Origin: a virus | Reading direction: 5' to 3' (one strand) | Virus record (IMG/VR): IMGVR_UViG_3300008448_000014 | Coordinates: 32,001-96,000 of that record | Length of the DNA stretch: 64,000 nt | Shown here: positions 1-64,000 of the stretch, piece by piece | Layout of the letters: the number at the start of each line of letters is the position of its first letter | How positions within the stretch are numbered: position 1 is the stretch's first letter | Program-made: the position numbers and the translations under genes | The notes under the pieces: model-generated | The model's input: only the letters and a program-made list of their open reading frames with translations | Databases searched by the model: none | What the model was told of the DNA's origin: nothing

Positions 1-759
1 TTCTTTTTTATCTAAATTAGGGTTTAATGAGTTAATGGTCCACCCATTAATTGGTTTTTTACTTTTGTCTAATTTTTTATAAATAAAATCAGAGATATTT
101 AAAAATTCCATAATTTCTGAAAATGTACTAAAAATTCTAATTTCTTTTTTTTCATAATTATATAAATATAAATAATCTTCTAAATGTAATTTACAAGTTT
201 TTGAAATAAATATATTATCTATAGATCTTTTAGATTTTATTCTACTAATTATAGCTTTAATAGTTGTATTAAATAATACAGCAGTAGAAGTAATACTTTC
301 TTCCTCTTTCAATAAATTTCCAAACTTATCAAACAAAAATAATTTTGTTGTTTTTTTCTTTATCTCATTTTTTTCATATTTTTCTTTTAATGTTTTACTT
401 ATTAATTTTTTAGTATCTTCTGTAGTTATTCTACTTTCAGGACCAATACCTCTATCTTGAGCATTTAATAAATTAAATTTATCTTTATACTTTCCTATTA
501 ATGATGTTTCAAAAATATATGATTCATTCCATCCTTTAATTTCAATCAATTTTTTAATTTTAGGTTCAATTCCTTTTTTTAATAAAGAATTTATCCAATT
601 TACTTTGTGGGGAGGATTTCTGTTAGGAAAATATTTATTATAATATTTTGATTTACTTATATGTTCAATTAACCTTATTTCTAAAGGTTTTCTAGTTCGT
701 CCAATGTATCTAATCTTACAATCTGTAGGATCATACAAACAATATATATTTACTTTCAT
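1..759 (-). CDS. GIY-YIG homing endonuclease (runs off window start; missing from the ORF track)
   Basis: Manual translation from ATG 759: MKVKYIYCLYDPTDCKIRYIGRTRKPLEIRLIEH..., a YIY-x-YIG motif with the catalytic Arg; the frame appears open to position 1. Confidence 0.85.
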   Translation of the reverse strand, partial: MKVNIYCLYDPTDCKIRYIGRTRKPLEIRLIEHISKSKYYNKYFPNRNPPHKVNWINSLLKKGIEPKIKKLIEIKGWNESYIFETSLIGKYKDKFNLLNAQDRGIGPESRITTEDTKKLISKTLKEKYEKNEIKKKTTKLFLFDKFGNLLKEEESITSTAVLFNTTIKAIISRIKSKRSIDNIFISKTCKLHLEDYLYLYNYEKKEIRIFSTFSEIMEFLNISDFIYKKLDKSKKPINGWTINSLNPNLDKKE

Positions 760-762
760 AAG

Positions 763-770
763 CAAATATA
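763..770 (-). promoter_or_regulatory. Bacteroidota -7 promoter box TATATTTG, 3 nt before the endonuclease ATG
   Basis: Matches the TAnnTTTG consensus; a TTTG lies at 786-789. Confidence 0.65.
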
Positions 771-803
771 ATTATAATTTTACAGCAAACTGGTATATAA
801 ATG

Positions 804-860
804 TTAAATTGTTGTTAAATCACCTGTTTGTCCTACAATTCCAATTAGTTTAGAGCTCAT
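804..860 (-). pseudogene. Orphan 5' stub of a P-loop NTPase gene, broken inside Walker A
   Basis: MSSKLIGIVGQTG-DLTTI*: a hydrophobic strand plus GxxG with no GK[ST]; starts 2 nt after the stop of ORF 863..1051. Confidence 0.7.
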
Positions 861-862
861 AT

Positions 863-1051
863 TTAATTATTAATTTTAGTTTGTAATTCTTTATCTGTTA
901 AAATATACTCTTTGCAATAAGTTGTAGATCCATTTTCTTCTAATACTACATTTCCATTTTTAATAGACTCTTTTAATAGATTTAAACGATCTTCGTCATT
1001 GTTACAGTATTCTTTTAACAACGCTAATACCTGTTCTTGTTTTTCATTCAT
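863..1051 (-). CDS. Hypothetical protein
   Basis: ORF track; co-oriented and tightly packed. Confidence 0.6.
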   Translation of the reverse strand: MNEKQEQVLALLKEYCNNDEDRLNLLKESIKNGNVVLEENGSTTYCKEYILTDKELQTKINN

Positions 1052-1114
1052 TTTTTAATTTATTTAGTTAATTTTTTAAAGAATAAAGATACAAATAATT
1101 TTTTTAATTATCAA

Positions 1115-1483
1115 CTATTCTACTCTATATTTTCTGTTAAATTCTATTAGCTTTTTAGCTAATTCCTCTGGGTTTAATTCTGATTCATCGTGATTATTAT
1201 CTCTTCGTTGATGTTCTTTAAACCACCATTCTAAATCTGAATTTACAAATTTATAATCAAAATTAGACACTACTATTTCCATAGCTTTACATAGAAATAC
1301 TGTCATAAAAGAATTAAAAGCAATGTTTTCTAGTTCTTTTAATTCTAAACTTTCTAACTCTATAATTCTTTTTTTTAATGATGCATTTTCATCAATTAAA
1401 TCATCAATAGGATTACTAGGTTTTTTAAAATTATTAGAATCTCCACAACAATTTGAATTCCATTCATCTACTCTACAAGGCAT
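1115..1483 (-). CDS. Hypothetical protein
   Basis: ORF track; begins 2 nt after the helicase stop. Confidence 0.65.
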   Translation of the reverse strand: MPCRVDEWNSNCCGDSNNFKKPSNPIDDLIDENASLKKRIIELESLELKELENIAFNSFMTVFLCKAMEIVVSNFDYKFVNSDLEWWFKEHQRRDNNHDESELNPEELAKKLIEFNRKYRVE

Positions 1484-1485
1484 AA

Positions 1486-2568
1486 TTATATATATTTAAT
1501 TTTGTTTTTATCTATTAATTGAAGTGATTTCTCAAGCCATTTATTTTGAAAAACTTCTGTACTCACAAATATATGTATATGTGAATGATCTGTATCATCT
1601 AGTAAACTTCTTCCTATCATTTGCTCTAAATTTTCTCCATTACCATTAATGGCAGTTATTAATATATTTTGCAATTCTGGAAAAGTTACACCAGCAGAAG
1701 CTTTCTTTAATAAACACAATTGATTTATATCTCCTTGTTGAAATTGTTTTAAAATAGAATCATCTTTACTTTTACTATTGAACATAGGAAGATTATATTT
1801 AAGTCCTGTTTTTTCATCAGAACTAAATAATATAAACCTCTTATCTTTGTTATTGATAATCCATTTGTTTACACATTCAATTAAAGAGTCACATGAATTA
1901 ATAAATCTCATTCTTTCTAAAGACTTAAACATCTTTAGTTGACCACTGCTTTTTAATATAAAAGCACTGAGTCTGTTACATTCTTTTTTCTCTGTTGATT
2001 TCCATTTCTTTACTCTACCATACTCTACTATTTTAGTGTTATTTAAATTATATCTATGTATATAAATAGTAAAATCACTAACAATACCATCTTTAATAGC
2101 TTTGTTAGTAGAATAATCTACTATCAATTTCATTTTAGTAAAAAACTTTATGTCAGCTAAAGTTTCTTTATTATACGTACCAGAAGCAAACATTACATGT
2201 TTATTGTTTTTTGCTATATCTCCTGCAATAGGCATTTGATTTTCTTCTCCAAGAAGATGAGCTTCATCAAATACATAATAATCAGCAATTACTTTTTTGT
2301 TTTTTTCTAAAGACATAAAAGTGGAAAATATAATAATTTGTTTAAAGTTTAATCTATTTATTTCATTTTCCCAAGAAATACGCACGTCTATATTAGGATA
2401 AGCTATAAACACTGTTATTTCTTTATTATTACTATGATTTTTTATTGATTCTAAAATCATTTTTGTTTTTCCTGATCTTACACTAGATAATATAATACCT
2501 TTACAATTATTTTCTATAATAGTATTTTGTATTTTTTCTTGAATTAAATCTTTTTTTGTATTAATCAT
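1486..2568 (-). CDS. Superfamily 2 (DExH) helicase
   Basis: Walker A SVRSGKT, motif II FDEAH, SGT, QMIGRSL; likely start ATG 2568 (MINTKKDLIQ) overlapping the endonuclease stop. Confidence 0.85.
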   Translation of the reverse strand: MINTKKDLIQEKIQNTIIENNCKGIILSSVRSGKTKMILESIKNHSNNKEITVFIAYPNIDVRISWENEINRLNFKQIIIFSTFMSLEKNKKVIADYYVFDEAHLLGEENQMPIAGDIAKNNKHVMFASGTYNKETLADIKFFTKMKLIVDYSTNKAIKDGIVSDFTIYIHRYNLNNTKIVEYGRVKKWKSTEKKECNRLSAFILKSSGQLKMFKSLERMRFINSCDSLIECVNKWIINNKDKRFILFSSDEKTGLKYNLPMFNSKSKDDSILKQFQQGDINQLCLLKKASAGVTFPELQNILITAINGNGENLEQMIGRSLLDDTDHSHIHIFVSTEVFQNKWLEKSLQLIDKNKIKYI

Positions 2569-3313
2569 ATTTATATTTCCATTTAAATCCACAAGATTGT
2601 TTTTGCCTACCTTTTAACGTTGCAGGTATATCTCCTTTAAAAAATTTTTTAGCTTCTGTTACAGTTTTCCATTCTTTAATAAAATTATCATTTAAATCAT
2701 ATTGTATTATAGGTTTTGAAACTCTTTCAGAAACTTTTTTTCTATTCTCAATTGACATACCTTTACCTATATTACCTAGTTTAATTTTTTCTTTAGTAAT
2801 TTCAGATAAAATTCTACCTTTTTTAGCTTTGCTCATTTTTTCACGAGCCTCTTTTGACATTTTTTTACCTTTGTTACCTTGAGAAATTTTTTTCTTAGTA
2901 TCTTCAGTATGTTTTTTATTTAAAAAATGTCCTACATGTCCTAATAATGTTTTAGATATTTTATTTTTAGTTTCTTGTAAAATTATTCTATTACTCATTT
3001 TTTTCTTTGTTTCCTCGCTTACTATTCTAGGTAAAATATCTGTTTCTTGTAATCTACAATTTAACCCTTTAGTGGAAACAACATTAAATAAATCTTGATA
3101 ATATCTTTCTTTAAGATTTAATTGATCATGTTTACATTCTTCAATTATTTCAAAAATATGATTTTCTACGCCATATTTTAAAAAGCTTTTATACAAAATA
3201 GGTTGATTTTTACAAGAAAGATTTTTATAATTTTTAAATCTTTTTTCAATATTAATACTTTGCCCAATGTATATTTTACCACTTGGACTTGTGATTTTAT
3301 AAATTCCTATCAT
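2561..3313 (-). CDS. GIY-YIG homing endonuclease with NUMOD3-like repeats and a C-terminal NUMOD1-like domain
   Basis: MIGIYKITSPSGKIYIGQS; repeated H/SEETKKKIS; PIIQYDLNDNFIKEW...GFKWKY; likely start ATG 3313. Confidence 0.92.
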   Translation of the reverse strand: MIGIYKITSPSGKIYIGQSINIEKRFKNYKNLSCKNQPILYKSFLKYGVENHIFEIIEECKHDQLNLKERYYQDLFNVVSTKGLNCRLQETDILPRIVSEETKKKMSNRIILQETKNKISKTLLGHVGHFLNKKHTEDTKKKISQGNKGKKMSKEAREKMSKAKKGRILSEITKEKIKLGNIGKGMSIENRKKVSERVSKPIIQYDLNDNFIKEWKTVTEAKKFFKGDIPATLKGRQKQSCGFKWKYKYD

Positions 3314-3343
3314 TTTGTATAAAATTAATTTTATACAAAAATA
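3313..3343 (-). promoter_or_regulatory. TATTTTTG -7 box overlapping a perfect 28-bp palindrome that reaches the start codon
   Basis: ttttgtataaaatt|aattttatacaaaa at 3313-3340; box at 3336-3343. Confidence 0.7.
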
Positions 3344-3388
3344 AGTAATTAATATCAATATTTGGACAAAGTATTATTTTTTTTTTAT

Positions 3389-3415
3389 CTACACTTGTAT
3401 TTCTGTTTTTGTCAT
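3389..3415 (-). pseudogene. Probable orphan 5' stub of the SF2 helicase gene
   Basis: MTKTEIQV*; its ATG overlaps the TGA of ORF 3412..3630 (ATGA coupling) and it resembles the helicase start TKKDLIQ. Confidence 0.45.
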
Positions 3416-4357
3416 AATTCTTTGTTATAATATTCTTCTTCAAAATGTTCATATAAAGCCATCAATGTGTAAGAATGTTTTTTTGTTAACCATTCAGCAA
3501 AATGAATTACTTTGTTATCAGTATTAATTTTTTCTAGTTCTTTTGCTTTTTCAATAATTGGTTCATCATCAGCTATACTCACACCAGTTAATGTTTTTAT
3601 ACCATCAACTACATATTCTACTGCTGTCATAACTTCTTAGTTAAATAATATTTTAAATCTAATGCTCTTCTTTTAACAGCACCAGACATTCTGGTATTGC
3701 TAATATCATGTTTACCTATAACTATTCCATTATAACTACTAACATATCCTGTTGTAGCTTTAGCAACTGTTATAGCTTCATCCACTGTATCTGAGAATCT
3801 TTTGATTTCAGATTTAATTTGTATTAAGTCTTCTAGTTTCATTTTTTATTATATTTTATTAATTTCTATTTTGTTTTAAATTATTTTTCCATTCTATCCA
3901 AAAACCTATAGCTACTAATATATTCATACCAAAAGAAGCAATAATTTCATGTAAGTCTTCATATATATTCATAGTTAAGTGAACATGTCCAATTACCCAA
4001 AAAGGTACTGATAAATTACTTGCTGTCCATGTTATAAAAAATATAATAAATTTTTTCATTTGTCTCCTTTACTAATCAAGTAATACCATAACCAAATCAC
4101 TTTTGGCCTTATAAACTCATAACCTATCCATATTAATAAGTATTTCATTCTTCTTTGTTTTTTATATATCCATATACATTAAAACCTTCTTCATCTTCAT
4201 ATTTAGTACCATCCTTACGAACTCCCCATTTATACCACATAGCCATAATTGTTGATTCATTAGTTTTACTCCATTTATCATCTTCAAACCTGAATTGTTC
4301 TTTGTCTGATTTTTCTTTAAATAAAGGAACAAATCCTTCTGGTTTTTCTTTTCTCAT
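3412..4357 (-). other. Cluster of small hypothetical CDSs (3412-3630, 3627-3842, 3859-4059 membrane protein, 4145-4357)
   Basis: ORF track; overlapping stop/start codons; 3859-4059 has two hydrophobic segments. Confidence 0.65.
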
Positions 4358-5427
4358 TATTGTAAAAAATATGATTTGTTAATAATACTTTCATAATCTG
4401 CATCTGTAATATCTCTTTTTCTAGGCAATTCCTTGAAAATTCCTAATTTTCCTAAAAATGCAAGTCCAATTCTAATATCATCTTCACCATATGAATTTTT
4501 CAATAATCTTAAACTTCTGAAATATTTACCACCATACTCATCTTTGAGTTTGTTAAGATCATATCCAGAAGTATCTTCCACTTTATATCTCACAGGATCA
4601 AATAGAGCAAGAACAACATCTGCATCATTTTGTGTGCTAGATGAATCTGAAAAATCTTCTAGTTGAGGTTCTACATCTCCTGCTTTAAGTCTCATTGGAT
4701 TAGATATACTTCTATTAAACTGACTAACAATTACAGGAGTATAACCAAAGAAATCTCTAACATATTGAAGTTCATTTGACATTTTATCAATTGCTTCTTT
4801 TTTTGTTGGCTGATCTTTTGTTGTTTTCAATAATCCTATATGGTCAATAATAACAATAGTTATTACATTAGGATCATTAGGAACATATACTTTGCTATAT
4901 TCATCATCAGGATCTTTTTGTATTATTTTACCATTCTTTAGAGCGTGTGCTCTTAGTTCTTTGGCTATACCTACAGGATTCTCTGGACCATCTATAACTG
5001 TAATAACATCTTTCATCTTATCCATATACCATTGATAGGAAAGAAATAATTTATGTTCATCTTCAGTCATTTTTTCTGTCCAACCTAATAGTCTATTAAC
5101 AGACATACTTATACCATGATCAAGAAATATCTTTCTACACACCCATTTTGCATACTTGTATGTAGAACTTCTCTCCATTGATCTATATATAATCTTTAAC
5201 TTTATATCTGTATTATTCTTTTTAGATATATACCAATCAAAAGGATTAAGAACAAAACAATCATCTATAAAAGAAGTTTTACCACTTCCTGTATTACCAC
5301 CAATAAGAAACATCATAGACTTCCTAATACCTATATATCTATTAAGTCTATCAAATCCCATAGGAATACCATTATTGTTTCCTTCCAATCCTTTATCAAC
5401 TTCTCTCTTTAATTGCTCAAAACTCAT
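4357..5427 (-). CDS. DnaB-like (SF4) replicative helicase
   Basis: GGNTGSGKT, SMER, IIDHIGLL, VSQFNR, QNDADVV, LKNSYG motifs; TATTTTTG box at 5451-5458 upstream. Confidence 0.88.
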   Translation of the reverse strand: MSFEQLKREVDKGLEGNNNGIPMGFDRLNRYIGIRKSMMFLIGGNTGSGKTSFIDDCFVLNPFDWYISKKNNTDIKLKIIYRSMERSSTYKYAKWVCRKIFLDHGISMSVNRLLGWTEKMTEDEHKLFLSYQWYMDKMKDVITVIDGPENPVGIAKELRAHALKNGKIIQKDPDDEYSKVYVPNDPNVITIVIIDHIGLLKTTKDQPTKKEAIDKMSNELQYVRDFFGYTPVIVSQFNRSISNPMRLKAGDVEPQLEDFSDSSSTQNDADVVLALFDPVRYKVEDTSGYDLNKLKDEYGGKYFRSLRLLKNSYGEDDIRIGLAFLGKLGIFKELPRKRDITDADYESIINKSYFLQ

Positions 5428-5464
5428 TTTAATTTTTTTAATTATAAATACAAAAATACTAATA

Positions 5465-5917
5465 TTAACTGAATAATTTCTCTAACCATTCATTCATAAT
5501 TAAAGATGTTCCTTTAATCTCTTCTATATGATTTCTTATATCATCTCCTTTAAGAGCAGGCCAGTATTTTACATAGCCACCACAATTACCATCTTTAGCT
5601 CCAATACGTAAATCTATTCCATATTTTGTACTAGTGTTCTTAAGAAGACCAGTTCCAGTATATTTTAGCCAATAATGTGCACCTCCTGATTTAGTGTTGT
5701 AATGATAACTCTTATTTAGTTCTACTAATATAACCATTGGTATATTCTCAAAACCATCTTTACCATTTTTACAATCTACATCTACTACAATATATTCATC
5801 TGTAGGAGATACAGCTAGATTATAACCTTCAGGAATTTCTCCTTCAAAATAATATCCTGAAGGAATAGAACCCCACTTACATGTGGGGGTTCCATTTCTC
5901 AACAAAAAACTCTTCAC
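5465..5917 (-). CDS. Bifunctional primase-polymerase (prim-pol) catalytic domain
   Basis: VVDVDCKNGKDG, TKSGGAHYW, GIDLR...GGYV motifs; next to the DnaB-like helicase. Confidence 0.8.
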   Translation of the reverse strand: MKSFLLRNGTPTCKWGSIPSGYYFEGEIPEGYNLAVSPTDEYIVVDVDCKNGKDGFENIPMVILVELNKSYHYNTKSGGAHYWLKYTGTGLLKNTSTKYGIDLRIGAKDGNCGGYVKYWPALKGDDIRNHIEEIKGTSLIMNEWLEKLFS

Positions 5918-6180
5918 TAAAAAGAATATTGTTTACGTGCTTTATCTGTTTCCCAGAATTTAGCATAATTATGATTATAAGCATAATCAAACACTCTATC
6001 AATCTCTTCATTTACATCACTATCTTCACTATCTGCTGCTTTAAGGCAATCTAATTCTGTTGCTTTTATATAACAAGCATAACCACAAAGAGCAAGAATG
6101 TTTACATCTCCTCCACTTCCACCATTAAATTCTAATTTGTTATCTGTAATAAACTGTTTTAATTTTTCTAACTTGTTCAT
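5917..6180 (-). CDS. Small helical protein, possibly a stand-alone primase C-terminal (PriCT-like) domain
   Basis: FNGGSGGDVNILALCGY...EEIDRVFDYAY; stop overlaps the prim-pol start. Confidence 0.35.
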   Translation of the reverse strand: MNKLEKLKQFITDNKLEFNGGSGGDVNILALCGYACYIKATELDCLKAADSEDSDVNEEIDRVFDYAYNHNYAKFWETDKARKQYSF

Positions 6181-6196
6181 GTTTTTATATATTTAA

Positions 6197-6746
6197 TTAG
6201 TTAATAGCTGTATAAGGGTTAGACTCTATCCATTCTTTTAGAAAATCTTCTTTCTCTGATAAACTTTGAAAGTTTAATTCAGCAAAACTATCTCCAGATC
6301 CTATTCTTTCCCACGTTTCTCTATTGTTTGGTAATCCTATAAAATCACTAGATTTCTTATCTGATGATAATGTTAACATTGATTTCAATAATTCTTCTAT
6401 TGTTGCCATAATTTTATTTTTTAATTTTTAAAAAGTTTTCTACTAATGTTTTTATTATAAATTCGTCTGCATGGCAGTCTTCATATCCTGTCCATACTAA
6501 TGTATTACTGATTGCATCTGCTAATTCTTTGTAGTTTTTAGGTGTAATACATAAAAATTCATCTATTTTAGTTTCAATATCAGCAATAGCTCTATCCATT
6601 GTTGGATAACCCATAGAAGCATTTCTATCTTTTTCTTTATTTGAAGTAGATAGTACATCTAAAGCATAACCATGAAAGAATCCAGTTTCATAGACTGCTA
6701 TTGTAACAGAACAATCTTTGTATTTATAAGATTTAACTATTGCCAT
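6197..6746 (-). other. Two hypothetical CDSs (6197-6409, 6414-6746)
   Basis: ORF track; tight operon spacing. Confidence 0.6.
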
Positions 6747-6748
6747 TT

Positions 6749-7498
6749 TTATAATTGTTTAATTGTTTCTCTTAATAATTCTAACTCTGTTTCACTAATT
6801 GTATGGTTTAATAACCATAAATCAATAATTTTAATTAATATTTTACTATTCTTCTTTACAGATTCTACTTTCTCATCTACTTTTTGAGAATTAAATATGT
6901 TTTCATATTCTAACATACTAGTTAGTATCTCTTTGTATTTAAGAACAGCTTCATCAGTGTTATATCCACGTTTATAATACTTAAAACATCTTTCAAGCTG
7001 ACGTAATATTCTACTTACAGCCCAAATGTTTGGATTATAAAAAGATTTATTCCATTTATTCCATGTAGCTATTCCTTCTCTACCCTCAGAAAGATTTAAT
7101 GTCTTTTTAGATTTTAAATCATATCCTATAGCAATTATATCTAAATCAAATGTACTAAGTACATCAAATATAGAATGGTTCTTTTCTTTAAATATAATAT
7201 TAACATCAATAGCCATATTGTATTTAAACTTAATAGTTATAAGTCCTAATTTCTTTAAACTTCCTTTATAAGGATTAGAAATCCAATCCTCAAACTTCCA
7301 TTTCTCTATTGGATCTATCAATAAAAACATTTTATTATGATAGAGAGTGAATAATAGTTTTGTGAAGGCAGCTTCATCATATGTGAATATATCAACATCT
7401 GCTCCTTCAAAATATTGAAGCATACAGCTTCCAGTTATACATCCATTAACATCCTGTTCTTTTAAAAATGCAATAGCATTTTCCATTTGTTCTTTCAT
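6749..7498 (-). CDS. Pol-beta superfamily nucleotidyltransferase
   Basis: hGS-x(n)-DxD motif ITGSCMLQYFEGADVDIF; later DVNII and STFDL. Confidence 0.7.
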   Translation of the reverse strand: MKEQMENAIAFLKEQDVNGCITGSCMLQYFEGADVDIFTYDEAAFTKLLFTLYHNKMFLLIDPIEKWKFEDWISNPYKGSLKKLGLITIKFKYNMAIDVNIIFKEKNHSIFDVLSTFDLDIIAIGYDLKSKKTLNLSEGREGIATWNKWNKSFYNPNIWAVSRILRQLERCFKYYKRGYNTDEAVLKYKEILTSMLEYENIFNSQKVDEKVESVKKNSKILIKIIDLWLLNHTISETELELLRETIKQL

Positions 7499-7532
7499 CT
7501 TGTTTATTTATTTGTGTTCTATGTTATAAAAT

Positions 7533-7563
7533 AAAAAAGACACCTAAATTAATAGGTGTCTTT
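7533..7563 (-). terminator. Intrinsic terminator after ORF 7584..8075
   Basis: Stem gacaccta/taggtgtc followed by a T-run on the minus strand. Confidence 0.75.
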
Positions 7564-7583
7564 AATGTTAAAATGACTAATAA

Positions 7584-8075
7584 TTAGTCTAAATGTGGCT
7601 CTAAAGTTGTTACAGCTTCTACAATTTGCTCTAATGTATATAAAGCCTGTAGTTTAACAATTTTGTCTGTAGAGAAATACAATCCAAACTCTTCAAATTC
7701 TGCAATGATATTGAATTTTTGCATGATTCTGTTCAATTTTTCTGCTTTTCCTTCATCTTCTTTATTACCTAACCAAGCCAAAGCTTCTTTTTGTAATTTA
7801 TCTAATGTAGGAGTTTTTACTTCTTCTGGAGCAGTTACATAAGTTCTTTTCTCATCATTCAATTTTTCTGTAACTTGTTTTACTACACTTTCAAATGTAA
7901 TAACTTCTTTCACTTTAAAATCTGTAGCTCTAACTGTATTAGCTAAATTTACAAGATAATGAGCTTCTTTTTGAAGAGTTACAAATTCTTCGTGATTTAC
8001 AGGAACTTGTCCTTCTGTTGCTACTAAATAACCACCATTCACTAACGCTAATTCATTGTTTTTTAAAAATTTCAT
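7584..8075 (-). CDS. Hypothetical protein, last gene of the MoxR-vWA unit
   Basis: ORF track; A-rich leader; followed by a terminator. Confidence 0.75.
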   Translation of the reverse strand: MKFLKNNELALVNGGYLVATEGQVPVNHEEFVTLQKEAHYLVNLANTVRATDFKVKEVITFESVVKQVTEKLNDEKRTYVTAPEEVKTPTLDKLQKEALAWLGNKEDEGKAEKLNRIMQKFNIIAEFEEFGLYFSTDKIVKLQALYTLEQIVEAVTTLEPHLD

Positions 8076-8132
8076 TTTTTTTTTGTGTTTTAAATTATTA
8101 ATTATTAATTATTTTGAGTGTCCTCTCCAGGT

Positions 8133-9125
8133 TTAATTTAAGTCTTTTACCCAATTGCTAACATGTTCTACATTACTACAATCAAACATATCAGCATAAC
8201 CTGCTAATGTACTACTGCTTGTTGTATGAAAAGAATATATTTTATTCACTTTAAAGTTACAAACATCATATGCTTGTTTCTTACTAATAGCTCTTTCTGA
8301 TCCCCAACTATCTAAAGGTGTATGATAATCACCAAATACAATAACATTGTCATAGTTTCTATGTTGAGAAACAATAGCTCTAAAGTCTTTACATTCATTA
8401 TTTTGACCATAATCTTGATACACTTGATCTATATCTAAGCTATCAACTTCTGTATAATCAAATAGCCCTGATCTAGCTCCTGTAATAATCAAATCAGCAA
8501 AGAACTGTGTAACCATTGTTTTACTCAATAATAGACAAGCTTTTGCAATAGATTTAGGAATAGATGCTGATATATCTATAATAATAAGATTTCTATCTGG
8601 TGTGCTCAATGTAATATTACCAGATGTATTATCTAGTTTTTTATTATACAATGAAGGATTCCATGTTATAGAACTCAATATATTAGATTTAATAGCATCT
8701 TCTATTTTAGAGCTAAACCATGTAGGAATAACTTTCAAATTCTTTAAGCAATCTAAATCTACTTGATATGATATATCAGCAATAAATTCTTCTACATCAA
8801 CAGAAGGAGTTACACCATTAATTGTAGTGTCCACTGTTATTTTAGAATCATCATTAATATATATACATTGCTCTGAATATGCTTTAGACTTAAACAAATC
8901 TTTATACCCATTCTTTTGTAATATTGCTTGCCAATCAAAAGGAAGACCTGTTGCTATAGCAGATTTTAACAATATTTCAAACTCTAATAGTTTTACATAA
9001 TTGTTATAATCTTTTTTGTTTCCTTTAATAAAAGGAACACCCATAGGAATTGTTGCCAATTCTTTATCATCTTCTATAAGATAGACAATAGGTAGACTAA
9101 ATTTTTTACTCTGTAATAATTCCAT
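8133..9125 (-). CDS. vWA (MIDAS) domain protein
   Basis: IIIDISASI (DxSxS) and VIVFGD; overlaps the MoxR gene. Confidence 0.7.
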   Translation of the reverse strand: MELLQSKKFSLPIVYLIEDDKELATIPMGVPFIKGNKKDYNNYVKLLEFEILLKSAIATGLPFDWQAILQKNGYKDLFKSKAYSEQCIYINDDSKITVDTTINGVTPSVDVEEFIADISYQVDLDCLKNLKVIPTWFSSKIEDAIKSNILSSITWNPSLYNKKLDNTSGNITLSTPDRNLIIIDISASIPKSIAKACLLLSKTMVTQFFADLIITGARSGLFDYTEVDSLDIDQVYQDYGQNNECKDFRAIVSQHRNYDNVIVFGDYHTPLDSWGSERAISKKQAYDVCNFKVNKIYSFHTTSSSTLAGYADMFDCSNVEHVSNWVKDLN

Positions 9126-9894
9126 GTTTCATAATTTTTTGAAGTTTTAACCAACTAATTTTCTCATTCTGTTTAAATACGTAATCATTTATTATTAAAT
9201 CACTATCTCCTGTATTCTCTATTAAGTTATTTAATATAGGATTTAGTTTATTCTCGTAAGGAGTTTTAATACCTGCAATCATCATTTTAATAGCTTTTAC
9301 AAGACTTCTTGGTGTATTATAATTCTTTTCAGAACTATTAAATGATTCATTTTGTATTAATACACACAATTGCTCAAAGATTTCATCTGTCACCATAAAC
9401 TTAGCCATATATTCTTTCCAAGCTGATTTATCAAATGCAATATTATACCATATAAATCTTTCTTTAATCTGTGGTGTAATAATTGTAGCTCCTTGTGGAT
9501 TAGCTGCTGCTACAATCATAATCTTTGGAAGCTTTTTACCACTAATCAATTCTCTGTTCTCTAATATAGTTAAACATGCATTTAACACCATTGTATTAGC
9601 ATTTAATAACTCATCAAAGAATAGTATATCACCATCTTTTAGAGATGTAAACATTTTGGTATCAAAATACTCCACTTCTTTTTGTTCATGAACAGGAAGT
9701 AACATACCACTAACCTCGTGAGGCATTAATTGACTTGCAATAATATCTAAACACTTAACACCTTTTTCTTTAGCAAACTGCTTTATCACTTCTGTCTTTC
9801 CTATACCAGGATTTGATAGAAATAAAGGAATACAGGTTTGCCTTAATTCTTCATCTTCATAAATCTTTTCTAACACATTTAATAGTTCTCTCAT
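9106..9894 (-). CDS. MoxR-family AAA+ ATPase
   Basis: SNPGIGKT, ILFFDE, IVAAANP, KERF, TPRS; likely start ATG 9894. Confidence 0.85.
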   Translation of the reverse strand: MRELLNVLEKIYEDEELRQTCIPLFLSNPGIGKTEVIKQFAKEKGVKCLDIIASQLMPHEVSGMLLPVHEQKEVEYFDTKMFTSLKDGDILFFDELLNANTMVLNACLTILENRELISGKKLPKIMIVAAANPQGATIITPQIKERFIWYNIAFDKSAWKEYMAKFMVTDEIFEQLCVLIQNESFNSSEKNYNTPRSLVKAIKMMIAGIKTPYENKLNPILNNLIENTGDSDLIINDYVFKQNEKISWLKLQKIMKHGIITE

Positions 9895-9907
9895 TGTTTT
9901 TCTAGTT

Positions 9908-10940
9908 TTAATTATTCTTATTTTCAAATTTTATTAATTCATTATATAATGATTCTGGAATTTCTTCCCAATCATGCCCATCATAATTTTCAATACTCCA
10001 ATAAAATTTATCATTTACTTTTTTAATATGCAATCCTCCATAATAGTTTCCTATATTGCCAATTTCTCTTTCCATTTATTATTTTTTAGGTTCTACAAAT
10101 ATTTTTAATGTTCTACCATCATCTTGATATGATAATTCTACATCAGAATTATATATTACATATGCTCTTCCTGTATGATCTATCACTTCAAGTCTTGTAA
10201 CTTTAGGTAGTTTATAAATTCCATCAACTATTACTTCTCCATCTTTCATAATCCTTTTTCTTTTTTATATATTTCTAATAGTTCTTTAGTTGAATGATTA
10301 ATCCAAAGTTCTGAATGAAATTGAATCCACTTTGCAAACTCAATAGCAAATTCATCTGCTATTTGCTCTATGATTTCAGCATCCTCAAAAATTGGAATAA
10401 CATAATAGCTTCCTTTATTTGTGGCTTTTGCAAACCTATCTCTTAGTGTCATAAATGTATTTGTATTTTTCTTGTTTCACATCCCATTTTATGTTTACCT
10501 CCTGCTAAATTACAATAAGCACACTTCTCTGTAATAATCTTATATCCTGTATCAATAGGCTTAAAGTCTTTAACTATATAGTCTTTAAAACCAAAACTAT
10601 CTAATGACATACCTCTAGACATATAAGGACCACCTGAAGGGTCAACCATATCAATCTCATTTTTTAATGAATCAACCATCTTTACATATTCAGGATAATG
10701 ATATGTATGAGTTTCATCATCCCATTCATGTACAGCTTTCTTAAATAATTCTAAAGACATTCTTTCTCCATTGTAAAAGTTTTCTATATGATCTTTGCAA
10801 TATTTATCATATGCTTTTGTATAATCATTTGGCATACCTATTCTACAATATTCAAAATTACCTTGCCATAAGATGTCTTGATTTTCATCTTCTGTATATG
10901 TGAATATATCACCATATCTATTTTTATAAGTTTTTTCCAT
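9908..10940 (-). other. Small hypothetical CDSs (9908-10075 and 10079-10249 below the ORF-track cutoff; 10246-10452; 10449-10940)
   Basis: Manual translation (MEREIGNIGNYYGGLH..., MKDGEVIVDGIYKLPKVTRLEVID...) plus ORF track. Confidence 0.6.
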
Positions 10941-10944
10941 AATA

Positions 10945-11562
10945 TTAAATATCTGTTGCTCCTATACTATCTGTTTCTTTTGTATTAATTCCTTCTTTTA
11001 ATAATTCTATAAAAGGTTCATAACTTCTCTGATTCAGATATGTTGAAGAGTTTTGCATATATTTTAGTTTGTTAGTGTTTTCTTTAAATGAAGCCTCTTT
11101 CTTTTGTAAAACATCAAGATTTAAAGCATCAATTAATTGTTTAGATGTGTATTCTCCTTCAAGAAGTATTTTATCAAACTTAACTCTACAATCATCAGGA
11201 TTTTGTCTTAATGTTCTACTTCCTGTAAATGTTTTACCTTTGTATGTAAAAGTATCTGTACCAGGAAATGTCTTATACCACTGTTCAAACTCTGTAACTG
11301 TTTTCTTTTTGATAATCTTCTTTTGTCCTTTACTTTCAAGGAATAATAAAAGCTCAACACCATGGGTAGTAATTTTACTATCATCTGTAATGAGGCCTTT
11401 TCTTAGCAGTCCTTGTTGTAATCCAGCAATTTTCATACTTTCTTCTCCTAATTCACTTATATCAAATCCTTCATTAACTAGTTTTAGTAAGAAGATGTGA
11501 TCTAAACTGTAAGATCTTTTTTGTAGTTCTATAAAATGATGATTTTCTAATGTAATTTTCAT
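10945..11562 (-). CDS. Replication initiator / replisome-organiser-like protein
   Basis: N-terminal winged-helix-like region; C-terminal FEQWYKTFP...YMQNSSTYLNQRSYE pattern. Confidence 0.55.
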   Translation of the reverse strand: MKITLENHHFIELQKRSYSLDHIFLLKLVNEGFDISELGEESMKIAGLQQGLLRKGLITDDSKITTHGVELLLFLESKGQKKIIKKKTVTEFEQWYKTFPGTDTFTYKGKTFTGSRTLRQNPDDCRVKFDKILLEGEYTSKQLIDALNLDVLQKKEASFKENTNKLKYMQNSSTYLNQRSYEPFIELLKEGINTKETDSIGATDI

Positions 11563-11818
11563 TAAATATTATTTTTGCTGGTTTTCTGTTCTGTTCTTTT
11601 TCCCATTTTTCCCATGATGCTTGTAAATCCATTTCTCTTTCAAGAGCATATATATAATCATGGTCATATTCTTTCTCCCAATCTATATCCATAACTAATT
11701 ATCAGTTATAATTGCTAAAACAAATAATACAATTAATATACATACATAAACTGTATTAGCTTTTTTCATTACTTTTTTATATTCAATTGATTCTTCTTCT
11801 TCTGTCATATTTTTATAT

Positions 11819-12019
11819 TTATTTAATTTGAATAATTAATTCTTTATTTAGTTTATTACAAAACTTTTCTAATTGGTCTAATGATAAATCTAATCTACCA
11901 CTTAACCATTGAGTCATATTTGGCGTATGAGCTTTATATCCTAACATTATACAAAAATCTGTCTGAGAGCAATTATAGCTTTGAAATAAGTCCCATAATA
12001 TTTGATTAGATTGTTTCAT
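11819..12019 (-). CDS. XRE-type HTH protein
   Basis: SQTDFCIMLG...MTQWLSG...LSLDQLEKFCNKL. Confidence 0.65.
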   Translation of the reverse strand: MKQSNQILWDLFQSYNCSQTDFCIMLGYKAHTPNMTQWLSGRLDLSLDQLEKFCNKLNKELIIQIK

Positions 12020-12461
12020 AATCCTTTTATTCTAAGACCATAAGCCATATCAAACTGGTCAAACCATTTCTCTCCTCTTAGTCTGTTACATTTATAAATC
12101 TTTCTAATCAATTTAATGGCATATTTTTTAAATTCATTATGCTGTTCTCTAGTCATAGTGAAATTAAAATACCATCTGTCATCATCTATAGCATCTAATC
12201 TAGTTTTACCAACCATATTAAGTTCATAGTCTACAAGATGCTGAACTAAGTTTTCTCTTGTAAGTTTTTCCATAATTATAATTTCTTTAATCTATTATAA
12301 CATCTTAATTCACAATGAAATTCATGTTCAACTTCACATTCAACTTCTTTATGGTCTACATGTTGAAGTATAAATAATAATTTTTCATAATCAAAATCTT
12401 CTTTTTTATATTTTTTAAGAAGTTTATGCTTTTTAATTATTTTTTTAATAAATTTTATCAT
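12016..12461 (-). other. Two hypothetical CDSs (12016-12273, 12276-12461)
   Basis: ORF track. Confidence 0.55.
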
Positions 12462-13135
12462 AATTTTTTAAATGTTTTATTAATCCATTCTGCAAACAAC
12501 AATAACTCTTCAACTGTAGCAGAATTTTTAATTGTATTAGCTTTCATTGAAATAATTTGTATATTACCTTTTATATATCCTTTAGTGTTATCAATTCTGT
12601 CTACAGAAGGCGAAAATTTATAATTATCTTTAGTTCCTTGTATTATAGGCTGTAACAGAATAGGACATATTTTTGGTATAACAATATCTTCTAGAGTAAT
12701 ATTAAATTCTATTCCTTTTTTTAAAGCTCTATCTTTACAACCTTTTAACAAAACTGCAGAAATATTTCTTAATCTACTTTCTCTTTTTTGTTTATTAATT
12801 TTTTCTTTAAAAATAGGATCATTATGTATTTTTTCTTTTCTTACAGCTCCAGATTTTTTAGCATATTCAGAAACTTTGTGTTTTTCTGAACAACATGTTT
12901 TACACCAAGTGTGTAATCCACCTTGTAATCCTGCATTTTTTGAAAACTCTTTTGCAGGTTTTGTTTTTTTACAACAAAAACAAGTTTTTTCAGTTAATGT
13001 TATTTCATATCTTTTAGTTTGTTTGATTAATGATGCACACTTTCTACAAGTACTTATAGTACCATCTAATGTTAATTTTGAATTTACAAATTCAATTAAA
13101 GGTTTTTCAATATTGCAATGTTTACAAATCTTCAT
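12458..13135 (-). CDS. HNH-type homing endonuclease with two N-terminal Zn fingers
   Basis: CxxC pairs; PSVDRIDNTKGYIKGNIQIISMKANTIK; likely start ATG 13135 (MKICKHC). Confidence 0.85.
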   Translation of the reverse strand: MKICKHCNIEKPLIEFVNSKLTLDGTISTCRKCASLIKQTKRYEITLTEKTCFCCKKTKPAKEFSKNAGLQGGLHTWCKTCCSEKHKVSEYAKKSGAVRKEKIHNDPIFKEKINKQKRESRLRNISAVLLKGCKDRALKKGIEFNITLEDIVIPKICPILLQPIIQGTKDNYKFSPSVDRIDNTKGYIKGNIQIISMKANTIKNSATVEELLLFAEWINKTFKKL

Positions 13136-13141
13136 AATTAC

Positions 13142-13186
13142 TTTATTTAATGAGCTCAAATTTACTTAAAGAACTCATTAAATAAA
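13142..13186 (-). promoter_or_regulatory. Inverted repeat enclosing a TAAATTTG -7 box upstream of the HNH gene
   Basis: 13-bp arms tttatttaatgag (13142-13154) and ctcattaaataaa (13174-13186); box at 13157-13164. Confidence 0.7.
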
Positions 13187-13211
13187 AATATTTAACAAGA
13201 AATTAACATTA

Positions 13212-15242
13212 TCACTTTGCATCATACCAAGAATTTCCATAATGTGCGTCTGCCTTGATTTTTAATGTTTGTAAATAATGGTTTCCACCTTCAATCATAG
13301 CTTCTTCAACTTTAGTTCTAGCTAATTCTGCTAAATCTACAGGACATTCTATTACTAATTCATCATGTACAGAATTACATATTTTAATTATATTAATATA
13401 ATTATTATCAACTATCCAATCAAAAAGTATTAAAGCACTTCTCTTAATCATCATGGCACTTCTGGCTTGAACAGGGTTGTTAAGGCATAAACGTTGGTAT
13501 TCAGATTTAAGTTTAAAAAATTGACTCACTTCTGTTTTCTTTGACTTATAATATGTCACAGCTTTAGGAAATATATATGTATATTCATTTCCTTTTTCTT
13601 TCTCATCAAACTTCTTTTTATAATCTAATTTACCTTGTTTATATAACTGCCATTGTTCTTTAGTTATAGCCTCAACTTTACCTTTGTATTCATTAAACTT
13701 ATCAAACTTTGGTAGAGCTAGTTTCCAACCATCTGCAGATTCTATATATCCTTGCTTAACAGCTTTATTGAATTCTTCTGCTCCCCATGTATACAATCCT
13801 TCATGAAGTTCTTTAAAAGCATCTTCAATTCTATATGCTTGTACTAATGGTATTCCTTCATTTTGATGAATAGTATATGCAGAACCACCATATTGAAATG
13901 CAAACCTTGGACTCTTTGCTGCTTGTCTTTTAGATTTATGTTCTTTAATGATTGTTTCATCATCAAGTTCTTCTAATTCTGGATATAAAACTCTAGCAAA
14001 AGCACAATGCAAATCATCTCCATTAACTACAGAAGATGTCATTGCAGCATCTCCAGATAAATCTGCAGCTACAACAGTTTCTTGACCACTATAATCACAA
14101 ACAATAATTACATTACCTTTATTAGCTTTAAAACACTTTCTTGTAATACTATCAGAAGGAAAATTTAAAAAGTTTATATTTCCTTTTCTAGTAGATAGTC
14201 TAGCTGTATCAACCATAGGATTAAAGTTAGTGTATATACGTTCATTCTCTATTTGCTTGTATATACTTTCTCCAAAGGTTGTAACTCTATGATTAGCTTC
14301 TTGAAAACTAAGCCACATATCAACAAAATCATGTTTAGATTTCTTTATAATGTTTTCTCCAATACTATCTTTACCATCTTTATCCTTTGTAGGGATACCA
14401 AAAGCATTAAAGACTTTAAGCATTTGTGATGGTGAATTAATAGATACATGTATTCTTTTCTTTGTGTCAAACATATCTATTTGTCCATCTGCAAATTGTG
14501 GAAGATTATCATATATATACTCTTCAATTATAGTTTTCCATTTGAATGTATTTTCTATGTCTTCAACCATTTTATCTTTCCATGATTTAGAGCTAATAGG
14601 AAGCCCACATTGCTCAATATATGCTAAAGCTCTAATATATCTACAATGAAGATTATATGTCTCTGTAAAGCCTCTTTTATTGATTTTAAGCATTAATGCA
14701 TCATGTAACTCAATAAGTCTATCAACATCATTAAATGAATACTCAATTGTACTCTGTTGGCTTAATTTAACTATATGAATATTCTTTTGGTCTGTTTTGT
14801 CATATATAACATCAAGTTCTCTTTCCATCACTTTACCAAAATCATGTCTATAAGGCATAAAGTCTTTATCAACTTGTCCATTATATATAATCTTACTAGC
14901 AAGCATTGTATCTCTAACATCTTTAGGATAGAATCCATACTTATAACAAAACCCTACATCAAATAATGCATTATGAAATATTAATGTCTTGCTCTCTATA
15001 TAAGGAACCAAATCACTAAACTTATAACTATTTTCTCCACTAGTATATAAGTCTATAATATAATTGTTTTTTCCTGTTCCAATTTGTACACAAAATATAT
15101 CACAATGTCTTGGTTGAAGTCCACTAGTTTCTGTGTCTATTCCTATAATATCAGGTAAAATTAAATCAGTTAAATCACAGTAATTATACTTACCAATTTT
15201 TTCAAAATATTTTTTATTTTTAGTTATAATAAAATTTGCCAT
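13212..15242 (-). CDS. polA: Family A DNA polymerase with 3'-5' exonuclease
   Basis: ExoI DTETSG, ExoII HNALFD, ExoIII YSFND, TARLS, motif A DYSGQE, motif B RQAAKSPRFAFQYG, motif C VHDE. Confidence 0.95.
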   Translation of the reverse strand: MANFIITKNKKYFEKIGKYNYCDLTDLILPDIIGIDTETSGLQPRHCDIFCVQIGTGKNNYIIDLYTSGENSYKFSDLVPYIESKTLIFHNALFDVGFCYKYGFYPKDVRDTMLASKIIYNGQVDKDFMPYRHDFGKVMERELDVIYDKTDQKNIHIVKLSQQSTIEYSFNDVDRLIELHDALMLKINKRGFTETYNLHCRYIRALAYIEQCGLPISSKSWKDKMVEDIENTFKWKTIIEEYIYDNLPQFADGQIDMFDTKKRIHVSINSPSQMLKVFNAFGIPTKDKDGKDSIGENIIKKSKHDFVDMWLSFQEANHRVTTFGESIYKQIENERIYTNFNPMVDTARLSTRKGNINFLNFPSDSITRKCFKANKGNVIIVCDYSGQETVVAADLSGDAAMTSSVVNGDDLHCAFARVLYPELEELDDETIIKEHKSKRQAAKSPRFAFQYGGSAYTIHQNEGIPLVQAYRIEDAFKELHEGLYTWGAEEFNKAVKQGYIESADGWKLALPKFDKFNEYKGKVEAITKEQWQLYKQGKLDYKKKFDEKEKGNEYTYIFPKAVTYYKSKKTEVSQFFKLKSEYQRLCLNNPVQARSAMMIKRSALILFDWIVDNNYINIIKICNSVHDELVIECPVDLAELARTKVEEAMIEGGNHYLQTLKIKADAHYGNSWYDAK

Positions 15243-16003
15243 TATTTGTTTCTTTTTACTTTTTTAAAGAATAATCCTTTATAAGATTTGTTATTTTTAA
15301 TTGCTCTAAATATATTTTGATAAGATACTATTTTATTTTTTAAATACTTTTTATTAAATTTTTTAGCATTAATATTGTAAAACTCAATATAATCAGGAAT
15401 TGGTAAATCATTTTCTTTTGTTCTAGAAAATCTATCTATTTCCAAAGTATTATCAAATCTTCTAAAAAAGTTCATATTAATATCATACACTTCTATGTCA
15501 TCAAACATATTTTTTCTAGCATCAGAAATGTTATTACATACTAAACCTTTATTCCAAGAAGGTTTACCTTTTTTAATATTAGATAAATGTTGCCTGTAAT
15601 TTTCATTATTTTTATATCTTTCCTTTAATGTATCACTTATTTTTTTCTTTACATCACTATTACAAGGAGGTTGAGTAGTAACATCACTTATATTGTATCC
15701 ATTTTTAATACTATTAAAAAAGTTTATATAAAAAGATTCTTTTTCTCTTATAAAAGGTATATTATTATTTTCTAATATTTCTATTACAGAAAATTCAAAA
15801 TTTTCTATACCATGTTTTAAAACAGAATTATTTAAATAACTATTATGATGGTTACCTGTCTTAAGTTTTCTTACATGTTCAGTATATCTTCTTTTAAAAG
15901 TCATTTTTGTTGACCCAATGTAAACTTTATTATTTAATAAGTTTTTTATCATATAAACTCCTGAAAGTTTAAATGTTTCTAAATTTGGTATTGCTATTTT
16001 CAT
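15242..16003 (-). CDS. GIY-YIG homing endonuclease
   Basis: SGVYMIKNLLNNKVYIGST...RRYTEH; NUMOD-like PSWNKG; stop overlaps the polA start (TAATG). Confidence 0.9.
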   Translation of the reverse strand: MKIAIPNLETFKLSGVYMIKNLLNNKVYIGSTKMTFKRRYTEHVRKLKTGNHHNSYLNNSVLKHGIENFEFSVIEILENNNIPFIREKESFYINFFNSIKNGYNISDVTTQPPCNSDVKKKISDTLKERYKNNENYRQHLSNIKKGKPSWNKGLVCNNISDARKNMFDDIEVYDINMNFFRRFDNTLEIDRFSRTKENDLPIPDYIEFYNINAKKFNKKYLKNKIVSYQNIFRAIKNNKSYKGLFFKKVKRNK

Positions 16004-16007
16004 AGCA

Positions 16008-16039
16008 CAAATATATAAAATTTACATTAGATACACAAA
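16008..16039 (-). promoter_or_regulatory. Bacteroidota promoter: TTTG (-33), 20-nt spacer, TATATTTG (-7)
   Basis: caaa at 16036-16039 and caaatata at 16008-16015; 4 nt before the endonuclease ATG. Confidence 0.75.
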
Positions 16040-16061
16040 CATTTTTAAACATTAGTTAGTT

Positions 16062-16184
16062 TTAACCTGTTGTTTCACTATCACAAGCAATTACATCTGG
16101 AAGAATCATATCTTCTAAACTACAATAATTGTAATCACCAATGCTTTCAAACTGTTCTTTATTCTTGCATACTATATAGTTCAT
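16062..16184 (-). pseudogene. Orphan 40-codon 5' stub of polA
   Basis: MNYIVCKNKEQFESIGDYNYCSLEDMILPDVIACDSETTG*; 25/40 identical to the start of PolA at 15242 by manual alignment. Confidence 0.93.
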
Positions 16185-17637
16185 CGTCTTCTTCTTCTGT
16201 TAAAAATTTAAGTACCACCTTCTGTTCTACAAAGTTAGGAATAATTGTTGAGATTTCCTCATCATAAAATGATTCATGTATCTCAATATCAAGCCATCCA
16301 TCATACTCATTAATTATAACATTTATATCTTTAAGGGATATAGGTCTTAATTCATCAACATGAACTCCTTCATCCCACCAACCTATTTCATGTGGTTCAG
16401 CAAGAATATCTCCATTTTCGTCAATAATACACACTTCCATAGGTGCACCATGTTCAACTAAAAACTTTTCCTTATCAAAAGGAATAGTTTCTAGTTCCCA
16501 TAATATTGTTTCATGTTCAGTAACTCTGACAAACAACATTCCTTTCTCTAGTTCTTTAGGCATATAACTCCTAAGAACTAATTCTGCTTCATAATTGTAC
16601 ATGTCATTTTATATTAGTTAATGGATAAGCATCATAAACAGATTGAGGGTTAATGTAACGCTCGCTGTAATCAGTGCCATTAATCATTTGCCTCATAGTT
16701 GTTATTTTTGCTTCTTTAATAACTTTATCTAAAGCCTCTTTTACGTGCATTTGTGCAAATTCAATCATAGCATAATTAATATCATCTCCTGATAATATAT
16801 CAGTAGGTAAATTTTCTCTTTTTAAAAATTCTTCTGCTGTTGGTATATTTTTCATATTATATAATTCTTTCATAGTTATGTCTAATAATACTATCTATCT
16901 TATTACTCAAATCTGTTAAATATGTGCTAGAACTTATTTCAGGAAAACCATACACTTTTGTTATTAATTCTTCACAAACTGGAAGTAAATCTTCCACTTT
17001 ATCTTTAAATCTTTTAGATAAAGGTTTTAGTTCATCTATTTCATGTGTATAATCAGCTAATAAAGCCATTAATACAGTGACTGTGTGACATATTTGTGCT
17101 TCTCTTTTTGGTGTCATAACTTTTCTATTTTTTGTTTAATTTCTTGCCAATAAATTATTCTTGATTTCATCCAAACTTCACCACATTCTAAAAGTTCTTC
17201 AATAATTTCATCAACTGCTATTAATCCACATTGTTTTGCTATTGATGTGCAAAGTATTTCGTTACCGCATTCAGTGGCTTCGTTCATTAAAATAATACGA
17301 TACTGATTTACTAACTCTTCTGCTTTTTCTTTTGGTGTCATAATGTTATTAATTCTTCTTGTTCTACACTAATTTTATTTGTTACTTCTTCTATTTTTCT
17401 AAATCTATCTATTCTAAATGTAGGTTCCATAAATTTATTTACTAATTTAAACCATCTTGGTGGATTAATTATCTCTTCAAGTCTAACTCCTACAACAAAA
17501 TCAGAATCAACAATATCTCTTATAGTGTATTGTTTATCTTTAACTACCCAATTAGGACAATCTTTTAATAATTCTGCTACAGTATGTGGCTGCATTGAGC
17601 TATCAATGCAAACCACTTTGTCTCCTATATCAAACAT
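16159..17637 (-). other. Cluster of hypothetical CDSs (16159-16602, 16604-16873, 16857-17117, 17114-17341, 17338-17637)
   Basis: ORF track; overlapping stop/start codons. Confidence 0.7.
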
Positions 17638-18098
17638 AAATCATCAAATCTAACAGGTGTATAATTAATCATCTCTGCACATACATTAATATATCTAGCA
17701 TCATCTAAACTGTTTTGATGAACATGTCCATGAATATTATATGAATATCTAAACTCAAGTTGTGAAGGATGTATAGGACAATGTGTAAGAATAGCTTTTT
17801 TTTTATAATCTATCATTCCTGCTACACTATGTACATAATTTAACATTTCTTTTACATGTTGCCTTTGGTCATGATTACCAAGAACAACATTTATTAGACC
17901 TTGTAATCTACCTAAGATTTCATATTGTTTCTTTTCCATTGTTATATCTCCAAGTAAAAACACTACATCTTTTTTAGATATAGTGTTATTCCAGTTCTTT
18001 ACAATAAGCTCATTCATTTCTTCTGCAGAGCTAAATCCTCTTCTGATAGCCATATTCTCATGATGAAAATGTGGATCACTAAATAAATATGTACTCAT
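17625..18098 (-). CDS. Calcineurin-like metallophosphoesterase
   Basis: SDPHF, LGD, LGNHD, THCP, HGHVH motifs. Confidence 0.9.
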   Translation of the reverse strand: MSTYLFSDPHFHHENMAIRRGFSSAEEMNELIVKNWNNTISKKDVVFLLGDITMEKKQYEILGRLQGLINVVLGNHDQRQHVKEMLNYVHSVAGMIDYKKKAILTHCPIHPSQLEFRYSYNIHGHVHQNSLDDARYINVCAEMINYTPVRFDDLCLI

Positions 18099-18101
18099 AT
18101 A

Positions 18102-18479
18102 TCAATCATTATGAAATTCAACCATATATCCTTTGGCTATTAGTATTCTAAGACATGTATCATCATCAAATAACTGTACAGCCACTTTATCTCCATCTTC
18201 ATCAAGACATTCTACTATCTGATAACCAGCACCATCTGTAGTTTTACCTTCTTTAGCACCACTAATTTGATGTAATATTAATGTTTTACCACTAGAATAG
18301 TAAAACACAATATCTCTCACTCCTTTGGGATTAAATACAACTGTAACATCAGTTTCTTCCCATGGTTGCACTACATCATTTTTCTTTGATATAATAGAAT
18401 TGTATTTCTTAACAAATGTTTCTTGTGCAAACATTGATGCACTTAATAGCAATAAGCTACAAATTAATAATTTTTTCAT
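18102..18479 (-). CDS. Secreted or periplasmic protein with a Sec signal peptide
   Basis: Likely start MKKLLICSLLLLSASMFA|QETF, a Bacteroidota-type signal with Gln at +1. Confidence 0.65.
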   Translation of the reverse strand: MKKLLICSLLLLSASMFAQETFVKKYNSIISKKNDVVQPWEETDVTVVFNPKGVRDIVFYYSSGKTLILHQISGAKEGKTTDGAGYQIVECLDEDGDKVAVQLFDDDTCLRILIAKGYMVEFHND

Positions 18480-18483
18480 AATT

Positions 18484-19909
18484 TTATTGTTTAAATGTTT
18501 CGTTGTAGTATTGTTCATCTTCTTTATACATAGCACCATTATCTCTAAAATCTTGCCGTCCATTATGTCTTGCTGATTTTATATTTTGCTTTTCCATTTC
18601 TTTGGCTTGTTTTAAAATTTCTTTTTTAATGACATTACCTTTCATTTGATAATAATTATCTAATTCTTGAAATAACCATTCTACTACTGTTTGTTTCATA
18701 TCTTATTTGTTTTTAAATTGTTTAAACCAATCTTTTGCAGTTATACAAGGTAATCTGTTTTGATTACACCTAATACAAAATTCTGCATACTCTTGCATAT
18801 CTTCCTCACTATACATTCTTTCAGCTTGCCATTTAGCACCATCAATAACTAAATCCATTAATGCTTTATAATTATCATTGTCAAATGCTCTTGATACTTT
18901 TTCAGCAAATTCTTCAAGTGTTTCTTTATTCATGTTATTTCTTTTTAAATTAAAATTTATTATTCAGCCAAGTATAACATCTAAGTTTATATTGCGTATC
19001 ATTTTCATGCTCAAATCTTTTAGGTAAGTTACCTAGTTCATTTTGTTCTTGTTGCCATTTTGCGCCAGCTATCCAATTAGGTTTCCTTACTTTATTTTGA
19101 TAATCTAAAGATTCATCTCCAGTATTAATAGGAAATAATCTTTCAGCCACTTCCTCAAGCGTTTCTTGTTTATTAACTTTTATTCTTTTTCCTAAATGAA
19201 TTATAGAATTTCCACAAATTTTACATAGACCTTTCATTACATCAAAATCAGGTTCTTTACAAGTACAATCAGGTAATAAAAAACAATCTTGTTTAGGTTC
19301 TTCTTTTGGAATGATTTGCCCCATTTCTAAACCACCAGCATAATCCTCATTAATAATTTGTTGAGTTGTTCTTGGAATGATGATTTTGTATTCTCCAAAT
19401 GTTTTAAGTATTTTTTCAGCTCCTGTAATACCTCTATTATTAAACTTTACCTCAACACTCTTACAACTTGGATTCTTCACAAACCATTCAAGGAAATCAT
19501 CTGGTATGGATTGTATACCTTGTTTGATTAAATCTTGGTCTGTTGTAAGAATTACCTTTTTATCTCCTTCTTGAAAATATAGAAACGCAACACCATCAAT
19601 GGTTTTAAAACCTAAAACACCTTGACTGATTTCTGCTTTAGTTAATCTACCACTTTTAAGTATAACACTATCTCCTTCTTTAATTTCTTCATTGTTGGTG
19701 ATGTATATGTTATGAGTTTTAAATGAAGAAGTAATATCTCTAAAACTACCATTTAAGGTAGTGTATTGAATAACATCATCAATAGTAATTGTTTCATTAT
19801 ATCTCCACCAAGATATACATTCATTTGAAGTTCCTCTCCAAAGATGTCTTAACAGTAAATCTCCTTTAATTGGATTTTTATCTGTTGGCAATACGTGTAT
19901 GTTTTTCAT
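18484..19909 (-). other. Three hypothetical CDSs (18484-18699, 18703-18933, 18950-19909); the last two share an ETLEE...GAKWQ module
   Basis: ORF track; NKETLEEFAE..GAKWQAE versus NKQETLEEVAE..GAKWQQE. Confidence 0.7.
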
Positions 19910-19911
19910 AT

Positions 19912-20169
19912 CTATCTACATTGTCCTATCTCAGGAATTAAACTTGCATCTGTTGTGCTAAATGTTTTTTGTTTTTGAATATTAGTACATTCATTAATGG
20001 TAGTGTACACAGTGTGATAAGTGATAGCTGGATTCTGTGGTGTGCCAAGTACATTGTAAGTTGTCTTAGCTACAACCTTATCACAATCACAATTCAATGC
20101 AGGAGTTTGCTCTTCTTCATTATTGCAAGACATTGCAACTAATGATAATAATAATAATACTTTTTTCAT
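19912..20169 (-). CDS. Cys-rich lipoprotein
   Basis: MKKVLLLLSLVAMS|C followed by acidic NNEEE. Confidence 0.7.
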   Translation of the reverse strand: MKKVLLLLSLVAMSCNNEEEQTPALNCDCDKVVAKTTYNVLGTPQNPAITYHTVYTTINECTNIQKQKTFSTTDASLIPEIGQCR

Positions 20170-20460
20170 GGTTTTTTAAATTTAATTTCTAATGATTCCA
20201 TTATTTCATTAAAATCTTTTTGTTTTAATGTTTTAGGTTTGTTAATATATAATACATGTGTAGAATTTCCTTCTTCACTAATAAAAGATACAATACCTGT
20301 TTCTTTTTTTAATAGCACTCTTTTAGTTTCTTGTAATAAACTCATAATTTATTTTTAAATGTATTTAATAATATTTTGTTAATAATTGGTACTATTAAAA
20401 AACATATTATAATAGCTAAACTTAATCCTTGATTTTCCATAATTTAAACTTTTTAAAAAG

Positions 20461-20482
20461 AAAAAGCCCTATTTCTAGGGCT
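20461..20482 (-). terminator. Intrinsic terminator
   Basis: agccct/agggct stem plus a T-run on the minus strand, just after ORF 20493. Confidence 0.65.
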
Positions 20483-20670
20483 AATTCAAGAATTAATAAC
20501 CTAATTGTTCTAAAGATAACTTATCAGCTGTCACCTCGTATACTCCTTTTGTTATTTTACAATCAAACCAAATTTTAAATTCATTTGCTTTTTGTTTAAA
20601 CTGATAAAAAGCTGTGGGTTGCATTTTAATTTTTTTCATGTGTTCTATGTTTAATTTGTGATTAAGTGTT

Positions 20671-20706
20671 AAAAAATCCCTACACACTTGAGACATGTGT
20701 AGGGAA
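20671..20706 (-). terminator. Intrinsic terminator closing the ncRNA candidate
   Basis: tccctacaca/tgtgtaggga stem followed by T6 on the minus strand. Confidence 0.75.
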
Positions 20707-21300
20707 ATGGTAAAATTTTACATTCAAAGAATGCAAGCCTCATATGTATGAGCACTTATCAGTTAGTTGTGTATAAGTTAATCAAACCAATGATTACTAT
20801 TTTAGCACCTTCTTTCTTATATAAACTGCCTATTATGGTACCTAAATATAAGAGTAAGGTCACGTAGTTTATTGTAATAAGAAGTAAATGTTTCATTACA
20901 TCCCAATAGAACTACTTGCTGAGAACTCATTACGTGAGTGTGGAGCCATTCATTATCCACCATAACTAGCACTTTCCTTTCTCAAGGGAACTCACGTTCT
21001 AGGATTACTCCTTGCTACTCTATAGGGTTCTTATGGTTTCCTATTTCACATCTCTCTGGCAATTCAGGATTAGTATCTTTATGTAAATAACAACTTCATA
21101 GATGCTACGTTAACTGTAGAGAAGTTTAATCATCATTTTTATTTACAAACCATCAATGTTTAGGGCTAACTTCTATCAGATTATCAGTTCTGACGCTTTA
21201 CACAGCTTAGCTATTGTTTGAGAGTTTTTCATTACAACTCACAAGTGTTGACTTTTCTTCAGTCACCAATAGCACCCATTTAACCTTGGGTACACCAGGA
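20707..21300 (-). ncRNA. Large (~600 nt) structured non-coding RNA candidate
   Basis: No ORF of 60 aa or more; visibly less AT-rich than the flanks; many nested inverted repeats; terminator at the 3' end. Confidence 0.65.
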
Positions 21301-21304
21301 TTTA

Positions 21305-21658
21305 TTATTCTTCTAACAAAGCAGCTTGTTTTCTTAAGAAATCTAGCTTAGCATTGTGTAATTCAAGAGCTTCTTCAGCATCAACTAATTTGTTTTGAGC
21401 TAATAATAAATTAGAAATATAATAATTTCTATCAGTGATTAAATTACCATTGTTTAATCTAGCAAGTCTTAATGACTCTTTTGCTTCTTCTACAGCATCT
21501 TCTAAAGATATAGTATCTCCTGTTAATGATGCAATTTGTGTTTTGAAAGCTGAATCAGCTTGTCTTAAGATTTTTTGTGCTGTTGCTTCTGCATCATCTC
21601 CTTTAAGTAAACAAACAATTTCTGTTACAAATGATTTTACAATTTTTTTAGTTGTCAT
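21305..21658 (-). CDS. Coiled-coil hypothetical protein immediately upstream of the ncRNA candidate
   Basis: ORF track; helical, heptad-like composition. Confidence 0.75.
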   Translation of the reverse strand: MTTKKIVKSFVTEIVCLLKGDDAEATAQKILRQADSAFKTQIASLTGDTISLEDAVEEAKESLRLARLNNGNLITDRNYYISNLLLAQNKLVDAEEALELHNAKLDFLRKQAALLEE

Positions 21659-21663
21659 GATTT

Positions 21664-22953
21664 TTAAAATTTAAATTTGTTATTAATTGTTTTTGTGCTT
21701 AATTTAACACTAACAGAATGCACATTTTCTATTAGTGGTTTTGTTTTTACTGTTTCATATGAATCATGTACATATACAGAGGATTCTTTTTTAATAATAT
21801 CATATACATCTATAGGATGTACATTATCATAAAATTGTTGAAGAGTTATTTCTGTATACCCAACTGGAACACTATTATTCCAATGTGTATATGTTCCATC
21901 ATGTGCATCAGAAAGTAACCAACCTGTAAAAGCAATACTTTGTTCAAAAAAGTTAGGTTGTCTTTTTCTCCATTTATTTAATACTTCTTGATTACTTGAT
22001 GTAATTTTTAAACACCATTTCTTTGGTAATATAGATAAAGTGGCTACAAACTGAGCATCATATGCTTCTTTAGAAGAAGGTTTGAAACAATCTTTTTCTT
22101 TTCTTACTTGTTGACCACCTTTACCATCTCTTTTATCAAATTGTAGCCTAAAATAACCATTATTAACATCAAAAGAATCAATTTTATATATTCTTCCTTT
22201 TTTAGTAATATTCCAACCATAAGGTACTTCAATACATTCTACATATTCAGGAATACTAATAGATGTATCTACAGAAACTTTATCAGAAACTAGTTCCCAC
22301 TTTGATAAATCTAGTGGATTTTGTATAATCATACCATTATTACCTTTAGGAGTTGTATTTAAAACATAAGTTTTTAATCTTTCTAATAAAATTTTAACTG
22401 TTTCACCTTTTTTCAGACCTGTATTATCAGGATTATCAAATAAAGCTTTAATAGTTCTTCCATTGTAACTTTCAGATGTTGTTTTACCAAGAAAATCTTT
22501 AGATAAAACTACACTTGTATAATAAAAACTGTGATGATTTTTTCTAGCTACTGTCCATTCTTTTCTTGTTCTATTAAACCCAACAAAATACCATTCAGTA
22601 TTGGCAGTTTTAGTAGCATACTTATAATAATTAGGATTAATATTTTCTTCTTTTGATTCTAAATAATCAAATACTTTTTTAGAATCAGTCTCAGAGCTAC
22701 ACTCTATTAATAAATTTCTATCTATATTTTCCATACTAACTGTTTTTGTTACAAATTTAGATAATTCTTCCCACTTATATTCAGTTTTTGAAGAACTTTG
22801 ACAAAACCAATAAAATTTACTGTTCCAACCAACAAAAATAGCATATGTACTTATAATTTCATTAGATGTTCTATTTTCTTTTAAATATGTTATTAAATCA
22901 TTTTGGTTTTTTCCATCAAATTTAAAACAACCTTGAATTGGAAACTCTTTCAT
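21664..22953 (-). CDS. Multidomain hypothetical protein
   Basis: ORF track, 429 aa. Confidence 0.75.
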   Translation of the reverse strand: MKEFPIQGCFKFDGKNQNDLITYLKENRTSNEIISTYAIFVGWNSKFYWFCQSSSKTEYKWEELSKFVTKTVSMENIDRNLLIECSSETDSKKVFDYLESKEENINPNYYKYATKTANTEWYFVGFNRTRKEWTVARKNHHSFYYTSVVLSKDFLGKTTSESYNGRTIKALFDNPDNTGLKKGETVKILLERLKTYVLNTTPKGNNGMIIQNPLDLSKWELVSDKVSVDTSISIPEYVECIEVPYGWNITKKGRIYKIDSFDVNNGYFRLQFDKRDGKGGQQVRKEKDCFKPSSKEAYDAQFVATLSILPKKWCLKITSSNQEVLNKWRKRQPNFFEQSIAFTGWLLSDAHDGTYTHWNNSVPVGYTEITLQQFYDNVHPIDVYDIIKKESSVYVHDSYETVKTKPLIENVHSVSVKLSTKTINNKFKF

Positions 22954-25900
22954 AACTCTTGTTTTACATATCTAGAAATTCTTTTATATGTCAAAGAGTT
23001 ATAACTCTGTAACACAACCAATGCTTTACAACAAGCATATTGTAATGGATTAGTAGAAGCAACTACTTGTCCTACTACCACTTTTGCTGGAATTCTTGGT
23101 CTACCTTTCTTCATCTTTTTTCTTGTTAAGAGAAAATCCAAATATCACAGGAGCAACAATAGGTGCTAATATAAAACAAATAATATCATTCCATGACCAA
23201 TCTTCTAAATGGTCATACTCATTTAATAATATTCCAAATACTATTAAATAACAAACTATACAATATAACATAATTTTTAAATTTTTAAATTAAACATCTT
23301 CTGCTTCATCAGCAAACATCATATCCCAATCTTCATCAGTGTTACCACTGATTATAAATTCTCTTTCACTAGCATTAAGCTTAGTAAATACATCTTGAGC
23401 TAATTCACCTTGTTCCCAACGTGAAATCTGCTCTGGTGTAACATTTAAATCTTTACTTCTTGTTACACCAAATACAGAGGTTCTAGTTATTATCATACTC
23501 CTATTAATTTATTTAAATGTCCTTCTTCAATTAATTTTGATAACACTTTTTCATCTTGATTGTTTAAATCATTAAGTTGACTAACAAGTCTTATTCTATC
23601 ATGAGTGATATTATCACCATATATAGTTTTAACTTTATTACCTAATTCTATTAATTCTGACCAATTACGTTCATCTATTGGATTGAAATTATTATCAACC
23701 CATCTTCCATTAACAATTCTCATATTTTTCTATTTTTTGTTTGTACAATAATATAATTTGTTCTTGTAATAATATTCTTTCTTGGTAACTACTAATAAGT
23801 CTATTATTAACATCATTCAAATCTTTTAATATTTGATTTTGTTCTTCTAATGCTTTTGTATATTCTTCCATAATGTTATTTTAGCTTACAGATTGTAACC
23901 ATTTTTGTTTATATAGTTATAATCTGTAAGCAGTTTTTGTTAATACTTGCAAATTAAAAAATTTTAAACTAGCTTTGAGCAAGCTTTGAGCTATAAAAGT
24001 ATTGGAACAATATAACACATATCTAATAATAGACATATACACAGAGCAATACTTAATTCTTTTCTTGTTCCTTTAAAGTTAGGAATTACAAATAATGTTA
24101 TCATAAGTCTATTAGTTTTGCTTCATCTCTTGATAACCATTTAATAGAATACCCATATTCTTTAAGATGATCAAAAGGTAAACCATCTCTTTCACTTTCT
24201 GTTTCCATACCATATAGGAGAGAATCAATAAATTGTTCTTCATCATCATAATTAAGTGAATAATTAGGATATACTTCTGATATATTATCAGCAATAGATA
24301 TTTCTACTAAAACTGTTAGTTTTTTCATATAATGCTATATTATTATGGGATTAAATCTTCCCAATTAATACTCTTTATTTTATGTTGCTCATTAGCTAAA
24401 TAATCATCTTCATCTTTTAATTGTATAATAGCTGAATATAATTCATCAACATTAGCTTTTGACATTGGTTTATTAAACATAATACCAACCATATCCTCCA
24501 TTCTTTGTAATGTAATTGTTTCTTTTACTTTTGCCATGTGTTTCAAGTTTTAATTTATTACTATTTTTATTCATCTACAGAATTTAAATACACTGTATCT
24601 CCATTTGTAGTTAATTGTAATTTCCTAATACCATCTGCAGGTATATCTTTATCAAGTCCTTCCCATTCAAATTTAATATTTGATTTAAGGTTTTCATTAG
24701 TGTTGCTCAAGATATATTCATTAGTAATATAACCACCAACAGCCATACCAAAAAATAATCCACTAATCCATACCCAAATTAAGGAATAATCTATTTTTTT
24801 CATATAATTTTATTTGTTTGTTATTTAAAATTTTTTATTAATAACAATAAAAATCACCAACTTTATAAATTAATGAATTAATATATATAATTGTATTATT
24901 TTCTAATGTTAAATAATGACCTGATTCTTTAGATTCAACTTTTGTAATTTTTAAACAATCTTGTGTGTCTTCTATTGTACAACTTGATAAAGTAAATGAC
25001 AATATAAATAATATTATTATTTTTTTCATTGTTATTTTATTTAATATAATCAGTCAATCCAGCACTACCTGTAATTGACTGACTAAAGTTTTGTTATTAA
25101 ATTTAATGCTTTTTCATGTCCTTCAAGAGCATCTTTGTGTGATGTATATCTCTCTTGATATTGATCGTGTTCTCCTCCAAATATCATAGTTTCCCATAAC
25201 ACTGGTATTTCACTATTCCAACTATGGTTAAGACCTAGGAATACAGTAGATACAAAAACTGTATCAATATGATCTTTAGCTACAGTTTTTATTATACCAC
25301 CATCTGACCATTTTAAATAGTCATGAACATCAATTGCCTTAACAGGTTTATTGTTTTCATCTAATTTGTACCACATAATTTTGTTATTTAGTCAGTTAAT
25401 AATTTGTTTTAAAAATCATCTGCTACACCATTGTAAGCAAATGTACCATCCATAGAACATTCATCATACCAATCATTATAAGACATAACTGGTTTTCTAA
25501 TGATTTTATTCTTGTTATATATTCTTTTAAAAGAAGCAAAATCTTGTTGAGCTAACTCTGATATAATTAAATACCAATCAGCATCAACTCTCTTTGGTCT
25601 TTTAATACTATGCACCTCAAGTGCATACAATGACAATAGTCTTCTCATATCATGAATAGAACATCCATGATTAATGAGAAAACTAAATACACCACTATCT
25701 ATTTTAATCTTTTTCATAACTATACCTCAGTTATATTAATTAAAGAACAAAACCATACTTCTTTATTACTATTATTCTGTATAAGAATATTATTAGAGTA
25801 TTTATTAGCTCTCTCTATCAACTCTCCATCTAAATACATAGGAAGAGGAATATTAAACAATAATACAGTCCATTCATCTCTATTCCATCCTATAACAGGT

Positions 25901-25995
25901 ATAAGAGGAGAAGAATGACTAATAGATCCATTACTAAGTTGTGTAGTCATATAAGACCCATCTATAATCCTAACTTGTGTTCCTTTTGTTATCAT
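22950..25995 (-). other. Early-region cluster of small hypothetical CDSs
   Basis: ORF track (23290, 23493, 24101, 24343, 24567 membrane protein, 25083, 25409, 25720); all co-oriented. Confidence 0.65.
24838..25029 (-). CDS. Small lipoprotein
   Basis: MKKIIILFILSFTLSS|CTIED lipobox. Confidence 0.65.
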   Translation of the reverse strand: MKKIIILFILSFTLSSCTIEDTQDCLKITKVESKESGHYLTLENNTIIYINSLIYKVGDFYCY

Positions 25996-26520
25996 AATGC
26001 TATATATATCTGATTAAAATTTGATTTTTGTTGTTTATTTTTGACCTGTTTGATTGCAGAATGGTCTACACTGCTCTTATTTTACCCACACAAACACATA
26101 ATATTTTAGTCTATGTATATCTATTTTACATCATTCTATATGTATTCTCTTACAAAAACATACAATTTAGTATAATAAGTGAACTTTTACCCCTATGTAA
26201 ATACAAACTTTTTTCACATTATTCTCTCAATATGTATATATATGCTAATTTGGTATACATACTCCTTATTATGTATATATATATATATTAAGGTATTTAT
26301 TTATTTGTTTTAATAAACATATATAATAGTAATAACATTCCTAATATCATAAAGACTACATCATTCATTAGTAATAATGATATACATATAAATAGTATAA
26401 ATAATAATTGTTTCATTTGCTTTCTTTGTTTTTTAAATTACCCACCCTGAACAAGTTCTTTTCCCACCACTATATATAATAACAGGCTCAAATTAATGAG
26501 CCTGCTATTGTATTACAATA

Positions 26521-27036
26521 TTACATTGCAATAAGGTCTTCCAAATTAATGGCAACACTTTCAAGTTTCTTGTTAAGCATTTCTTCTGTAATACTAACAC
26601 GAGTTTTTGACATATCTTGTCCACCTTGGTTAGAGATTGTGTAAATAACAAGAGGTTTCATTTCTCCTGTTTCTTCGTCTGCTACCATAATTGGCTTACC
26701 AAAGTTAGGAGATGTTTCATCTCTGTCTACTTGTGGTAATTCAAGAATTGGTAACAAAGCAAGATTAGCAAGTTTTTTTTGTAGTTCATTTTCTGATTTA
26801 GAAGAACGTAAATCAGCACTTAATGGGTCAGAACAATTAACGTAAACACGTTGTCCTTTTGCATTATAGATTGCAATAGTAACACGATTAAGTTTACCTG
26901 TCTTTTCATTAAGCACTCCTTTGAAGTTCTTCTTGCTTGATAGTTCGTGGTAACCACCTATTCCTGCATACTCTGCAACTGTACCAATAGTTTTTAATGT
27001 GCTCTCTTGTTGAGCAACGTCTTTAAATTGTAACAT
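26521..27036 (-). CDS. Hypothetical protein, first gene of the leftward arm
   Basis: ORF track; A-rich leader; followed by a hairpin at 26483-26504. Confidence 0.8.
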   Translation of the reverse strand: MLQFKDVAQQESTLKTIGTVAEYAGIGGYHELSSKKNFKGVLNEKTGKLNRVTIAIYNAKGQRVYVNCSDPLSADLRSSKSENELQKKLANLALLPILELPQVDRDETSPNFGKPIMVADEETGEMKPLVIYTISNQGGQDMSKTRVSITEEMLNKKLESVAINLEDLIAM

Positions 27037-27317
27037 AATTTCTAATTTTTAAATTGTTTTTATAATAGAGATAATACTCACGTTGTTAAAAGGGTTTTGG
27101 GATGGAGTTTGTTTTATTTCACAAAATAGCATTCCAACCATAAGATTTGCACAAGTGATGTGCAATGTGTGGGGAGTACCCCAACTACTCAAATTGTATG
27201 GGGGGTCTTGATATGGAGTAACCCACCTTCTCACACATATGATGGCCTTCAAAATTTTGGGAAAAAAATTTTTTTGCATTTTGAAAAAACACATGGCAAA
27301 AAATATTCCTTTAAAAG

Positions 27318-27350
27318 TTTGGGAGAGATATAATTTTATATCTATATTTG
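27318..27350 (+). promoter_or_regulatory. Bacteroidota promoter driving the rightward arm
   Basis: TTTG at 27318-27321, 21-nt spacer, TATATTTG at 27343-27350. Confidence 0.75.
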
Positions 27351-27377
27351 TGAGAATTATTTAAAACCAATTATATA

Positions 27378-27743
27378 ATGTTAGTACAAAAACTAAAAAA
27401 GGATGTAGTGGATGAGTTTCAACTTGCTGAAAAGTATTATGGAATCTTGTCTATTATAAACTCTCTTCAATTAACAGAAAGAGAAATACAGCTTATTGCT
27501 TTTACAGCTATAAGAGGTAATATATCTAATATGAATTATAGAGAAGAGTTTTGTAAAAGGTATAATACAACAAGTCCTACAATTAATAATATTGTTAGTA
27601 AGCTTAAAAGGATTGGTGTGTTTGTTAAAACAGAGGATAAAGATTCTTCCTACCCAAAGAAGATTAGAGTTAATCCCTCTATTGCTTTAGATTTTAAAAA
27701 GGATTTAATGTTAGCTATAAGTTTAAAACATGTTATCAGTTAG
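27378..27743 (+). CDS. Winged-HTH DNA-binding protein
   Basis: LTEREIQL...TTSPTINNIVSKLKRIGVF. Confidence 0.6.
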   Translation: MLVQKLKKDVVDEFQLAEKYYGILSIINSLQLTEREIQLIAFTAIRGNISNMNYREEFCKRYNTTSPTINNIVSKLKRIGVFVKTEDKDSSYPKKIRVNPSIALDFKKDLMLAISLKHVIS

Positions 27744-28077
27744 AGAAACAATTATAAAACAATTAGCTATTAATAAAATAGCAGATAAATTAATTTCTGA
27801 GAAGATTATTGATAAGGTTATTTCTCATCAATTTGATTCAGCTCTTAAAGCTACAGTAAAACATAATTCTGTTGAGATTTCTGGGTTTGGAAAGTTTTCT
27901 TTTAATCAGAAAAAAGCAATTAAACAAATGACAAAGTATAATGAGCAAATAGTTTATTATACAGAAAAATTAAATAGTAGTGATTCTGATGCAGAGAAAA
28001 GAAATTTAAGTATGAGAATTAATACAACTTTGCAAAATATAGAAGTGTTAAAATTAAAAATTAAATCTGATGAGTAA
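27730..28077 (+). CDS. HU/IHF-like DNA-binding protein
   Basis: SVEISGFGKF signature. Confidence 0.65.
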   Translation: MLSVRETIIKQLAINKIADKLISEKIIDKVISHQFDSALKATVKHNSVEISGFGKFSFNQKKAIKQMTKYNEQIVYYTEKLNSSDSDAEKRNLSMRINTTLQNIEVLKLKIKSDE

Positions 28078-28315
28078 ATTAGGAGAGATTGCTGAAGGAT
28101 GGAAAAACAACTTGACACCAGAAAGTATGTTAGATCCACACATTGTAGAGGTGTCTAAAAAAAGAATGTCTATATGTCAAAACTGTGAACACATTTCTAC
28201 AAAGCATAAGGGATTAAGACCAGATGTACATTGTGTAGAATGTGGTTGTACATTGTCTGCGAAGACAAAATGTTTGTCTTGTGAATGCCCTAAAGAAAAA
28301 TGGTTAGCTGAATAA
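28070..28315 (+). CDS. Cys-rich Zn-binding protein
   Basis: CQNC, CVECGC, KTKCLSCECP..KW. Confidence 0.7.
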   Translation: MSKLGEIAEGWKNNLTPESMLDPHIVEVSKKRMSICQNCEHISTKHKGLRPDVHCVECGCTLSAKTKCLSCECPKEKWLAE

Positions 28316-28323
28316 TTATAAAT

Positions 28324-29581
28324 ATGGAAAAGAATAGAATAATATTGAGAAAGATTCCTATAGAGATGGTGATAGAATTATTAGATTCTTTGTATGAAGC
28401 AGGTTATGATTATTTTGATATAAAAGGTAGTGCAGGAGAAGAACAGGATATTATTCAGATTTTTATAAAGCCTGAATATTTTTCTGAAGAAATAGAAGAA
28501 GAAGATGTCCCTAGAAAGCTTTCTGATGAAGATTTAAATCAATTGATATGAAAAGTTATTATAATAGAAGCCTGATTGTACTAGAAAGAATAAAAAAGTT
28601 TATTCCTAACATCACTTTAGGAAAACATTTTGCTACAGCCTTAGAAGACTGTAACATAGAAAATATTTCAGATAAAGATTTATTTATTAAATTAAATGAC
28701 TATCTTAGCACGCTAGAAAGTGATGTCCCTCATTGCCAAGATCTTGAACAGATTATAAAGGAAGGCCTTGATTTAAATCACATTTTAGATAGTGAAGAAT
28801 AGAAATATATAATAAACTACATAATGGAAAACCAAGATTTAAGGTGGAATGAAATAACAAATTCATTTTATACATGGAATCAAATGACTTTTACAAAAGA
28901 AGATATAACAATTCCTTATTTTTGTAATGGTGAAAGATTTGGAACATTTAGAAGAGCACATTTAAATGGTATGCAAGAATTTCTTTGTTCTGATGGTGAA
29001 GATGTTTATCATTCACAAGAGGAAAGAAGAAGAGAAAGATTTAGAAAGCAGGAATTAGCATTTAAAAATAGACTTGCTGCAGACTCTGAAGAACAACTTA
29101 GATACAATGCTGTAGTAGATAGCATTGTTAATTATAAAGACCATAAGGAATATAAATATAAAACTAGTTTTAAATATAGAATGTTAAAGTTTTTTAAATT
29201 AGCTAAATAATGGAAAATACACATGAGTTTAAAACTGTACATGATCCTTTATTTTGTGAAGAAGGAGATATTCCTTTTGATGTACATTTAGTAAATAAAG
29301 ATGGTAGTAAATTTGTAACTATTCAAGAAGAATTTCATAATCCTAAAGATGTACCAGCTTGTAATCCAGAAAATACTTGTGAAGTGATACAAGACTTTTT
29401 AAAAGAAGGTGAAGATGATAAATTCTATACATTTCGAGCAATGCAACAAAGTTATTACGAAGAAATATATCAATGTCAAAATAGAATAGAGTCTTATAAA
29501 AAGAAAATCAAAGCGGAGATTCAAGATATAATAGCTTACAAACAAAAATTGGATGAAGCATTTAACCAATATTTAGAATAA
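28324..29581 (+). other. Four hypothetical CDSs (28324-28551, 28548-28802, 28824-29210, 29210-29581)
   Basis: ORF track; coupled stop/start codons. Confidence 0.7.
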
Positions 29582-29913
29582 TGGCAGTAAAGAAGAATAC
29601 ATATGTATCAGCTGAGTTAGATTGGGCAGAACAACAGCTTTCTTCTTGGAAAGAATATGTTGATGCTAATCCTTTACATTTGTTAAAAGATAGGATAGAG
29701 TGGAAACCTACAGCTAAGGGAGGAATGCTTCCAATGGTTATAGCTTCTATTGAAAGTCAAGGTAAATTTGTACAAGAGACAATGAAGAACTATTTAGCTC
29801 TTCTTGAACAAGTTGATAAGCTACGTGAAAAAGAAGAAGCTAAAACAGTACCTGTAAGAGGAGATGTACAACTTGGAAGTATGGCTGAAGATTTCTTAAA
29901 AAGAAGAACATAA
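29581..29913 (+). CDS. Possible terminase small subunit
   Basis: Helical 110-aa protein coupled (TAATG) directly upstream of TerL; called from position only. Confidence 0.4.
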   Translation: MAVKKNTYVSAELDWAEQQLSSWKEYVDANPLHLLKDRIEWKPTAKGGMLPMVIASIESQGKFVQETMKNYLALLEQVDKLREKEEAKTVPVRGDVQLGSMAEDFLKRRT

Positions 29914-31934
29914 TGAAATTACATAATATAGAATATAAAGATTGGTTTATTAATCAAGCAAGGATTCCTGATGAAACATCAGATGAATACAAAGCATTCT
30001 TTAATTTTCATAAAGAACTATGTATGAATGGTGCTATGATGGATGGACAATATATTAATCCATTTCTATATTGGCATTTAAACATATGGCATACAGAGGT
30101 GGATGTTATAGATGAATATGGACGTATTAATCAGAAATATGCCAACCCATTATTAAGAGATAATGAATGGCTTGTTACAAACGAAATAGATAGAGCACAT
30201 AAAGAAAAGAAAGGCCTAGTTATACTAGGTATTAGACGTTTTGCTAAAAGTGTTATTGAAGCTTCATATATAGGACAAGGAGCTACGTTTGATGAAAACT
30301 CACAGAATATTATTGCAGGACTGAATGCTCCTGATATTAAGCTGATTACAGATAAGATTGATAAGGGATTAAACTTCCTACCTAAAGCTTGGAGATGGCA
30401 AAGAGTTGAAGACAACTGGGCTAAACAAGTTACATTAGGGATTAAAACAAAAGCAGGAGAGAGAATACCTTTTTCTCAGATTCTTATAAGAAACTTAGAT
30501 GGTGGTAATAATGAAGAAGCTATTGCAGGATCAAAACCTAGAAGACTTATTATTGATGAGATAGGTAAAGGAAGCTTTCTTAGAGGACTTCAAGCTGCTA
30601 TACCAGGGTTTACAACACCATTTGGTTGGGGATGTTCTCCAATTCTAACAGGTACAGGTGGAGATATGAAGATGTTTATGGATGCAAAAAGTTTAATGTT
30701 TGACGTTGAAAACTTTAACTTCCTAGAATATAACAATGCTAAAGATGATAAGAGAGTTCATGGACTTTTTATATCACATAAATATAGAATGGAAGCCAAA
30801 GAGGAAAGTTCTCTTGGTGCATTTTTAGATAAACCAGCAGGTTCTTCTTTACATCAAGTGAAGATGATGGTGAGTAATGAAGAGAAAGCTACAGAAATCA
30901 CTAACTCTAATTTAGAAAAACTTAAGAAAGCTGGTGATAGAATGGCCTATCTTAAGGAGAAGATGTACTACCCACAAGAAGTGGATGATATATTTTTAAA
31001 TGAAGATACTAATATATTTGATATAGAAGCAGCTAAACGTCAGAAAGCTAGACTACTATATAATGAAAAGGTGGGAACATCTGTTGTGTTATTTGATGAT
31101 GGTAATGGTGTTAAACATGAAGTTTCACAAAAACTACCTATATCAAATTTTCCATTAAAGAATAGTGATTTAAAAGATGCTCCTGTAGTTATATATGAAT
31201 TTCCATTGCCTGATCCTCCATTTGGATTATATGTTGCAGGGATTGACCCTTATAGACAAGGTAAATCTGCATATTCAAGCTCCTTAGGATCTGTGTATAT
31301 ATACAAACGTATGCATAGTATATCAGGAGAAGATTATCAAGATATGTTTGTAGCTAGTTATTGTGCTAGACCAGACAAAAAAGAAACATGGGAAGAACAG
31401 GCAAGATATTTGATAAAGTATTATAATGCTAGAGCTCTCTGTGAAAATGATGAAATTTCTTTTATAGACTATATGATAGCTAAAGGAGATGCACATTATT
31501 TAGAAAAACAACCAGATTGGTTAAAAGAAATAGTTCCAAATACTACTGTTAGGCGTGATTATGGAATACATAGATCTTCTGAGAAAATTAGAGACTTCTT
31601 ACATGGAAGTTTAAAGAAGTATACAGAAGAAGTTATTAATAGAGAACTAGATGATAATGGTGATGTTAAATCTGAAACAAAAGGTATGTCTAAAATACTT
31701 GACCCTGTACTTTTGGAGGAGATGATACAATATAATGAATCAGGAAACTTTGATAGGATTATTGCTGCAGAATTAGCAATAGCGTTAGCTATGAAAATGG
31801 ATCCTATATATGGAAGAATAGAAGGAAAGAAAGATGTTAGACTAGAATCTATGTATTCTAAGAAAACAAAAAAGAAATTATTCTCTGAATCATCAGGGAT
31901 GTTTAATAATAACAAACGTAAATTGTTTACATAA
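29913..31934 (+). CDS. terL: Terminase large subunit
   Basis: GIRRFAKS Walker A variant, IIDEIG Walker B, GTGG, YVAGIDPY nuclease, GNFDRI. Confidence 0.92.
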   Translation: MKLHNIEYKDWFINQARIPDETSDEYKAFFNFHKELCMNGAMMDGQYINPFLYWHLNIWHTEVDVIDEYGRINQKYANPLLRDNEWLVTNEIDRAHKEKKGLVILGIRRFAKSVIEASYIGQGATFDENSQNIIAGLNAPDIKLITDKIDKGLNFLPKAWRWQRVEDNWAKQVTLGIKTKAGERIPFSQILIRNLDGGNNEEAIAGSKPRRLIIDEIGKGSFLRGLQAAIPGFTTPFGWGCSPILTGTGGDMKMFMDAKSLMFDVENFNFLEYNNAKDDKRVHGLFISHKYRMEAKEESSLGAFLDKPAGSSLHQVKMMVSNEEKATEITNSNLEKLKKAGDRMAYLKEKMYYPQEVDDIFLNEDTNIFDIEAAKRQKARLLYNEKVGTSVVLFDDGNGVKHEVSQKLPISNFPLKNSDLKDAPVVIYEFPLPDPPFGLYVAGIDPYRQGKSAYSSSLGSVYIYKRMHSISGEDYQDMFVASYCARPDKKETWEEQARYLIKYYNARALCENDEISFIDYMIAKGDAHYLEKQPDWLKEIVPNTTVRRDYGIHRSSEKIRDFLHGSLKKYTEEVINRELDDNGDVKSETKGMSKILDPVLLEEMIQYNESGNFDRIIAAELAIALAMKMDPIYGRIEGKKDVRLESMYSKKTKKKLFSESSGMFNNNKRKLFT

Positions 31935-34522
31935 TGGCAATAATTAGATATACAAAAGATGCAACTATAAGGTATGCATACTTAAACATTTTTCCTGATC
32001 AATTTAAGACTGAAAAAGAAAAAAAAGATGAGAGTTGGATAAAAAATACAATGGACTATTTTGCCAACAAAGCTTATGCTGAATATGTCAAAAATAGAGA
32101 CACATTTGTGAAGAACTATGACCTTGTAAAAGGTATATTACATCAAGAAGATTTTTATCAAGAACCTGATGTAAAAAGTTTTACAGATATATTAGAAGCA
32201 GATCTTGCACTTCCAGCTTATGTAAAACACTATTCTATTGTTACCACTCCTATTAATGAACTTATTGGTGAGATTAGTAAACGTCCTGATACTTACAGAG
32301 TTAAAGCATTTGATGATGATAGTCAAGCAGAAGAATTACAGTTTAAAACTGAAACTCTTCAAAATTATATTATGGCTCAAGCCAAACAAAAGATTATTGA
32401 AAAAATAACTTTGTCTGGACAAGAGATGCCAGAAGAAGAAGAATTACAACAAATGACAATGGAGCAAGTAAAAGAACAATTAGATTCTTATACATCTATT
32501 GCAGAGAAATGGGCTAACCATATTCTTACATGTCAAAAAGCTGAATTTAATCTTAAAGAAAAATCAGAAGATGCATTTAGAGACTTGTTAATTTCTGCGA
32601 GAGAATACTATCATATATATGAAGATAATTCAAAACTTGGTTTTAATATTGAAGTGGCTAATCCAAAGAACACTTGGTTTTTGTCTACACCTGATAGAAA
32701 ATACATATCAGATCCAACTGGTAGAGCTCAAGGAGCCTATGCTGCTGGTACTGTACAAGTTATGGAATTATCTGAGATTATTGAATCTATTCCAGATATT
32801 ACTAAGGAAGAGATTGACCACTTAAGAAGTTCATTGCAAGACTATGGACTGATTAATGTACGTGAATCTAATCTTGGAAATCCTAATGCTCCAGAAGGTA
32901 TAGACTCTGTAAATTATGATACATATGATCCATTAGTGTTACAAACAAGAATGATGATTGAGTCTGAGATGAAAGAGAACAATGATGGACTTAAAGATTT
33001 TTTAGGACTAACAAACAATGTTAGTAGCTTTGGGTATAAATATGTTGTTGTAAGAGCTTACTGGATAAGTAAAAAGAAAATTGGTAAGCTGATATATTTA
33101 GATGAATTAGGTAATGAGCAGTCTACACTTGTAGATGAAAATTACAAGTCTGGAACAATGCCTACACAACAATCATTAGAGTGGGGTTGGATTAACCAAT
33201 GGTATCAAGGAACAAAGATTGGTCCAGATATATATCACATTAAACCTTTTAACTTATTAAACTACTGTCCTATTATAGGAACAGTTCATGAAGTTAAAAA
33301 TACAGAAGCAAGAAGTCTTATAGATATTATGAAACCTTTCCAGGTTATATATAATGTTTGTATGAATCAATTATTTAAACTACTTGAAAAAGAAGTTGGT
33401 AAAGTACAACTTATGTCATTAAGACATATTCCTATTCCTAAAGATGGAGATGCACAAGATGCTCTTGATATATGGGAAATGGAAGCACGTAACAGAGGAG
33501 TTGTATTTATTGATGATTCTCCAGAGAATTTAAAATCTCCTAGTTCATTTAATCAATTTACATCTCTTGATCTTACAAGAACACAAGAAATACAATCAAG
33601 ATATACATTAGCACAACAAATTAAAGCTGAGTGTTGGGAGTTAATAGGTATGTCAAAACAACGTATGGGCTCTGTAGCAGCATCAGAAAGTGCTACAGGT
33701 GTAAATACTGCTGTACAACAAAGTTATTCCCAAACAGAGCCTCTATTTGTGGCACATGAATATGTAATGGGACAATTGTATCAAGCTATTATAGATGCTG
33801 CTCAATATATAGAAAGTGATAAACCACAAAGTACGCTATCATATATAACATCAGAAGGACTTTCTGCTTTTATACAAGTGAATGGTAATGATCTTAAGTT
33901 TAGAGATTTAAAAGTGTTTACAACTAATAGACCAGAAGACACTCAAATGTTTAATGAACTTAGACAGCTAGCTCAACCTTTAATGCAAAATGGTGGAAGC
34001 TTATATGATGTTATTGAATTGTATGGTACTAAGTCTATGAGAGAAATGAAGAAAGTGTTCAAAGATCTTAGAGACCAACAACAAGCTCAACAAGAGCAAG
34101 CAATGCAACAAAAACAACAACAACTTGATCAACAAAATGAACAAGCACAAGCTGCATTACAACAAGCTGCTCAAATGGCACAAGAACAACAAGCTAATGA
34201 AAATTATCAAAAAGAACTTGATAGACTTTCTAGAAAAGAAATTGCTATTATACAAGCTTCAGGATTTGGTAAAGTTGGTACAGAAGATGTTAATGAAAAC
34301 TCAGTTCCAGATATAATGGAAATGAATAAGCTATCCCTAGATCAAGACAAAGCTGCTAAAGACTACCAAACTAAAATGGCAGATATATCTTCTAAGAACA
34401 AACAGTTTGATACTAAAATGGCTATTGAACAAGAGAAGATAAAAGTAGCTAGAGAGAACATGCAAAATGATTTAGCAGTGGCTAAAGAAAATGCAAAAGG
34501 GCGAAATAACAAAAAATTGTAA
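31934..34522 (+). CDS. Portal protein
   Basis: 862 aa, directly after TerL; PINELIGE, SKQRMG...ESATGV; Gln-rich C-terminal coiled coil. Confidence 0.88.
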   Translation: MAIIRYTKDATIRYAYLNIFPDQFKTEKEKKDESWIKNTMDYFANKAYAEYVKNRDTFVKNYDLVKGILHQEDFYQEPDVKSFTDILEADLALPAYVKHYSIVTTPINELIGEISKRPDTYRVKAFDDDSQAEELQFKTETLQNYIMAQAKQKIIEKITLSGQEMPEEEELQQMTMEQVKEQLDSYTSIAEKWANHILTCQKAEFNLKEKSEDAFRDLLISAREYYHIYEDNSKLGFNIEVANPKNTWFLSTPDRKYISDPTGRAQGAYAAGTVQVMELSEIIESIPDITKEEIDHLRSSLQDYGLINVRESNLGNPNAPEGIDSVNYDTYDPLVLQTRMMIESEMKENNDGLKDFLGLTNNVSSFGYKYVVVRAYWISKKKIGKLIYLDELGNEQSTLVDENYKSGTMPTQQSLEWGWINQWYQGTKIGPDIYHIKPFNLLNYCPIIGTVHEVKNTEARSLIDIMKPFQVIYNVCMNQLFKLLEKEVGKVQLMSLRHIPIPKDGDAQDALDIWEMEARNRGVVFIDDSPENLKSPSSFNQFTSLDLTRTQEIQSRYTLAQQIKAECWELIGMSKQRMGSVAASESATGVNTAVQQSYSQTEPLFVAHEYVMGQLYQAIIDAAQYIESDKPQSTLSYITSEGLSAFIQVNGNDLKFRDLKVFTTNRPEDTQMFNELRQLAQPLMQNGGSLYDVIELYGTKSMREMKKVFKDLRDQQQAQQEQAMQQKQQQLDQQNEQAQAALQQAAQMAQEQQANENYQKELDRLSRKEIAIIQASGFGKVGTEDVNENSVPDIMEMNKLSLDQDKAAKDYQTKMADISSKNKQFDTKMAIEQEKIKVARENMQNDLAVAKENAKGRNNKKL

Positions 34523-34660
34523 TAAAATTTAAAGGAAAAACTAAGTTAATGCTATATTATGTTAAAAATCTTTAGCTAAAGTGAAATTTTTCTTTGAAAT
34601 TAGATATATACATTATATTTTTACACTAAATAAAACCAATTATTAAATACAAACTACATT

Positions 34661-35881
34661 ATGGCTGATAATACAGAATTGTCAATGGATAACTTTTCTA
34701 TTCAAGACACTATGGAAATGGGTATGGGTAATCAAGAATTGTTACAAGGTTTATTTGAACCTGAAACAGCATCTAGTAATCCTGAAGATGTTACACCTAT
34801 TATTAAAGAGGCAGAACCTGCTAAACCAGATGCTGTTCCTGAAAAACCTAAAGGTAAAACAATTACTCCTACTAATGAGGATGATGATGAAAAAACAAAA
34901 GCTCAATCTGCTATATCAAATTTTTTAGGAAATGATGATGAAGAAGAAGATGATGATGTTTCTCCACCTACAACTCCTACAACAGATGAAGAAGAGGGTG
35001 CTCCAGAAGGAACACAGTTTTCTGCTTTAGCAAATGATCTTTATAAACTTGGAGTTTTTAGTAAAAATGATGAGGATGAAGAAGAGATTTCTACACCAGA
35101 ACAATTTTTACAAAAGTTTGAATCTGAAAAGAAAAAAGGTGCTACTGAAATAGTAGAAAATTTTATTGGACAATTTGGTGAAGATTACCAAAATGCATTT
35201 GAAGCTATATTTGTAAAAGGGGCAGATCCTAAAGAATATTTTGGTGCTTACAATTCTATTGTAAATTTTGCTGAAATGGATTTAGCACAAGAGAGTAATC
35301 AAATTACAATCATGAAACAAGCATTAGCTGATCAAGGTTTTGATGCTGATGATATTAATTCAGAAATTGAAAGATTACAAAACTATGGAGATCTTGAAAC
35401 TGTTGCTACTAAACACCATAAAGTATTAGTTAAAAAAGAAGCAACTAAGTTAGAACAAATTGAACGCAAAGCTGAACAAGCTTTACAATATAAGACACAA
35501 GTTAGAAATCAGTATATATCTAATGTACAGTCTATATTACAAGACAAAATGAAAACTAAAGAGTTTGATGGTATTCCACTAAACCCTAAATTAGTAAATG
35601 AGTTACAAGATTTTCTTTTAGTAGATAAATGGAAAACTCCTTCAGGAGAAACATTATCAGATTTTGATAGAACTATACTGGATCTTAAAAAACCAGAGAA
35701 CCACGCTATGAAAGTTAAAGTGGGACTTCTTCTTAAGATTTTAGAAAAAGATCCAACATTATCAACCATTCAAAAAACTGGTATAACAAAAGGTACAGAT
35801 AAATTATTTGGTGAAGTTGTAAGACAAGTTACAAGAGAAAAACAAACAAACAAATCAAACCCTAGTTCTTGGTTTAAATAA
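34661..35881 (+). CDS. Capsid scaffolding-like protein
   Basis: Acidic disordered N-half and helical C-half; lies between the portal and major capsid genes. Confidence 0.65.
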   Translation: MADNTELSMDNFSIQDTMEMGMGNQELLQGLFEPETASSNPEDVTPIIKEAEPAKPDAVPEKPKGKTITPTNEDDDEKTKAQSAISNFLGNDDEEEDDDVSPPTTPTTDEEEGAPEGTQFSALANDLYKLGVFSKNDEDEEEISTPEQFLQKFESEKKKGATEIVENFIGQFGEDYQNAFEAIFVKGADPKEYFGAYNSIVNFAEMDLAQESNQITIMKQALADQGFDADDINSEIERLQNYGDLETVATKHHKVLVKKEATKLEQIERKAEQALQYKTQVRNQYISNVQSILQDKMKTKEFDGIPLNPKLVNELQDFLLVDKWKTPSGETLSDFDRTILDLKKPENHAMKVKVGLLLKILEKDPTLSTIQKTGITKGTDKLFGEVVRQVTREKQTNKSNPSSWFK

Positions 35882-35918
35882 ACATAAATACAATTATTAA
35901 ACATAAAAATTAAATAAC

Positions 35919-37475
35919 ATGAGTAGTATTCAAACTATCCCTGGATTAACAGGGTTTACCTACGCCAGAGTGGCTTCTATGGATAAGCGTGCTGTAGGTA
36001 AACTTACAGATTCCAATCACTTAGAGAGTTTTCACTCTACTGAGCCTGCTGACTATGACAAGAAAATCATCAGTTTGTACACACAAAGTTCATTATATAG
36101 TAATGACTTTTTAGACATGATTAACAAAAGCACACCTTATTACATTGATAATAATAGTGATGCTTGGAAATGGCAAATTGCTGTTCCTTACAAATTTCCA
36201 AAAATCATTGACATTCCTGCGTCAACACAAGCTTTACAAAAGCCAGGTATTGATGGACAAGAATTTCAATTAGTATTAGATACTAATGAATTTTCTAAAA
36301 ATGCAATTGTTTCTGTAGGTACACGTCAATATGGTCCACGTTTTTATGTAATTAAAGATCCACAACCATGGAACATGGGATTCTTATACACATTTACATT
36401 GGTAACTGACAATCCAACAGTTGATTTTGTAACTTCTACATTTTTACAAGTTGGTATTGAATTAGAATTGGTTGATGCTGCTATTGGTGAATTTGACCAA
36501 GATTTATTAGGGCTTCCTAGATTAGGGGAGCAAATCACTATGTTTGAATCATTAGGTTCAGGATATGGATATGAACACAAAATTACAGAATGGGCTGATG
36601 ACAAAATGATGAGAGATGCTTCTGGTAAGCCACTTGATATTTTAGTATATGCTCCACAAAGACGTAACCAATTACCTTTAACTCGTAATGATGTTAAATG
36701 GGAGCCATTTGTTGAATTCTGGATGCGTAAATCTATGTTAGAATTAAAAGTTAAACGTATGATCTGGGCTAAACCAGGTACAGTTAAAACTGGAGGTTCT
36801 CAACAAAATGTTAAACGTACTTCTGCAGGTGTATACCACAGAATGAGAAACAATGGAAACTTAGTTCAATATAACAGAGGTGAATTCTCTGCTAACTTAT
36901 TACGTTCAGTATTTGGAGATTTATTCTACAGAAGAGTGGATGTAAAAGACAGAGCAGTTAAAATGTACACTAATGAAGCTGGTTTTGACGTATTCCAACA
37001 AGCTTTGAAAAATGATGCATTAAACTCTGGTCTTACATTTATGGCAGATTCTGGTAACAGATACTTACAAGGTGAAGGACAACACATTACATATAACTTT
37101 GCATTTGATGCAATGGTTACACGTGAGACAGGTCGTATTGAATTAATTCACTTGAAAGAATTAGATTTACCACAAACTAACTTAGAGTTTGGACAAAACA
37201 AAAAATCTACTCCAGTATTTATGGTGTTTGATGTTTCTCCAATGTCTGATGGTTCAATGGTGAATAACATTAGAGAAGTACGTATGAAAGGTGCTCCTTC
37301 TATGACTTGGGGTTATATTGATGGTACAAGACACCACTTAGGTTTTGCTAAATCTCAAGGAATGTCTTCTGCTAACAAATTCCCAGGATACGAAATCTGG
37401 ATGAAAGACAGATGTGATGTATTCATTGAAGACTTATCAAGAACTGTTCTTATAGAAGAGATACCACAGTTTTAA
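35919..37475 (+). CDS. Major capsid protein
   Basis: 518 aa; crAss-like gene order; strongly biased, high-expression codon usage. Confidence 0.85.
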   Translation: MSSIQTIPGLTGFTYARVASMDKRAVGKLTDSNHLESFHSTEPADYDKKIISLYTQSSLYSNDFLDMINKSTPYYIDNNSDAWKWQIAVPYKFPKIIDIPASTQALQKPGIDGQEFQLVLDTNEFSKNAIVSVGTRQYGPRFYVIKDPQPWNMGFLYTFTLVTDNPTVDFVTSTFLQVGIELELVDAAIGEFDQDLLGLPRLGEQITMFESLGSGYGYEHKITEWADDKMMRDASGKPLDILVYAPQRRNQLPLTRNDVKWEPFVEFWMRKSMLELKVKRMIWAKPGTVKTGGSQQNVKRTSAGVYHRMRNNGNLVQYNRGEFSANLLRSVFGDLFYRRVDVKDRAVKMYTNEAGFDVFQQALKNDALNSGLTFMADSGNRYLQGEGQHITYNFAFDAMVTRETGRIELIHLKELDLPQTNLEFGQNKKSTPVFMVFDVSPMSDGSMVNNIREVRMKGAPSMTWGYIDGTRHHLGFAKSQGMSSANKFPGYEIWMKDRCDVFIEDLSRTVLIEEIPQF

Positions 37476-37480
37476 TATAA

Positions 37481-37640
37481 AAGATCAAAGGAACTTAGGA
37501 AGCATACCATAAGAACTGCTCCTAAGTCTTTTCTTCAGAGAAAGTTCTTTCTAATTCCTCTCCCTTCGTTAGAAAGAAACTACTCAACAGAGTGATGAAA
37601 CAGAAATGTAAGCATTAGTCATTTGATTGACACACTCTAC
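37481..37640 (+). ncRNA. Three-hairpin structured element in the 3' region of the major capsid gene
   Basis: acttagga/tcctaagt (37493-37527), ttctttctaa/ttagaaagaa (37545-37578), agagtg/cactct (~37589-37638). Confidence 0.5.
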
Positions 37641-37678
37641 AAATTATAAACCAATTTTTTAATTAAACTACATATATT

Positions 37679-38128
37679 ATGTCAAACAATTCTTCTAAGT
37701 ATAAAGAAGATATTATAAGATTAAGAAGTGAAGGTAAAAATTATCTTCAAATAGTAGAAATACTAAAATGTTCTAAGTCAATAGTATCCTATTATTCTAG
37801 TAATAAGCAACAGGAGAATGCAAGACTAGCTAGAAAAAAGACTCTTCCTGTTAAAAAAATTAACAGAAAAATAGGAGTTTTTAGAAATAGAAATTATGTA
37901 GATAATTTTTTAAAAGGTAAATCTTGTGTTGATTGTGGTAATACTGATACTAGAGTATTAGAATTTGATCACGTAAGAGGAATTAAAGAAGGACACATTT
38001 CACATGCTGTAAAAAATGCTTGGAGTATTGAAAGATTACAAAAAGAAATAGATAAATGTGAAATTAGATGTTGTAACTGTCATAGAATAGTTACTATTGA
38101 TAGACGTAATAAATGTAAATTAATATAA
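37679..38128 (+). CDS. HNH homing endonuclease with an N-terminal HTH
   Basis: IIRLRSEGKNYLQIVEILKCSKSIVSYY HTH; CVDCG..LEFDH...KCEIRCCNCHR. Confidence 0.85.
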   Translation: MSNNSSKYKEDIIRLRSEGKNYLQIVEILKCSKSIVSYYSSNKQQENARLARKKTLPVKKINRKIGVFRNRNYVDNFLKGKSCVDCGNTDTRVLEFDHVRGIKEGHISHAVKNAWSIERLQKEIDKCEIRCCNCHRIVTIDRRNKCKLI

Positions 38129-38164
38129 ACCAATGAGAAGAAATTCTCGCAAATAAACTAAATA

Positions 38165-39133
38165 ATGGGCAAGTTAGGCAAAATCTCTACAATCAAAAGA
38201 GAGTTTAATAGTTCACAATTGCAAACAATGCAAAGTGAGCTTTCAAGAAACAATATGACCAGAATTCCTGGTACAGGAGTGTTTAAATATCCTTATAAGG
38301 AGTTAGATGGTCAATATAGAACAGGATTAGATGCAAATGCTGCATACATTAAAAGAATTCAAGATCCAACTGAAAGAGAGTTAGAAATTGCTAGAGTTAC
38401 AGCATTGCGTGAAAAATTAGAATATGCTCTTGGAGATATTGATCTTGGACCACGTTCTAAGTTTTGGAATTATGGGTTATCAACATCTACAGATGATGTC
38501 ACTCACGTACAACCTTACAAATTACTTGATGGTGATAACTTTTTTGATTTATCTATTCCTTTTCAAGAATTATCATTTGCTTGGTTAAGAGTTCATCCAA
38601 CAATTGCAAGTTCATTTGGAGCTTGGGAAAGAGGAGAATATCCAGCAGATACACAATTTTATATTGTAGATGATGATATTGAAAATGAAATTGTATTTAA
38701 GAAAAAACAATTAATCAATAGAGCAATTGTTAAATTTGAGGATATGACTCCTGATAAGAAAAAGAAAATTGCAAGATTATTAGGATTACCAGTTACAGAA
38801 GACACTAAAGAAGAAGTTGTATATAACCAAGTGGATAACTTATTAAAACAAACAGAATTCAAAAGTGGTAAACATTCAGGATTAAATCCTATTGAAGTGT
38901 TTAATAGATTTGCTAACATGAAAGAAGACTTGCTACATATACAAGATTTAGTTAAACAAGCTATTTCACATTCTGTTTATAGAATTAAACCTGATGGTAG
39001 GGTTTATGAAGGTGAGTTTGAAATTGCAAAAGATGAACAAGACTTAGTTAAATTTTTAATTGATGATGATCATCAAGATGAACTAATTGTTTTGGAACAA
39101 AAATTAAAAGGTAAAAAACTAGCTGCTTTATAA
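38165..39133 (+). CDS. Conserved crAss-like morphogenesis-region protein
   Basis: 322 aa; position downstream of the major capsid gene. Confidence 0.6.
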   Translation: MGKLGKISTIKREFNSSQLQTMQSELSRNNMTRIPGTGVFKYPYKELDGQYRTGLDANAAYIKRIQDPTERELEIARVTALREKLEYALGDIDLGPRSKFWNYGLSTSTDDVTHVQPYKLLDGDNFFDLSIPFQELSFAWLRVHPTIASSFGAWERGEYPADTQFYIVDDDIENEIVFKKKQLINRAIVKFEDMTPDKKKKIARLLGLPVTEDTKEEVVYNQVDNLLKQTEFKSGKHSGLNPIEVFNRFANMKEDLLHIQDLVKQAISHSVYRIKPDGRVYEGEFEIAKDEQDLVKFLIDDDHQDELIVLEQKLKGKKLAAL

Positions 39134-39159
39134 GTGGCTAGTTTATAAAAATATAAAAT

Positions 39160-39891
39160 ATGATACCAGTAGATAGTTTATTATATAAAATTGATCAAAG
39201 ATTAAATAAGCTATCAACTAATGAGCATCAACAGATTCAGCTTGAAGATAAAATTTTAGCTCTTAATGAGGCTCAAATTAAGTTGATAAAGCAAAAGATT
39301 GATGGTATGAGTGTTGCTAATGGCATGGGAATGGACTCATTTAAAAAACGTTATGAAGATTTACAAAGTCTTGTATTAAATTATAACCATCAACCTTTAG
39401 AATTAGTATTAGAAGATGCTGATTTAAATCAATGGAGAGCTAATATACATCAACTTGAACCTAAATATATGTTCTATATAGATTCATATGTTTTAGCTGA
39501 TAAAGGAAAATGTAAAGATAGAAAGATTTGGATTAATAGAGATTTAGCAAAACATGGTGATTTACAGTTTATATTAAATAACAGTCATTACAAACCAAGT
39601 TTTGAATATCAAGAAACCTTTAATTTATTATCTTCTGATGAAATAAGTATATTTACAGATGGAACATTTACTCCTACAACTATAAATATAATGTACATGA
39701 GATATCCAGTGTACATTGATAAAACAGGGTATATAAAATTTGATGGTACACCTTCTACAGATGTAGATTGTGAACTTGAAACATATTTAGAAGATGAATT
39801 GTTAGATTTAACAGTACAAAACCTAGCTATGTATACAGAAAATCAAAGTGCTACACAAAGTGCAGCATACAGAATACAAACAAATGAATAA
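39160..39891 (+). CDS. Head-tail ring/adaptor protein
   Basis: LNEAQ.. N-terminus and YMRYP...DCELETYLEDELLDLTV C-terminus. Confidence 0.6.
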   Translation: MIPVDSLLYKIDQRLNKLSTNEHQQIQLEDKILALNEAQIKLIKQKIDGMSVANGMGMDSFKKRYEDLQSLVLNYNHQPLELVLEDADLNQWRANIHQLEPKYMFYIDSYVLADKGKCKDRKIWINRDLAKHGDLQFILNNSHYKPSFEYQETFNLLSSDEISIFTDGTFTPTTINIMYMRYPVYIDKTGYIKFDGTPSTDVDCELETYLEDELLDLTVQNLAMYTENQSATQSAAYRIQTNE

Positions 39892-39917
39892 GTAATTAAT
39901 AATTAAATCTAAATAAA

Positions 39918-41060
39918 ATGGCAGATTTTTCTTTAACCACGCTCTTCGTAGTGCCAGCAGCCCAAACAGCTTTGTCTGGTAGTGCTACGCAAGACCTTGC
40001 TCCTGGAATCATAGGAGTTTATGACAACAACTATAGAGCTGTTCCAGCAGGTACAACAGCTTTTGATGCTAGTGTAGGACCTTATTTCTACATTGCACAA
40101 GGTAGAACTAATAACTATTTACAAGGGTCTAAAAGATCTGACAAAATTGCTGGTTGTAATCAAGCAGTTTCTTGTCAACCAAATGTATTTGAATGGTATA
40201 AAGTAGTTGGATGCCCTACGCCTGTAAACCAAATTACATTAGTGGATAACTTCACTGTACAATGTGGAGAAAGCATTACATTAACTTTACGTGCTCACTC
40301 TTCTTACATTGATACATTGTATTTCAATGGGTTTACACGTTCAGTAACAATCCAAGCTCCTTGTTGTGCTTGTGATGAAAATCCTTGTGATACTGTATCT
40401 CCTGAGATTATCATTGACTTGTTAATTGCAAAATTAACTCAACAAGCTCCTGGTATTAATCCTGATAACATTTCTTTTAACAACTTCTTTACCTTTACTA
40501 AAATAGGTACTACAGGTTTACAAATTGAAGGAAAAGCTTTAACTAAATATGGTCAACCATGTGATGTTGCTGCGTTCCCATTTGAGTATGATAGACTATG
40601 GTTTAACACATTTGTATATGCAGGTCCTGCTACAACAGCTGACTTTATTGTTGCTGATGCTTGTAACCTTGTTGCTGATGCAAATGTAGTTCAAACATCA
40701 AATTATGCTAGAGGTACTTCAGAAGAAATTATTCAATTAGAGAAAAATTTCTATAGCTACCAAACAGGTTTCTTGAAACATTTATATAGAATGGCTGGGT
40801 ACAACCAAGCATTTGAATCATTTGTTACTCCAGGTACAACTTATACAACTTACTACATTAGATTTAATGAGTATGGTAAAGGTCAGTATAACTTTGGTGA
40901 TTATATTACTATGGATTCTACTGTTATTATTGCTGTACCAACTACTAGTACTGCATTGATTGCTGATCTTGAAAATACATTAGTTCCTGCTTTAGGTGCT
41001 GTTGTGAGTGATGGTGCTGTATGTATTACTACTACTAGTACTACTACTGCTGCACTGTAA
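39918..41060 (+). CDS. Abundant virion protein (auxiliary capsid-like) with a Thr-rich C-terminus
   Basis: High-expression codon bias; followed by a terminator; position in the head module. Confidence 0.6.
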   Translation: MADFSLTTLFVVPAAQTALSGSATQDLAPGIIGVYDNNYRAVPAGTTAFDASVGPYFYIAQGRTNNYLQGSKRSDKIAGCNQAVSCQPNVFEWYKVVGCPTPVNQITLVDNFTVQCGESITLTLRAHSSYIDTLYFNGFTRSVTIQAPCCACDENPCDTVSPEIIIDLLIAKLTQQAPGINPDNISFNNFFTFTKIGTTGLQIEGKALTKYGQPCDVAAFPFEYDRLWFNTFVYAGPATTADFIVADACNLVADANVVQTSNYARGTSEEIIQLEKNFYSYQTGFLKHLYRMAGYNQAFESFVTPGTTYTTYYIRFNEYGKGQYNFGDYITMDSTVIIAVPTTSTALIADLENTLVPALGAVVSDGAVCITTTSTTTAAL

Positions 41061-41085
41061 TTAAAATAAAATTTAATACTTAATC

Positions 41086-41119
41086 AAGGGGAAGGAACAT
41101 CAATTCCTTTCCCTTTTTT
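41086..41119 (+). terminator. Intrinsic terminator
   Basis: aaggggaagga/tcctttccctt stem plus a T-run. Confidence 0.75.
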
Positions 41120-41135
41120 ATTAAAACTAAATGAC

Positions 41136-41699
41136 ATGCCAACATTAAAATTAGATTTTTTAGTAGTTCCTACATATAATACATTAACTCTTGGAGTTAT
41201 TGATTCTTCTATATACCCAACAAATCCACCTTCTGTAACTTCTCCTTTTATAGAAATTACACCACCTGGTTTTGATAAAATAGGAATTGTATTTAATGTT
41301 GATGAATATAATATTTTTACATCAGCAAATTTAGGAATATCACCAGTAGGTGTTAATCAACCTTTACCTGATGGTATATACCATATAAAATATTCTGTTA
41401 CTCCTGCATTTACTAATTTTGTAGAAAAATCTATTATACGTACAGATAAATTACAAGAAAAGTTTGATGAAGCTTTTATGAAGTTAGATATGATGGAATG
41501 TGATAGAGCTATTAAAACTCAAAGTAAAGTTGAATTGGATTCAATATATTATTTTATTCAAGGAGCTATTGCTGCAGCTAATAATTGTGCAATAGTACAA
41601 TCAACAAAACTATATAACCAAGCAGAGAAAATGTTAAATCATTTTATGAAAAATGATTGTGGATGTTCAGGAAATAACTATATAATTAATTTTCCATAG
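41136..41699 (+). CDS. Virion/tail protein
   Basis: LPDGIYHIKYSV beta domain followed by a helical C-terminus ending CGC. Confidence 0.6.
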   Translation: MPTLKLDFLVVPTYNTLTLGVIDSSIYPTNPPSVTSPFIEITPPGFDKIGIVFNVDEYNIFTSANLGISPVGVNQPLPDGIYHIKYSVTPAFTNFVEKSIIRTDKLQEKFDEAFMKLDMMECDRAIKTQSKVELDSIYYFIQGAIAAANNCAIVQSTKLYNQAEKMLNHFMKNDCGCSGNNYIINFP

Positions 41700-41701
41700 A
41701 T

Positions 41702-41833
41702 ATGGCAAACTGTAGACAATGTGGTATCAACGTAGGTTGTGGCTGCAATTTAATAAATGGATTATGTGCTTCTTGTAATGCACTATCAAAAACTATTAAA
41801 AACTTTATAACATCATGCTTACACCCAGATTAA
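41702..41833 (+). CDS. 43-aa Cys-rich microprotein (not in the ORF track)
   Basis: MANCRQCGINVGCGCNLINGLCASCNALSKTIKNFITSCLHPD*; starts 2 nt after the upstream stop. Confidence 0.7.
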   Translation: MANCRQCGINVGCGCNLINGLCASCNALSKTIKNFITSCLHPD

Positions 41834-42081
41834 CAAATTGTCCAGAATGTGCTGATATACCAACTTTAATTGCAGAGATTGATTGTAAAATAGCAGATAT
41901 AAGTAATGCTTTATATAACAACGTTGTATTTATGTTGAATAAACCATTTGCTTCTGAAACCATATCAGATCTTTTAAAGTATAGAAGAATATTAACTTTT
42001 AAAGTTTGTAATCCAAATTATGCTGGGCATTATTCTGTAAATATGATTTCAAATAAAATCAACCTTTTAAAATTTAAATAA
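41815..42081 (+). CDS. Small tail-region protein
   Basis: ORF track; coupled to the tail fibre gene. Confidence 0.7.
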   Translation: MLTPRLTNCPECADIPTLIAEIDCKIADISNALYNNVVFMLNKPFASETISDLLKYRRILTFKVCNPNYAGHYSVNMISNKINLLKFK

Positions 42082-43202
42082 TGAGTTGCAATAATTGCTT
42101 TAATGGATGTACTGAAACTGTATCAGATCAGTGCGTAAAATATACAGGAAATGATATTCCTGCTTTGGGTATTCTACATGGTGATACTTTACTATCTGTA
42201 GAAAATGCCATAACATCTTTTTTGACTACAATACTTACAGGAGAGAGTATTACACCTATTATTGATCCAAGTATTATTTGTGAATTAGTTAGTTCTAATT
42301 TACCAAATTGTACTGAGTGTGATGGTATATCTTTAAATGATATTATCACTGCACTTATTAAATCAACATGTAGTTTACAAGCTCAAGTCACTGTAATAAA
42401 CCAAACATTAACAACATTAAATTCTCCATATACAGTAGGATGTTTAACAGGTATTGCAAACACTTCTGATACACATGAAGTGTTACAAACTGTTATAACA
42501 AAATTATGTGCAGTTAGCTCAGACCTATCTGCGTTAATTACTAATATTGATGTAAACTATTCTAGTAATGGTGCTGAATTAAATGCACAAATTGCAAACT
42601 ATTTAAGTTCTGTACCAGGAGCAAACTTTGTATATAACAAAATGGTTCCATATTCTATAGTTGCTTTTTATCCAACTCCAGCATTTTTAGCTGGTAAATT
42701 TAGTTCTACAGGAGCTGGTTTAGGAGATTGGCAAAAAATATATTTATGTAATGGACAAAACAATACACCTGATTTAAGAGGAATAACACTTGTAGGTGCT
42801 AATTCTATGGGAACAAATGCTTACACTAATCCTGCAACAAATCCAGCAGTTTCTGGTAATCCAACATATTCTCAAGGTACGTTTCAAGGTGCTAATACAG
42901 TTACATTAGGAATATCACAAATTCCTAATCATACACACCTTAATACTGTTAATACTGTTTTAACTGATCCTGGACATACTCATGCAATATTAGGTTCCAC
43001 TACTACTTCAGGGGGTAGCGGAAATTTTGCTGTTAATAATGTAAATAATACTGGAGTATCATTTAACACACAAAGTAGTGGAGTTAATGGTACAGGAATT
43101 ACAGCAACAACAACAATTACAAATGCTGCACAAGGAGGAGGAGAAGCTCATTCTAATATTCAACCTAGTATAGGAGTAAATTATATAATGTATATACCTT
43201 AA
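42081..43202 (+). CDS. Tail fibre with collar domain
   Basis: YLCNGQNNTPDLRG, HTH (His-x-His) repeats, GEAHSNIQPS..VNYIMY. Confidence 0.8.
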   Translation: MSCNNCFNGCTETVSDQCVKYTGNDIPALGILHGDTLLSVENAITSFLTTILTGESITPIIDPSIICELVSSNLPNCTECDGISLNDIITALIKSTCSLQAQVTVINQTLTTLNSPYTVGCLTGIANTSDTHEVLQTVITKLCAVSSDLSALITNIDVNYSSNGAELNAQIANYLSSVPGANFVYNKMVPYSIVAFYPTPAFLAGKFSSTGAGLGDWQKIYLCNGQNNTPDLRGITLVGANSMGTNAYTNPATNPAVSGNPTYSQGTFQGANTVTLGISQIPNHTHLNTVNTVLTDPGHTHAILGSTTTSGGSGNFAVNNVNNTGVSFNTQSSGVNGTGITATTTITNAAQGGGEAHSNIQPSIGVNYIMYIP

Positions 43203-43206
43203 AAAT

Positions 43207-44313
43207 ATGTGGTCATTCCTACCAAAAAAATGTGATTGTGCTGAAACTCCAACAAATCCTGCAACACCTTGTAATGAAAATTTACAAGTGGCTAGTGATT
43301 ATGTTTATAATGGAGAAGATTTATCTTGTATAGGAGTAAACCAAGGAGATGATTTAACAACTGCTTTACAAAAAATAGATTACTATTTATGTAGTAGAGA
43401 ATTTACAGAATATTTTTTAACTTATGTAGAAAATAATATAGTATTATTTACTGAGTTTATAGAATTAGTTAATGGTGTTATTAATTGTGAAACTATACAA
43501 GCTTGTGGACCATCGACTACAACTACTACATCTTCTTCTACATCTACATCATCTACTACTACTACAACCACTACATTAGCATGTAATTGTATTGAAGTGT
43601 TTGCTACTAATGGAGATGAAGTAAATTATACAGATTGTAACGATTTAAAACAAATAGAGTTATTTGCAGGATCTCCGTCTACTATTCCTCCTTATGTTGG
43701 GGCTAATTCTAAACTATATTGTGCAAAATCTGTAATTGTGTTTGGTTCTTTCTTTACTGTAAATCATGGTTTATGTGAATTAGGTAGTTATTGTAATCCT
43801 ATTACAACAACCACCACCACTACATTAACACCTACAACTACAACTACTAGTTCTAGTTCTACAACTACAACAACAAGCACTAGTTCAAGTACAACAACTA
43901 CAACTACAACAATTAATCCTGATTTATTTCCTTTAAGTGGCGAATGGTTAATAAATAGTGTTAATAGTAATGTAAATATTAATAGTATAAATAATTTAAG
44001 TGGTAGCTCTGTAAGTTGTGTAAATGCTTTATGTAATTTTCCTATTAATGCAAGTAGTGGTACTTATGCAGCAACTCCACCAACATCTGATGGATTTACA
44101 CCTATTATTACATCACTTATCACAACATTAACTTTAAATTTAAGTTGGGGTACAGTAATTCCTGGAGCTACATATTATTTTGAAATATATGTAAATGGGG
44201 TATTAATAACACCAGTAAATGACACTTTTTATGGTACACCTGTTGTAACATTAAATATACCTTTAGTAACAGGTAATGAAGATGTATCAATTGTGTTTAA
44301 TGGTACAGTTTAA
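43207..44313 (+). CDS. Fibre-like virion protein with poly-Thr/Ser linkers
   Basis: YVYNGEDLSCIGVNQGDDLT N-domain, also found in 42081 and 44338; long T/S tracts. Confidence 0.7.
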   Translation: MWSFLPKKCDCAETPTNPATPCNENLQVASDYVYNGEDLSCIGVNQGDDLTTALQKIDYYLCSREFTEYFLTYVENNIVLFTEFIELVNGVINCETIQACGPSTTTTTSSSTSTSSTTTTTTTLACNCIEVFATNGDEVNYTDCNDLKQIELFAGSPSTIPPYVGANSKLYCAKSVIVFGSFFTVNHGLCELGSYCNPITTTTTTTLTPTTTTTSSSSTTTTTSTSSSTTTTTTTINPDLFPLSGEWLINSVNSNVNINSINNLSGSSVSCVNALCNFPINASSGTYAATPPTSDGFTPIITSLITTLTLNLSWGTVIPGATYYFEIYVNGVLITPVNDTFYGTPVVTLNIPLVTGNEDVSIVFNGTV

Positions 44314-44337
44314 ACTAATAAAATAATAATAAAAAAT

Positions 44338-44934
44338 ATGTGCACAAATAATTCAAATTGTAATTGTACTGACAATACATGTGGATGTAAAACATCTACA
44401 GATGAAGTAGTATACCAAGGACCACCACTATCTTGTGTTGGTATAAATAATTGTGATACTATGACTGATGTATTACAACAATTAAATTCTTATATATGTA
44501 GTGAAGAATTAGTAACTATTATTATAAATAACATTATAAATAATGTAGAGTTATATCAACAATTTACAACTATAGTAAATAACAGTGTAGATTGTAATAC
44601 TGTATGGGGCTGTGAAACCACATCTACAACTACAACAGGTATACCTACGACTACTACTACAACAACAATTCCTTTATTAATTGAATTAAAAATAAGTCCT
44701 ACAAGTGCTGGTGATGACACAGATACATGTTTACTAGACACTGATAACCCAGTTTTTATATCAATGGTAATTCCTCCAACTTTACAAATTGGTGATACAT
44801 TATATACAGATAATTTAGGAATAATTCCTTTTATAGGTGGACTTAAATGGTGGAAAATTGCTCAAGGAGTTAATAGATATTCTTGTCAAGTTTCTGATAC
44901 TGGAGAAATATTAACTAAATTTGTTTGTGTATAA
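44338..44934 (+). CDS. Fibre-like virion protein with a poly-Thr linker
   Basis: VVYQGPPLSCVGINNCDTMT N-domain; TTSTTTTGIPTTTTTTT. Confidence 0.7.
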   Translation: MCTNNSNCNCTDNTCGCKTSTDEVVYQGPPLSCVGINNCDTMTDVLQQLNSYICSEELVTIIINNIINNVELYQQFTTIVNNSVDCNTVWGCETTSTTTTGIPTTTTTTTIPLLIELKISPTSAGDDTDTCLLDTDNPVFISMVIPPTLQIGDTLYTDNLGIIPFIGGLKWWKIAQGVNRYSCQVSDTGEILTKFVCV

Positions 44935-44950
44935 TTTAATATAAAAAAAT

Positions 44951-45205
44951 ATGACAGTATTAATAACATTAACAACAGCAGGATCTGATTCAGGACCATT
45001 TGATTTATATTCAAATTTAGATGGGTATACATCAGCATTTGAGTCAGGAGTTTCTAAAGCAGCATTACTTGCAGGATATTCTTCTGCACTTGTACCTGAT
45101 TATACAACAACTATTAGAGTTAAATCTAATGGGGTATTATGTACAAATTATGTAGATATAAATGTAGCTCTTTTACCTACAACCACTACAACTACTACGA
45201 TATAA
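44951..45205 (+). CDS. Small beta-domain protein ending in poly-Thr
   Basis: ITLTTAGSDSGPFDL...PTTTTTTTI; homologous to the N-terminus of ORF 54542. Confidence 0.75.
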   Translation: MTVLITLTTAGSDSGPFDLYSNLDGYTSAFESGVSKAALLAGYSSALVPDYTTTIRVKSNGVLCTNYVDINVALLPTTTTTTTI

Positions 45206-45240
45206 AAAAAAAAACAAAGTTTGTTGGTTTTCTTAGTTTT

Positions 45241-45268
45241 CTCCTTAAGATTTTCTTGAGGAGTTTTT
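45241..45268 (+). terminator. Intrinsic terminator
   Basis: ctccttaaga/tcttgaggag stem plus T5. Confidence 0.75.
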
Positions 45269-45375
45269 ATTTATAACTATTTTAGTTATAAAGAATTACC
45301 TTAGTAATTAAAAATATTTGTAATATTTAAAAAGTATTTTTTATCTTTACCTAGTTTTAACTAATATAAACACAT

Positions 45376-46596
45376 ATGTTTAATAATGAACATTTATTAC
45401 AAAGATTAGAAGGTTTATTATCTAGGAAAAAAAGTAAGAAATTCTATGCCAATATGCTAGGAGTTACTGAAAAAGATATAAATGATTTACTTATACAATT
45501 AAAAGGAGGAAAAACACCAAGAGTTAATATAGTAAAAGAAGAAACTACATCTAAAACTACAAAAGTTAACAATGAAAAAGGAACTATTGAAAGTGTTATA
45601 GTTGCAAATTTTGAACCTAAGAATGATATTGAATTAGCTAAATTACATAAAATTGATTTAACTAAATATGTAATTGTAAACTATTGGTCTAAGCTTCTTC
45701 CTAATGGTAAATTTACTTCTTCTTGTTTTAGTAAAAGAAAACAACCTGAAGATTATTCTCAAGAAGATTTTGTAAAGTTTTTAGAAGCATATATACCAAA
45801 AGAAATAACAATTAATTTTAATAAATCTTCTGATAACAAAGAAGATGTAGATTTGGAAATATCCATAGCAGATTTTCATTTAGCTAAAAAAACTTTAGAA
45901 GGAGAAACTATACAAGACAAAAAACAACAGTTTATATATGTTGTCATGGAATTGTTAGAAAAAGCAACAGCTTCTTTTAATATTAAAACTATTGTTTTTC
46001 CTATATCAAATGATTTTTTTCATACAGATAATTATCAAAATCAAACTACAAATGGTACACCACAAGATGTTCTTACAGGGTATGATAATGAGTATGAAGA
46101 AGGGTTTGATTTATTAGTTACAGCAATATCGTTATTAAATGTTTATGCAGATGATGTTGAAGTTATATTAGTACAAGGTAATCATGATAGGACTAAATCA
46201 TTTTATTTGGCACATGCTTTGGAAGTGTTTTTTTCAAATAAATCTAGTATTAGATTTCAAAGAGAACATTCAACAACAAAAGTTACATTATTAGGAAATA
46301 CATTTATTGGGTATCATCATGGTAATTGTAAAATAGAAGATTTGCCTTTAGTATTTGCTACAGGAAAACATAGTGAAGCTTTTGGCTGTTCTAAATACAG
46401 AGAAGTACACACAGGAGATAAACATCATTATATGGCTAAAGAAGTCAAAGGTGTTAGAATTCAACAGATGCCAAGTTTGTCAGGTACAGATAGATGGCAT
46501 TTAGATAATAATTATATACATAATATAAGAGCTGGAATAGCTACAGTGTATCATCCTGTTAAAGGACGCATTGCAGAATTTGAGAGTAGAATATAA
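45376..46596 (+). CDS. Calcineurin-like metallophosphoesterase/nuclease with an N-terminal HTH
   Basis: ADFH, NDFFH, QGNHD, YHHG, GDKHH; has its own candidate promoter (TTTG 45317, TATCTTTA 45342). Confidence 0.8.
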   Translation: MFNNEHLLQRLEGLLSRKKSKKFYANMLGVTEKDINDLLIQLKGGKTPRVNIVKEETTSKTTKVNNEKGTIESVIVANFEPKNDIELAKLHKIDLTKYVIVNYWSKLLPNGKFTSSCFSKRKQPEDYSQEDFVKFLEAYIPKEITINFNKSSDNKEDVDLEISIADFHLAKKTLEGETIQDKKQQFIYVVMELLEKATASFNIKTIVFPISNDFFHTDNYQNQTTNGTPQDVLTGYDNEYEEGFDLLVTAISLLNVYADDVEVILVQGNHDRTKSFYLAHALEVFFSNKSSIRFQREHSTTKVTLLGNTFIGYHHGNCKIEDLPLVFATGKHSEAFGCSKYREVHTGDKHHYMAKEVKGVRIQQMPSLSGTDRWHLDNNYIHNIRAGIATVYHPVKGRIAEFESRI

Positions 46597-46601
46597 ATAA
46601 T

Positions 46602-47327
46602 ATGGCAACAGGACGTAAATTAGTAAGTGATGTTAGAAGTATGCACAAAATACTATCTACAGATTCTTTAATCACAGATAGAGCTATTCTTTCTGAGATT
46701 AGGATAAACACTAACCTTTTGGTTAAAAGAGAAACAAATCTTAGAAAACTTTGGGCAACTGATACATTGTTTACTACAATTCCTTGTTTAGAAATGTGTG
46801 AAGTTCCTATTTCTGAATGTTGTGATTATGTAGATGAATGTACAATTGCTAGAAGTAAAGAAAAATTACCACGTATATCAGAAGGAAATTACCAATATGT
46901 AATACAAGGAGTTTATTCAATTAATGCTTTGAGTGGTAAAGGAGTTAAATTAAAAGAAATAACTGTTAACAGATATGTTAATCTTTTAAAACTTCCTATT
47001 ATAAAAAAAGAAGCTTATTATTGGATTGCAAATGGTTATTTATATATTAGTAATCCATTATTACAATCTATTAGATTTGTAGCTTTGTTTGAAGAAGATA
47101 TTCCTAATGATTTATTATATCCAGAATGTGATTGTGGAAAAGAATATACTCTTGAAGAGTTATGTATCAATCCTCTTGATAAGGAGTTTCCTTTACCTGG
47201 TTACTTAGAACAACAAGTGTTACAACTTACATCTCAGAAATTATTATCTACATATTTTAGACTTAAAACTGATATGGCTGATCAAGGAATAGATGGACAA
47301 GCACCTAATACAACACCAACAGCTTAA
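46602..47327 (+). CDS. Tail ring/connector protein
   Basis: Position in the tail module; YYWIANGYLYI...ALFEE...EFPLP pattern. Confidence 0.55.
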   Translation: MATGRKLVSDVRSMHKILSTDSLITDRAILSEIRINTNLLVKRETNLRKLWATDTLFTTIPCLEMCEVPISECCDYVDECTIARSKEKLPRISEGNYQYVIQGVYSINALSGKGVKLKEITVNRYVNLLKLPIIKKEAYYWIANGYLYISNPLLQSIRFVALFEEDIPNDLLYPECDCGKEYTLEELCINPLDKEFPLPGYLEQQVLQLTSQKLLSTYFRLKTDMADQGIDGQAPNTTPTA

Positions 47328-47330
47328 TAT

Positions 47331-47816
47331 ATGAGAGTAAAAGTTGAATGGAGGAGTGCTAGTAAAGAAAATTATAAAGATTTTTGTAAGAAGCATATAG
47401 ACGTAGATTTAACTTATGTTGAATGGAAAAACATAATCTATCAATTTAATGAAGCTTTTAGAATACATATATTAGAGACAGGTGATAAAGTAAAACTTCC
47501 ATTTGGTTTTGGAGAGTTTTCAATAGTAAAAAAGAAAAGAAGAAAAGTAAAAGGTGTGGATGGAAAAGAATTTATAAATCTTCCAGTTGATTGGCAAAAG
47601 ACTAAAGAAAAAGGAAAGATTATATATAACTTTAATTACCACACAGAAGGATTCTTTTTTGGGTGGAATTGGTTTAAACTAACTTCTAGATTTAAACATT
47701 CTACTTTATGGTTTTTTAAACCTTCTAGAACAACATCAAGACTTTTGTCTCACTATCTTAAAACTGACAATAAATATCAACATATTTATCGTGAGTGGAA
47801 TTTAAAACAAATATAA
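47331..47816 (+). CDS. IHF/HU-like basic protein
   Basis: ILETGDKVKLPFGFGEFSIVK, VDWQKT. Confidence 0.6.
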   Translation: MRVKVEWRSASKENYKDFCKKHIDVDLTYVEWKNIIYQFNEAFRIHILETGDKVKLPFGFGEFSIVKKKRRKVKGVDGKEFINLPVDWQKTKEKGKIIYNFNYHTEGFFFGWNWFKLTSRFKHSTLWFFKPSRTTSRLLSHYLKTDNKYQHIYREWNLKQI

Positions 47817-47817
47817 A

Positions 47818-48759
47818 ATGAGTTACTATTATAGATATAATTTTGTTAGTCCAGATCCTGTTTTTGCAATAGTAAAAGAGGAACTTAAAAGTTACTTTGA
47901 TACAGGTGCAATAGATGATTTATTGTTTCCTACATACTTAGATAAATGTTTACAGAAATTAGGAAGATCTTCTTATATAATTACAACAACAGTATTACAT
48001 ATAGAGAATTATGAAGCAAGACTTCCTGATAACTTTTTTGCTGTAAGAGAAGCTTGGATGTGTTCTGAGATTCCTTTAACATCTTATCAAGATGCTAATT
48101 CATTTTATTCTCAAGCAGAATCTTCTACAACAATACAAGTAAGTCCATTAACTATTGGAGGAACACCTTGTAATAATACACAATGTCAAAATCCACAATG
48201 TGATGGTACATGTATGCCTGAACTTATTCAAGCAGTGTATAAAACAAACCACACTACTCCAAGAGCATATAGAAGAAACTTTCTATTAAAACCAGGTAAT
48301 ATATCTAATGATCAAAATTGTAATTTAGAATATAATAGAGAATATATACCTCATTCATCATCATTAGATTCTTTTGATATACGTGATAATAAATTTGTTA
48401 CAAACTTTAAACAAGGTGTTGTACATCTTCTTATGTATGCTACAGAATATGATGAAATAGGAAATCAAATGATTCCAGATAATTATCGTATAAGAGAATA
48501 CATAGAAGCTTTTATTAAATTTAAAGTGTTTGAAACATTATTTAATCAAATTAATGATGAAACATTTAATCAAATTGAAAAAAAATTAATGATGTATAAA
48601 CAAATGTCTGATGAGGCATTCATTATGGCAAGCATTGAAATTAAAAAACAAGACTCTTGGGCTAAACAAAGAAGAGTTGAAAAAGATTTAAATAGATTTA
48701 ATATGTATGAATTACCAAGATCTAATTATAGTAGATATGGTAGACGTAGAAATAATTAA
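47818..48759 (+). CDS. Tail ring/connector protein
   Basis: HIENYEARLPDNF, TNFKQG.V.L.Y, D..G..MIPD; position before the muzzle gene. Confidence 0.55.
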   Translation: MSYYYRYNFVSPDPVFAIVKEELKSYFDTGAIDDLLFPTYLDKCLQKLGRSSYIITTTVLHIENYEARLPDNFFAVREAWMCSEIPLTSYQDANSFYSQAESSTTIQVSPLTIGGTPCNNTQCQNPQCDGTCMPELIQAVYKTNHTTPRAYRRNFLLKPGNISNDQNCNLEYNREYIPHSSSLDSFDIRDNKFVTNFKQGVVHLLMYATEYDEIGNQMIPDNYRIREYIEAFIKFKVFETLFNQINDETFNQIEKKLMMYKQMSDEAFIMASIEIKKQDSWAKQRRVEKDLNRFNMYELPRSNYSRYGRRRNN

Positions 48760-48761
48760 TC

Positions 48762-51700
48762 ATGGCAGATAATACTCAAGAACAAGGGAATATTAGAAAT
48801 GAATTTAATCAAGCTTCTGCAGGGATGAATATGGATAATGCCATAAATCAAATTCCTAAAGGTCAGCTTACATATGCATTAAATGCAGCATTAGAAAATT
48901 TTGATTCTAATTCAACTAGTTATCAAAATGAACAAGGTAATGAATTTTGTTTACAATTTCCTGCAAATTTTTTATTAATAGGTACTCATTTTATTCCTGA
49001 AAAAAATAAACATTTATTTTTTATTACCAACCCTACTACAGAAGAATCTGAAATAGGATATATGGACAATAATGATTGTGTATATCGTACACTAGTTAAC
49101 GCAGCATGTTTAAATTTTAAAATACAACATCCTATTCATAAAGTTGTACATAAAATTACAAATTGTCAAACAGAAATATATTGGACTGATGGATTTAATC
49201 CTAGGAGATATTTAGATATTGAAAATATTCCATATAAATTATCTGATGGTTCTACATTTTGTGATCCTATAGAAAGTAATCAATTAGATTGTAATCAATT
49301 AAAGTTACAACCTGATTTTAATATTCCTGGTTTAGCTGTTGTTGATGTTATTACAGGAGGAAATTTAACTGCAGGTACATTACAGTTTGCTGTACAATAT
49401 TGTGATGCTCAAGGTAATCCATATACATCATATTATTCTGTTACTAATCCTACACCTATTGCAGACACTTTTTTAACCACTGTTAATTTTAATTATCCAG
49501 TAGGTAAATCTGTAATTGTAGAAGTTAGTAATTTAGATACTACAGGACAATTTCAATATTATAATTTAGCTGTAATTAAAACAGTTAATAATGTAACATC
49601 TGTTGAATTAGCAGGAACATATTTTATTGATAACTCAGTAATACAAATAACATATACAGGACAGATTGTAGATAATATAAGACTTTCTATAAATGATATA
49701 TTTGAAAAACAACCTTACTATGAAATTGCAGAAGATTTAACAGCTGTACAAGATGTTCTTGTATGGGGTGGACTTGTTTCTATAGATAGAATAAACTATC
49801 AATCTATTGCTAATCAAATTTTATTACAATGGGAAACATATAAAATTCCTGCTACAGAAAATTATGCTGATGAATTAAATGCTACAAACTTACGTGGATA
49901 TTTACGTGATGAGGTATATGCATTTGAAATTGTGTTCTTATTAAGAAATGGAAAACAAACAGATGGTTTTCATATACCTGGAAGAGCTGCTACATTATTA
50001 GATCTTACACCTGTAGATAATACTAATAATGATTTTATAGGAGAACCTGATCCTAATACCACAACTAGTCCTTATTGGAAAATATATAACACAGCTTCTG
50101 TAGTTGGTTCTTCTACAGGTTTACCTATTGGTAATGCTACACCATATCAATATGGTGATTTTGCTTATTGGGAGTCTACAGAAGAATACCCTTGTAATAC
50201 AGAAGTGTGGGGAGAACTTGCTGGTCAAAAAATTAGACATCATAAATTTCCAGATGTTCTTGTAAGTCCTATATATGAATCTGCTTTATTGACAGGTACA
50301 GGTCTTTATAATATGGTGATGCAAAATGATGCAGTATATCCTATTGGAGTAAAGATTGACACAGATCAAATACAATCATTAATATCTTCATCTGATTTAA
50401 CAGATTCTCAAAAAGAAGATATAGTTGGGTATAAAATAGTAAGAGGAGATAGAAGTACAAATAAATCTATTGTAGCAAAAGGAATGTTACGTAATGTAGG
50501 TAAATATACAAGAGAGAATGAAGATTTTATATATCCTAACTACCCATATAATGATTTAGGGGAAGACCCTTTTATTTTAGAAAATAATAATGCATATTCT
50601 TTAATATGTGAAACATGGTTATTATATATAAGATTTTTAAATCCAGACCCTAATGGTGGTCCTGATTTTGTAGAAATAGAATATACAGATTGTAATACAA
50701 ATAAAAGAACTAAACAAAAATTTACAACAATAGGAGAAATAGAAATTTGTTCTATAAGTAAACCTATATTTATAGGAAATACAAAAGGACCTCTTGTTAC
50801 TGTACCTTTTAATAGATATTTATATAATGAAGTTGGTTATGCTAATTATGATACATATGAATTAAGATCTGTAGGACTATGTAGAGGATGGAGAGCTGTA
50901 TGGAATGATACTATTGCTGGTCCAAATACAACAGAATATTTACAAGGTTGGGGTTCTTGGGAGGGAAATAGATCTCTTACAGTTAATGTTGTAGTAGGTA
51001 GTGTTCCTGGCTGTATAGAGTTTTGTGATCGTTGTGGTAGAAGTATAGAATTTAGAGGTGGAAGAAGATCTACAAAAAATTGTAAAGATCCAGGACCACT
51101 ACAAAGTATTAGTGGAGAGGATTCTTTAAAATATAGACAAATATTTAATTCACCTGAAACTTCTTTTGGTCAACCATTTTTAGGAAATGTTCTAAAGCTT
51201 GAACAAGTTATGTATGGTGCGGGTAAATCTCATTTTGTTGAAGTAAAAAATAATGCTAAATACAGACTTTTAACTTATGAAGCACAGCTTGATGCATTAA
51301 ATAGCTCAAGAGATGTTGCGGGTATAACAGCTAGTTTTAATGTAGGAGCAATGTTTGCTGTTTACCAATCTTACTTAACTATATATATAAATGGTATAAC
51401 AAGAAAGAATTATGCTTATTCATTTAACTCTAGAGCTAACTATGATTATAGTGTATCTATTCCTAATAACCAGGGAATTAAACAAAGAGAAATTGATGTA
51501 GCTAGATATTTAATTCCTGTTGTACAAAATGTTGGAGATAAAATAGGAATTAAAGACGTTAATATAAATAATTATCAAAGAGAAACCTCTGTTTACATAA
51601 AAACAAAAGGATCTGATAATAGTATACCTGCACTACCTTTTCCTAGTGACAGTCCTAATATGAGTGTTACAGGTATAAAAGATTACTCTAGATTTACTAT

Positions 51701-54539
51701 TGGTGATTCTAATTTATGTGCTACACCTAATGCAGAACAAGACATTAGTGTTGTTTCTTATTATGCTTCTATGAAAAATATATTTGTAAACCAGTGGGGT
51801 CAAATATATACATATAGTACTATTGATACAGGGTTTCAAAAATTGTTTAATACAAATTCAACACAAGAAACTATATTTGGAGGGGATACATTTATATCTA
51901 GATTTGCTTTTAAAACAAAACTTCCTTATTTTATAGATAATAGAGTAAATGGTTTAGATGATTCAGATATATTTTATGATGAAATTGGTAATATAGGGTA
52001 TCCAAAATACTGGCATTCTGCTAGATCTATATTAAAAGATTGGAATGGTTCTGGTGTAGGAACTCTTGTTAATATAATTTCTTATAAAGCACATAATTTT
52101 GATTGTCCTAATAATCAAGAACCTGCTATAGGTAATCCTGATAGAACATTTTATGATGGATACTTCTATTTGTTTGCTTATGGTATTCCTAATTTTTATT
52201 GTGAAAGCTCTTACAATACAGATTTAAGACAAGCATTTAATAATAAAGAAGGAGATTTTTGGCCACATGTTAGTAATGGTATTCCTGATAACTGGTTACA
52301 AGAAAGTTTTGTATCTATAGCTAATGATAATACATATAACTATAACATAACATATTCTAAACAAAATAAAGAAAATTTCTTTAGTCATATACCTTTTGAC
52401 TGGAAAGAAACTTGTTATACATATTACCCATTTAGAGCTATATATTCAGATCCACAAAATACAGATGTTGATAATAGAGTTAATAACTGGTTGACATATA
52501 AAGCAGTTTCATATTTTGATTTTCCTCAAAACTATGGAAAACTTGTATCATTAGATGGTATTCAAAACAGAGCTGTATTAGCTAGATTTGAAAACAAATC
52601 ATTAATGTATGATAACCTTCTTACAATTGATACAAGTAACCCTCAAGCAGCATATATGGGTAATCCATTAATGTTTAGAAAATCTCCACCAATAGATTTT
52701 GCTGAAACAGATCTTGGATATGTAGGAAGTCAGAATAAGCTGTTATTAAAGATTCCTCAAGGACAACTTACAATTGATGCTAAAAGAGGACAAGTGTTTC
52801 TTATACAAGGAACACAAGCTATGGATCTTTCACAGTTTGGTTCTGGTATGAATAGATTTTTTACAGACCATTTAGCTTTTGAAATATTAAGATATTTTCC
52901 AGAAGTAGATACTGATAATCATTTTAATGGTGTAGGACTTCATGCAGTATATGATAGCAAGTTTGATAGAATAATAATTTCTAAATTAGATTATATTCCT
53001 TTATATAAAGATATAAAATACTATAATGATAGTAAAGAATTTTATTTAGAAGAAGTACAATCTAATGGTGTTATTATAAAAACTCTTGTTTATTTAACAG
53101 ATCCTGAGTATTTTTGTAATAAATCTTGGACACTTTCTTATAATATAAACACTAAAAGTTGGGTTAGTTTCCATAGTTATATACCTAATTGGTATATAGC
53201 AGAAAATAACTTCTTTTATTCAGGTATTAATGGGTGTTGTTCAGATATTGATTTAGATGTAACAGGCTCATTTGATGCTATTGTAGGAAGAACAGACTTA
53301 CCAGAAACTACTACAACTACTACAACTCTTATGTTTATAACAACTACTAGTACAACAACACTAGTTACAAATTGTGTTTTAAGAGGATATATAGAAGAAA
53401 CAAGTTGTGTTTTAGATGGTACTGCTGTTATAACTGTAGAACCAATACCTACAACAACAATATGTAGTAGACCAGCAGGATTAACAATTTATTCATTTAC
53501 ATCAGGGTATCAAATAGATGCTTTACCTCCTGTAGTTTCTTCAGGTAGTTATGAAGATGCTTGTAATGCTATTGCATTATTTGATTTTGCAGATCCTACA
53601 ACAATTACAGTGGATGGTTTTAACATAATGGCATTTGATTTAAATGTTAATTCTACAGTTTATTTAAACATAAATTCAGATTGTAATTTAGTTCCTGATG
53701 GTTGGTATTTTACAGAAGAAAGTTCAAACGTTGGGGATGTTTATAATGTTGTAGGAGGAGTTATAGAAGGTGTATACAATTGTGATTGTACTCCTACTAC
53801 CACAACTACCACTACTATAAATATAGAACAATGTTGTAGTACATTATTTAATTCAGGTTCTAACATATATTATTATAATTCTAATGATACATCATTAACA
53901 TTATTAGATGTACCAGGATTTACAACAACTTACGGAATAGCAATGACTGCTAATTATTTGTGGTCTTTAGATACAGCTATAGAACAATGGGATATATTCT
54001 TAACACCATTTAGTGCAACATATAATACATCAATTACATTACCTATAGGATTTGTTGCTTCAACTGGATTAGTTGCTAAAAATGATGATGTAATTATTAC
54101 AACAGATATTTCTACTTCACCAGTAAATGTAGTTGAACTAGATGTAACTAGTAGTGTAGCAGTGTTAACAGTTATGTTTGTACTTCCTACTGATAGAATT
54201 AATATAACAAATATGTTATATACTACAGATGAGAAACTTATTATGGTTACACAAAATACTGTTACATTTGATTATTACATTACACAATATGATTATACAA
54301 CAGGAACAATTGAACTTGATATTAATATTGGTATATTTGAGCCAACATCTATATTTGAGTGTGAATGTAGTATAATGTTAACAGATGCAGCAGGAAAAGT
54401 ATATATAATAGAAAAAACTAGTCCATACACTATATCAGAAATGTTAACCTTACCTATTCTTATAGATGGAGCAACACAAGTACAATCATGTATAGTGAGT
54501 TCTTTAATAGAAACTACCACAACAACAACAACTATTTAA
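48762..54539 (+). CDS. Tail stabilisation / muzzle protein, N-terminal part, with appended Thr-linked accessory domains
   Basis: GMNMD..YALNA start, IYWTDGFNPRRY, FGGDTFISRF, SWVSFHSYIP; then poly-Thr tracts. Confidence 0.75.
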   Translation: MADNTQEQGNIRNEFNQASAGMNMDNAINQIPKGQLTYALNAALENFDSNSTSYQNEQGNEFCLQFPANFLLIGTHFIPEKNKHLFFITNPTTEESEIGYMDNNDCVYRTLVNAACLNFKIQHPIHKVVHKITNCQTEIYWTDGFNPRRYLDIENIPYKLSDGSTFCDPIESNQLDCNQLKLQPDFNIPGLAVVDVITGGNLTAGTLQFAVQYCDAQGNPYTSYYSVTNPTPIADTFLTTVNFNYPVGKSVIVEVSNLDTTGQFQYYNLAVIKTVNNVTSVELAGTYFIDNSVIQITYTGQIVDNIRLSINDIFEKQPYYEIAEDLTAVQDVLVWGGLVSIDRINYQSIANQILLQWETYKIPATENYADELNATNLRGYLRDEVYAFEIVFLLRNGKQTDGFHIPGRAATLLDLTPVDNTNNDFIGEPDPNTTTSPYWKIYNTASVVGSSTGLPIGNATPYQYGDFAYWESTEEYPCNTEVWGELAGQKIRHHKFPDVLVSPIYESALLTGTGLYNMVMQNDAVYPIGVKIDTDQIQSLISSSDLTDSQKEDIVGYKIVRGDRSTNKSIVAKGMLRNVGKYTRENEDFIYPNYPYNDLGEDPFILENNNAYSLICETWLLYIRFLNPDPNGGPDFVEIEYTDCNTNKRTKQKFTTIGEIEICSISKPIFIGNTKGPLVTVPFNRYLYNEVGYANYDTYELRSVGLCRGWRAVWNDTIAGPNTTEYLQGWGSWEGNRSLTVNVVVGSVPGCIEFCDRCGRSIEFRGGRRSTKNCKDPGPLQSISGEDSLKYRQIFNSPETSFGQPFLGNVLKLEQVMYGAGKSHFVEVKNNAKYRLLTYEAQLDALNSSRDVAGITASFNVGAMFAVYQSYLTIYINGITRKNYAYSFNSRANYDYSVSIPNNQGIKQREIDVARYLIPVVQNVGDKIGIKDVNINNYQRETSVYIKTKGSDNSIPALPFPSDSPNMSVTGIKDYSRFTIGDSNLCATPNAEQDISVVSYYASMKNIFVNQWGQIYTYSTIDTGFQKLFNTNSTQETIFGGDTFISRFAFKTKLPYFIDNRVNGLDDSDIFYDEIGNIGYPKYWHSARSILKDWNGSGVGTLVNIISYKAHNFDCPNNQEPAIGNPDRTFYDGYFYLFAYGIPNFYCESSYNTDLRQAFNNKEGDFWPHVSNGIPDNWLQESFVSIANDNTYNYNITYSKQNKENFFSHIPFDWKETCYTYYPFRAIYSDPQNTDVDNRVNNWLTYKAVSYFDFPQNYGKLVSLDGIQNRAVLARFENKSLMYDNLLTIDTSNPQAAYMGNPLMFRKSPPIDFAETDLGYVGSQNKLLLKIPQGQLTIDAKRGQVFLIQGTQAMDLSQFGSGMNRFFTDHLAFEILRYFPEVDTDNHFNGVGLHAVYDSKFDRIIISKLDYIPLYKDIKYYNDSKEFYLEEVQSNGVIIKTLVYLTDPEYFCNKSWTLSYNINTKSWVSFHSYIPNWYIAENNFFYSGINGCCSDIDLDVTGSFDAIVGRTDLPETTTTTTTLMFITTTSTTTLVTNCVLRGYIEETSCVLDGTAVITVEPIPTTTICSRPAGLTIYSFTSGYQIDALPPVVSSGSYEDACNAIALFDFADPTTITVDGFNIMAFDLNVNSTVYLNINSDCNLVPDGWYFTEESSNVGDVYNVVGGVIEGVYNCDCTPTTTTTTTINIEQCCSTLFNSGSNIYYYNSNDTSLTLLDVPGFTTTYGIAMTANYLWSLDTAIEQWDIFLTPFSATYNTSITLPIGFVASTGLVAKNDDVIITTDISTSPVNVVELDVTSSVAVLTVMFVLPTDRINITNMLYTTDEKLIMVTQNTVTFDYYITQYDYTTGTIELDINIGIFEPTSIFECECSIMLTDAAGKVYIIEKTSPYTISEMLTLPILIDGATQVQSCIVSSLIETTTTTTTI

Positions 54540-54541
54540 TT

Positions 54542-55411
54542 ATGGCAACAATAGATATAGTTATAAAATTAACAAAAGCAGGCCCAAGCACTGGGCCTTT
54601 TGATATATCTACTAATAGAGGAGATGTATTAGACACTAATGTTTCTTTTGCAAGACTTACACGTGGTATTGGTTACACTATAGATGATGATGTATCAGTT
54701 ATAAATATACAATCCATAGGAGATTGTAGAATTAAAAAAAGTTTTCCTATAGGTTCATATACAAAAAGTGAATACACTAATGCATCTTTTACACAAACTA
54801 AAACAGGATGTATATGGAGACACTTAACAGATACAAAACACTATAATTTCTTTTATGGAAAAATAGCTCCATATATTATTGAATATCCTTTTGCTTATCA
54901 ATATCAAGATGAAATATTACAGAATGTAAAAGACTACACTAAAGCATATGAATACTTTCCTATGACTAATGGAGTATTTGATGATTTTGCAAAAGTTGAA
55001 ACAAATAACAAATGGTTTAATAAGGCTATTCTTTATAATGGTCAACAAAGCTCTGGTTTATTAGAATTAGTTGCAAAACCAATGAATAATTTGCAAGCTT
55101 ATAATCAATTTCCTATCTTTAACCCAAATAGTAAAACTATTACATATACTAAGAGTGATAACTTCTATCTTTTTAATAATTTTTGGGCACTTAATAAATC
55201 ATCTCAAGTTCCAATGTTTTTAACTAGTTGTGAATCCATGTCAATTGATAAAATAATTAATCAATCTAATATGGATTACTCTGCAAGATCATTTAAAAAA
55301 GCTCCTTTGCGTGCTAAAGATTTAAAGGTTAGAATGATTTTAGACAATAGTGCTACAACTCATTTAGTTTCACAATTTATTATTACAGAAAGTCAAATAA
55401 GTTATAAATAA
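54542..55411 (+). CDS. Probable C-terminal part of the muzzle protein fused to a small beta domain
   Basis: Start MATIDIVIKLTKAGPSTGPFDI, 2 nt after the upstream stop; then IWRH..FYG..PYIIEYP, FNKAILYNGQQSSG. Confidence 0.65.
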   Translation: MATIDIVIKLTKAGPSTGPFDISTNRGDVLDTNVSFARLTRGIGYTIDDDVSVINIQSIGDCRIKKSFPIGSYTKSEYTNASFTQTKTGCIWRHLTDTKHYNFFYGKIAPYIIEYPFAYQYQDEILQNVKDYTKAYEYFPMTNGVFDDFAKVETNNKWFNKAILYNGQQSSGLLELVAKPMNNLQAYNQFPIFNPNSKTITYTKSDNFYLFNNFWALNKSSQVPMFLTSCESMSIDKIINQSNMDYSARSFKKAPLRAKDLKVRMILDNSATTHLVSQFIITESQISYK

Positions 55412-55436
55412 ATTAGGAAAGTTACTAGAATATTAT

Positions 55437-55444
55437 TACATTTG
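55437..55444 (+). promoter_or_regulatory. -7 box TACATTTG upstream of the HNH gene
   Basis: TAnnTTTG consensus. Confidence 0.6.
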
Positions 55445-55465
55445 GGAAATTAAAAAATCCAAAAA

Positions 55466-56140
55466 ATGAGTTCTAAAATAAATTATAATAGTGGTGAAAA
55501 AATAGGAGAGTGTGTTTTTATATCAGAAATATTACAAACTGATAATACAAAAAACTTTCGTAGACAAGCTATATTTGAATGTAGTTGCGGTAAACATTTT
55601 GAATCTAGAATAAGTCATATAAAATCTAGGTGGACAAAATCTTGTGGATGTTTACAAAAAAAAGCTATGAAAGATGTAGGTGTTAAAAAAATAACACATG
55701 GAAAATCTAGACATCCTTTATTTGGAACATGGAGAAGTATGATTCAAAGATGTCAAGATAAAAAAAGTATTAATTATCCATTATATGGAGAGAGAGGTAT
55801 TACTGTTTGTGACAGATGGTTGGATGTTAATAATTTTATTGAAGACATGTACCCTACTTATAAAAAAGAGTTACAGTTAGATAGGATTAATAATAATGGT
55901 AATTATGAACCAACTAATTGTAAATGGAGTACTAAAAAAGAAAATTGTAATAATAGAAGATCTAATAGAATTATAGAATATAAAGAAGTAAAAAAAAATA
56001 TTACTGAGTGGACAGAAACATTAGGAATAACAAAAGCTGTTCTTACTTATAGATTAAATAATTGGGAAGATATAGATAAGATATTTACACAAGTACCAAG
56101 ACAAACAAAACGAACTCCTAAAATAAAAAAGAATGAGTAG
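55466..56140 (+). CDS. HNH-type homing endonuclease
   Basis: CSCG..TKSCGC, WRSMIQRC, YGERGITVCDRW, LDRINNNGNYEPTNCKW...NNRR. Confidence 0.88.
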   Translation: MSSKINYNSGEKIGECVFISEILQTDNTKNFRRQAIFECSCGKHFESRISHIKSRWTKSCGCLQKKAMKDVGVKKITHGKSRHPLFGTWRSMIQRCQDKKSINYPLYGERGITVCDRWLDVNNFIEDMYPTYKKELQLDRINNNGNYEPTNCKWSTKKENCNNRRSNRIIEYKEVKKNITEWTETLGITKAVLTYRLNNWEDIDKIFTQVPRQTKRTPKIKKNE

Positions 56141-59100
56141 TGGTAAAGTAAAATGCACATGTGGATGGAGCTGGAACAAATCTGATTCTAGTAAGAAAGA
56201 TATGTATATATGTCATGAATGTGGTAGAGACAATAGCAACAACATGAAGAATGGTGGTTGGTTAGATAATTATGGAACACAAGAGAATTATAATGATTAT
56301 AAAGTTTCTGCACCTGAAGGAATGGTAGGAGATGGATTCTCTAATGTAGGAAGAAATTATTCTCCTGCATGGGGAGGATCATTTCAAGAAGGAGGAGAAA
56401 TCCCTAATGCACAAAGTGGTAGAGCTACAAGAGCTGATAGTCTTGCTGTATTTAATAACACAAGAGCTATAGATGATTATTATAGAAAACAAGGATATGT
56501 AAAAGAAAAAGTTAAAGATTCAAAAGATTATAAAGAAAGAATAAAAAATCGTAAAGAATGGGTTAATTCTTCTCAAAAATATTTAAAAGAAGCTAAAAAT
56601 GTACCAGTTGATATTTTTTATACACAAACAGATAAAAATAAAAATATTGCAGAACAAAAAAAATATTTAAAAGAAGCACAAAAAAGACTTTCTGAGACTA
56701 TTGATGAGAATAACCCAAAAAACTATATTAAAAAATTAGAAGCTTCTAAAAAAATTTTTGAAACAAAAGCAAAAGATATAGGTAGATATGTAGATGAACA
56801 AAATAACCTTGTAGAAGGAAAGCCTTCTGTCGAAAAGTTTTATTCACCTATAGATGAAAATAAGTTTTATCAAAGAGAACAATCTCAAGGGTTTTTAGAT
56901 TTAAGATCACCAATGCCACTTTATGATAAAAGAATCACTCCTCAAGATTTATCTAGATTTAAATCTCCTAATTCAGTTTTAGGTGAACAGTTACTTGATA
57001 AAATAATTAACTCAAAAAACAAAAAAGAAAGAGAAGCATTGGAAAAACAAATGGATGCTCTTGTTTATTCTGACAATGTAGAAATGTATGAATATGATCC
57101 TCTTGCTGTAATGCCTTTTGATATGGTTCCTCTTGAACAACAAGAGGAAAGAATTAGAAAATATGGTTCTAGTGGTGTGCCAACAAGTATTATACAACAA
57201 CATCCTGATTGGGTAAACTCTAACACTAAACCAATATCTAATCCAACAAAACATAACGTAGAAGGATTAAAACCAATGAATGTTGCAGGTTTACAAGATG
57301 TAGATAATAGATTTGAAACTAATTTAGATATTCCAACTCCTGTACAAAGAAAACCTAAGTATTATAACATAACAGATGTTAATAATCAATATGGTGGTGG
57401 AGATACATCATATAGAGTTGATAGTTTAGATGAGCTAAGAGAACTTCCAAAAGAACAATGGGATAGAAAAATCACTCCTCAATATCAAATGGGTGGTAAT
57501 ATATATCCAGTTAATTATGTTCCTCAAGCACAAGGAGGAATGTCTATGCCAGGTGCTGTTGGTTTTTCATATGCAAGAATAGGAGCTCCTAGTAAAGGAC
57601 CACGTAGAAATCAAACTGATGTTACAGATGCTTCTGCACAGAATGGTAAAGAAATGCAATACTATAGAGAAGGACTTGATTGGAAACCTAAGAGTATTGG
57701 ACAAGAAGGTACACAAGTAGTTAATTCTAGACAAAAGAGAGGACTTGATTTATTAGTCAAAGAAACTAACAATGCTAAAAAAGATAGAGAAGAATTAAAT
57801 ACAACAGGACAAATAAAAAAACCACGTTCTTTACATTATAAAAAGCTTACTCCAAAACAACAACCTACATTATCACAAGATAAAATGTCAGTAGTTGATA
57901 GACAAAAAGCTAATAATGCTATGGAGCAAGTAAATAAAGAGCAATTAGGCGTATTAGAAAGACCTCTTATTTATCTAGCAAGTCCTGAAAAAGTTTTAGG
58001 TGATATAGGTGTACCAGGAATGGAAACTTCAGAAGAAGATAGACAGAAGATAATGGTTAATAGGTATAACCCTTATCAGTCAAATGAAGATAGGTTAAAG
58101 AATACCATTGAGATGGGCCTAGGGTATGTACCTGAAGCAACAGTAAATACAGGATTAGCTATGATGGGAATGGAAAACCCAACAGTAGGAAAATTAGCAA
58201 ATGAAATTTTTAACCCTTTAGCAGGAATTAAAACAAGTATATCTCCTGAGTTAAGACAAGGATTACAAACTAATGGGTTTTTAGATATGTTTAAATCTAA
58301 AAAACCTACAAATATATCAGGACAAGATTGGTTACATAAATGGAACAATGATCCAATTACATTAAATAAAATAGCTGAACGTGAAAAATTATCAGAAAGT
58401 TTTTCTCATCCTCGTTTTGAAGAAGCTTTTCCTGAATATCCAGTTATTAGAGAAGGACAGTTAGCAGACAAAGAACTTAATGATATAAAAACTAAATTTA
58501 TTAATAGTATTAGTAATGAAAGAAGTTTTCCAATTAATACAGATGTAAAAAAAATTCCTGTATTAAGTTATGAAGATTTAAAAATAAATGACCCAAAAAC
58601 ATATGAAGAATCTATAAATACAACTGTAGGTGTATCACCAGGAAGAGGTAAGGTATATATAGATGATGCACAATTTAAAAACCAACCTTCAAAAACAAAA
58701 GAATCAGCAACTGTTCACGAACTTACACATTTTTTAGAAAATAATGGAAGTAATTTAACAATTAATGAACAAAAAGAATTGTTAGCACCTTTTGGTAAAA
58801 ATAATTTTCAATTGGATAGACCAACTTGGGATGGTAAAATTTATGATGAATCATATTATACAGAACCAACAGAAATACATGCTAGAATGAATGAAGCAAG
58901 ATTTCAGTTAGGGCTTTCTCCAAAAGACAAATTTACTGAAGAAATGTTTAATAAGGTATCTAAAGAAAATAATTGGGAAGGAATGGGTGAATATATAAAA
59001 GATAAAAAAGGATTTATAGATTTAATGAATAATTTTTGGGCTGTTCCACCAGTAGTAATAGGAGCTGGAGCATTACAACAAACTAATCAAGAAGAAGCTC

Positions 59101-59420
59101 CACAAATGAAAAAAGGAGGAATCATTAAAGATGATAGAGGACAATGGGAACACCCTGGAGAAATAACAGAAATCAATTCTCCATATATAACAATGAAAGG
59201 AGTACCTTATCCTGTATTAGGAATATCAGATACAGGAGATATGCAAATGATGTACCCAGAAGAAGAATATGAATTTGATGGAGAGAAGGTTACAGAATAC
59301 CCAATGGCAAAAAATGGAAGAAGACAAGAACAAAAAGGTTTGGTTAATCTAGACAATCTACTTAACTTTACAAATTATAATAAACCACAACCAGGTGGAT
59401 GGTTGAACAAATACAATTAA
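56133..59420 (+). CDS. Virion cargo/ejection protein with a zincin metallopeptidase domain
   Basis: TVHELTH plus EPTEIHAR; N-terminal CxC/CxxC; repeated xQxGG motifs. Confidence 0.65.
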   Translation: MSSGKVKCTCGWSWNKSDSSKKDMYICHECGRDNSNNMKNGGWLDNYGTQENYNDYKVSAPEGMVGDGFSNVGRNYSPAWGGSFQEGGEIPNAQSGRATRADSLAVFNNTRAIDDYYRKQGYVKEKVKDSKDYKERIKNRKEWVNSSQKYLKEAKNVPVDIFYTQTDKNKNIAEQKKYLKEAQKRLSETIDENNPKNYIKKLEASKKIFETKAKDIGRYVDEQNNLVEGKPSVEKFYSPIDENKFYQREQSQGFLDLRSPMPLYDKRITPQDLSRFKSPNSVLGEQLLDKIINSKNKKEREALEKQMDALVYSDNVEMYEYDPLAVMPFDMVPLEQQEERIRKYGSSGVPTSIIQQHPDWVNSNTKPISNPTKHNVEGLKPMNVAGLQDVDNRFETNLDIPTPVQRKPKYYNITDVNNQYGGGDTSYRVDSLDELRELPKEQWDRKITPQYQMGGNIYPVNYVPQAQGGMSMPGAVGFSYARIGAPSKGPRRNQTDVTDASAQNGKEMQYYREGLDWKPKSIGQEGTQVVNSRQKRGLDLLVKETNNAKKDREELNTTGQIKKPRSLHYKKLTPKQQPTLSQDKMSVVDRQKANNAMEQVNKEQLGVLERPLIYLASPEKVLGDIGVPGMETSEEDRQKIMVNRYNPYQSNEDRLKNTIEMGLGYVPEATVNTGLAMMGMENPTVGKLANEIFNPLAGIKTSISPELRQGLQTNGFLDMFKSKKPTNISGQDWLHKWNNDPITLNKIAEREKLSESFSHPRFEEAFPEYPVIREGQLADKELNDIKTKFINSISNERSFPINTDVKKIPVLSYEDLKINDPKTYEESINTTVGVSPGRGKVYIDDAQFKNQPSKTKESATVHELTHFLENNGSNLTINEQKELLAPFGKNNFQLDRPTWDGKIYDESYYTEPTEIHARMNEARFQLGLSPKDKFTEEMFNKVSKENNWEGMGEYIKDKKGFIDLMNNFWAVPPVVIGAGALQQTNQEEAPQMKKGGIIKDDRGQWEHPGEITEINSPYITMKGVPYPVLGISDTGDMQMMYPEEEYEFDGEKVTEYPMAKNGRRQEQKGLVNLDNLLNFTNYNKPQPGGWLNKYN

Positions 59421-59422
59421 TC

Positions 59423-62400
59423 ATGAAAGCACAAATTTTAAAAATCGCTGGTGTTAAATCTGAAAAGGAGTTCTACAAGAAGTATCCTTCTGAAGAAGCA
59501 TTCATGAAAAAGCATGGTAAAGAGTTTAAGAAAGCTCAAACAGCTAATGCTATTGATAAAGCACAACTTGGTGCTGATATAAATAAAAATGGAATTCCAG
59601 ATTATTTAGAGTTAAATCCTCCTACTTCTAATCAAGCATTTGGTCCACAGAATCAATGGAACTTTGGTAACAACATATCAAACACTCCTTCATTTGGTGC
59701 ACCTAGTGTACAACAAATGGCTGATAATACTTTCCAGCCTGCAGCAGATCCTTTTGCTATGCAAAACTATGGTAATCAATTTGTACAAAATAATCCATTA
59801 CCAGCTAACAATCCTAATTCACAATTTTCTAATAGTGTATTTCTAGAAGATAAATCTGTTACAGGTGGTTTAGGTGGTAAAGATTATGGTAAAGGAGATG
59901 GTATGTCAAAAGCTATGCCTTATGTTAATGCAGGTATGGATGTTATACAAGGTATTAGTGAGATTAAAAGACAAAAAGAAAGAAAAAGAGCAGCTAAACA
60001 AAATTCTTTAGTTACAGGTAAATTAGCAGAAGCTGAAGAAAGTGTTGATGTAGATGCTGAAAGACAACGTCAAGACTACGCTACTAGAAAAAGAAATGCT
60101 TTTATGGCTCCTCAAGTAGGAGAATCTTTATTTCCTGTAATAGGTGTAGGTTCTAACCCTCTTGCTCAATATGGTGGAGAGATACAAAATACATATGCTC
60201 CTAAATATGATATATATGATGATGGAGGATATGAACCATTAAATGATAGTGATAAAGTTAAAACTTATCAAATGGGTGGAAACTTTTCTGAAAAATATGG
60301 AGAATATGCACAATATGAGCCATATGCTACAGCATTAAGTAATAGATTCTTAAATCAAGGTGGACAACCTGATGCAGGTTCTATGATTGGTGGTGGAATT
60401 GGTAGTGCAGCAGGTACAGCTATTGGAGGACCATTAGGAGGAGCTATTGGTAAATTTGCTGGCAGTGCTATTGGTGGCCTTATTGATACTACTGATAGAG
60501 ATATTAAAAAATTTCAAAATGAATCTCAAAGAAACATAGGTAGAGTAACAGGACAAGCTTTTCGTAAAGGAATACAAGACCAAAATCAATCTTATATGGA
60601 AGATGGTGGCTATGTAAGTAATGATTGGACTCCACAAGTGATTGCTAAATTTGGTGATCACACAGCAGAAGACTATTATAACTATGCTCATGAATATGAT
60701 ACACTAAGAGCAGGAGGACATGTTAAGTCTGAACAATACACACCTGTAAGTAATAGAGGAATGGAAACTGCTGCATTAGGTGGTAGTGTAAAAACATTAT
60801 GGGGTGGTGAAGTTAAACCAATTTCTTATAATCCATATATGCCTAACTCTGGAGAAACAGTTAATTTCTATGGACAATCACATGATGATGGTGGTATAGG
60901 TGTTAAATATGGACAAGGTGGTGAATCTCAACAAGGAGAAGAAGCTAGTGTAGAAGTAGAAAGAGGAGAACCTTCTTTTGAGATGATAGATCCTAATACA
61001 GGAAATCCTACATTAAATGTTCTTGGAGATAGAAAGGTACATGCTAGCTTTGCAAAGCAATTAGGTGATCCAGATTTGATTAAAATTGCTAAACAATATG
61101 ATGGTAAGAAATTTAAAAATATTGGCTTAGAACTCTCTAAAAAAGAAAATAAATATACTTCTGTAATTGATAAAAATACTAAAGAGTTAAATGATTTAAC
61201 TCCTAAAAATCAATTTGATAAATTAAAGCTTAATGCATTAGAAAAAAATATTGAAGGAGCTCATTTAGGTCTTAAGCAAATTGCTGATACTAAAATGACT
61301 CTTACACATTTTCAAAATGCTATTAATGATACAGCTGATGAACTAGGAGAAAACTTAGGGAAAGATATTAGCTCAAGTAATCTTAATAAAGGAAAAGTTA
61401 TGTTTGGAAAAGACAAAGGACAAATTGCTAAATATGGTGCTACAGTTAAAAAAGCACAAGATGGTACTACTACAAGTACACCTAAGTTAACAAAAGAACA
61501 ATATCAAGAGTTACAAGATGCTTATATAAAATCTAAAGTTGCGCAGAAGGGTCCTGAAGTTGAAGGTTTTCAAAAATTGTTTCATAAATATTTTCCAAAA
61601 GAAGCTGTAGATATTATTAAGAAAGCTGGAAAAGATAGAGGTATTACAACAAGAGGTGTTGAATTAGGATTAACTAAGGAAGAGTTAGAAAAAGGAGAAA
61701 ACTCTGCTAAGATATTAGGAAGTAATGAGGAAGGTATATTTGGTCCTAGAACTGAACAATATTGGAAAACAGCTAGTGATGCATATAATCAGTCTCTTAC
61801 TACACCAGCAATTACACAAACAACTGCTGCTAAGCAAGAAGAAGATAAAGTTTATGATGTTAAAGCTAATAAGAGAAATCCTTATATTGATGCTGGTAAT
61901 CAAATTCTTAGATATTTAAGACCTAGTGATGCTGAAGAATTAGATCCTAATCAATTATATGGAGAACTATATGGTTTAGCAAATAATCAAGTTGAACCTG
62001 TACAAGCACAATTCTATCGTCCAGAATTAAATGTTCCTTATGATATTAATAGACAAGCTGCTAAGAATGATTTAGTAGCACAAACAAGAGCTGCTCAAAG
62101 AATGGTTGGATATAATCCAGCTGCACAAGCTATGATTGCTGCACAGGCTTATAATCCTATGCAACAATTAAATGAACAAGATTTTATAGATAATCAAAGA
62201 ATGAAAGATCAGGTGTATTCTGGTAACAGAGCTACATTAAATGATGCTCAACTTAAAAACTTAGCTATAGCTGATAATCAATATACAAGACAAGAAGCAG
62301 CTAAGAGTAATACTAAAGCAATTAATCAAGCTGCTCTTAATTCTATTGCTAGTAAATATGCACAAAACAAATTAGAAAACAGAACATTAAGAACATATGA

Positions 62401-62662
62401 GAATATGTACAATTATAGATTTGGTGATGATTTTGTTGCAGATAATTACAATGGAATATTCCAAGCTAATATGCCTAGTGTATATGATAAAGGAAGTAAG
62501 AAAGCTAATATGGTTCCTGTACTTAACTCTAAAGGAGAAACTATACGTTTTCAAGAAGTTGATGCAACAGAAGATGAACTAACTCCTATCCCTTCTTTAG
62601 CTACCAACCCTATAAAAGCAGCTAAAAATGGTTCTATTGTTAGTGCATACAAAAAACTATAA
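59423..62662 (+). CDS. Virion cargo/ejection protein with Gly-rich hydrophobic segment
   Basis: GGGIGSAAGTAIGGPLGGAIG glycine zipper, GQSHDDGG..VEVERGE, xQxGG motifs; likely start ATG 59423. Confidence 0.65.
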   Translation: MKAQILKIAGVKSEKEFYKKYPSEEAFMKKHGKEFKKAQTANAIDKAQLGADINKNGIPDYLELNPPTSNQAFGPQNQWNFGNNISNTPSFGAPSVQQMADNTFQPAADPFAMQNYGNQFVQNNPLPANNPNSQFSNSVFLEDKSVTGGLGGKDYGKGDGMSKAMPYVNAGMDVIQGISEIKRQKERKRAAKQNSLVTGKLAEAEESVDVDAERQRQDYATRKRNAFMAPQVGESLFPVIGVGSNPLAQYGGEIQNTYAPKYDIYDDGGYEPLNDSDKVKTYQMGGNFSEKYGEYAQYEPYATALSNRFLNQGGQPDAGSMIGGGIGSAAGTAIGGPLGGAIGKFAGSAIGGLIDTTDRDIKKFQNESQRNIGRVTGQAFRKGIQDQNQSYMEDGGYVSNDWTPQVIAKFGDHTAEDYYNYAHEYDTLRAGGHVKSEQYTPVSNRGMETAALGGSVKTLWGGEVKPISYNPYMPNSGETVNFYGQSHDDGGIGVKYGQGGESQQGEEASVEVERGEPSFEMIDPNTGNPTLNVLGDRKVHASFAKQLGDPDLIKIAKQYDGKKFKNIGLELSKKENKYTSVIDKNTKELNDLTPKNQFDKLKLNALEKNIEGAHLGLKQIADTKMTLTHFQNAINDTADELGENLGKDISSSNLNKGKVMFGKDKGQIAKYGATVKKAQDGTTTSTPKLTKEQYQELQDAYIKSKVAQKGPEVEGFQKLFHKYFPKEAVDIIKKAGKDRGITTRGVELGLTKEELEKGENSAKILGSNEEGIFGPRTEQYWKTASDAYNQSLTTPAITQTTAAKQEEDKVYDVKANKRNPYIDAGNQILRYLRPSDAEELDPNQLYGELYGLANNQVEPVQAQFYRPELNVPYDINRQAAKNDLVAQTRAAQRMVGYNPAAQAMIAAQAYNPMQQLNEQDFIDNQRMKDQVYSGNRATLNDAQLKNLAIADNQYTRQEAAKSNTKAINQAALNSIASKYAQNKLENRTLRTYENMYNYRFGDDFVADNYNGIFQANMPSVYDKGSKKANMVPVLNSKGETIRFQEVDATEDELTPIPSLATNPIKAAKNGSIVSAYKKL

Positions 62663-62727
62663 TAATTTTAATTAAAATGAATTAACTAATTGCATTATGT
62701 AGTATTGGAAGATTTAATTTTTTCTAT

Positions 62728-62735
62728 TACATTTG
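62728..62735 (+). promoter_or_regulatory. -7 box TACATTTG
   Basis: TAnnTTTG consensus, 16 nt before ATG 62752. Confidence 0.6.
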
Positions 62736-62751
62736 CTAATAAATATTTGAT

Positions 62752-63372
62752 ATGGCTTCATTTACAGGAATTATATATTTAACAACAAATTTAATAAATG
62801 GTAAAATTTATATAGGACAAAGTTTTTCTACTAGTTGTTACTATAAAGGAGGAGGAAGTGCCTTAAAAAAAGCTATAGCTAAATATGGTAAATGTAATTT
62901 TAAAAAACAAATTTTAATAGATAATGTAGAAACAGCTAATCAATTAAATTGTTTAGAAAAATTTTATATTAAATTATATGATTCTTCAAATAAAACTATA
63001 GGATATAATATAAGAGAAGGTGGTGAAAATAAAGCTTTTAAACACACAAAAGAAGCAAAACTTAAAATTATAGAAAGAAGTAACCAATCAGATAATAAAA
63101 AAAGAATAAAAGAAATACAAAAATTAGCAGCAATTTCTAGAGTAGGAACACATCATACAACTTTTTCTAAATTAAAAATGTTAACAACAAAATTTGGAAG
63201 ATTAAAAGAAATTGAAATTTATGATAAAGAAAATAATTTATTGTATACTTGTAATTTTTCTACAGAAGCTGAAAAATTAACTAATGTTAAATCATCTGGT
63301 ATAAGAAATAACCTATCTGGATTATCACAATCTGCAGGTGGATTTGTTTTCAGATATAAAAATATAAAATAA
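62752..63372 (+). CDS. GIY-YIG (Seg-like) homing endonuclease fused to the first codons of its target gene
   Basis: MASFT-GIIYLTTNLINGKIYIGQ; YKGGG; C-terminal IEIYDKENNLL...AGGFVFRY. Confidence 0.9.
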   Translation: MASFTGIIYLTTNLINGKIYIGQSFSTSCYYKGGGSALKKAIAKYGKCNFKKQILIDNVETANQLNCLEKFYIKLYDSSNKTIGYNIREGGENKAFKHTKEAKLKIIERSNQSDNKKRIKEIQKLAAISRVGTHHTTFSKLKMLTTKFGRLKEIEIYDKENNLLYTCNFSTEAEKLTNVKSSGIRNNLSGLSQSAGGFVFRYKNIK

Positions 63373-64000
63373 TGAGTTCATTTACAGATAACCCTCAAGC
63401 ACTTTCCACATTTAATCCATACATTCAACAGCTCCCTGTTGAAGCTATGGTTAAAGTTGGTATGCAAAAACAACAACAGTATGATGAGGGTATACAAAAA
63501 ATACAAACTAATATAGATAACATTGCTGGTCTAGATGTTGTAAGAGATGTTGATAAAGCATATTTACAAACTAAAATTAATGAGCTGGGAAACAATTTAA
63601 AAATTGTAGGAGCTGGAGATTTTTCAGATTTCCAACTTGTTAATTCTGTTAATGGAATGACTACTCAAATAGCAAAAGATCCTAATGTTCAAAACGCTGT
63701 TTCTTCTACAGCTAAACTTAGAAAAGAACAAGCAAGAAAAGAAAAAGCTATACAAGATGGTAAGTCTTCTCCAGATAATGAATGGTTTTTTGGTAAACAA
63801 GTTTCAAATTATTTAAATGATTCAAATTTAGATCAATCTTTTAATGGCCAATATATAGAATATAAAGACGTAGATAAGAAACTTAGAGCTTTAGCATCTG
63901 ATTTACAAAAAGCTGGAGTTGATACAACTATTGATAATCCTTTTAAAAGAGATAATTTAACAGGCAAAACTCTTTATTATAATAAAGATGGTTCTGTTTC
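63372..64000 (+). CDS. Large virion cargo protein, 5' part (runs off window end; not in the ORF track)
   Basis: MSSFTDNPQALSTFNPYIQQLPVEAMVKVGMQKQQQYD...; TAATG overlap with the endonuclease stop; open to the window end. Confidence 0.8.
   Translation, partial: MSSFTDNPQALSTFNPYIQQLPVEAMVKVGMQKQQQYDEGIQKIQTNIDNIAGLDVVRDVDKAYLQTKINELGNNLKIVGAGDFSDFQLVNSVNGMTTQIAKDPNVQNAVSSTAKLRKEQARKEKAIQDGKSSPDNEWFFGKQVSNYLNDSNLDQSFNGQYIEYKDVDKKLRALASDLQKAGVDTTIDNPFKRDNLTGKTLYYNKDGSV

Follow-up and report, generated by a model that had tools for sequence, protein, structure and literature searches.

Native gene-start stubs beside GIY-YIG endonuclease genes at four loci of a crAss-like phage suggest intronless homing into gene 5' ends

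The Seg and Mob endonucleases of phage T4 are examples of intronless homing, in which a free-standing GIY-YIG gene lies by its target, is patchily distributed among close relatives and co-converts its flanks (PMC2988022). One-sided homing followed by illegitimate repair at microhomologies has been demonstrated experimentally in T4 (PMC2988022, citing Parker et al. 1999). In fungal mitochondria, mobile endonuclease ORFs carry a replacement 3' end of the gene that they enter, as in Allomyces atp6 and in Glomus atp6, atp9, cox2 and nad3 (PMC3630166); the gene end brought in with the endonuclease ORF is a foreign duplicate, and close relatives resemble the native copy more. In the T4 MobA insertion (the gene 39-gene 60 cassette), the insert region is 67-81% DNA-identical to the target and covers the nick site, and independent insertions have occurred in several clades (bioRxiv 10.1101/2022.08.31.505936). 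With MobA in place the target is encoded as two proteins, its native segment is gone and translational bypass is required.

We analyzed a 64-kb stretch of the genome of an uncultured crAss-like phage (called the window, at its full length), in which polA, an SF2 helicase gene, a Sak4-like ATPase gene ("NTPase") and an 875-aa virion-module gene ("cargo" gene) share one organization. Each of these targets is preceded by a GIY-YIG endonuclease gene whose stop overlaps the target start, and further 5' of each endonuclease gene, across a spacer of 0-80 nt, lies a stub made up of 5 to 40 initial codons of the same target (Table 1). All four targets are single intact ORFs, colinear with their relatives. 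The order of stub, endonuclease gene and gene with a diverged start had been proposed in an original prediction made from this DNA, and it is present at all four loci, exactly where it had been placed. The best reading of these sequences is that the four endonuclease genes arrived with a foreign copy of the target start, and that the original start survives as a dead stub.

Table 1. Features of the four loci (positions within the window unless marked as genome positions; boxes are of the form TAnnTTTG)
Locus	Feature	Position	Strand	Description
polA	Stub	16062..16184	-	Native DNA polymerase I start, 40 codons, ending just past the ExoI motif (DSETTG), then stop
polA	Box TATATTTG	16008..16015	-	4 nt 5' of the endonuclease E start codon
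polA	GIY-YIG homing endonuclease E, 253 aa	15242..16003	-	Pfam PF01541, E 9.6e-10
polA	DNA polymerase I, 676 aa	13212..15242	-	Pfam DNA_pol_A and its 3'-5' exonuclease domain
Helicase	Stub	3389..3415	-	22 nt of native start (3415-3394, MTKTEIQ), then Val and stop
Helicase	Box TATTTTTG	3336..3343	-	22 nt 5' of the endonuclease D start
Helicase	GIY-YIG homing endonuclease D, 250 aa	2561..3313	-	Pfam GIY-YIG (PF01541) 1.8e-6, NUMOD3 3.8e-14
Helicase	SF2 DNA helicase, 360 aa	1486..2568	-	PHROG DNA helicase; overlaps endonuclease D by 8 nt
NTPase	Stub	804..860	-	13 native codons (860-822) ending within Walker A, then 5 codons and stop
NTPase	Box TATATTTG	763..770	-	3 nt 5' of the endonuclease C start codon
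NTPase	GIY-YIG homing endonuclease C	1..759	-	Continues to genome 31854, 146 nt past the window edge
NTPase	Resident Sak4-like ATPase gene	genome 31186-31857		Outside the window; ATGA overlap with endonuclease C
Cargo	Promoter box TACATTTG, putative	62728..62735	+	Native to the 875-aa gene, now 5' of endonuclease F
Cargo	Fused stub	62752..62767	+	Native start ATGGCTTCATTTACAG (MASFT), in frame with endonuclease F
Cargo	GIY-YIG homing endonuclease F, 206 aa	62752..63372	+	GIY..YIG motif right after the fused codons
Cargo	875-aa gene, 5' part	63372..64000	+	Gene ends at genome 97999; start MSSFTD overlaps the endonuclease stop (TAATG)

As in T4 Seg/Mob homing, each endonuclease gene has an ORF to itself with its own start and stop, lies by its target, is patchy in close relatives and is accompanied by co-converted flanks. 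Unlike the T4 genes, these genes have an upstream junction within the coding 5' end of the target, so that the endonuclease gene stands between a stub and a diverged duplicate, and the TAnnTTTG box of the elements is of the Bacteroidota type; cleavage by these enzymes is presumed. With the fungal mitochondrial elements they share an endonuclease ORF joined to a foreign gene-end duplicate, a native copy nearer to relatives than the inserted one, differences that are often silent, and occurrence at four loci in one genome; here, however, the 5' rather than the 3' end is replaced, the native promoter and start are left stranded, the host is a phage and not an organelle, and one of the four endonucleases has the native start fused to it. 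Like MobA, each element carries a region homologous to the target sequence, but the target remains whole, as four intact ORFs rather than genes split into two polypeptides, and the native segment survives in the form of a stub; no recoding signal was seen at these loci. Endonuclease E resembles I-TevI, the intron-encoded GIY-YIG enzyme of T4 td (PDB 1MK0, 1LN0), in its catalytic domain, with the key residues kept, whereas its C-terminal DNA-binding region and its target differ and no intron is present. These loci are a clear natural case of known homing-endonuclease biology, and neither the principle nor the kind of system is new. The original prediction is upheld in part: its structural reading is supported, while its claim of novelty, as worded, was too strong in view of the 3' mirror image in fungal mitochondria (PMC3630166) and the MobA replacement in T4 (bioRxiv 10.1101/2022.08.31.505936). 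Literature searches on this architecture in crAss-like phages returned nothing specific.

The GIY-YIG catalytic domain is recognized by Pfam in endonucleases E and D, and alignment of E to the catalytic domain of I-TevI (1MK0, E 2.7e-16) shows that E retains the GIY, YIG, Arg, Glu and Asn positions; D carries NUMOD3 and NUMOD1 DNA-binding motifs. Endonucleases C and F are assigned more weakly than E and D, via paralogy: F is related to E, D and a further endonuclease of the genome, A, and its Pfam match falls under the cut-off, while C is a paralogue of the other GIY-YIG genes. Pattern scans found no relative of C and distant relatives only of E and D.

Judged by alignment, the helicase is the decisive locus for a foreign 5' end. 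Its stub is identical at 22/22 nt to the helicase start of the endonuclease-free relatives L128, L129 and L130, and it overlaps its upstream gene by ATGA, the same as in L128. The first ~300 nt of the resident gene (about 2269-2568) form a foreign tract: in 30-nt windows against L128 the first ten contain 14-22 identical bases and the later ones 23-30, mostly 28-30, which amounts to a sharp breakpoint between ~65% identity for 300 nt and ~97% thereafter. N-terminus and body had been expected to disagree in their relationships, and here the disagreement is sharp, residues 1-100 being 51% identical to L128 and 66% to L243, and residues 101-360 being 96% and 52% identical to the same two phages. 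L243, the closest match of residues 1-100, carries a LAGLIDADG endonuclease gene and a stub of its own at the same place, and this N-terminal allele class is accordingly linked with two unrelated endonuclease families. Tandem duplication of the gene start in situ, with the endonuclease gene inserted between the two copies and divergence in place without any import, would leave a stub and a resident start that are homologous and adjacent, as observed, yet we consider it very unlikely; since divergence in place cannot yield an identity step, duplication is contradicted by the helicase, where the step falls at ~nt 300, the first 100 residues group with another phage, and the duplicated part is 22 nt vs a diverged tract of 300 nt. 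Identity to L128 is lower 5' of the helicase stub (84%) than in the helicase body (97%), and this stub may therefore have been inherited ready-made from a donor already carrying one, rather than formed in this genome.

The polA stub shares 31-33 of 40 residues (78-83%) with the three closest endonuclease-free relatives (L034, L001 and L002), to which the resident start is 54-61% identical. When six-frame segments of the genome were searched against one another, the stub matched the resident N-terminus at 59% across 46 aa (E 3e-15), and the resident start, which begins in a TAATG overlap with the endonuclease E stop, is diverged over its first ~41 codons (about 15120-15242), the replaced part: against L034 the start is 56% and the body 85% identical, and nucleotide identity is low across the first 120 nt. 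The polA N-terminus is variable family-wide, with the resident deficit in the lowest 4-13% of relative pairs, and a test on informative sites fell short of significance for a foreign start (p = 0.08), such that a foreign origin of the resident polA start is only suggested. An endonuclease E homologue is missing at 36 of 37 polA loci; L027 has one, 62% identical, at the equivalent position.

The NTPase stub encodes MSSKLIGIVGQTG, in which 13/13 residues equal those of the resident start and the DNA has 8 silent differences, and it is nearer than the resident start to 73 of 80 endonuclease-free relatives; endonuclease C is missing at all 80 related loci. The second NTPase copy that had been predicted beyond the window is indeed there, as the resident gene just outside its edge. 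Counting against import, L048 has a resident-like NTPase start without an endonuclease, and a small ORF 5' of its NTPase gene, tested as a decayed endonuclease, had no similarity. At the cargo gene, a ATTACATTTG box also lies 5' of the gene in the endonuclease-free relatives L132-L135, followed by CTAA in three of them and by TTAA in L135, and the native box with a MASFT-type start is seen in seven endonuclease-free relatives; in relatives the gene starts MASFTD, MASWTD or MASYTD. The 11-mer TTCATTTACAG of the cargo stub is found again at the resident cargo start, endonuclease F is missing at all 7 related cargo-gene loci, and the 875-aa gene matched no Pfam or PHROG family.

No stub was found in endonuclease-free relatives (0/80 NTPase, 0/36 polA, 0/3 helicase and 0/7 cargo loci), in which the stub sequence is continuous with the gene body, and at all four loci it is the stub, and not the resident start, that matches the endonuclease-free alleles, as the original prediction had anticipated. 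Presence is patchy even at short distance: L048 and L128, with flanking genes 92-97% identical, are without endonucleases B, C and D. The foreign 5' tracts have breakpoints at 300 nt (helicase), ~120 nt (polA), ~40-90 nt (NTPase) and 90 nt (the gene 3' of endonuclease B), and their size, ~15 to 300 nt overall, varies as a co-conversion tract would. Endonucleases A and B of the same genome have no stub; the gene downstream of B has a foreign start (57% identity, then 93%), and this locus is an ordinary two-sided product.

The arrangement recurs in related phages, with a further four stub cases: in L027 the endonuclease E homologue is accompanied by an 8-codon polA stub, in L064 and L075 GIY-YIG genes are accompanied by a 19-codon helicase stub and a 10-codon stub, respectively, and in L243 the LAGLIDADG gene is accompanied by a 15-codon helicase stub that matches endonuclease-free starts (0/2000 shuffles as high) and not its resident start. 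A chimeric join of co-occurring strains during metagenome assembly could be imagined for a genome that comes from assembly and has abundant, mosaic relatives, but is highly improbable, given the same ordered architecture at four loci with exact start/stop overlaps and the like structure in these four cases, which come from independent public assemblies. In a survey under a single scoring scheme, 3 of 23 GIY-YIG genes outscore the best of 499 control genes, which excludes chance; the short helicase and cargo stubs both fall below this score test, and their evidence is exact matching to relatives. Comparison of sequences thus demonstrates the architecture, the apparently foreign resident 5' ends, the evidently native stubs, the absence of the endonuclease genes and of the stubs from close relatives, and recurrence, both at further loci and with another endonuclease family.

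Endonuclease genes are frequently intron-resident, and three of the stubs end beside GT-rich sequence, as might be expected if the stub were a real first exon joined to the gene by a group I or II intron, an intein, trans-splicing or ribosomal bypass. This explanation is scarcely credible. As had been predicted, neither ribozyme core nor intein is detectable: the window has no Rfam match, to intron models or otherwise, at E up to 1, and Pfam finds no Hint domain. The spacer has only the length given above, the endonuclease stop overlaps a complete and colinear target start, and at three loci the stub closes with a stop codon, so that stops part stub, endonuclease and gene.

The explanation that we favor, and regard as probable, is intronless homing by free-standing GIY-YIG genes, with co-conversion of a 5' tract and an upstream junction inside the target gene. 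The elements would have entered by double-strand-break repair from donor phages with the endonuclease gene directly 5' of the target, each enzyme presumably cutting the endonuclease-free allele near the gene start and the imported allele escaping cleavage. The sequence copied in repair would comprise the donor's 5' end of the target, the endonuclease gene and, at three of the four loci, a TAnnTTTG promoter belonging to that gene. On the downstream side, homologous recombination within the target gene would set the length of the foreign tract; on the upstream side, the junction would fall inside the recipient's own 5' end and not in upstream intergenic DNA, and a dead stub, comprising the recipient's own promoter, its start codon and 5-40 initial codons, would accordingly remain. 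The target stays whole because the imported 5' end supplies a start codon overlapping the endonuclease stop, which makes an intron or intein unnecessary, and it would now be expressed from the element's promoter via translational coupling. Since we found no stub-free donor genome in which an element's endonuclease gene and 5' tract occur together, we can only infer how the upstream junction was made, microhomology or illegitimate joining being the candidates.

The box had been predicted to lie between stub and endonuclease gene at three loci and 5' of the fused stub at the cargo gene, and so it does. TAnnTTTG occurs within 40 nt 5' of 5/6 GIY-YIG genes vs 9/135 other called genes (a count for which the starts of two endonuclease genes were hand-corrected). 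Its frequency across the window, 126 found vs 120 expected, is near expectation, and the signal is therefore one of position 5' of endonuclease genes only.

This promoter box at 5/6 endonuclease genes would also suit a dedicated, self-repairing cassette, in which a promoter, the endonuclease gene and a recoded 5' end travel together as one fixed unit, inserted each time where a conserved motif is cut and each time with a stub left behind, the replacement end being selected as an immunity allele. So would the junctions in the ExoI motif of polA and in Walker A of the NTPase, the link of one helicase N-terminal allele class to two unrelated endonuclease families, and the NTPase replacement start, which differs at silent sites only and is enriched in G/C-ending codons (6/12 vs 0.19 in the remainder of the gene, p = 0.015). 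Such a fixed unit is nonetheless rather unlikely. Homologous elements have unequal stubs (8 codons in L027 vs 40 here), foreign tracts are as short as 15 nt and as long as 300 nt, no motif coincides with the helicase junction (codon 7) or the cargo junction (codon 5), endonucleases A and B are stub-free, and in a wider sample only 1-2 of 35 GIY-YIG genes have a stub; variable left junctions and tract lengths are thus already partly seen. Silent G/C recoding, tested as a general mark of replacement ends, was found at the NTPase only. More broadly, one might tentatively propose that promoter, endonuclease and replacement 5' end make up a self-contained class of mobile cassettes, spanning GIY-YIG and LAGLIDADG enzymes, that colonize the 5' ends of essential genes without intron or intein, with "immune" 5' allele classes circulating among phage backbones and stubs as a searchable footprint; this is possible but speculative.

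Under intronless homing with 5' co-conversion, selfish endonucleases can occupy the starts of essential replication genes harmlessly and without splicing, and can drive the exchange of gene starts between related phages, which would explain the mosaic polA and helicase N-termini across the clade. For annotation, the stub is a simple signature by which insertions of this kind can be told apart from pseudogenes or split genes, and it points to the region that an uncharacterised endonuclease probably targets. The value of the present loci lies in a dense and well-controlled set of cases within one phage clade, four here and four in relatives. The four junctions of this genome also all end in ACAG or ACAAG, an ending absent at the L027, L064 and L075 junctions, which could reflect a shared cleavage preference, microhomology or chance.

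At all four loci of the original prediction, a dead 5' copy of the start of the target gene (the stub) is followed by a GIY-YIG endonuclease and then by the intact gene with its resident start: a Sak4-like ATPase gene (NTPase; endonuclease C), an SF2 helicase gene (D), polA (E) and an 875-aa virion-module gene (the cargo gene; F). Comparison with related phages supports the interpretation that it gave of their structure and history. The contig (113,909 bp, of which the window covers bases 32001-96000; G+C range 23-33%) is probably a complete circular assembly, because its last ~114 bases repeat its first. Its DNA polymerase I shares ~30% identity with the enzymes of crAss001 and other crAss-like phages, and many relatives, with proteins 57-97% identical, are present in IMG/VR. 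The closest is a single contig there, labelled both L048 and L128, with 92-97% identity to the window in the flanking genes. The genome carries six paralogous GIY-YIG genes (A-F), four in or touching the window; L048/L128 lacks B, C and D.

Stubs, resident genes and related features (positions in the window unless stated)
Feature	Position	Strand	Description
Helicase stub, 22 nt	3415-3394		Exact match to the helicase start in three relatives that lack the endonuclease
Helicase, N-terminal part	residues 1-100		Identity 51% to L128, 66% to L243
Helicase, following part	residues 101-360		Identity 96% to L128, 52% to L243
polA stub, 40-codon ORF	16184-16062		Copy of polA start, 59% identity over 46 aa, E 3e-15
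GIY-YIG endonuclease E gene	16003-15242		Downstream of polA stub
NTPase stub	starts at 860		Directly after upstream gene; encodes MSSKLIGIVGQTG; breaks inside Walker A
Resident NTPase gene	genome 31186-31857		Just outside the window
Endonuclease B, fifth GIY-YIG gene	genome 30461-31105 (outside the window; L045:12461-13105)	minus	Flanked by the Sak4-like ATPase gene and the gene after it
62%-identical homologue of endonuclease E	L027, 5' of polA		8-codon stub MNYIITKH
GIY-YIG gene	L064		19-codon helicase stub
GIY-YIG gene	L075		10-codon stub of another replication gene
LAGLIDADG gene	L243, before helicase		15-codon stub

The clearest locus for a foreign start is the helicase, where a donor tract of ~300 nt entered with the endonuclease gene. 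The stub overlaps the upstream gene by ATGA, as in L128, the closest of the three endonuclease-free relatives, and in L048/L128 the helicase continues uninterrupted from the sequence that is stub in the window, the contiguity that had been predicted for relatives. When the gene is compared with L128 in 30-nt windows, the first ten hold 14-22 identical bases and those beyond nt ~300 hold 23-30, mostly 28-30; this step, with the contrast between L128 and L243, indicates the length of the tract. The resident helicase starts of the window and L243 form one allele class. Together, the stub cases in the window, in L064 (GIY-YIG) and in L243 (LAGLIDADG) show at least three invasions of the helicase start, by members of two endonuclease families.

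In an all-against-all comparison of the genome, the polA stub and the polA start form the strongest stub-gene pair (sixth strongest overall). An ExoI motif immediately precedes the end of the stub, the 58 nt between stub and GIY-YIG gene contain a TATATTTG box, and the endonuclease stop is overlapped by the polA ATG; in most relatives the upstream gene adjoins polA directly. The stub matches the three nearest relatives at 31-33 of 40 residues, against only 22-25 of 41 for the resident start, and the identity drop spans approximately the first 120 nt of polA, the same length as the stub. As the N-terminus varies across the family and the deficit of the resident start is no more extreme than the lowest 4-13% of relative pairs, the evidence for a foreign origin of this start is suggestive. 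Endonuclease E is plausibly active, since it keeps the catalytic positions of I-TevI.

Other rearrangements were seen around polA. In L005, where no endonuclease lies upstream of polA, the polA body is 94% identical to L003 and the start (L005:3998-4120) 48%. This start is similar to the type that accompanies the endonucleases of L027 and L033, as if a start allele had been exchanged with no endonuclease in residence; such start alleles evidently move between backbones. An HNH/endonuclease VII-like gene (12458-13159, minus strand) lies directly 3' of polA, and L023 and L037 have homologues at this position. Over its last 81 residues (13212-13455), polA shares 57% identity with L034, versus 85% for the body, and relatives about as distant in the body reach 72-80% there; this segment may be a second co-conversion tract, at the 3' end of the gene. 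In L037 (5218-6570) polA is interrupted by a 1.35-kb insertion between residues 410 and 411, and in L042 (2239-5287) a GIY-YIG gene separates two polA pieces that overlap by ~17 residues.

The resident NTPase start encodes the same 13 residues as its stub with eight codons differing, all silently; the body is almost the same as in L048, with 83-90% identity over the gene's first ~90 nt. Upstream of the stub the neighbourhood is itself variable: two small ORFs of no family (122 and 62 aa; 863-1483) lie between helicase and stub, and L048, L049 and L050 lack them, the ATPase gene there coming almost directly after the helicase. The gene downstream of endonuclease B has a foreign start of 90 nt (57% identity to L048, rising to 93% beyond it), and no stub for it is present at the locus: this is the product of ordinary two-sided homing, seen in the same genome as the stub cases. 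A homologue of endonuclease B (66% identical) occupies this place in L126, and L048 has an 84-aa ORF at that site.

At the cargo gene, the native promoter box and first five codons (MASFT) are now part of the endonuclease gene, and at the endonuclease stop the resident gene opens with MSSFT. The native box and start also occur in seven endonuclease-free relatives. The cargo gene is directly followed by a single 4266-aa ORF (genome 98006-110806; L046:4006-16806, a piece of this genome) and another of >1000 aa; they form the block of large virion proteins that is typical of crAss-like phages.

Across endonuclease-free relatives, a second copy of the gene start was found at 0/80 NTPase, 0/36 polA, 0/3 helicase and 0/7 cargo loci, in a search with the window's own NTPase stub as positive control; the absence of stubs there had been set as a test. 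The stubs are the native alleles, as predicted: for 73 of 80 relatives the NTPase stub is the nearer of the two starts, and the polA stub also matches its nearest relatives better. The prediction that the elements bring their own promoter is supported: a TAnnTTTG box (a Bacteroidota-type promoter motif) lies just upstream of 5/6 endonuclease genes versus 9/135 other genes, with no overall enrichment. The box at the cargo locus is the native one.

Splicing machinery, also predicted to be missing, appears absent: the window gave no Rfam match, whether at gathering thresholds or with E allowed up to 1, and no Hint domain; the stub-endonuclease spacers measure 0-80 nt, stops end three stubs, and the start of every target gene is complete and colinear with that of relatives. 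Intronless homing is the simplest account of the four loci. Homologous recombination inside the target gene would have resolved the exchange on the downstream side, and the upstream junction would have fallen within the recipient's own 5' end, not necessarily at the cleavage site; one-sided homing repaired at microhomologies is documented in T4 (review PMC2988022). A fixed cassette inserted at the cut is argued against by stub lengths of 5, 7, 13 and 40 codons in this genome and of 8 codons beside the L027 homologue of endonuclease E, and by imported tracts of 15 to 300 nt; these unequal lengths argue for variable repair junctions.

In fungal mitochondria, endonuclease ORFs occur with a foreign C-terminal duplicate, the native copy being nearer to relatives, and one Glomus genome has four genes of this type (PMC3630166); these elements are the 3' mirror image of the 5' version described here. 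The T4 MobA element brings with it a diverged version of the segment that it replaces in its target (bioRxiv 10.1101/2022.08.31.505936). Literature searches gave no description of the 5' version from crAss-like phages.

A survey for recurrence, with one scoring scheme for all the loci examined, placed 3 of 23 GIY-YIG genes above the maximum of 499 control genes; further cases were found by inspection after scoring. The L243 stub matches endonuclease-free starts (0/2000 shuffles score as high) and not its own resident start. Stubs at 4 of 6 GIY-YIG genes in one genome are unusually dense, as only 1-2 of 35 testable genes in an unrelated metagenome sample gave a stub signal. Elsewhere in the genome, outside the window, a 53-aa ORF (6131-6292, in region 5421-6292) copies residues 16-52 of the preceding 216-aa gene (59% over 37 aa) and is probably a small paralogue rather than a stub, because no endonuclease lies between them; a 442-aa kinase-like ORF (20468-21796) has a 118-aa segment 32% identical to the ORF at genome 87454-88137. 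On a metagenome contig, an unrelated GIY-YIG gene (L222:1616-2387 plus flanks) has a strong downstream-gene stub signal, scoring 96 against a control maximum of 38.

Follow-up and report, generated by a model that had tools for sequence, protein, structure and literature searches.

We find that the ATPase gene of a crAss-like phage very probably carries a homing cassette that needs no splicing: it lies 13 codons into the gene, inside the Walker A motif, and brings a replacement 5′ end with it, so that the original start of the gene is left behind as a displaced stub. The best reading of the cassette is a conserved left end, a predicted promoter of its own, an endonuclease gene and a respelled copy of ATPase codons 1–13. 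As the cassette-borne start makes the ATPase whole, neither RNA nor protein splicing is required.

The stretch of DNA analysed (the window, 64,000 nt) comprises bases 32001–96000 of one 113,909-bp contig (28.6% G+C), the overlapping ends of which suggest a complete, circularly permuted genome. A nucleotide search against deposited phage genomes returned no match; at the protein level, the deposited phages that match best are crAss-like, with about 41% identity, the top match (41% identical) being to crAss-like phage cr128_1, and the window belongs to a crAss-like phage genome. We designate the genome under study as G000 and the related loci compared with it as L002–L137; L001 is a 12-kb stretch across the left edge of the window, in which positions equal the window position plus 10000. 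The stub is surrounded by a minus-strand replication module encoding a DnaB-type helicase, an SF2 helicase-like gene, the ATPase, a 286-aa protein and a primase. In the order of transcription, the features of the ATPase locus are as follows.

863..1051, minus strand: 62-aa ORF, whose stop lies 2 nt before the stub ATG and marks the native start position of the ATPase gene
822..860, minus strand: stub, read from the sequence as the displaced ATPase 5′ end (start codon plus 12 codons)
801..821, minus strand: left end of the cassette, an A/T-rich motif of about 17–20 nt that holds five junk codons and the stop at 806–804
763..789, minus strand: promoter-like region of the endonuclease gene, with TTTG at 789–786 and a −7 box of the TAnnTTTG type at 770–763
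1..759, minus strand: GIY-YIG gene HEG1, first 253 of 301 codons, running 146 nt past the window edge
L001 9857–9186, minus strand: complete 223-aa ORF of a Sak4-like ATPase, starting 143 nt beyond the left edge of the window

The stub opens with an ATG at 860–858, and 860–822 reads M-S-S-K-L-I-G-I-V-G-Q-T-G, covering the first strand of Walker A together with its first two glycines; the five junk codons D-L-T-T-I and the stop follow. The initial annotation, made from the window alone, had described a Walker A beginning of this kind that degenerates into DLTTI and is followed, within about 60 nt, by a box and a near-leaderless GIY-YIG gene, and it had predicted a complete NTPase gene just beyond the left edge with a start overlapping the endonuclease stop. 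All of this was borne out: the endonuclease ATG lies 62 nt from the stub, the 223-aa ORF is present with the start motif M-x-x-K-L-I-G-I-V-G-x-x-G-x-G-K-S/T, and its ATG overlaps the TGA of HEG1 (ATGA). The first 13 residues of this ORF (L001 9857–9819) are identical to those of the stub and run on into T-G-K-S-T, completing an intact Walker A (G-x-x-G-x-G-K-S-T); the two copies are spelled differently at nine of the 13 codons, with silent changes only. The protein matches Pfam AAA_24 (PF13479) over residues 6–195 with 34.4 bits (cut-off 27, E 2.6e-8) and the PHROG family of Sak4-like ssDNA annealing proteins (phrog_2872) over residues 4–223 (E 5.3e-53). From this full-length family match and the intact Walker A, we assign the NTPase as a predicted Sak4-like ssDNA-annealing ATPase.

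Genome-wide, and setting aside the overlap of the contig ends, the stub and the ATPase form the only case of an ORF start whose first 12 residues recur elsewhere. An assembly artefact is ruled out, because an independent metagenome contig (L096) has an arrangement identical to that of G000 and five diverged lineages show the same layout. No counterpart of the 62-aa ORF was found upstream of the ATPase gene in L002–L081. Together with a 122-aa ORF it occupies the interval between the helicase-like gene and the stub (window 863–1483, minus strand), and neither small ORF is present in the 80 relatives examined, so the slot 5′ of the ATPase gene is variable in the crAss-like family.

Many phage introns are sited in conserved catalytic motifs, and a gene broken inside such a motif could also be read as one that contains a group I intron with an endonuclease gene, the stub being exon 1 and the second exon starting at the P-loop. 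We regard this as extremely unlikely for the ATPase locus. The 62 nt between stub and endonuclease ATG and the 0 nt between endonuclease stop and ATPase ATG leave no room for a ribozyme; Rfam reported no intron in the window (gathering scores), in L001 9000–11200 (E ≤ 1) or in seven related loci (E ≤ 0.1); and the downstream gene is whole, with a start of its own and all 13 duplicated codons, so that a ribozyme core flanked by joinable exons is not what is found here. The initial annotation had named an intron core, or the lack of any NTPase after the endonuclease, as outcomes that would speak against its reading; an NTPase does follow, and spacing and Rfam search alike gave no sign of a group I core. 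What does lend the intron some credit is a related endonuclease in L086, which interrupts dnaB within Walker A without a duplicated start. There (2777–4929), a gene with a related GIY-YIG N-terminal domain splits a DnaB-type helicase into residues 1–47 and 48–342; the second part has no in-frame ATG, Rfam found no intron, and the arrangement could be an undetected intron or something else.

The product of HEG1 has the hallmarks of a GIY-YIG endonuclease of the I-TevI/Seg type, that is, both motifs of the domain (residues 5–9 and 17–20) together with the conserved Arg, Glu and Asn. Across 14 full-length homologues Y6, Y18, G20, R21, R29, H33, E84 and N99 are invariant, and a profile of these homologues aligns the helix carrying the Glu and Asn to the GIY-YIG domain of UvrC, weakly (E 0.2). 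A Pfam search with HEG1 did not detect GIY-YIG and gave a single match, to NUMOD1, just below the cut-off; its N-terminal domain is 36–42% identical to that of a neighbouring endonuclease which matches both Pfam GIY-YIG and the PHROG annotation "homing endonuclease". The AlphaFold model (mean pLDDT 78, N-terminal domain 80–92) has GIY-YIG domains as its top fold matches, namely the I-TevI catalytic domain, UvrC and T4 EndoII (TM 0.62–0.69 on target).

Upstream of HEG1, the box TATATTTG at 770–763 ends 3 nt before the ATG at 759. We take the TAnnTTTG-type −7 box to be the consensus of Bacteroidota sigma-A, and a promoter is predicted here. Five of the six lineages that carry the element (see below) have a TAnnTTT[G/A] box whose distance to the endonuclease ATG is 3–8 nt, the exception being L082 with a weaker, T/A-rich match only. 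The left-end motif likewise follows the stub, and supplies its stop, in five of six lineages (G000, L097/L098, L082–L084, L085/L099 and L100), and it is conserved though the endonucleases of these lineages share just 61–72% identity. It contains two TAA triplets in different frames. A first alignment had suggested that the stub continues past codon 13 with a 6-nt deletion in the P-loop; the segment proved to be the motif conserved in five lineages. Similarity of the motif to ATPase codons 17–22 is significant only in G000 (14 of 18 positions; reached in 1 of 500 shuffles) and not in the other lineages.

To place the element in the family, we scanned IMG/VR with the ATPase, which gave 291 relatives, and examined the best 80 (79–97% identity). 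None of these best 80 of 291 has an endonuclease of the HEG1 type before its ATPase gene. A single-sequence search for HEG1 in IMG/VR found nothing; occupied loci were recovered with a HEG1 profile in IMG/VR and metagenomes. The identity of the endonuclease homologues P0002–P0013 is 91–61%. The occupied loci fall into six lineages (G000, L082–L084, L085/L099, L097/L098, L100 and L101) with ATPases that are 49–83% identical, and wherever both flanks are available the endonuclease lies directly upstream of the Sak4-like gene and a stub is present. The ATG is intact and followed by in-frame codons in every lineage, 11–13 stub codons in all, with the break after codon 11, 12 or 13, and the endonuclease stop overlaps the ATPase ATG in four of the six.

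This recurrence bears on the reading in which no homing took place, and a mosaic join of two phages duplicated 39 nt and trapped the endonuclease as a passenger, passive or inactive. Such a scar would accommodate the mosaic nature of phage genomes, the absence of the segment upstream of the G000 stub, with its two small ORFs, from the nearest relative L002, and an endonuclease whose activity is a prediction from its sequence. We nevertheless hold it to be very improbable, as the junction recurs within two codons in six lineages, all six endonuclease ORFs are intact (299–304 aa) with invariant catalytic residues, and the same design is repeated at three other G000 genes with unrelated endonuclease paralogues.

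In a maximum-likelihood phylogeny built from the ATPase body (residues 21–222; 71 rows), at least four changes, be they gains or losses, are required to account for the presence of the endonuclease: G000 clusters with two empty alleles, L002 and L003, as does L097 with the empty L066. Sporadic presence at one fixed site, as seen here, is the pattern of a homing endonuclease. Between occupied lineages, the identity of the endonucleases is usually below that of the ATPases (e.g., 62% vs. 79%); unlike every other pair, L085 and L097 show the reverse, with endonucleases 69% and ATPases 59% identical, which points to a movement of the endonuclease between lineages. Overall, the two identities are partly correlated (r = 0.58), and much of the inheritance may thus be vertical.

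Such a correlation is also what a single ancient insertion followed by vertical descent would leave, the stub being retained for a function of its own (as a short upstream ORF or landing pad controlling expression, or as an operator bound by the endonuclease) and not renewed by homing. The intact ATG with its 11–13 in-frame codons in all six lineages, and the conserved motif that gives the stub a stop in five of them, fit with this as well. The scattered presence on the tree and the incongruence of L085 and L097 do not, nor does the variation of the stub end point and of the tail peptide among lineages, and we consider descent from one ancient insertion to be improbable; two further points that bear on it, the spelling of the stubs and their decay at other loci, are taken up below.

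The neighbourhood of the stub was compared over the 320 nt 5′ of it (tblastx with low-complexity masking). For L085, L097 and L101 this region had no match among the other loci, and for G000 it had short, weak matches only, which we judged spurious; in L082 and L100 the upstream context is one that also occurs in endonuclease-free alleles. We also considered whether L002 is a product of endonuclease loss and rejected this, since the likeness between its 185-nt spacer and the endonuclease region is not significant (score 45, with a maximum of 49 in shuffles); the spacer holds a different small ORF.

Which of the two starts is native was addressed in five occupied lineages by comparing their first 33–39 nt with 65 distinct endonuclease-free alleles. 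In all five, most empty alleles resemble the stub more than the working start, by 61 alleles to 3 in G000 and by 58:2, 56:9, 55:10 and 48:14 in the others. The working starts of the six occupied genomes rank 0–6 from the bottom of the 65 in mean similarity to empty alleles, and the 13 codons that follow the first 13 are typical in G000, L097 and L100. The working starts moreover have states in common that empty alleles seldom show (Fisher p 3e-4 to 6e-3), namely second and third codons of the AGY-TCN type and third-position bases at nt 12, 24 and 30; the AGY-TCN type also supplies the A of the ATGA overlap. Working starts that are outliers and share a haplotype fit with a start segment that travels with the endonuclease, and stubs that follow the spelling of empty alleles are expected of the recipient's own DNA, which again argues against an ancient insertion with a stub kept apart from homing. 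The other side is represented by L085, in which stub and working start share lineage-specific residues, yet 11 of 13 codons differ; this requires a long coexistence of both allele types in one lineage or selection on the stub.

For the 39-nt segment of G000 itself the comparisons point both ways: the stub matches the empty alleles L003, L004 and L029 at 33–35 of 39 nt, whereas L002, the nearest empty relative (95% nucleotide identity over the gene body), matches the working start at 32 and the stub at 28 of 39. The initial annotation had spoken of a diverged start, which holds in that nine codons differ; the divergence is confined to silent sites and is of a level ordinary among natural alleles. 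L002 and L003, both empty, have eight silent differences over the same 39 nt, and we therefore rejected the nine silent differences as proof of deliberate recoding. An arms-race signature was not seen family-wide either, the silent diversity of codons 1–13 (0.48) not being raised relative to the rest of the gene (0.34–0.52).

The same design, two copies of one gene end flanking an endonuclease gene with one copy working and the other orphaned, was found not only at the ATPase gene but also at polA, at the helicase-like gene and at a fourth locus of G000. The features of these further loci, and of a neighbouring endonuclease gene that has no stub, are as follows.

16184–16065, minus strand: polA stub, a 39-codon ORF ending exactly at the ExoI D-x-E-T-x-G motif
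16003–15242, minus strand: GIY-YIG gene of the polA locus, 253 aa, preceded by a promoter-like box
15242–13212, minus strand: polA, with a one-base stop/start overlap with the GIY-YIG gene
about 3415 (start; locus 1486–3452), minus strand: helicase stub, decayed
2568–1486, minus strand: SF2 helicase-like gene, preceded by a GIY-YIG gene at 3313–2561
62752–63372 (locus to 63400), plus strand: fourth GIY-YIG gene, opening with five codons, fused in frame, that duplicate the beginning of the next gene
L001 8461–9105, minus strand: stub-free GIY-YIG endonuclease of 214 aa, 895–1539 nt left of the window, flanked by the genes of the ATPase and the 286-aa protein

The likeness to polA had been recognized in the initial annotation and holds in its order of stub, GIY-YIG gene and overlapping polA. 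When the N-termini of the four nearest relatives of PolA are taken for comparison, the polA stub shows 78–82% identity and the working N-terminus 53–60%, with the remaining 635 residues of PolA 80–81% identical to the same four; judged by these identities, polA in G000 is clearly a hybrid gene. In L137, polA is occupied at the same position by an orthologous endonuclease, and the stub there is decayed. At the helicase, the first 22 nt of the stub are those of the native start in L002, after which come an internal deletion and a break just before the G-K-T/S of motif I. The helicase alleles among the relatives are of two very different types, 28–31% identical to each other. At the fourth locus, the GIY-YIG stop overlaps the ATG of the next gene, and the stub is minimal. 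The decayed stubs of the helicase and of L137 polA, with their internal deletions or frameshifts, indicate that stubs are not needed as protein, which is a further argument against an ancient insertion in which the stub was preserved for its own function.

The 214-aa endonuclease downstream of the ATPase looks like an ordinary free-standing, intergenic endonuclease. An orthologue with 66% identity occupies this position in L080; most relatives have a small ORF or nothing there.

For the mechanism of the splicing-free cassette, including cutting, copying, target site and immunity, we draw on yeast WHO elements and the mORFs of fungal mitochondria as analogues. By this analogy, the enzyme would cut endonuclease-free alleles in or near the conserved P-loop codons, and the break would be repaired from an occupied genome, with the stub and anything upstream of it serving as the left homology arm and the gene body as the right arm; the repair would bring in the replacement start along with the endonuclease gene and its promoter. 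The occupied genome would be immune, its stub lacking the P-loop half of the site and its working copy having an atypically spelled upstream half.

The cassettes may go further and represent a natural "home-and-rescue" drive of phages, which targets the most highly conserved catalytic codons of essential genes for replication and recombination, carries a cut-resistant start and keeps the stub as a portable left arm; we offer this tentatively, with confidence somewhat short of even. If true, the proposed targets would be the Walker A motifs of Sak4 and the helicase and the ExoI motif of PolA, where escape mutants are costly, and the portable arm would allow invasion of alleles without a common upstream neighbourhood. 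This role of the stub may matter because the 320 nt upstream are without a credible relative in four of the six lineages. The logic recalls that of synthetic HomeR gene drives, in which the rescue copy is reportedly recoded against cutting. As outlined by Kandul et al. 2021 (PMC7968924), the HomeR nuclease also targets an essential gene, broken resistant alleles are lost and a rescue copy is carried; in that outline HomeR is synthetic, guided by RNA (Cas9) and placed in a diploid animal, so the analogy is one of design only.

Among natural systems, the WHO elements of Torulaspora and Lachancea at FBA1 consist of an endonuclease gene that travels with a resistance-conferring end of the host gene, and the duplicated fragment has been proposed to provide the second arm of homology, while the host gene undergoes chimeric evolution (Coughlan et al. 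2020, PMC7282813). Both systems are free of splicing and leave the displaced native end alongside as a fragment. They differ in that WHO elements act on a nuclear eukaryotic gene, whose 3′ end they replace from a position downstream, encode an intein-like (LAGLIDADG) nuclease with zinc fingers and accumulate fragment arrays over successive rounds of homing (PMC7282813), whereas the phage cassette has a GIY-YIG enzyme, replaces the 5′ end from a position upstream of the working copy, leaves behind just one stub of 13 codons and couples stop and start. The mORFs of fungal mitochondria create gene hybrids at atp6 of Allomyces macrogynus and at atp6, atp9, cox2 and nad3 of Glomus (Beaudet et al. 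2013, PMC3630166). Here too an endonuclease ORF (LAGLIDADG or GIY-YIG) carries a foreign gene terminus, the differences are largely silent, and the native terminus is kept unexpressed and is nearer to the sequence of relatives than the inserted one; in contrast to the phage cassette, with its N-terminus, predicted promoter of its own and stop/start overlap, mORFs replace the C-terminus and are often fused in frame (PMC3630166).

The Seg and Mob endonucleases of T4-like phages, which practise “intronless homing”, are likewise free-standing GIY-YIG or HNH genes of phages with promoters of their own, located outside introns and inteins and targeting a nearby conserved gene, but they sit between intact genes and leave no duplicated gene end (PMC2988022). 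The cassette of T4 MobA and gene 60 likewise has a diverged copy of the deleted target segment; there, the host gene is split into two proteins and translational bypass is needed (bioRxiv 10.1101/2022.08.31.505936), whereas the phage ATPase stays in one piece without recoding. In the literature that we searched, the 5′-end form was not found described in phages, and the element at the ATPase locus is a well-documented example of a splicing-free homing cassette with a family-wide comparison.

By the textbook, a homing endonuclease occupies a gene without killing it by way of an intron or an intein. Terminal replacement is a third route into genes that requires no splicing, known to date from the 3′ ends of genes in yeast and in fungal mitochondria, and its 5′-end mirror image is used repeatedly within one phage genome, at three core replication and recombination genes and a fourth gene. 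The cassettes explain orphan mini-ORFs and "diverged" N-termini in phage annotation, in which stubs are easily miscalled as split genes or introns. They also provide candidate nucleases, which may be specific for P-loop and ExoI coding sequence. The cassette spans a widespread environmental family of crAss-like phages, and core phage genes such as polA are predicted to evolve as chimeras, which matters for trees calculated from such genes.

Follow-up and report, generated by a model that had tools for sequence, protein, structure and literature searches.

The question that this locus raises is how a phage can keep a working DNA polymerase when a homing endonuclease gene (HEG) has been inserted in polA. 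HEGs are usually said to be harmless in three ways, that is, by residing inside self-splicing introns, inside inteins or between genes. In the window analysed here, a stretch of 64,000 nt from the virus record IMGVR_UViG_3300008448_000014, a GIY-YIG HEG lies outside any intron or intein, has a promoter-like motif in its own conserved spacer and adjoins its presumed target gene. Neither is it placed between intact genes: a 40-codon polA remnant stands on one side of it and a restarted polA on the other (Table 1). We propose that the element probably descends from a mobile group I intron whose ribozyme has been lost, and that it now behaves as a cassette carrying its own start of polA.

The anatomy described in the earlier note stood up well, since every coordinate given there holds on re-reading of the window. 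The ORFs bear out the overlap of 26 nt between the stub and the upstream gene as well as the lack of an internal stop in the stub and, as claimed, a promoter-like motif and the GIY-YIG gene are all that lies between the stub and polA, the motif being part of a 58-nt spacer (16061..16004) in front of the GIY-YIG gene. The TAA of the stub (16064..16062) is itself composite, its T (16064) being the first base of native codon 41 and its AA belonging to the inserted element. Two more in-frame stops follow it, the HEG and polA each have an ATG of their own, and one base (15242) is common to the TAA of the HEG and the ATG of polA. The complete polA (15242..13212, minus strand) encodes 676 aa with exonuclease and polymerase domains (Pfam). 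The resemblance of the stub to the working PolA N-terminus is real and far beyond chance (tblastn E ~1e-14), with a corrected count of 24 identical residues out of 40, one fewer than first reported.

Table 1. Features of the polA locus, in positions of the window, and the basis of each assignment
Feature	Position	Strand	Basis
Upstream 147-aa gene, native left neighbour of polA	16159..16602	-	ORF; no Pfam match
Stub, displaced native polA 5' end, 40 codons + TAA	16062..16184	-	ORF, relatives
Left end of inserted element, spacer with promoter-like motif	16004..16063	-	Motif, L081 homology
GIY-YIG HEG, 253 aa	15242..16003	-	PF01541, family alignment
Foreign replacement polA 5' end, codons 1 to ~75	15018..15242	-	Identity shift vs P0138
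Remaining polA, native backbone type	13212..15017	-	98.5% identity to HEG-less P0138

That the stub is the native start of polA, the working start foreign and the insertion recent, as was proposed from the window alone, is strongly supported by comparison with HEG-less alleles. The stub is identical to residues 1-40 of the HEG-less P0139 (40/40) and shares 38/40 with P0138, and its closest viral relatives reach 75-82% identity, compared with 53-66% for the working start. The upstream gene shares homology, in its C-terminal coding part, with the gene that immediately precedes polA in the HEG-less L033 and L005, and therefore the stub stands in its native context. From residue 77 onward, the window PolA is 96-98.5% identical to the HEG-less alleles P0138, P0139 and P0140, with 591 of the 600 residues at 77-676 shared with P0138, which agrees with a recent insertion. 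Residues 1-76, in turn, are only ~59-67% identical to P0138 and P0139 (against P0138, 23/39 for residues 1-40 and 22/33 for residues 41-76, ~62% taken together). This sharp drop in identity before residue 77 indicates that working residues 1 to ~75 are foreign and arrived recently. The right boundary of the foreign tract falls between codon 74 and about codon 85 (~15021..14988), K74 being the last diagnostic residue. The donor of this start was itself not among the sequences compared, the best candidate being P0122, from another lineage, at just 78% over residues 1-76 (59/76 identical).

Since the 40 codons occur twice on the same strand, at a distance of ~940 nt, one could also think of a polA 5' end that was duplicated locally, in tandem, on either side of a HEG already present, with the copies then diverging in the genome. 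This is almost certainly not what happened, since the conserved copy is the non-functional one (the stub, 40/40 with P0139), while the functional copy is unlike that of every close relative, resembles another lineage and carries a 3-residue indel-type difference (DLYTSGENSY vs VMYNNNY). Moreover, the foreign tract reaches ~35 codons past the duplicated part, and a backbone 98.5% identical to a HEG-less allele leaves no time for ~40% divergence.

The position of the stub's end finds its explanation in relatives of the element. As claimed before, the stub stops at the ExoI motif, and it does so because this boundary is a conserved group I intron insertion site. In these relatives, the GIY-YIG HEG family is found inside group I introns of phage family-A DNA polymerase genes. 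The introns split the codon immediately downstream of the ExoI motif (D-x-E-T-x-G), between its first and second base. The clearest comparison is with L080, where a 40-codon ORF ending in ETTG and a stop is followed by a HEG 53% identical to that of the window and then, at 6735-6983, by a group I intron matching RF00028 (Rfam; 87.9 bits, E 1e-22). In L080 polA resumes at 7001, and the sole in-frame G-terminated 3' splice site gives a predicted product in which G is joined to LDSKKHDIFC. The stub aligns colinearly with exon 1 of L080, and the junction between GG(A/T)T and AAA falls at the same nucleotide in both. The intron form is widespread: in L078, L079 and L088, whose polA is only ~24-33% identical in the aligned parts, a relative of the HEG is likewise followed by RF00028 (66-70 bits) and then by polA from ~residue 49, and L078 and L088 also have an exon-1 ORF ending in D(S/T)ETKGF and a stop upstream of the HEG. 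A search for RTYCAGT, as P1 guide, inside the L080 intron found nothing. A 4-bp GUCC P1 candidate lies at the boundary of HEG and ribozyme in L080 and was not relied on.

In the window itself, a search of positions 12000-17500 with RF00028 gives no match, not even at E<=10, nor is space left for a ribozyme, because the stop of the HEG overlaps the ATG of polA. The left boundary of the element is the nucleotide of the 5' splice site of L080, and the right side is a complete new gene start rather than an exon 2 junction; therefore, there is nothing to splice. A second ribozyme-less case, L081, has a HEG 61% identical to that of the window, which abuts a full polA and is preceded by a homologous spacer and a decayed stub, of which MNYIITKH, an internal deletion and then GAAACTACT followed by AAA can be recognized. 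The stub probably has no protein function and decays over time, as seen in L081.

The predicted splicing at exactly the same point in relatives invites the opposite reading, in which the stub is still used, by splicing, trans-splicing or ribosomal bypassing to polA codon 42, to give two N-termini; the origin of the window in a metagenome-assembled record likewise invites the suspicion of an assembly chimera of two strains. Taken together, both are very improbable. Use of the stub does not fit with the lack of a ribozyme match and of non-coding room, with the two in-frame stops after the stub or with a working gene that has its own start and a full-length N-terminus. As to a chimera, the exact 40-aa stub ORF is recorded on 4 JGI contigs and a variant (P0144) on a Logan contig, so that the stub is not an assembly artefact of one record, and the layout of L081 comes from an independent assembly. 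Among GenBank phages no close relative was found, just short patches of 69-79%. The DNA sequencing runs with small shares, 20 of which are listed, are mostly freshwater or lake metagenomes, and no RNA run is listed; they are uninformative on habitat and expression.

The HEG matches Pfam PF01541 (E 9.6e-10, residues 15-104) and has relatives from 96% down to 50% identity. R39, E89 and N104, which we take to correspond to the catalytic residues of I-TevI, are invariant in the 18-member family alignment A1. The tails of these proteins are of two types, KKVKR shortly before the stop, or KKVPRNSN and onward. The tail of the window HEG, KKVKRNK, stops where the intron-borne relatives read on into the ribozyme, and the KKVPRNSN tail is, in L080, the translated 5' helix of the ribozyme. 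In the HEG tree, the KKVKR type is an inner group (11-member clade, support 95/93), with the intron type and the outgroup P0024 basal, which speaks for a change from intron to cassette; the tail of P0024 contains the words 'ELLE' and 'NQQPS', like those in the translated intron core of L080. The base of this tree is poorly resolved, with a support of just 51/40 for a single F-type origin, and the tail used as class label is also inside the tree alignment. Verified intron-borne members are only L080, L078, L079 and L088, and verified ribozyme-less ones only the window and L081, the remaining members being assigned by protein tail alone. Scans of metagenome and genome contigs with the HEG alignment returned distant members and L080, and nothing else. 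The window HEG is a member of an intron-borne family.

The spacer in front of the HEG had been described as holding a full -33/-7 promoter. The motif TTTG-N20-TATATTTG, which we take to be the Bacteroidota promoter consensus, is indeed present at 16039..16008, but as a bare pattern it is not enriched, with 5 matches in the window vs 4.1 expected. The spacer has a significant homologue in front of the HEG of L081 (local score 52, a value that 0 of 2000 shuffles attained) and shows no significant similarity to that of L080, which is the 5' segment of the intron. A continuation of the stub's homology to polA past its stop was considered at this place, as the tblastn alignment extends to residue 63 with 2 stops and has TTTGTGT in register with codons 49-51; it was ruled out, the segment being the HEG spacer conserved in L081. 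The resemblance arises because of the junction between T and AAA together with AT-rich sequence.

Tree and spacer also bear on a different history, in which the HEG was free-standing and never intronic in this lineage, sat upstream of a donor polA and cut a recipient polA at ExoI, the left DNA end, without homology, being joined illegitimately to give the stub. The intron-borne relatives would have come later, via invasion of an ORF-less intron at its own target site (the 'collaborative homing' of Bonocora and Shub). A HEG with its own promoter-like spacer that directly abuts polA, the poorly resolved base of the HEG tree and the lack of detectable homology between the spacers of the window and L080 would all suit such a history, and free-standing HEGs targeting intron insertion sites have been documented and proposed as a route to composite introns (PMC3984707). 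We nevertheless consider it unlikely. The left junction, between T and AAA, is the nucleotide of the intron 5' splice site in L080 and is matched in L081, whereas independent end-joining events would scatter the junctions. In addition, the intron-borne state extends to the HEG outgroup and to polA lineages of much greater divergence, and the 3' break in the HEG falls just where the first helix of the ribozyme begins.

The mosaic structure of polA suggests that the cassette has moved. Over PolA residues 77-600, the window and P0138 differ at 5 sites and P0121 and P0139 at 9, against 20-23 across the pairs, and 12 informative sites back this split, none of them grouping the two HEG-bearing alleles. 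Over residues 1-76, in turn, the window and P0121 differ at just 2 sites, where P0121 is counted as HEG-bearing from its N-terminal type and a 9981 bp contig recorded both for P0121 and for the HEG P0001. The stub variant P0144 shares 39/40 with the N-terminus of a third backbone, P0140. Backbone and foreign tract give incongruent groupings, and the presence of the HEG is polymorphic among close relatives. Since HEG and foreign start are common to two polA backbones whose nearest relatives are without them, the cassette appears to have moved by homing. It had also been suggested that the changed ExoI codons of the working copy would protect it from its own endonuclease. Nothing specific speaks for this: such differences are no more than what 30-odd HEG-less alleles ordinarily show at the site, and no ExoI junction change was found that is shared by the working copies (window, L081/L030) and absent from the HEG-less alleles.

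Returning to descent from an intron, we hypothesize that one HEG sub-lineage received a complete polA start in exchange for the whole part beginning with the 5'-most helix of the Rfam model, which overlaps the 3' end of the HEG. A single illegitimate join could have done this, if it linked the HEG 3' end to sequence lying shortly before another polA start. The resulting mobile unit would run from the spacer with its promoter through the HEG and a duplicate exon 1 into the start of exon 2. As the mosaic patterns suggest, the putative nuclease would cut a HEG-less polA near the ExoI-coding site, and the cassette would be copied in during repair, with the stub (exon 1) providing homology on the left and exon 2 on the right, and with co-conversion of ~100 nt of exon 2. 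The recipient's exon 1 would thereby be severed from its gene and left as a 40-codon stub, its TAA made of one exon base and two element bases, and PolA would be made from the imported start, whose ATG overlaps the stop of the HEG. As this start is complete, splicing would not be needed.

The closest precedent is found in fungal mitochondria, in the mORF gene hybrids of Allomyces macrogynus (atp6) and Glomus (atp6, atp9, cox2, nad3; PMC3630166), of which the polA cassette is the mirror image; C-terminal duplications of atp6 and cob beside GIY-YIG or LAGLIDADG ORFs have also been reported in fungal mitochondria (PMC6279837). In both systems an endonuclease ORF travels with a foreign copy of one end of the target gene, the displaced native end stays nearby as an unused remnant that resembles the closest relatives, the working copy is divergent at the DNA level, and the interpretation given is that homing brought about a recent horizontal transfer. 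The polA cassette differs in being found in a phage and in replacing the 5' end (the N-terminus) where mORFs replace the 3' end, in having a HEG that forms an ORF of its own, with its own ATG, and is not joined in frame to the native gene, in leaving its remnant upstream and still translatable, and in occupying the site of a group I intron in relatives.

Among phages, the intron-encoded GIY-YIG HEGs of the I-TevI type and the introns of phage DNA polymerases have been reviewed (PMC3984707), and a group I intron is reported in polA of Pf-WMP3 (PMC3428280). With these HEGs the window HEG shares a GIY-YIG catalytic domain with a C-terminal DNA-binding part, insertion in an essential gene at a strongly conserved codon of a catalytic motif, polymorphic presence among close relatives and co-conversion of the flanking exon, and its direct relatives lie in RF00028 introns at the polA ExoI site. 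Unlike them, the window has no ribozyme and cannot splice, and what keeps the gene working, in place of RNA splicing, is a second exon 1 that has a start codon of its own. For free-standing HEGs, intronless or collaborative homing is reported from SegF, SegG and MobE of T4 and from HEGs that target intron insertion sites (PMC2988022, PMC2790892; PMC3984707). The polA HEG is similar to them in lying outside introns and inteins, in having its own expression signals and adjoining its presumed target gene, and in the localized co-conversion of markers with an intron insertion site as target; classical examples lie between intact genes and leave no gene fragment, whereas the polA cassette is inserted inside its target gene and supplies the missing part. 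In Aeromonas phage Aeh1, nrdA is reported to be split by mobE and to function as two polypeptides (PMC3045599). There, too, a HEG sits inside an essential phage gene of replication or nucleotide metabolism without intron or intein, but both halves of NrdA are needed and reassemble, whereas polA can do without its upstream piece, the gene after the HEG being complete. No phage precedent for a HEG with a replacement 5' gene end was found in the open-access literature; subscription journals may still contain one.

The same layout of stub, GIY-YIG gene and restarted gene is found at two other replication genes of this genome, and no relative of the HEG at the NTPase locus (case 2) was found upstream of the NTPase in 80 related loci. 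We suggest, tentatively and at somewhat less than even odds, that phages of this group carry mobile elements that form a class of their own, 'exon-carrying homing cassettes', each composed of a GIY-YIG gene and a recoded spare 5' end of its target gene. Such cassettes would invade the first conserved motif of essential replication genes (ExoI of PolA, Walker A of a P-loop NTPase, the N-terminus of a helicase) and would be made harmless by restart of the gene instead of RNA splicing, protein splicing or an intergenic seat. The polA case would derive from a group I intron minus its ribozyme, the dead stub would serve as left homology arm, and the exon copy would be the nuclease-resistant allele.

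The polA locus documents a fourth way for a HEG to stay harmless, in which the element interrupts an essential gene yet carries a replacement for the part that it severs, and relatives show both the intron and the derived state. It would also offer a concrete case in which the ribozyme of an intron has been lost and the nuclease has remained mobile. Elements of this kind leave core replication proteins with sharply mosaic N-termini, a point of importance for phage phylogenies based on polA. For annotation, ORFs of 8 to 40 codons that precede GIY-YIG genes and end at a catalytic motif are to be taken as displaced gene starts or as the exon 1 of intron-split genes, and not as new small proteins. 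Finally, the occurrence of three such cassettes in one 114-kb genome suggests that this strategy is common in the phage group.

The polA locus lies on a viral record of 113,909 bp with direct terminal repeats, of which the window represents bases 32001-96000. Every detail that the earlier note had read from the sequence was confirmed by ORF coordinates, Pfam and tblastn: a 40-codon stub repeating the PolA N-terminus (24/40 identical residues; tblastn E ~1e-14) ends directly after the ExoI motif D-x-E-T-x-G and precedes a homing endonuclease gene (HEG), whose TAA has one base in common with the ATG of the complete polA. The exact stub is recorded on four JGI contigs, which argues against an assembly artefact. 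Directly downstream of polA lies a 233-aa ORF with Cys-rich N-terminal repeats (weak Stc1 match, E 0.0036) and a C-terminal motif that looks HNH-like by eye; it probably encodes a further homing endonuclease.

Coordinates of features at the polA locus, at two further stub-HEG-restart loci of the same genome (cases 2 and 3, examined on contig locus L089; window coordinate = L089 coordinate - 4000) and in related loci
Locus	Feature	Position	Strand	Remark
polA (window)	147-aa gene	16602..16159	minus	first in transcription order
polA (window)	stub ORF, 40 codons	16184..16062	minus	overlaps the 147-aa gene by 26 nt
polA (window)	spacer, 58 nt	between stub and 253-aa gene	minus	
polA (window)	GIY-YIG nuclease gene, 253 aa	16003..15242	minus	Pfam, E 9.6e-10
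polA (window)	polA, 676 aa	15242..13212	minus	Pfam: family-A polymerase and 3'-5' exonuclease domain
polA (window)	233-aa ORF	12458..13159	minus	
case 2 (window)	stub	802..860	minus	reads MSSKLIGIVGQTGDLTTI, then stop; breaks inside Walker A
case 2 (window)	HEG and NTPase	1..765 and upstream of window	minus	whole locus L089 4860..3186
case 3 (window)	stub	3388..3414	minus	MTKTEIQV, then stop
case 3 (window)	GIY-YIG HEG, 265 aa	2561..3358	minus	
case 3 (window)	helicase	1486..2568	minus	starts MINTKKDLIQ; whole locus L089 7414..5486
L089	fourth GIY-YIG gene, 214 aa	2461..3105	minus	genome 30461..31105, outside the window
L080	group I intron	6735-6983		87.9 bits, E 1e-22
L080	scattered polA matches	5797..11339		
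L080	further stretches	8191..8437, 8940..9107, 9099..10070, 10408..11181		
L078	intron-borne HEG	6001..6821		broken into several frames
L088	intron-borne HEG	5942..6345		truncated

Comparison with alleles that lack the HEG bore out the earlier proposal that the stub is native, the working start foreign and the insertion recent. In a large protein collection, three HEG-less alleles of 672 aa (P0138, P0139 and P0140) fell into the same 90% cluster as the window PolA. The stub matches residues 1-40 of P0139 at 40/40 positions and those of P0138 at 38/40, and the window PolA agrees with P0138 at 591/600 positions over residues 77-676, at 23/39 over residues 1-40 and at 22/33 over residues 41-76. 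Judged by these identities, the stub is the native polA start, working residues 1 to ~75 are foreign and their acquisition was recent. Among 38 related polA loci taken from viral contigs for comparison, the closest over the whole protein (L037, L004, L005 and L033; 77-79% identical) have N-termini that are 75-82% identical to the stub vs only 53-66% to the working N-terminus, and a second N-terminal copy was found in 0/38. In the HEG-less L033 and L005, the gene immediately 5' of polA is a homologue of the 147-aa gene, which places the stub in its original context. The last diagnostic residue of the foreign tract is K74, and the tract holds an indel-type difference (DLYTSGENSY vs VMYNNNY); since the best donor-like N-termini match at only 59/76 (P0122) and 57/76 (P0124) positions, the true donor lies outside the sampled sequences.

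We hypothesize that the feature derives from a mobile group I intron, has lost the ribozyme and carries a spare exon 1, a reading that we consider quite probable. The HEG has relatives from 96% down to 50% identity (alignment A1), one of them on the 64-kb MAG contig L080. There, a 40-codon ORF ending in ETTG and a stop is followed by an HEG 53% identical to the window's, whose last 35 codons are overlapped by an Rfam group I intron (RF00028), and polA resumes after the intron without a duplicate N-terminus. The reading frame allows a single G-terminated 3' splice site, G7000, and given this site exon 1 ends at the T after GGA; U is the usual last exon base at group I 5' splice sites. The predicted spliced product (ETTG joined to LDSKKHDIFC) is colinear with intact PolAs. 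The stop codon of the L080 exon-1 ORF consists of the exon T and the first two intron bases (AA), and that of the window stub is built in the same way at the same nucleotide (GGT T/AA). In L078, L079 and L088, whose polA shares only ~24-33% identity with that of the window where the two align, an HEG relative is likewise followed by RF00028 (66-70 bits) and by polA from ~residue 49, with an exon-1 ORF ending in D(S/T)ETKGF and a stop upstream of the HEG in L078 and L088; L075, L076 and L082 have this layout and gave no Rfam match at the gathering threshold. Judging from L080 and these distant phages, an intron-split polA therefore ordinarily presents itself as a short ORF ending at ExoI and followed by a GIY-YIG gene. 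The L080 polA is interrupted at least two more times: RF00028 gave further matches of 60.4 and 41.3 bits, and between the exon pieces lie two large ORFs that are LAGLIDADG-like by eye only. In L078 and L088 the ribozyme is still detected beside the damaged HEG; here the intron was kept while its HEG decayed, the reverse of the fate seen in the window. A polA N-terminal ORF on an ENA contig of 1685 bp (P0143, 59 aa) passes the ExoI motif and breaks after EMFCLQI, a hint that some relative has a further insertion site ~15 codons downstream of this one.

Within window positions 12000-17500, no RF00028 match was found even at E<=10 with permissive filters, and there is no non-coding room for a ribozyme, the HEG running into polA, which is then uninterrupted. 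The main rival explanation, an unlikely one, is a free-standing HEG that was never intronic, with the stub left by end-joining. The proteins of the window, of L081 (P0008), P0001-P0009, P0015 and P0021 end in KKVKR plus 1-3 residues and a stop (P0014 and P0018, with KKIKRN and six more residues, were counted with this type in the tree), and that of L080 and P0010-P0020 read on through KKVPRNSN. The read-on tail of L080 is what the first helix of the ribozyme model gives when translated, so that the two types diverge exactly at the ribozyme start. In the maximum-likelihood tree the KKVKR-type HEGs form an inner group (11-member clade, support 95/93) and the intron-type HEGs are basal and unresolved; in the tail of the outgroup P0024 the words 'ELLE' and 'NQQPS' occur, which resemble those obtained by translating the L080 intron core. 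Tree placement and tail words favour the direction from intron to ribozyme-less, with weak basal support (51/40 for a single origin). The ribozyme-less state has a second example in L081, on the same contig as the polA locus L030, in which an HEG 61% identical to the window's abuts a full-length polA and the spacer upstream of it is significantly homologous to the window spacer (local score 52; 0/2000 shuffles reach it). Its decayed stub, which keeps the first eight polA codons (MNYIITKH), followed by an internal deletion and GAAACTACT before AAA, shows the fate of a stub over time.

The cassette (HEG and foreign polA 5' tract) also appears to be mobile. Across residues 77-600 of PolA, the window groups with HEG-less P0138 (5 differences) and P0121, taken as HEG-bearing from its N-terminal type and from the 9981-bp contigs recorded for it and for HEG P0001 (96% identical to the window HEG), pairs with HEG-less P0139 (9 differences), against 20-23 differences across the pairs; 12 informative sites support this split and 0 unite both HEG-type alleles. 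Within residues 1-76, by contrast, only 2 sites separate the window from P0121, and ~30 separate either of them from P0138 and P0139. Simple HEG loss was ruled out as the source of this pattern, because the HEG-bearing genome no longer has the native codons 41-71. With loss excluded and the pairings incongruent, the cassette must have entered at least two backbones. A stub variant from a Logan contig (P0144) agrees at 39/40 positions with the start of P0140, a third backbone, which fits each recipient's own exon 1 becoming its stub. Residues 601-676 form a separate mosaic module, in which P0121 and the window differ at 30/76 positions, against 20/524 in residues 77-600.

We propose that the cassette arose once, by an illegitimate join between the HEG 3' end in an intron-bearing polA and an A-rich region upstream of another polA start, which would have swapped the ribozyme for a whole gene start. 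For its spread, the mosaics suggest that HEG-less polA is cleaved by the nuclease close to the ExoI codons. Repair of the double-strand break on a cassette-bearing template genome, in which the donor's stub (exon 1) would serve as the left arm and exon 2 as the right one, would then copy spacer, HEG and exon-1 copy, and ~100 nt of exon 2 would be co-converted. Among phage HEGs, both intronless homing and co-conversion are established phenomena (PMC3984707). In the outcome seen in the window, exon 1 of the recipient is left behind as a 40-codon ORF that can still be translated and ends T+AA, and PolA is made from the imported start. The HEG may be expressed from a promoter-like motif in the spacer, TTTG-N20-TATATTTG, which we take to fit the Bacteroidota -33/-7 promoter consensus. 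Taken by itself, this motif shows no enrichment in the window (5 matches vs 4.1 expected); its position and core are conserved in the L081 spacer, and TATATTTGTG also precedes the L080 HEG. The working copy joins exon 1' to exon 2' with no interruption, and this junction therefore has to be resistant to the nuclease. That the changed ExoI codons give immunity to self-cleavage, as had been suggested, is plausible but unsupported, and no substitution was found that separates the working copies of the window and L030 from ~30 HEG-less alleles.

The closest precedent is the mORF gene hybrids of fungal mitochondria, in which an endonuclease ORF was inserted together with a foreign C-terminal gene segment (PMC3630166; also PMC6279837). 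As described for Allomyces atp6 and Glomus atp6, atp9, cox2 and nad3, the native C-terminus persists downstream, resembles close relatives and is often unexpressed (PMC3630166). The phage cassette is the mirror image, since it replaces the 5' end and not the 3' end; it also consists of separate ORFs instead of an in-frame fusion, and its site is one at which relatives carry a group I intron. Classical free-standing HEGs, in contrast, sit between intact genes, and in HEG-split genes such as Aeh1 nrdA both halves are reported to be needed, unlike in the present case (PMC3045599). No phage precedent for such a cassette was found in the open-access literature, the coverage of which is incomplete.

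The arrangement was found at two other genes of the same genome. In case 2, the stub is followed by a TATATTTG box, a 303-aa GIY-YIG gene and a 223-aa P-loop NTPase starting MSSKLIGIVGQTGTGKST; stub and NTPase start are identical over 13 residues, and 9 codons differ, all silently. In 73/80 related loci the first 39 nt of the gene resemble the stub more than the working copy; L091, for example, has 4 differences to the stub and 11 to the working copy. The HEG-less L090 has a working-type 5' end. In case 3, the HEG-less relatives L170-L172 start MTKTEIQE, their first 22 nt being identical to the stub. HEGs crowd the replication module of this phage, and a fourth GIY-YIG gene lies immediately downstream of the P-loop NTPase. 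The ATG of the restarted gene overlaps the HEG stop in 3/3 cases (polA, NTPase and helicase). The stub-HEG-restart architecture is thus a strategy that recurs across this genome, and its presence at polA is no accident.

Follow-up and report, generated by a model that had tools for sequence, protein, structure and literature searches.

The window analysed here is a 64,000-nt stretch of viral DNA (positions 32,001 to 96,000 of IMG/VR record IMGVR_UViG_3300008448_000014) from a crAss-like phage of ~114 kb (113.9-kb genome). On its minus strand, two small genes are separated by a block of ~630 bases at 20671-21304 in which no ORF reaches 60 aa; the ORFs that do occur there (39-51 aa, both strands) are of chance size. 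The block starts 1 nt past the TAA (21305-21307) of a 117-aa gene and closes, ahead of a 48-aa ORF, with an 11-bp, 5-GC hairpin followed by a run of T, read on the minus strand. In these respects the locus is as the original prediction had described it, namely an ORF-free RNA directly behind the 117-aa gene with a strong terminator of its own, and all the stems it had listed are found where it placed them. The GC-rich stem and the U run on the transcribed strand that characterize Rho-independent terminators lie at 20705-20677, and a terminator scan returned 3 terminator-like sites against 0.4 expected. The G+C of the block is 0.36-0.39, compared to 0.23-0.30 in its surroundings. From 21700 to 20660 the minus strand lacks the Bacteroidota-type promoter box TAnnTTTG, the sole type searched, and ARAGORN detects neither tRNA nor tmRNA genes in the window or anywhere else in the 113.9-kb genome. 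The overall layout, from the 5' end of the transcript, is as follows.

20671-21304, minus strand: RNA block, ORF-free, ~630 bases, a U-M-core-T chain plus terminator
21218-21297, minus strand: module U, a leader of ~80 nt with an enclosed hairpin pair and a 5' hairpin
21272-21293, minus strand: U hairpin GUACCCA/UGGGUGC
21247-21266 and 21218-21244, minus strand: the next two hairpins of U
21267-21273 with 21210-21216, minus strand: U enclosing helix GCUAUUG/CAAUAGC, whose 3' strand overlaps the first M helix
21167-21215, minus strand: module M, a 48-nt three-way junction (R2 model, covariation)
Within M, minus strand: helix P1, UAGCU/AGUUA
21195-21206, minus strand: M hairpin A, GCU-GUGUAA-AGC
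21176-21193, minus strand: M hairpin B, UCAGA-ACUGAUAA-UCUGA
20802-21167, minus strand: core RNA, 366 nt, from AGCCCUAAACAUUGAUGGUU to GAAGGUGCUAA (17-mer, R1 model)
20739-20797, minus strand: module T, with a covarying hairpin, tmRNA-adjacent elsewhere
20777-20797, minus strand: upstream hairpin of T
20753-20772, minus strand: T single strand ACACAACUAACUGAUAAGUG
20739-20752, minus strand: T hairpin CUCAU-ACAU-AUGAG (ctcata/tatgag in the original prediction)
20720-20734, minus strand: small hairpin separating T from the terminator, GCAUUC-UUU-GAAUGU, placed from sequence only
20671-20705, minus strand: intrinsic terminator, stem 20705-20677 with 11 pairs (5 GC) and a UUUUUU tail to 20671

Comparison with shuffled sequences had been proposed as a check on the RNA. 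The block does fold modestly better than its shuffles (z of -2.9 and -3.1 on the two strands, 20 shuffles each), but equally so on both strands, so that folding energy alone is not decisive. What settles the matter is covariation among homologues, the second check proposed, and this is present. Double changes occur in 15/16 nested pairs of the central domain of the core and in 11/22 pairs of its 3' domain, with 0/500 shuffles reaching as many in either case, and in 5/5 pairs of M hairpin B. Paired cells make up 98.7%, 89% and 95.9% of these three regions, respectively, against 33-47%, 39-51% and 23-42% with slid partners. On this comparative evidence the block is a genuine structured non-coding RNA read from the minus strand.

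Judged from its relatives, the block is also a chain of at least four modules (U, M, core and T) and not the single molecule of ~600 nt that had been proposed. That is, the same elements are found apart and in other combinations in other phages, and in some of these the core edges are directly tRNA or tmRNA genes, so a single RNA is not supported. Module U, which accounts for the gcaccca/tgggtac and gctattg/caatagc stems first noticed in the sequence, also lies upstream of M, the core or another RNA at other loci (L004, L040, L059, L075/L151, L110), and its hairpin 2 shows compensatory change (GACU/AGUC in the window, CUCU/AGGG elsewhere). Module M is recognized in the window by AUAGCUAAGCUGUGUAAAGCG, the covarying 5-bp hairpin and the UAGAAGYUA that closes P1; the R2 model scores 74 bits at 21165-21215, the single copy in the genome. 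Its exact 18-mer occurs in 43 IMG/VR stretches (5 are chance matches in coding sequence), and an 88% match lies directly 5' of an annotated tRNA in Flavobacterium phage elemo. M was not found among 151 sampled Flavobacteriales genomes and 3 others, for the part of the candidates that was scored. Across 30 distinct contexts, M is followed by the core in 11 and by ARAGORN tRNAs within 12 nt in 6; in the remainder, tRNA-like genes, a hairpin plus tmRNA (a short hairpin lying between M and the tmRNA gene) or a terminator come next. The contexts in which a terminator alone follows (L025, L037, L039) suggest that M is possibly a product in itself. Module T stops 3-5 nt short of the 5' GGGG of tmRNA genes at several loci (L004, L007, L014, L038, L058, L102, L117, L157) and precedes tRNA-like genes at two more (L111, L127), with its hairpin covarying between CCCUC/GAGGG, CUCGU/GCGAG and CUCAU/AUGAG. 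Taken together, these comparisons show U, M and T as independent structured modules that elsewhere precede genes for tRNA, tmRNA or the core.

Given this company, M and T could be relic leaders of lost tRNA/tmRNA genes, now functionless. T is normally found against the 5' end of a tmRNA and M is often next to a tRNA, the source genome has neither gene, and T in the window is trailed merely by the small hairpin and the terminator, with no tmRNA after it. However, the helices of both are intact: M has a G-U in place of a G-C in P1, a perfect 5-bp hairpin B and its 74 bits, and the T hairpin shows compensatory changes. The terminator-only copies of M again suggest a standalone product, and we regard decay to functionless remnants as distinctly improbable.

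The core belongs to a widespread family of phage RNAs that has so far gone uncatalogued (of the phi14:2 g004-g005 type, see below), as its distribution shows. The core 17-mer, AATGAGTTCTCAGCAAG, is present in at least 119 IMG/VR stretches; both end motifs are found in 75, which reduce to 64 distinct cores of 203-510 nt (among the matches listed). Because homologues were gathered by exact words, the segments matched by these words look more invariant than they are. In the window, the R1 model matches once in the genome, at 21021-20915 (76.4 bits, E 1.6e-15), and the marks of the central domain are all there: Pc loop AGUAAU, Pd around Pe loop CUUGAGAAA, then AAUGAGUUCUCAGCAAG. So are the Pa loop YUAAACAUUGA (21148-21167) and, as the 3' end, GUGACCY...RGGUGCUAA with its AGCA/UGCU closure (20802-20863). 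A search of 596 Gb of genomes gave 45 matches to the 17-mer, which is about chance level, and 7 are real by R1; the match at L182 was rejected as a coding false positive. The real matches come from MAGs labelled Clostridium, Saccharibacteria, Peribacteria and Nitrososphaerota, labels that are not trustworthy as hosts since the contigs resemble binned phage DNA. Against cultured phages, blastn with the region or the core returned M in Flavobacterium elemo phages and phi14:2 at E 0.4; matches to Synechococcus phages fall in a variable arm and were set aside as chance. Core motif strings had no match in the literature text searched.

The helices of the core were assigned as listed here.

21148-21167, minus strand: Pa, hairpin AGCC/GGUU with conserved loop CUAAACAUUGAU and compensatory stem variants
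21082-21147, minus strand: Pb, a peripheral arm of variable length, UGUAAAUAA/UUAUUUACA around AACUUC/GAAGUU
20999-21073, minus strand: Pc, CUA..UAG helix with conserved loop AGUAAU
20932-20997, minus strand: Pd, ACGUGAGU/ACUCACGU, enclosing Pe and Pf
20975-20989, minus strand: Pe, with loop CUUGAGAAA
20940-20960, minus strand: Pf, a variable hairpin
20926-20931, minus strand: AAUGAG, invariant, preceding UUCUCA
20979-20984 with 20920-20925, minus strand: proposed pseudoknot, Pe loop UGAGAA with UUCUCA
20802-20920, minus strand: 3' domain of the core (closing helix, Pg, GUGA linker, Ph)
20917-20920 with 20804-20807, minus strand: closing helix of the 3' domain, AGCA with UGCU
20864-20915, minus strand: arm Pg
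20808-20859, minus strand: arm Ph, with the GUGA linker between Pg and Ph

The Pa loop YUAAACAUUGA is nearly invariant while its stem appears as AGG/CCU, AGGU/ACCU, ACUCA/UGAGU, CCGCU/AGCGG, GUGG/CCAC, AGUG/CACU and AGC/GCU. Pa rests on these compensatory variants, because an automatic stem finder (4.35 bp vs 4.01 bp in controls) is too permissive with G-U pairs. The idea that CAUU in the Pa loop makes a tertiary pairing with AAUG was dropped, since the loop of L056 has changed without compensation. Pb is the tgtaaataa/ttatttaca stem of the original prediction; its base covaries (UGUAAA/UUUACA, GAUAGU/ACUAUC, UGUGAA/UUCACA, UUGCAAUG/CAUUGCA) and the arm is missing from the smallest members among the matches listed (L061, L088, L143). 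In simple copies Pc is a 5-bp helix with double changes in 5/5 pairs, and at one of its positions U-G dominates (17/28), which fixes the strand. The window copy carries a branched insert of ~55 nt in the 5' strand of Pc, starting AUCCUGAAUUG, and this AUCCUGAAUUGACAGGAU type of insert recurs in L019, L033, L047 and phi14:2. Pd and the hairpins inside it, Pe and Pf, correspond to the acgtgagt/actcacgt stem and its two enclosed hairpins; double changes occur in 7/7 pairs of Pd (99.5% paired) and in 3/4 pairs of Pe. The pseudoknot is likely, but proposed only. In the window its two segments complement each other, and pairing holds in 98.8% of cells, with the 3' strand fixed by the search word; under the same constraint there are 0 double changes, and the 3/6 pairs that vary do so only to G-U wobbles. 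In the 3' domain, Ph of the window has a compensatory CCU/AGG instead of CCC/GGG. AGAAAGAGGGUG resembles a Shine-Dalgarno-like complement to the 16S 3' end; this was dismissed as coincidence, since the segment is mostly paired in Ph.

As shown by this covariation, the predicted fold of the core is compact and multi-helix, with nearly invariant loops and joining strands. We are close to certain of the identity and anatomy of the cluster and its core.

Extreme conservation of loops and junctions (UAAACAUUGA, AUAAAGAUA, AGUAAU, CUUGAGAAA, AAUGAG, GUGA) on helices that are free to vary is what a ribozyme might look like, and the family is located at processing junctions. The core might then be self-processing or trans-cleaving, and shape the ends of adjacent stable RNAs. 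We think this unlikely: the core bears no likeness to Rfam ribozyme families, host enzymes suffice for tRNA and tmRNA processing, and the invariance is partly an artefact of the word-based collection.

At the gathering score, Rfam 15 has no match in the window and only tmRNA and tRNA in 10 homologous loci, where GOLLD was also unmatched. With E up to 10 (region 20400-21700 and two minimal members), only chance snoRNA/sRNA matches and the neighbouring tmRNA/tRNA appear, so that the suggested ROOL/GOLLD membership finds no match at either threshold over 20400-21700. Since no Rfam family matches, the alternative offered with it, a new class of large phage RNA, was right in direction. M, core and T are likewise not tRNA or tmRNA by Rfam, and ARAGORN is negative. 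The earlier conclusion that the block is not an intron holds, as there is no Rfam group I/II match and what follows the core on its 3' side changes from locus to locus (tRNA, tmRNA, T module or coding gene).

Like the core, ROOL and GOLLD are large structured RNAs of phages/prophages to which no function is assigned and which often lie beside tRNA genes (Kretsch et al., 10.1101/2024.12.08.627333; Weinberg et al. 2017, PMC5737381). They nonetheless differ from the core family, which is smaller (203-510 nt among the matches listed), has no sequence/structure match to them, and comes from AT-rich contigs with cultured hosts in the Bacteroidota rather than Firmicutes-type hosts. The shared niche, along with the single terminator that closes the block and the lack of a promoter between its parts, would suit a single giant RNA, ornate in the manner of ROOL/GOLLD, covering the whole ~630 nt. 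This is very unlikely in our view, because U, M, core and T are separate and reordered in other phages, the core alone is bounded by tRNA/tmRNA genes at L048, L100, L078 and L133, and Rfam has no ROOL or GOLLD match.

ROOL, GOLLD and OLE have reportedly been found of late to form RNA-only multimeric assemblies. By analogy, the core might assemble in the same way and have a structural or sequestering role. It occupies the same niche (phages, beside tRNA genes), its fold is ornate with variable peripheral arms, and its phi14:2 relative is highly abundant. On the other hand, no self-complementary conserved loop was found in the core by eye and the core is far smaller than ROOL/GOLLD, with a minimum of 203 nt among the matches listed, which leaves multimerization another low-probability reading.

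Other stable RNAs offer partial parallels. In the tRNA cluster of phage T4, the stable RNAs C and D (species 1 and 2) have no assigned function, are co-transcribed with tRNA genes and are freed by tRNA-processing enzymes; they resemble tRNAs and are ~120-140 nt long, whereas ARAGORN and Rfam detect nothing tRNA-like in the core. Punctuation by tRNA-like elements is known from mascRNA at the MALAT1 3' end and from the mitochondrial tRNA punctuation model. M and T may be likened to these as small folded border elements that could recruit RNase P/RNase Z. Unlike mascRNA, M has no T arm and no match to a tRNA model, and it also precedes genuine tRNAs, which need no extra signal.

A cultured phage carries a relative of the core. 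On Cellulophaga phage phi14:2 (NC_021806), R1 matches at 3107-3208 (71.2 bits), inside the g004-g005 gap, and the motif set is complete, beginning with AGGUUAAACAUUGA (2913), ending with GAGGGUGCUAA (3360) and containing the AUCCUGAAUUGACAGGAU insert of Pc. This gap is transcribed above most coding genes, early and without declining; the study describes the transcribed gap only, with no family, structure or function (Drobysheva et al., 10.1101/2020.03.07.982082). The motif and model matches show that a region of phi14:2 reported as an abundant, stable early transcript carries a relative of the window core. In both crAss-like genomes the core lies directly behind a small gene. They differ in that the phi14:2 copy lacks M, U and T while the window copy has all three, and in that phi14:2 has a tmRNA gene (4031-4500) ~670 nt downstream while the phage of the window has no tmRNA.

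The neighbourhood of the core is otherwise variable. A partnership with the 117-aa protein had been suggested, together with a check of linkage to ORF 21305..21658; the linkage fails, with that cluster present at 6/76 loci among the matches listed. No protein cluster at all occurs at more than 10/76 loci among these matches, and the proteins encoded alongside have no Pfam match and fall only into PHROGs without an assigned function. Recognized same-strand tRNA/tmRNA genes lie within 300 nt at 13/75 loci, and 44/75 have none in the available DNA (both among the matches listed). Where they are close, they can abut the core: a tRNA end is the core start in L100, in L078 and L153 a tmRNA begins 7 nt past the core, in L133 a tRNA begins 14 nt past it, and tRNA-like genes stand at both core ends in L048. 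In keeping company with phages and with tRNA/tmRNA genes, the core family resembles ROOL and GOLLD. A strict link to phage tRNA/tmRNA function is not required, because the source phage lacks either gene.

The position between two small same-strand genes and the failure to find a promoter of its own might also indicate a cis-acting block that serves the 117-aa gene as its 3' UTR, leads into the 48-aa ORF downstream or works as a DNA element (origin, hairpin promoter). This is extremely improbable given the strong terminator before the 48-aa ORF, the unrelated gene neighbours, the strand-specific G-U and U-G pairs and the accumulation of the phi14:2 relative as a stable RNA.

Overall, we lean slightly towards the block being an untranslated stable-RNA cluster made of separately evolving RNA cassettes, from which the core would be excised as a trans-acting RNA. 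The cluster would be transcribed by read-through from the upstream genes, as suggested by the lack of a Bacteroidota-type promoter box before it, and transcription would end at the terminator. The core would be excised as a stable RNA by host tRNA-type processing, since tRNA/tmRNA genes directly abut it in some phages, with M and T serving as processing/stabilizing leaders or as small RNAs in their own right. The mature core may then act in trans on a conserved target through its invariant unpaired nucleotides. The most likely target would be the translation, tRNA or ribosome-rescue machinery, in view of the family's tRNA/tmRNA company. The function, target, processing sites and mature ends given here for the core are all inferred, and we hold this mode of action only tentatively, as somewhat more doubtful than probable. 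A bolder version, which we rate as rather unlikely, is that the core is a new functional RNA class (catalytic or an RNA-only assembly) that manipulates host translation, tRNA or ribosome rescue, with U, M and T as a portable 'punctuation' kit. If this is true, phages could use the kit to put together and process operons of stable RNAs, and the kit would persist even after the loss of all tRNA and tmRNA genes.

Structured RNAs that are both large and highly conserved are, to our knowledge, rare, and nearly all of the well-studied ones do something fundamental. The core family is worth pursuing for its occurrence on at least 119 uncultured-phage contigs, its well-supported fold, its absence from Rfam and its cultured relative; the phi14:2 RNA is among the most abundant viral transcripts of that phage, which, growing on Cellulophaga baltica, is a cultured and genetically approachable representative. 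M, U and T are concrete, testable elements, and their being common to the core and to phage tRNA/tmRNA genes points to a shared processing/expression logic for phage stable RNAs. Should the family act on translation or ribosome rescue, it would represent a new phage route to host takeover.

A published catalogue that lists 10,006 candidate structured RNAs from viruses (PMC10690425) may include pieces of the core family. The sequencing runs compared with the window are contigs, so that stretches they leave uncovered carry no meaning, and X16 and X20 match conserved parts of relatives only. In a small freshwater RNA library, one contig, which may derive from DNA, is identical to window positions 20920-21157, inside the core, and gives a weak hint of expression.

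The block at 20671-21304 (minus strand) lies between the TAA (21305-21307) of a minus-strand gene for a 117-aa protein and a small minus-strand ORF. It proved as free of genes as the original prediction had it: no ORF of at least 60 aa crosses it, and both strands hold only chance-sized ORFs of 39-51 aa. Its G+C content is 0.36-0.39 vs 0.23-0.30 in the surrounding background. All the predicted stems were found in place, as was the strong terminator at its 3' end; a terminator scan gave three terminator-like sites for 0.4 expected. Folding energy decides nothing here, being equally good on both strands (z -2.9 and -3.1); the expected advantage over dinucleotide shuffles is thus present, if modest, but not strand-specific. 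A listed 67-aa ORF (20493-20696, minus strand) would start within the terminator hairpin, and the in-frame ATG at 20637-20639 (MKKIKMQ..., 48 aa) is a more plausible start for the small ORF beyond the block. A similar 'cacagaacacATGaaaaaaa' start is seen downstream of the RNA in two relatives (L020 and L045; such handles denote homologous loci, mostly from IMG/VR).

The block consists of four structured RNA modules and a terminator. The single molecule of about 600 nt first proposed did not hold up, because U, M, the core and T are separate modules; a reading as one giant RNA is unlikely.

Features of the block and its 3' flank
21218-21297: module U, upstream of M
Module M: 48-nt three-way junction of P1 (UAGCU/AGCUA), hairpin A (GCU-GUGUAA-AGC) and hairpin B
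21167 to 20802, minus strand: core, 366 nt in the window copy
Pa: 5' hairpin of the core, with a nearly invariant loop
Pb: variable arm of the core, missing from the smallest members
Linker AUAAAGAUA: in the core, after Pb
Pc: core helix with loop AGUAAU; the window copy has a branched insert of about 55 nt in the 5' strand
Pd: core helix enclosing Pe (loop CUUGAGAAA) and the variable hairpin Pf
AAUGAG-UUCUCA: strand after Pd, its second half complementary to the Pe loop
3' domain of the core: closed by AGCA/UGCU, with arms Pg (optional) and Ph
20739-20797: module T, downstream of the core; a hairpin, ACACAACUnnnUGAUAAGUG and a covarying hairpin with loop ACAU
20705-20671, minus strand: terminator, an 11-bp hairpin then TTTTTT, 3' end of the block
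20482-20465: second terminator, after the small ORF

The core is one member of a large phage family, covariation-supported but uncatalogued, of which a cultured relative is abundantly expressed. In an alignment, loci that carry M followed by GGYUAAACAUUGA alternate between near-identical blocks and variable inserts for about 220-470 nt, up to a terminal GAGGGUGCUAA. At least 119 IMG/VR stretches contain the core block AATGAGTTCTCAGCAAG; 75 loci have both core end motifs and give 64 distinct cores of 203-510 nt. M is absent from most of these 75 loci, which makes the two modules independent of each other. The decisive evidence for the core structure is covariation. Across 28 sequences of the central domain (Pc, Pd and Pe), 98.7% of cells are paired vs 33-47% when helix partners are slid, and both bases have changed in 12 of 12 pairs of Pc and Pd and in 3 of 4 pairs of Pe; the covariation asked for at the outset is thus seen in 15 of the 16 nested pairs. 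The observed covariation values were reached in none of 500 shuffles. In the 3' domain 89% of cells pair and 11 pairs have changed at both positions (the window copy of Ph carries a compensatory CCU/AGG); for Pa and Pb there are several compensatory variants, independent of one another. The U-G pairs place the RNA on the minus strand of the window. The Pe loop and UUCUCA would form a putative pseudoknot, judged from complementarity to a 3' strand that was fixed by the search word.

R1, a covariance model of the central domain, scores 76.4 bits (E 1.6e-15) on the window and finds the core once in the genome. A weak R1 match at 48022-48125 (minus strand; 20.9 bits, E 0.014), inside the gene for a 1925-aa virion protein, has many non-paired positions and was judged a chance match. 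Locus L200 has a complete core followed by a partial second central domain (Pd and Pe only).

The Rfam search that had been called for gave no gathering-score match anywhere in the window (Rfam 15). At E up to 10, the region 20400-21700 gave chance matches only and two minimal core members nothing recognised; in ten homologous loci, only the tmRNA and tRNA alongside were found. Hence the RNA is not ROOL, GOLLD, an intron, RNase P RNA or another catalogued family. The original prediction had excluded an intron, rightly, and had suggested a large structured phage RNA of a known or new class: the new-class direction stands, and membership of ROOL or GOLLD falls. The core motif strings were not found in the literature searched; fragments of the family may be among the 10,006 viral structured-RNA candidates catalogued in PMC10690425.

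The cultured relative is Cellulophaga phage phi14:2 (NC_021806), where R1 matches 3107-3208 (71.2 bits, E 4.7e-15) and the full core motif set spans 2913-3360, directly behind g004. It shares the window's type of Pc insert, as do other members. Transcription at its g004-g005 and g005-g006 junctions lies above that of most coding genes, and both are already on at the first time point and do not fall off later as other early transcripts do (10.1101/2020.03.07.982082). The core family has thus been seen before as an abundant stable RNA, its family and structure being undescribed. The g005-g006 junction contains a tmRNA gene (ARAGORN, 4031-4500; tag GSSVQKLAMVA), so that the second 'long non-coding RNA' of phi14:2 is the site of that tmRNA.

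Module M was met as the sole short blastn match among cultured phages: 21215-21167 (49 nt) has 88% identity to Flavobacterium elemo phages, where the match falls in a gap without annotation that directly precedes an annotated tRNA. An 18-mer of M, GCTAAGCTGTGTAAAGCG, occurs in 43 IMG/VR stretches, five of them coding chance matches. In M, 95.9% of cells are paired vs 23-42% with partners slid, and hairpin B has double changes in all five pairs. R2, a covariance model of M, scores 74 bits on the window copy, which is single in the 113.9-kb genome; 151 sampled Flavobacteriales genomes gave no M, with only part of the candidates scored. Among 30 distinct contexts, M is followed by GGYUAAACAUUGA... 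(the core start, as in the window) in 11 and by an ARAGORN tRNA at most 12 nt downstream in six; the other 13 have tRNA-like genes uncalled by ARAGORN, a short hairpin and tmRNA, or a terminator alone (L025, L037 and L039). Several loci have a Bacteroidota-type -7 box (TAnnTTTG) about 12 nt ahead of M, which puts M at the 5' end of the transcript there. In five loci (L007, L028, L032, L040 and L149) a -7 box upstream of M or core is set within an inverted repeat (CCCTGTGAAnTATATTTGCAGGG), which is a recurring promoter of these RNA genes across different phages.

U recurs with compensatory changes in L004, L040, L059, L075/L151 and L110, preceding M, the core or other RNA. P1 of M shares bases with the 3' strand of U's outer stem, and the two structures are therefore in competition for them. 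In eight other loci 3-5 nt separate the end of T from the 5' GGGG of a tmRNA gene, and in two T precedes tRNA-like genes; in the window, only a small hairpin and the terminator follow it.

The genome is terminally repetitive and about 114 kb long. A DNA polymerase and many small genes lie on its minus-strand arm, and terminase, portal, major head protein and the 1925-aa virion protein on its plus-strand arm, a layout like that of crAss-like phages such as phi14:2. No Pfam family matches the genes beside the RNA, and the PHROGs that do are all of unknown function. The suggested partnership with the upstream protein found no backing, as the 117-aa protein lies beside the RNA in just 6 of 76 loci; no protein cluster does so in more than 10, so the RNA has no conserved protein partner next door. 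A cis-regulatory role of the block is likewise unlikely. Of 75 loci, 13 have a recognised tRNA or tmRNA on the same strand at most 300 nt from the core and 24 at most 1.5 kb away; 44 have none in the available DNA. Abutment can be tight: a tRNA ends at the first base of the core (L100), a tmRNA begins 7 nt past the end of the core (L078, L153), a tRNA begins 14 nt past that end (L133), and tRNA-like genes stand on both sides (L048). This defines the functional unit as Pa through UGCUAA and implies that tRNA-processing enzymes cut it out in those phages.

ARAGORN finds no tRNA or tmRNA in the block or the whole 113.9-kb genome, yet this phage retains M and T, leaders of such genes in relatives. 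M and T are possibly relics in a tRNA-less phage; against this, their helices are intact. M, U and T may rather be leaders, processing signals or small RNAs themselves. No Bacteroidota -7 box was found on the minus strand from 21700 to 20660, so the block is probably transcribed by read-through from the genes before it, as in phi14:2. A small freshwater RNA library has one contig that matches 20920-21157 exactly, within the core, only a weak hint of expression; the flanking gene is covered by contigs of a DNA run. Host tRNA-type processing would then excise the core as a stable RNA, which could act in trans via its invariant unpaired nucleotides, most likely on translation, tRNA or the ribosome-rescue machinery. 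The core may alternatively be a ribozyme or an RNA-only assembly.

Further observations concern the tRNA-like and tmRNA genes near these RNAs. Genes starting GUCAGGUGGCGGAAUUGG... often come after M (directly in L032, L035, L005, L015 and L006; also in L034 and L038) and are missed by ARAGORN or called 'tRNA-Stop' or 'tRNA-???'; they may be atypical, intron-containing or suppressor tRNAs. A tmRNA also lies just downstream of the core in L004 (2992-3315), L007 (9030-9417) and L012 (1367-1698), and in phage tmRNAs near the core, visual inspection suggests unusually long open frames ahead of the tag end. Behind the core of phi14:2, 3361-3590 holds three T-arm-like repeats (AAGGUUGAAAUUCC, AAGGUUGGAUUCCUU and GUAGGUUUCAAUUUCC), possibly remnants of decayed tRNA genes or else tRNA-like pieces.

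Follow-up and report, generated by a model that had tools for sequence, protein, structure and literature searches.

A GIY-YIG endonuclease gene that begins with the first codons of the structural gene behind it in a crAss-like phage

The endonuclease gene and its neighbours

The window, that is, the whole stretch of 64,000 nucleotides that we analysed, comprises bases 32001-96000 of a complete 113,909-bp virus record (IMG/VR IMGVR_UViG_3300008448_000014) with direct terminal repeats and a genome GC of about 28%. A 1925-aa protein matches the Crassvirus muzzle family (crAss_MUZ, PF25731; HMM match, 1.5e-34), and the phage is therefore regarded as crAss-like. The hallmark virion genes of the Crassvirales are present: besides the muzzle match, PHROG matches identify terminase, portal and capsid genes. 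Parts of the stretch occur in 20 sequencing runs from freshwater, river and wastewater metagenomes, with no RNA run listed among them, and a search of INPHARED returned no close phage record.

On the 3' side of the muzzle gene, genes for proteins of 307, 224, 1095 and 1087 aa are followed by the endonuclease gene, by the gene for an 875-aa protein (P0001) and by one of 4266 aa. The 1087-aa structural-block gene, taken from the ORF list, spans 59399..62662 on the + strand; its 3' end and the spacer behind it form the left homology arm, which aligns with endonuclease-free relatives. The displaced 875-aa structural gene thus lies between the muzzle-gene block and the 4266-aa ORF. The window holds its 5' part (63372..64000, + strand), and the gene ends at genome position 97999, 1,999 bases beyond the window end. 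Its 5' coding block is strongly conserved; its leader is not. The 4266-aa ORF (genome 98006-110806, beyond the window; L339) carries a C-terminal NADAR domain (PF08719, 2.1e-14, residues 4085-4223).

Searches with P0001 returned no PDB sequence relative, no Pfam family and no PHROG family. An earlier reading of this DNA from the sequence alone (hereafter, the sequence-only reading) had called it an essential cargo gene. The gene order, with P0001 positioned after the muzzle gene, fits this label, and a language-model feature match to cargo protein reached 0.92; however, PF25712 (crAss_CARGO2, Crassvirus cargo protein 2) matched neither P0001 nor anything else genome-wide at E up to 1, and the control genomes were likewise without a match. 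We use "cargo" only as a reading of the gene order and the language-model match.

The GIY-YIG homing endonuclease gene, identified by phrog_314, Foldseek and 38 close homologues, encodes 206 aa and occupies 62752..63372 (+ strand), with its stop codon TAA at 63370-63372. Its first 16 bases (62752..62767, + strand) read ATG GCT TCA TTT ACA G, which encodes MASFT plus the G of a sixth codon, and correspond to the native ATG, codons 2-5 and base 1 of codon 6 of the structural gene. The structural gene itself starts anew at 63372..63387 (+ strand) with ATG AGT TCA TTT ACA G (MSSFT, then D), where codon 2 is AGT (Ser) instead of GCT (Ala). The two 16-base starts are identical at 14 positions. They share the 11-mer TTCATTTACAG, which begins at 62757 and at 63377, occupies bases +6 to +16 of both adjacent ORFs and occurs exactly twice in the whole 113,909-bp genome. 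Between them, the stop and the second start overlap in TAATG (63370..63374, + strand), the last A of TAA being the A of the next ATG; this is presumably a termination-reinitiation coupling site. The repeat, the MASFT and MSSFT starts and the overlap had all been reported in the sequence-only reading and were confirmed in the sequence. The insertion point lies 16 bases inside the structural gene. The GC content of the endonuclease gene is 22%, against 30-32% in both flanking genes, and in all seven genomes compared it lies below both flanks by 6-13 points.

The Bacteroidota promoter consensus is TTTG / TAnnTTTG, for the -33 and -7 elements, respectively. A -7 box of this type, TACATTTG, lies at 62728..62735 (+ strand), 16 bases ahead of the endonuclease ATG; its homologue precedes the structural gene in endonuclease-free relatives. 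The sequence-only reading had begun the feature at 62728; this is the first base of the promoter-like box but falls outside the ORF, whose ATG is at 62752. Twenty bases upstream of the box, a TTG at 62705..62707 (+ strand) can be read as a possible -33 element. A TAnnTTTG box precedes the endonuclease ATG in 8/8 occupied loci, and none is present inside the endonuclease gene of the window. In the occupied locus L292, such a box lies 19 bases before the regenerated start, and some lineages may, like L292, have regained a promoter for the displaced gene. In every occupied locus, endonuclease and target gene either overlap at their stop and start codons (TAATG-type or ATGA) or are separated by 1-2 bases. 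At L170:3116-3135 the regenerated start is TTG (TAA AA TTG GCA AGC TAT), with no in-frame ATG available.

The encoded protein has the N-terminal alpha/beta catalytic fold of the GIY-YIG enzymes, as indicated by phrog_314 ("homing endonuclease"; 5e-23, residues 6-194), AlphaFold and Foldseek, whereas the Pfam GIY-YIG models stay below their cut-offs (PF19835, 17.4 bits against 25). In the AlphaFold model, built with 37 relatives (mean pLDDT 82), residues 1-5 are coil, strand 1 starts at residue 6, and helices and a small C-terminal module come after the nuclease. The three top-ranked Foldseek matches are to the catalytic domain of I-TevI (1mk0/1ln0; probability 1.0, target-normalised TM 0.60-0.63). 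Y9, Y20, E69 and N86 are invariant in 37 sequences; the segment where an equivalent of the catalytic Arg of I-TevI would be expected has no invariant Arg in these sequences. The protein therefore resembles I-TevI, the intron-encoded GIY-YIG enzyme of phage T4, in its catalytic domain and two-domain layout, but is not located in an intron, is shorter and lacks an evident Arg/His segment.

Relatives with and without the endonuclease

All 38 close homologues of the endonuclease (56-96% identity) begin with MAS[FWY]xG or a drifted form of it (MPDFNG, MTSFNG). The DNA context was read for eight distinct loci, namely the window's own locus, the L010 group, L012, L170, L171, L218, L292 and L337, and at all eight the endonuclease precedes the same gene. 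Another 29, more distant homologues lie at other loci and start with M(I/V)(I/V)YKTTN, without the prefix; their Met aligns with G6 of this protein. From this comparison, the MASFT-type prefix appears to belong to the locus and not to the fold, since it is confined to the clade at this site. Close homologues that begin MASFT at unrelated loci, which the sequence-only reading had named as evidence that would count against it, were not encountered. Scans for further loci with a profile of the endonuclease alignment were dominated by generic GIY-YIG genes, and two C-terminal DNA patterns recovered the known loci, L334 and one chance match (L335) only.

IMG/VR searches with the downstream protein yielded 7 and then 80 loci; 74 of the 80 are without the endonuclease and represent 53 distinct alleles. 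The sequence-only reading had predicted that such relatives would carry the promoter joined directly to an unbroken gene start, and this joined allele was found, with the box followed by ATG GCN TCN TTY/TGG/TAY ACN GAY, as exemplified by ATGGCTTCATTTACAGAC in L293 and ATGGCTTCATTCACAGAC in L007. TAnnTTTG lies 7-40 bases before the ATG in 53/53 alleles, and the consensus of the starts is ATG GCN TCN (TTT/TGG/TAY) NNN GAY, with Ala at codon 2 in 52 of the 53; the proteins begin MASFTD, MASYTD or MASWTD, with minor variants.

Three comparisons of loci with and without the endonuclease (the window's own locus with L254; L269 with L281, L318 and L330; L292 with L303) define the borders of the insert. 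In each, the left BLAST alignment ends at base 16 of the endonuclease ORF and the right alignment starts at base 10 of the downstream gene, which gives an overlap of 7 bases. The left flanks are 100% identical over their last 120-180 bases between L269 and L281/L318/L330 and between L292 and L303, and the endonuclease is present or absent among flanks that are 94-100% identical. The insertion site is fixed at the same base, as judged from eight distinct occupied loci and 53 distinct empty alleles.

Beyond this site, identity between L269 and L318/L330, and between L292 and L303, falls from 85-100% to about 50% some 300-350 bases into the target gene, which marks a mosaic boundary inside the 875-aa gene. 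Among the endonuclease-free alleles (L254-L333, base 2507-2509), the Ser codon 3 is TCN in 42 and AGY in 10 of 53, and one empty allele, L266, has Gly at codon 2, as in occupied alleles. The AGY alleles and the Gly of L266 could be resistance alleles or footprints of endonuclease loss.

The captured prefix covaries with the gene behind it. Residue 4 is the same in the prefix and in the downstream gene in 8/8 loci (F/F in six, W/W in one and Y/Y in one). Counted by hand, eight such matches correspond to one of 56 distinct label pairings, a chance of about 0.018. In L010, both copies read TGG GCA, as does the endonuclease-free relative L281. Residue 5 is the same in 6/8 loci and has drifted in L218, which holds a remnant, and in L337 (MPDFN).

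Codons 2-3 behave differently. The left copy has GCT TCA in the window's own locus, the L010 group, L012 and L170, where the regenerated start has AGT TCA, AGC AGC, GCA AGT and GCA AGC, respectively. In L171, GCT TCT on the left faces GGA TCT in the regenerated start. GCA AGT faces GGA TCA in L218 and GGT TCA in L292, and CCA GAT faces GGA TCA in L337. When L315, described below, is included, the regenerated start differs from the left copy at codons 2-3 in 9/9 loci, and codon 2 of the target gene is other than Ala in 7/9 loci with the endonuclease against 1/53 alleles without it (Fisher p = 6e-7). The direct repeat that remains after recoding is 7-11 bases long. The type of codons 2-3 follows the endonuclease clade, pairing the window's own locus with L292 and L012 with L170. 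L170 has other partners in the endonuclease tree (97/95 support) than in the target-gene tree. These patterns suggest that the element carries the ATG and codons 2-3 along, whereas codons 4-5 are those of the recipient lineage.

Further endonuclease genes and remnants were observed. L218:2501-2734 encodes a 77-aa endonuclease remnant at the same site, with an in-frame deletion of roughly residues 60-183; its prefix is MASFQ and the downstream gene starts MGSFTD. By its sequence, it is best described as a decaying copy. In another phage, the same slot holds a second GIY-YIG gene (L315:1840-2520) that is about 23% identical. This gene starts GTG GCT TGT ATA TAC (VACIYKI..) right after the box TAAATTTG and ends ..GGYIFKFKKLD, with TAATG leading into a target gene that starts MGSYTD; it seems to keep only about two captured codons.

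The two other GIY-YIG genes of the window have nothing in common with their neighbours' starts, so that start capture as a general habit of this phage's endonucleases was rejected. One of them (15242-16003, - strand; 253 aa, PF01541 9.6e-10) lies directly upstream of a family A DNA polymerase gene (13212-15242, - strand); the two overlap in TAATG, and their start codons are not in common. The other (2561-3358, - strand) carries NUMOD3 and NUMOD1 motifs, and its real start is probably an internal MIGIYKI. A pair of ORFs outside the window (genome 7341-7817 and 8776-9426) have the common start M(P/A)TFIK(A/V)GFW, identical at 15/18 bases. Their products are apparently fibre-like paralogues that share an N-terminal anchor, and the pair was rejected as an endonuclease-related case.

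Origin and maintenance of the repeated start

Taken together, we consider it very probable that a GIY-YIG gene took over the promoter, ATG and codons 2-5 of its target gene and regenerated a recoded start of that gene behind itself. The sequence-only reading had proposed such a takeover with regeneration of the start. The joined alleles support this, but the regenerated start is no plain copy, being recoded at codons 2-3, and use of the captured promoter is what we infer from the arrangement.

We propose that a free-standing GIY-YIG gene inserted after base 16 of a conserved crAss-like structural gene in the "cargo" block. The endonuclease would have lost its own Met and would be read from the target's promoter, short leader, ATG and codons 2-5, the captured codons forming an unstructured MASFT tag ahead of strand 1 of the nuclease fold. 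The displaced gene would have acquired a new ATG and codons 2-5 immediately behind the endonuclease. Most likely, the displaced gene is co-transcribed with the endonuclease and translated by termination-reinitiation, because stop and start either overlap or lie no more than 2 bases apart at every locus, and L170 even has TTG as its start. Such coupling would be well matched to a Bacteroidota host in which initiation does not rely on Shine-Dalgarno sites.

The conserved 5' coding block of the target gene would be typical ground for a homing site, which insertion at base 16 would split. A regenerated start would then recreate the endonuclease target beside the conserved downstream coding block, and this may be why codons 2-3 are always recoded (Ala to Ser or Gly; Ser TCN to AGY). 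Recoding at these codons is expected if their bases matter for recognition or cleavage. Most likely, the recoding protects the resident genome from self-cleavage, or shortens a deletion-prone direct repeat, or does both.

The matched codons 4-5 call for a further step, as simple double-strand-break repair alone does not account for a match in both copies. Most plausibly, both arms, which overlap the same 7 bases of the empty allele, are kept like it. They could be kept matched by recombination up to the edge of the heterology or at each invasion; a wide staggered cut would be a more exotic option.

The last of these possibilities can be extended to a distinct homing strategy, which we regard as conceivable but doubtful. 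Base 17 of the left copy and codon 3 of the regenerated start would bound the mobile unit, and with every invasion the recipient would supply the 7 bases of codons 4-5 on both sides, for instance by way of two-ended priming or a staggered cut of unusual width. The footprint would resemble a target-site duplication, which to our knowledge has never been described for GIY-YIG enzymes. An arms race between target and element would, under such a strategy, flip the Ser codon between TCN and AGY and change Ala to Ser or Gly at codon 2. On the same conjecture, selfish genes might resort to start capture more widely in those Bacteroidota phages that lack Shine-Dalgarno sites.

Between lineages, the endonucleases are 52-68% identical in amino acid sequence and the N-terminal 150 aa of the target proteins 54-71%. 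Because the two divergences are alike, the fusion appears to be old and stable, and long vertical inheritance with losses would fit as well as recent spread between distant lineages. Presence or absence among close flanks and the decayed copy of L218 fit the gain and loss cycle of homing endonucleases, of which active homing would be a part.

The fused gene could also have ceased to be mobile altogether. It would then be a domesticated or tolerated gene that entered once, long ago, and has since been passed on vertically, with occasional losses through recombination between the short direct repeats; ordinary recombination between the flanks and endonuclease-free kin would account for the matching codons. 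The similar divergence of endonuclease and flanks, in which hardly any endonucleases stand out as far closer to each other than their flanks are, is in keeping with this, as are the largely congruent endonuclease and target-gene trees and the conservation of an intact family of about 205 aa across 38 members. However, the endonuclease comes and goes among flanks of 94-100% identity, L218 is decaying, and L170 changes partners between the trees while its codons 2-3 follow the endonuclease clade. Moreover, the low GC persists, and consistent recoding of codons 2-3 is hard to explain without pressure from the nuclease. We therefore consider the loss of mobility improbable.

A group I intron, with its ORF in frame with a 16-base upstream exon, would restore MASFTD by splicing and make the second ATG incidental. 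The insert does lie inside a coding sequence, and intron ORFs that continue the reading frame of the upstream exon are known, for example from many mitochondrial introns. Yet the ORF fills 618 of the about 620 bases of the insert, which leaves no room for a ribozyme core, and a search of 62500-63600 against Rfam, with its intron families, gave no match at E up to 1; on these two grounds we rejected the intron. The GC of the insert (22%) also argues against it, and the preservation of a second start M-(A/S/G)-S with a stop/start overlap in every lineage indicates that this start is translated. The probability left to splicing is very small.

It is just as hard to believe that the shared start arose by coincidence or convergence, that is, that both genes use the same first codons for initiation or as an N-terminal signal and no insertion took place. 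Several ORFs of this genome do start MA.., and small residues are generally favoured at position 2. However, when the first 16 bases of the endonuclease are compared with the starts of the genome's 121 ATG-initiated ORFs of 80 aa or more, the downstream gene comes out on top at 14/16; the next reaches 12/16 and most 6-7. Furthermore, homology with the endonuclease-free alleles is unbroken between the promoter and base 16, where it ends, the prefix and the neighbouring gene vary together across lineages, and the two other GIY-YIG genes of the window share nothing with their neighbours' starts. An intein was rejected, as the two ORFs are in different frames with a stop codon between them.

Comparison with known systems and significance

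Homing endonuclease genes are usually pictured in introns, inteins and intergenic gaps, where they spare the host gene. Insertions that split a phage gene are also known, such as mobE in nrdA of phage Aeh1. The endonucleases of ICP1 are nuclease genes at recombination boundaries (PMC10448857). These gene-splitting and boundary endonucleases resemble the present case in their insertion within or at the edge of an essential gene that still functions; in-frame deletions and decay of copies, as well as a sharp fall in similarity a few hundred bases away, are further common features (PMC10448857). They differ in leaving two host polypeptides or in being intergenic, and none is described as reusing the host's start codons with a regenerated, recoded start.

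T4-like phages carry free-standing endonuclease genes, seg (GIY-YIG) and mob (HNH), next to conserved phage genes, and the presence of these genes differs from one relative to the next (PMC2988022). The seg and mob genes are comparable to this element in the I-TevI-like N-terminal nuclease fold and in stop/start overlaps that suggest translational coupling. There, the endonuclease is the downstream, weakly coupled partner, as in the UAAUGA of nrdA-mobE, and is placed between genes (PMC2988022). Here, in contrast, it is upstream, as the partner with primary initiation, and is fused to the first codons of its target, while the host gene is the coupled one.

The closest parallel is offered by the mORF hybrid genes of fungal mitochondria, namely atp6 of Allomyces macrogynus and atp6, atp9, cox2 and nad3 of Glomus (PMC3630166, citing Paquin et al. 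1994). In these genes, an endonuclease ORF lies in frame at one end of an essential gene, and a short terminal segment of the host gene is present twice; one of the two agrees with the endonuclease-free relative, and the other has diverged and apparently travels with the element (PMC3630166). The same division is seen here: the left copy is identical to endonuclease-free kin, and the right copy departs from them at codons 2-3, where it tracks the endonuclease clade. However, the mORFs, on the same account, duplicate the C-terminus, with the endonuclease read on from the end of the host gene, whereas here the duplication covers 16 bases of the N-terminus, promoter and ATG go to the endonuclease, and the host gene has to start again behind it. 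A phage host, a far shorter duplicated piece and overlapping stop and start codons between the ORFs further set this locus apart from the mORFs as described there (PMC3630166). By analogy, then, it is an N-terminal mirror image of the mORF hybrid genes and not one of them. A full-text literature search found no description of N-terminal start capture.

Our data point to a selfish gene that moved into the first codons of a conserved virion gene and would take both its promoter and its initiation site, leaving the host gene dependent on the endonuclease for translation. The family thus offers a natural example of how selfish genes could be expressed in hosts without ribosome-binding sites. It also illustrates how regeneration of a gene start would force recoding of the target, a built-in immunity mark that points to the recognition bases, and how short overlapping homology arms stay matched across lineages. 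A defined natural target of 20-40 bp is predicted for this compact 206-aa nuclease. As the mirror of the C-terminal hybrid genes of fungal mitochondria, the locus suggests a general rule for endonucleases at gene ends.
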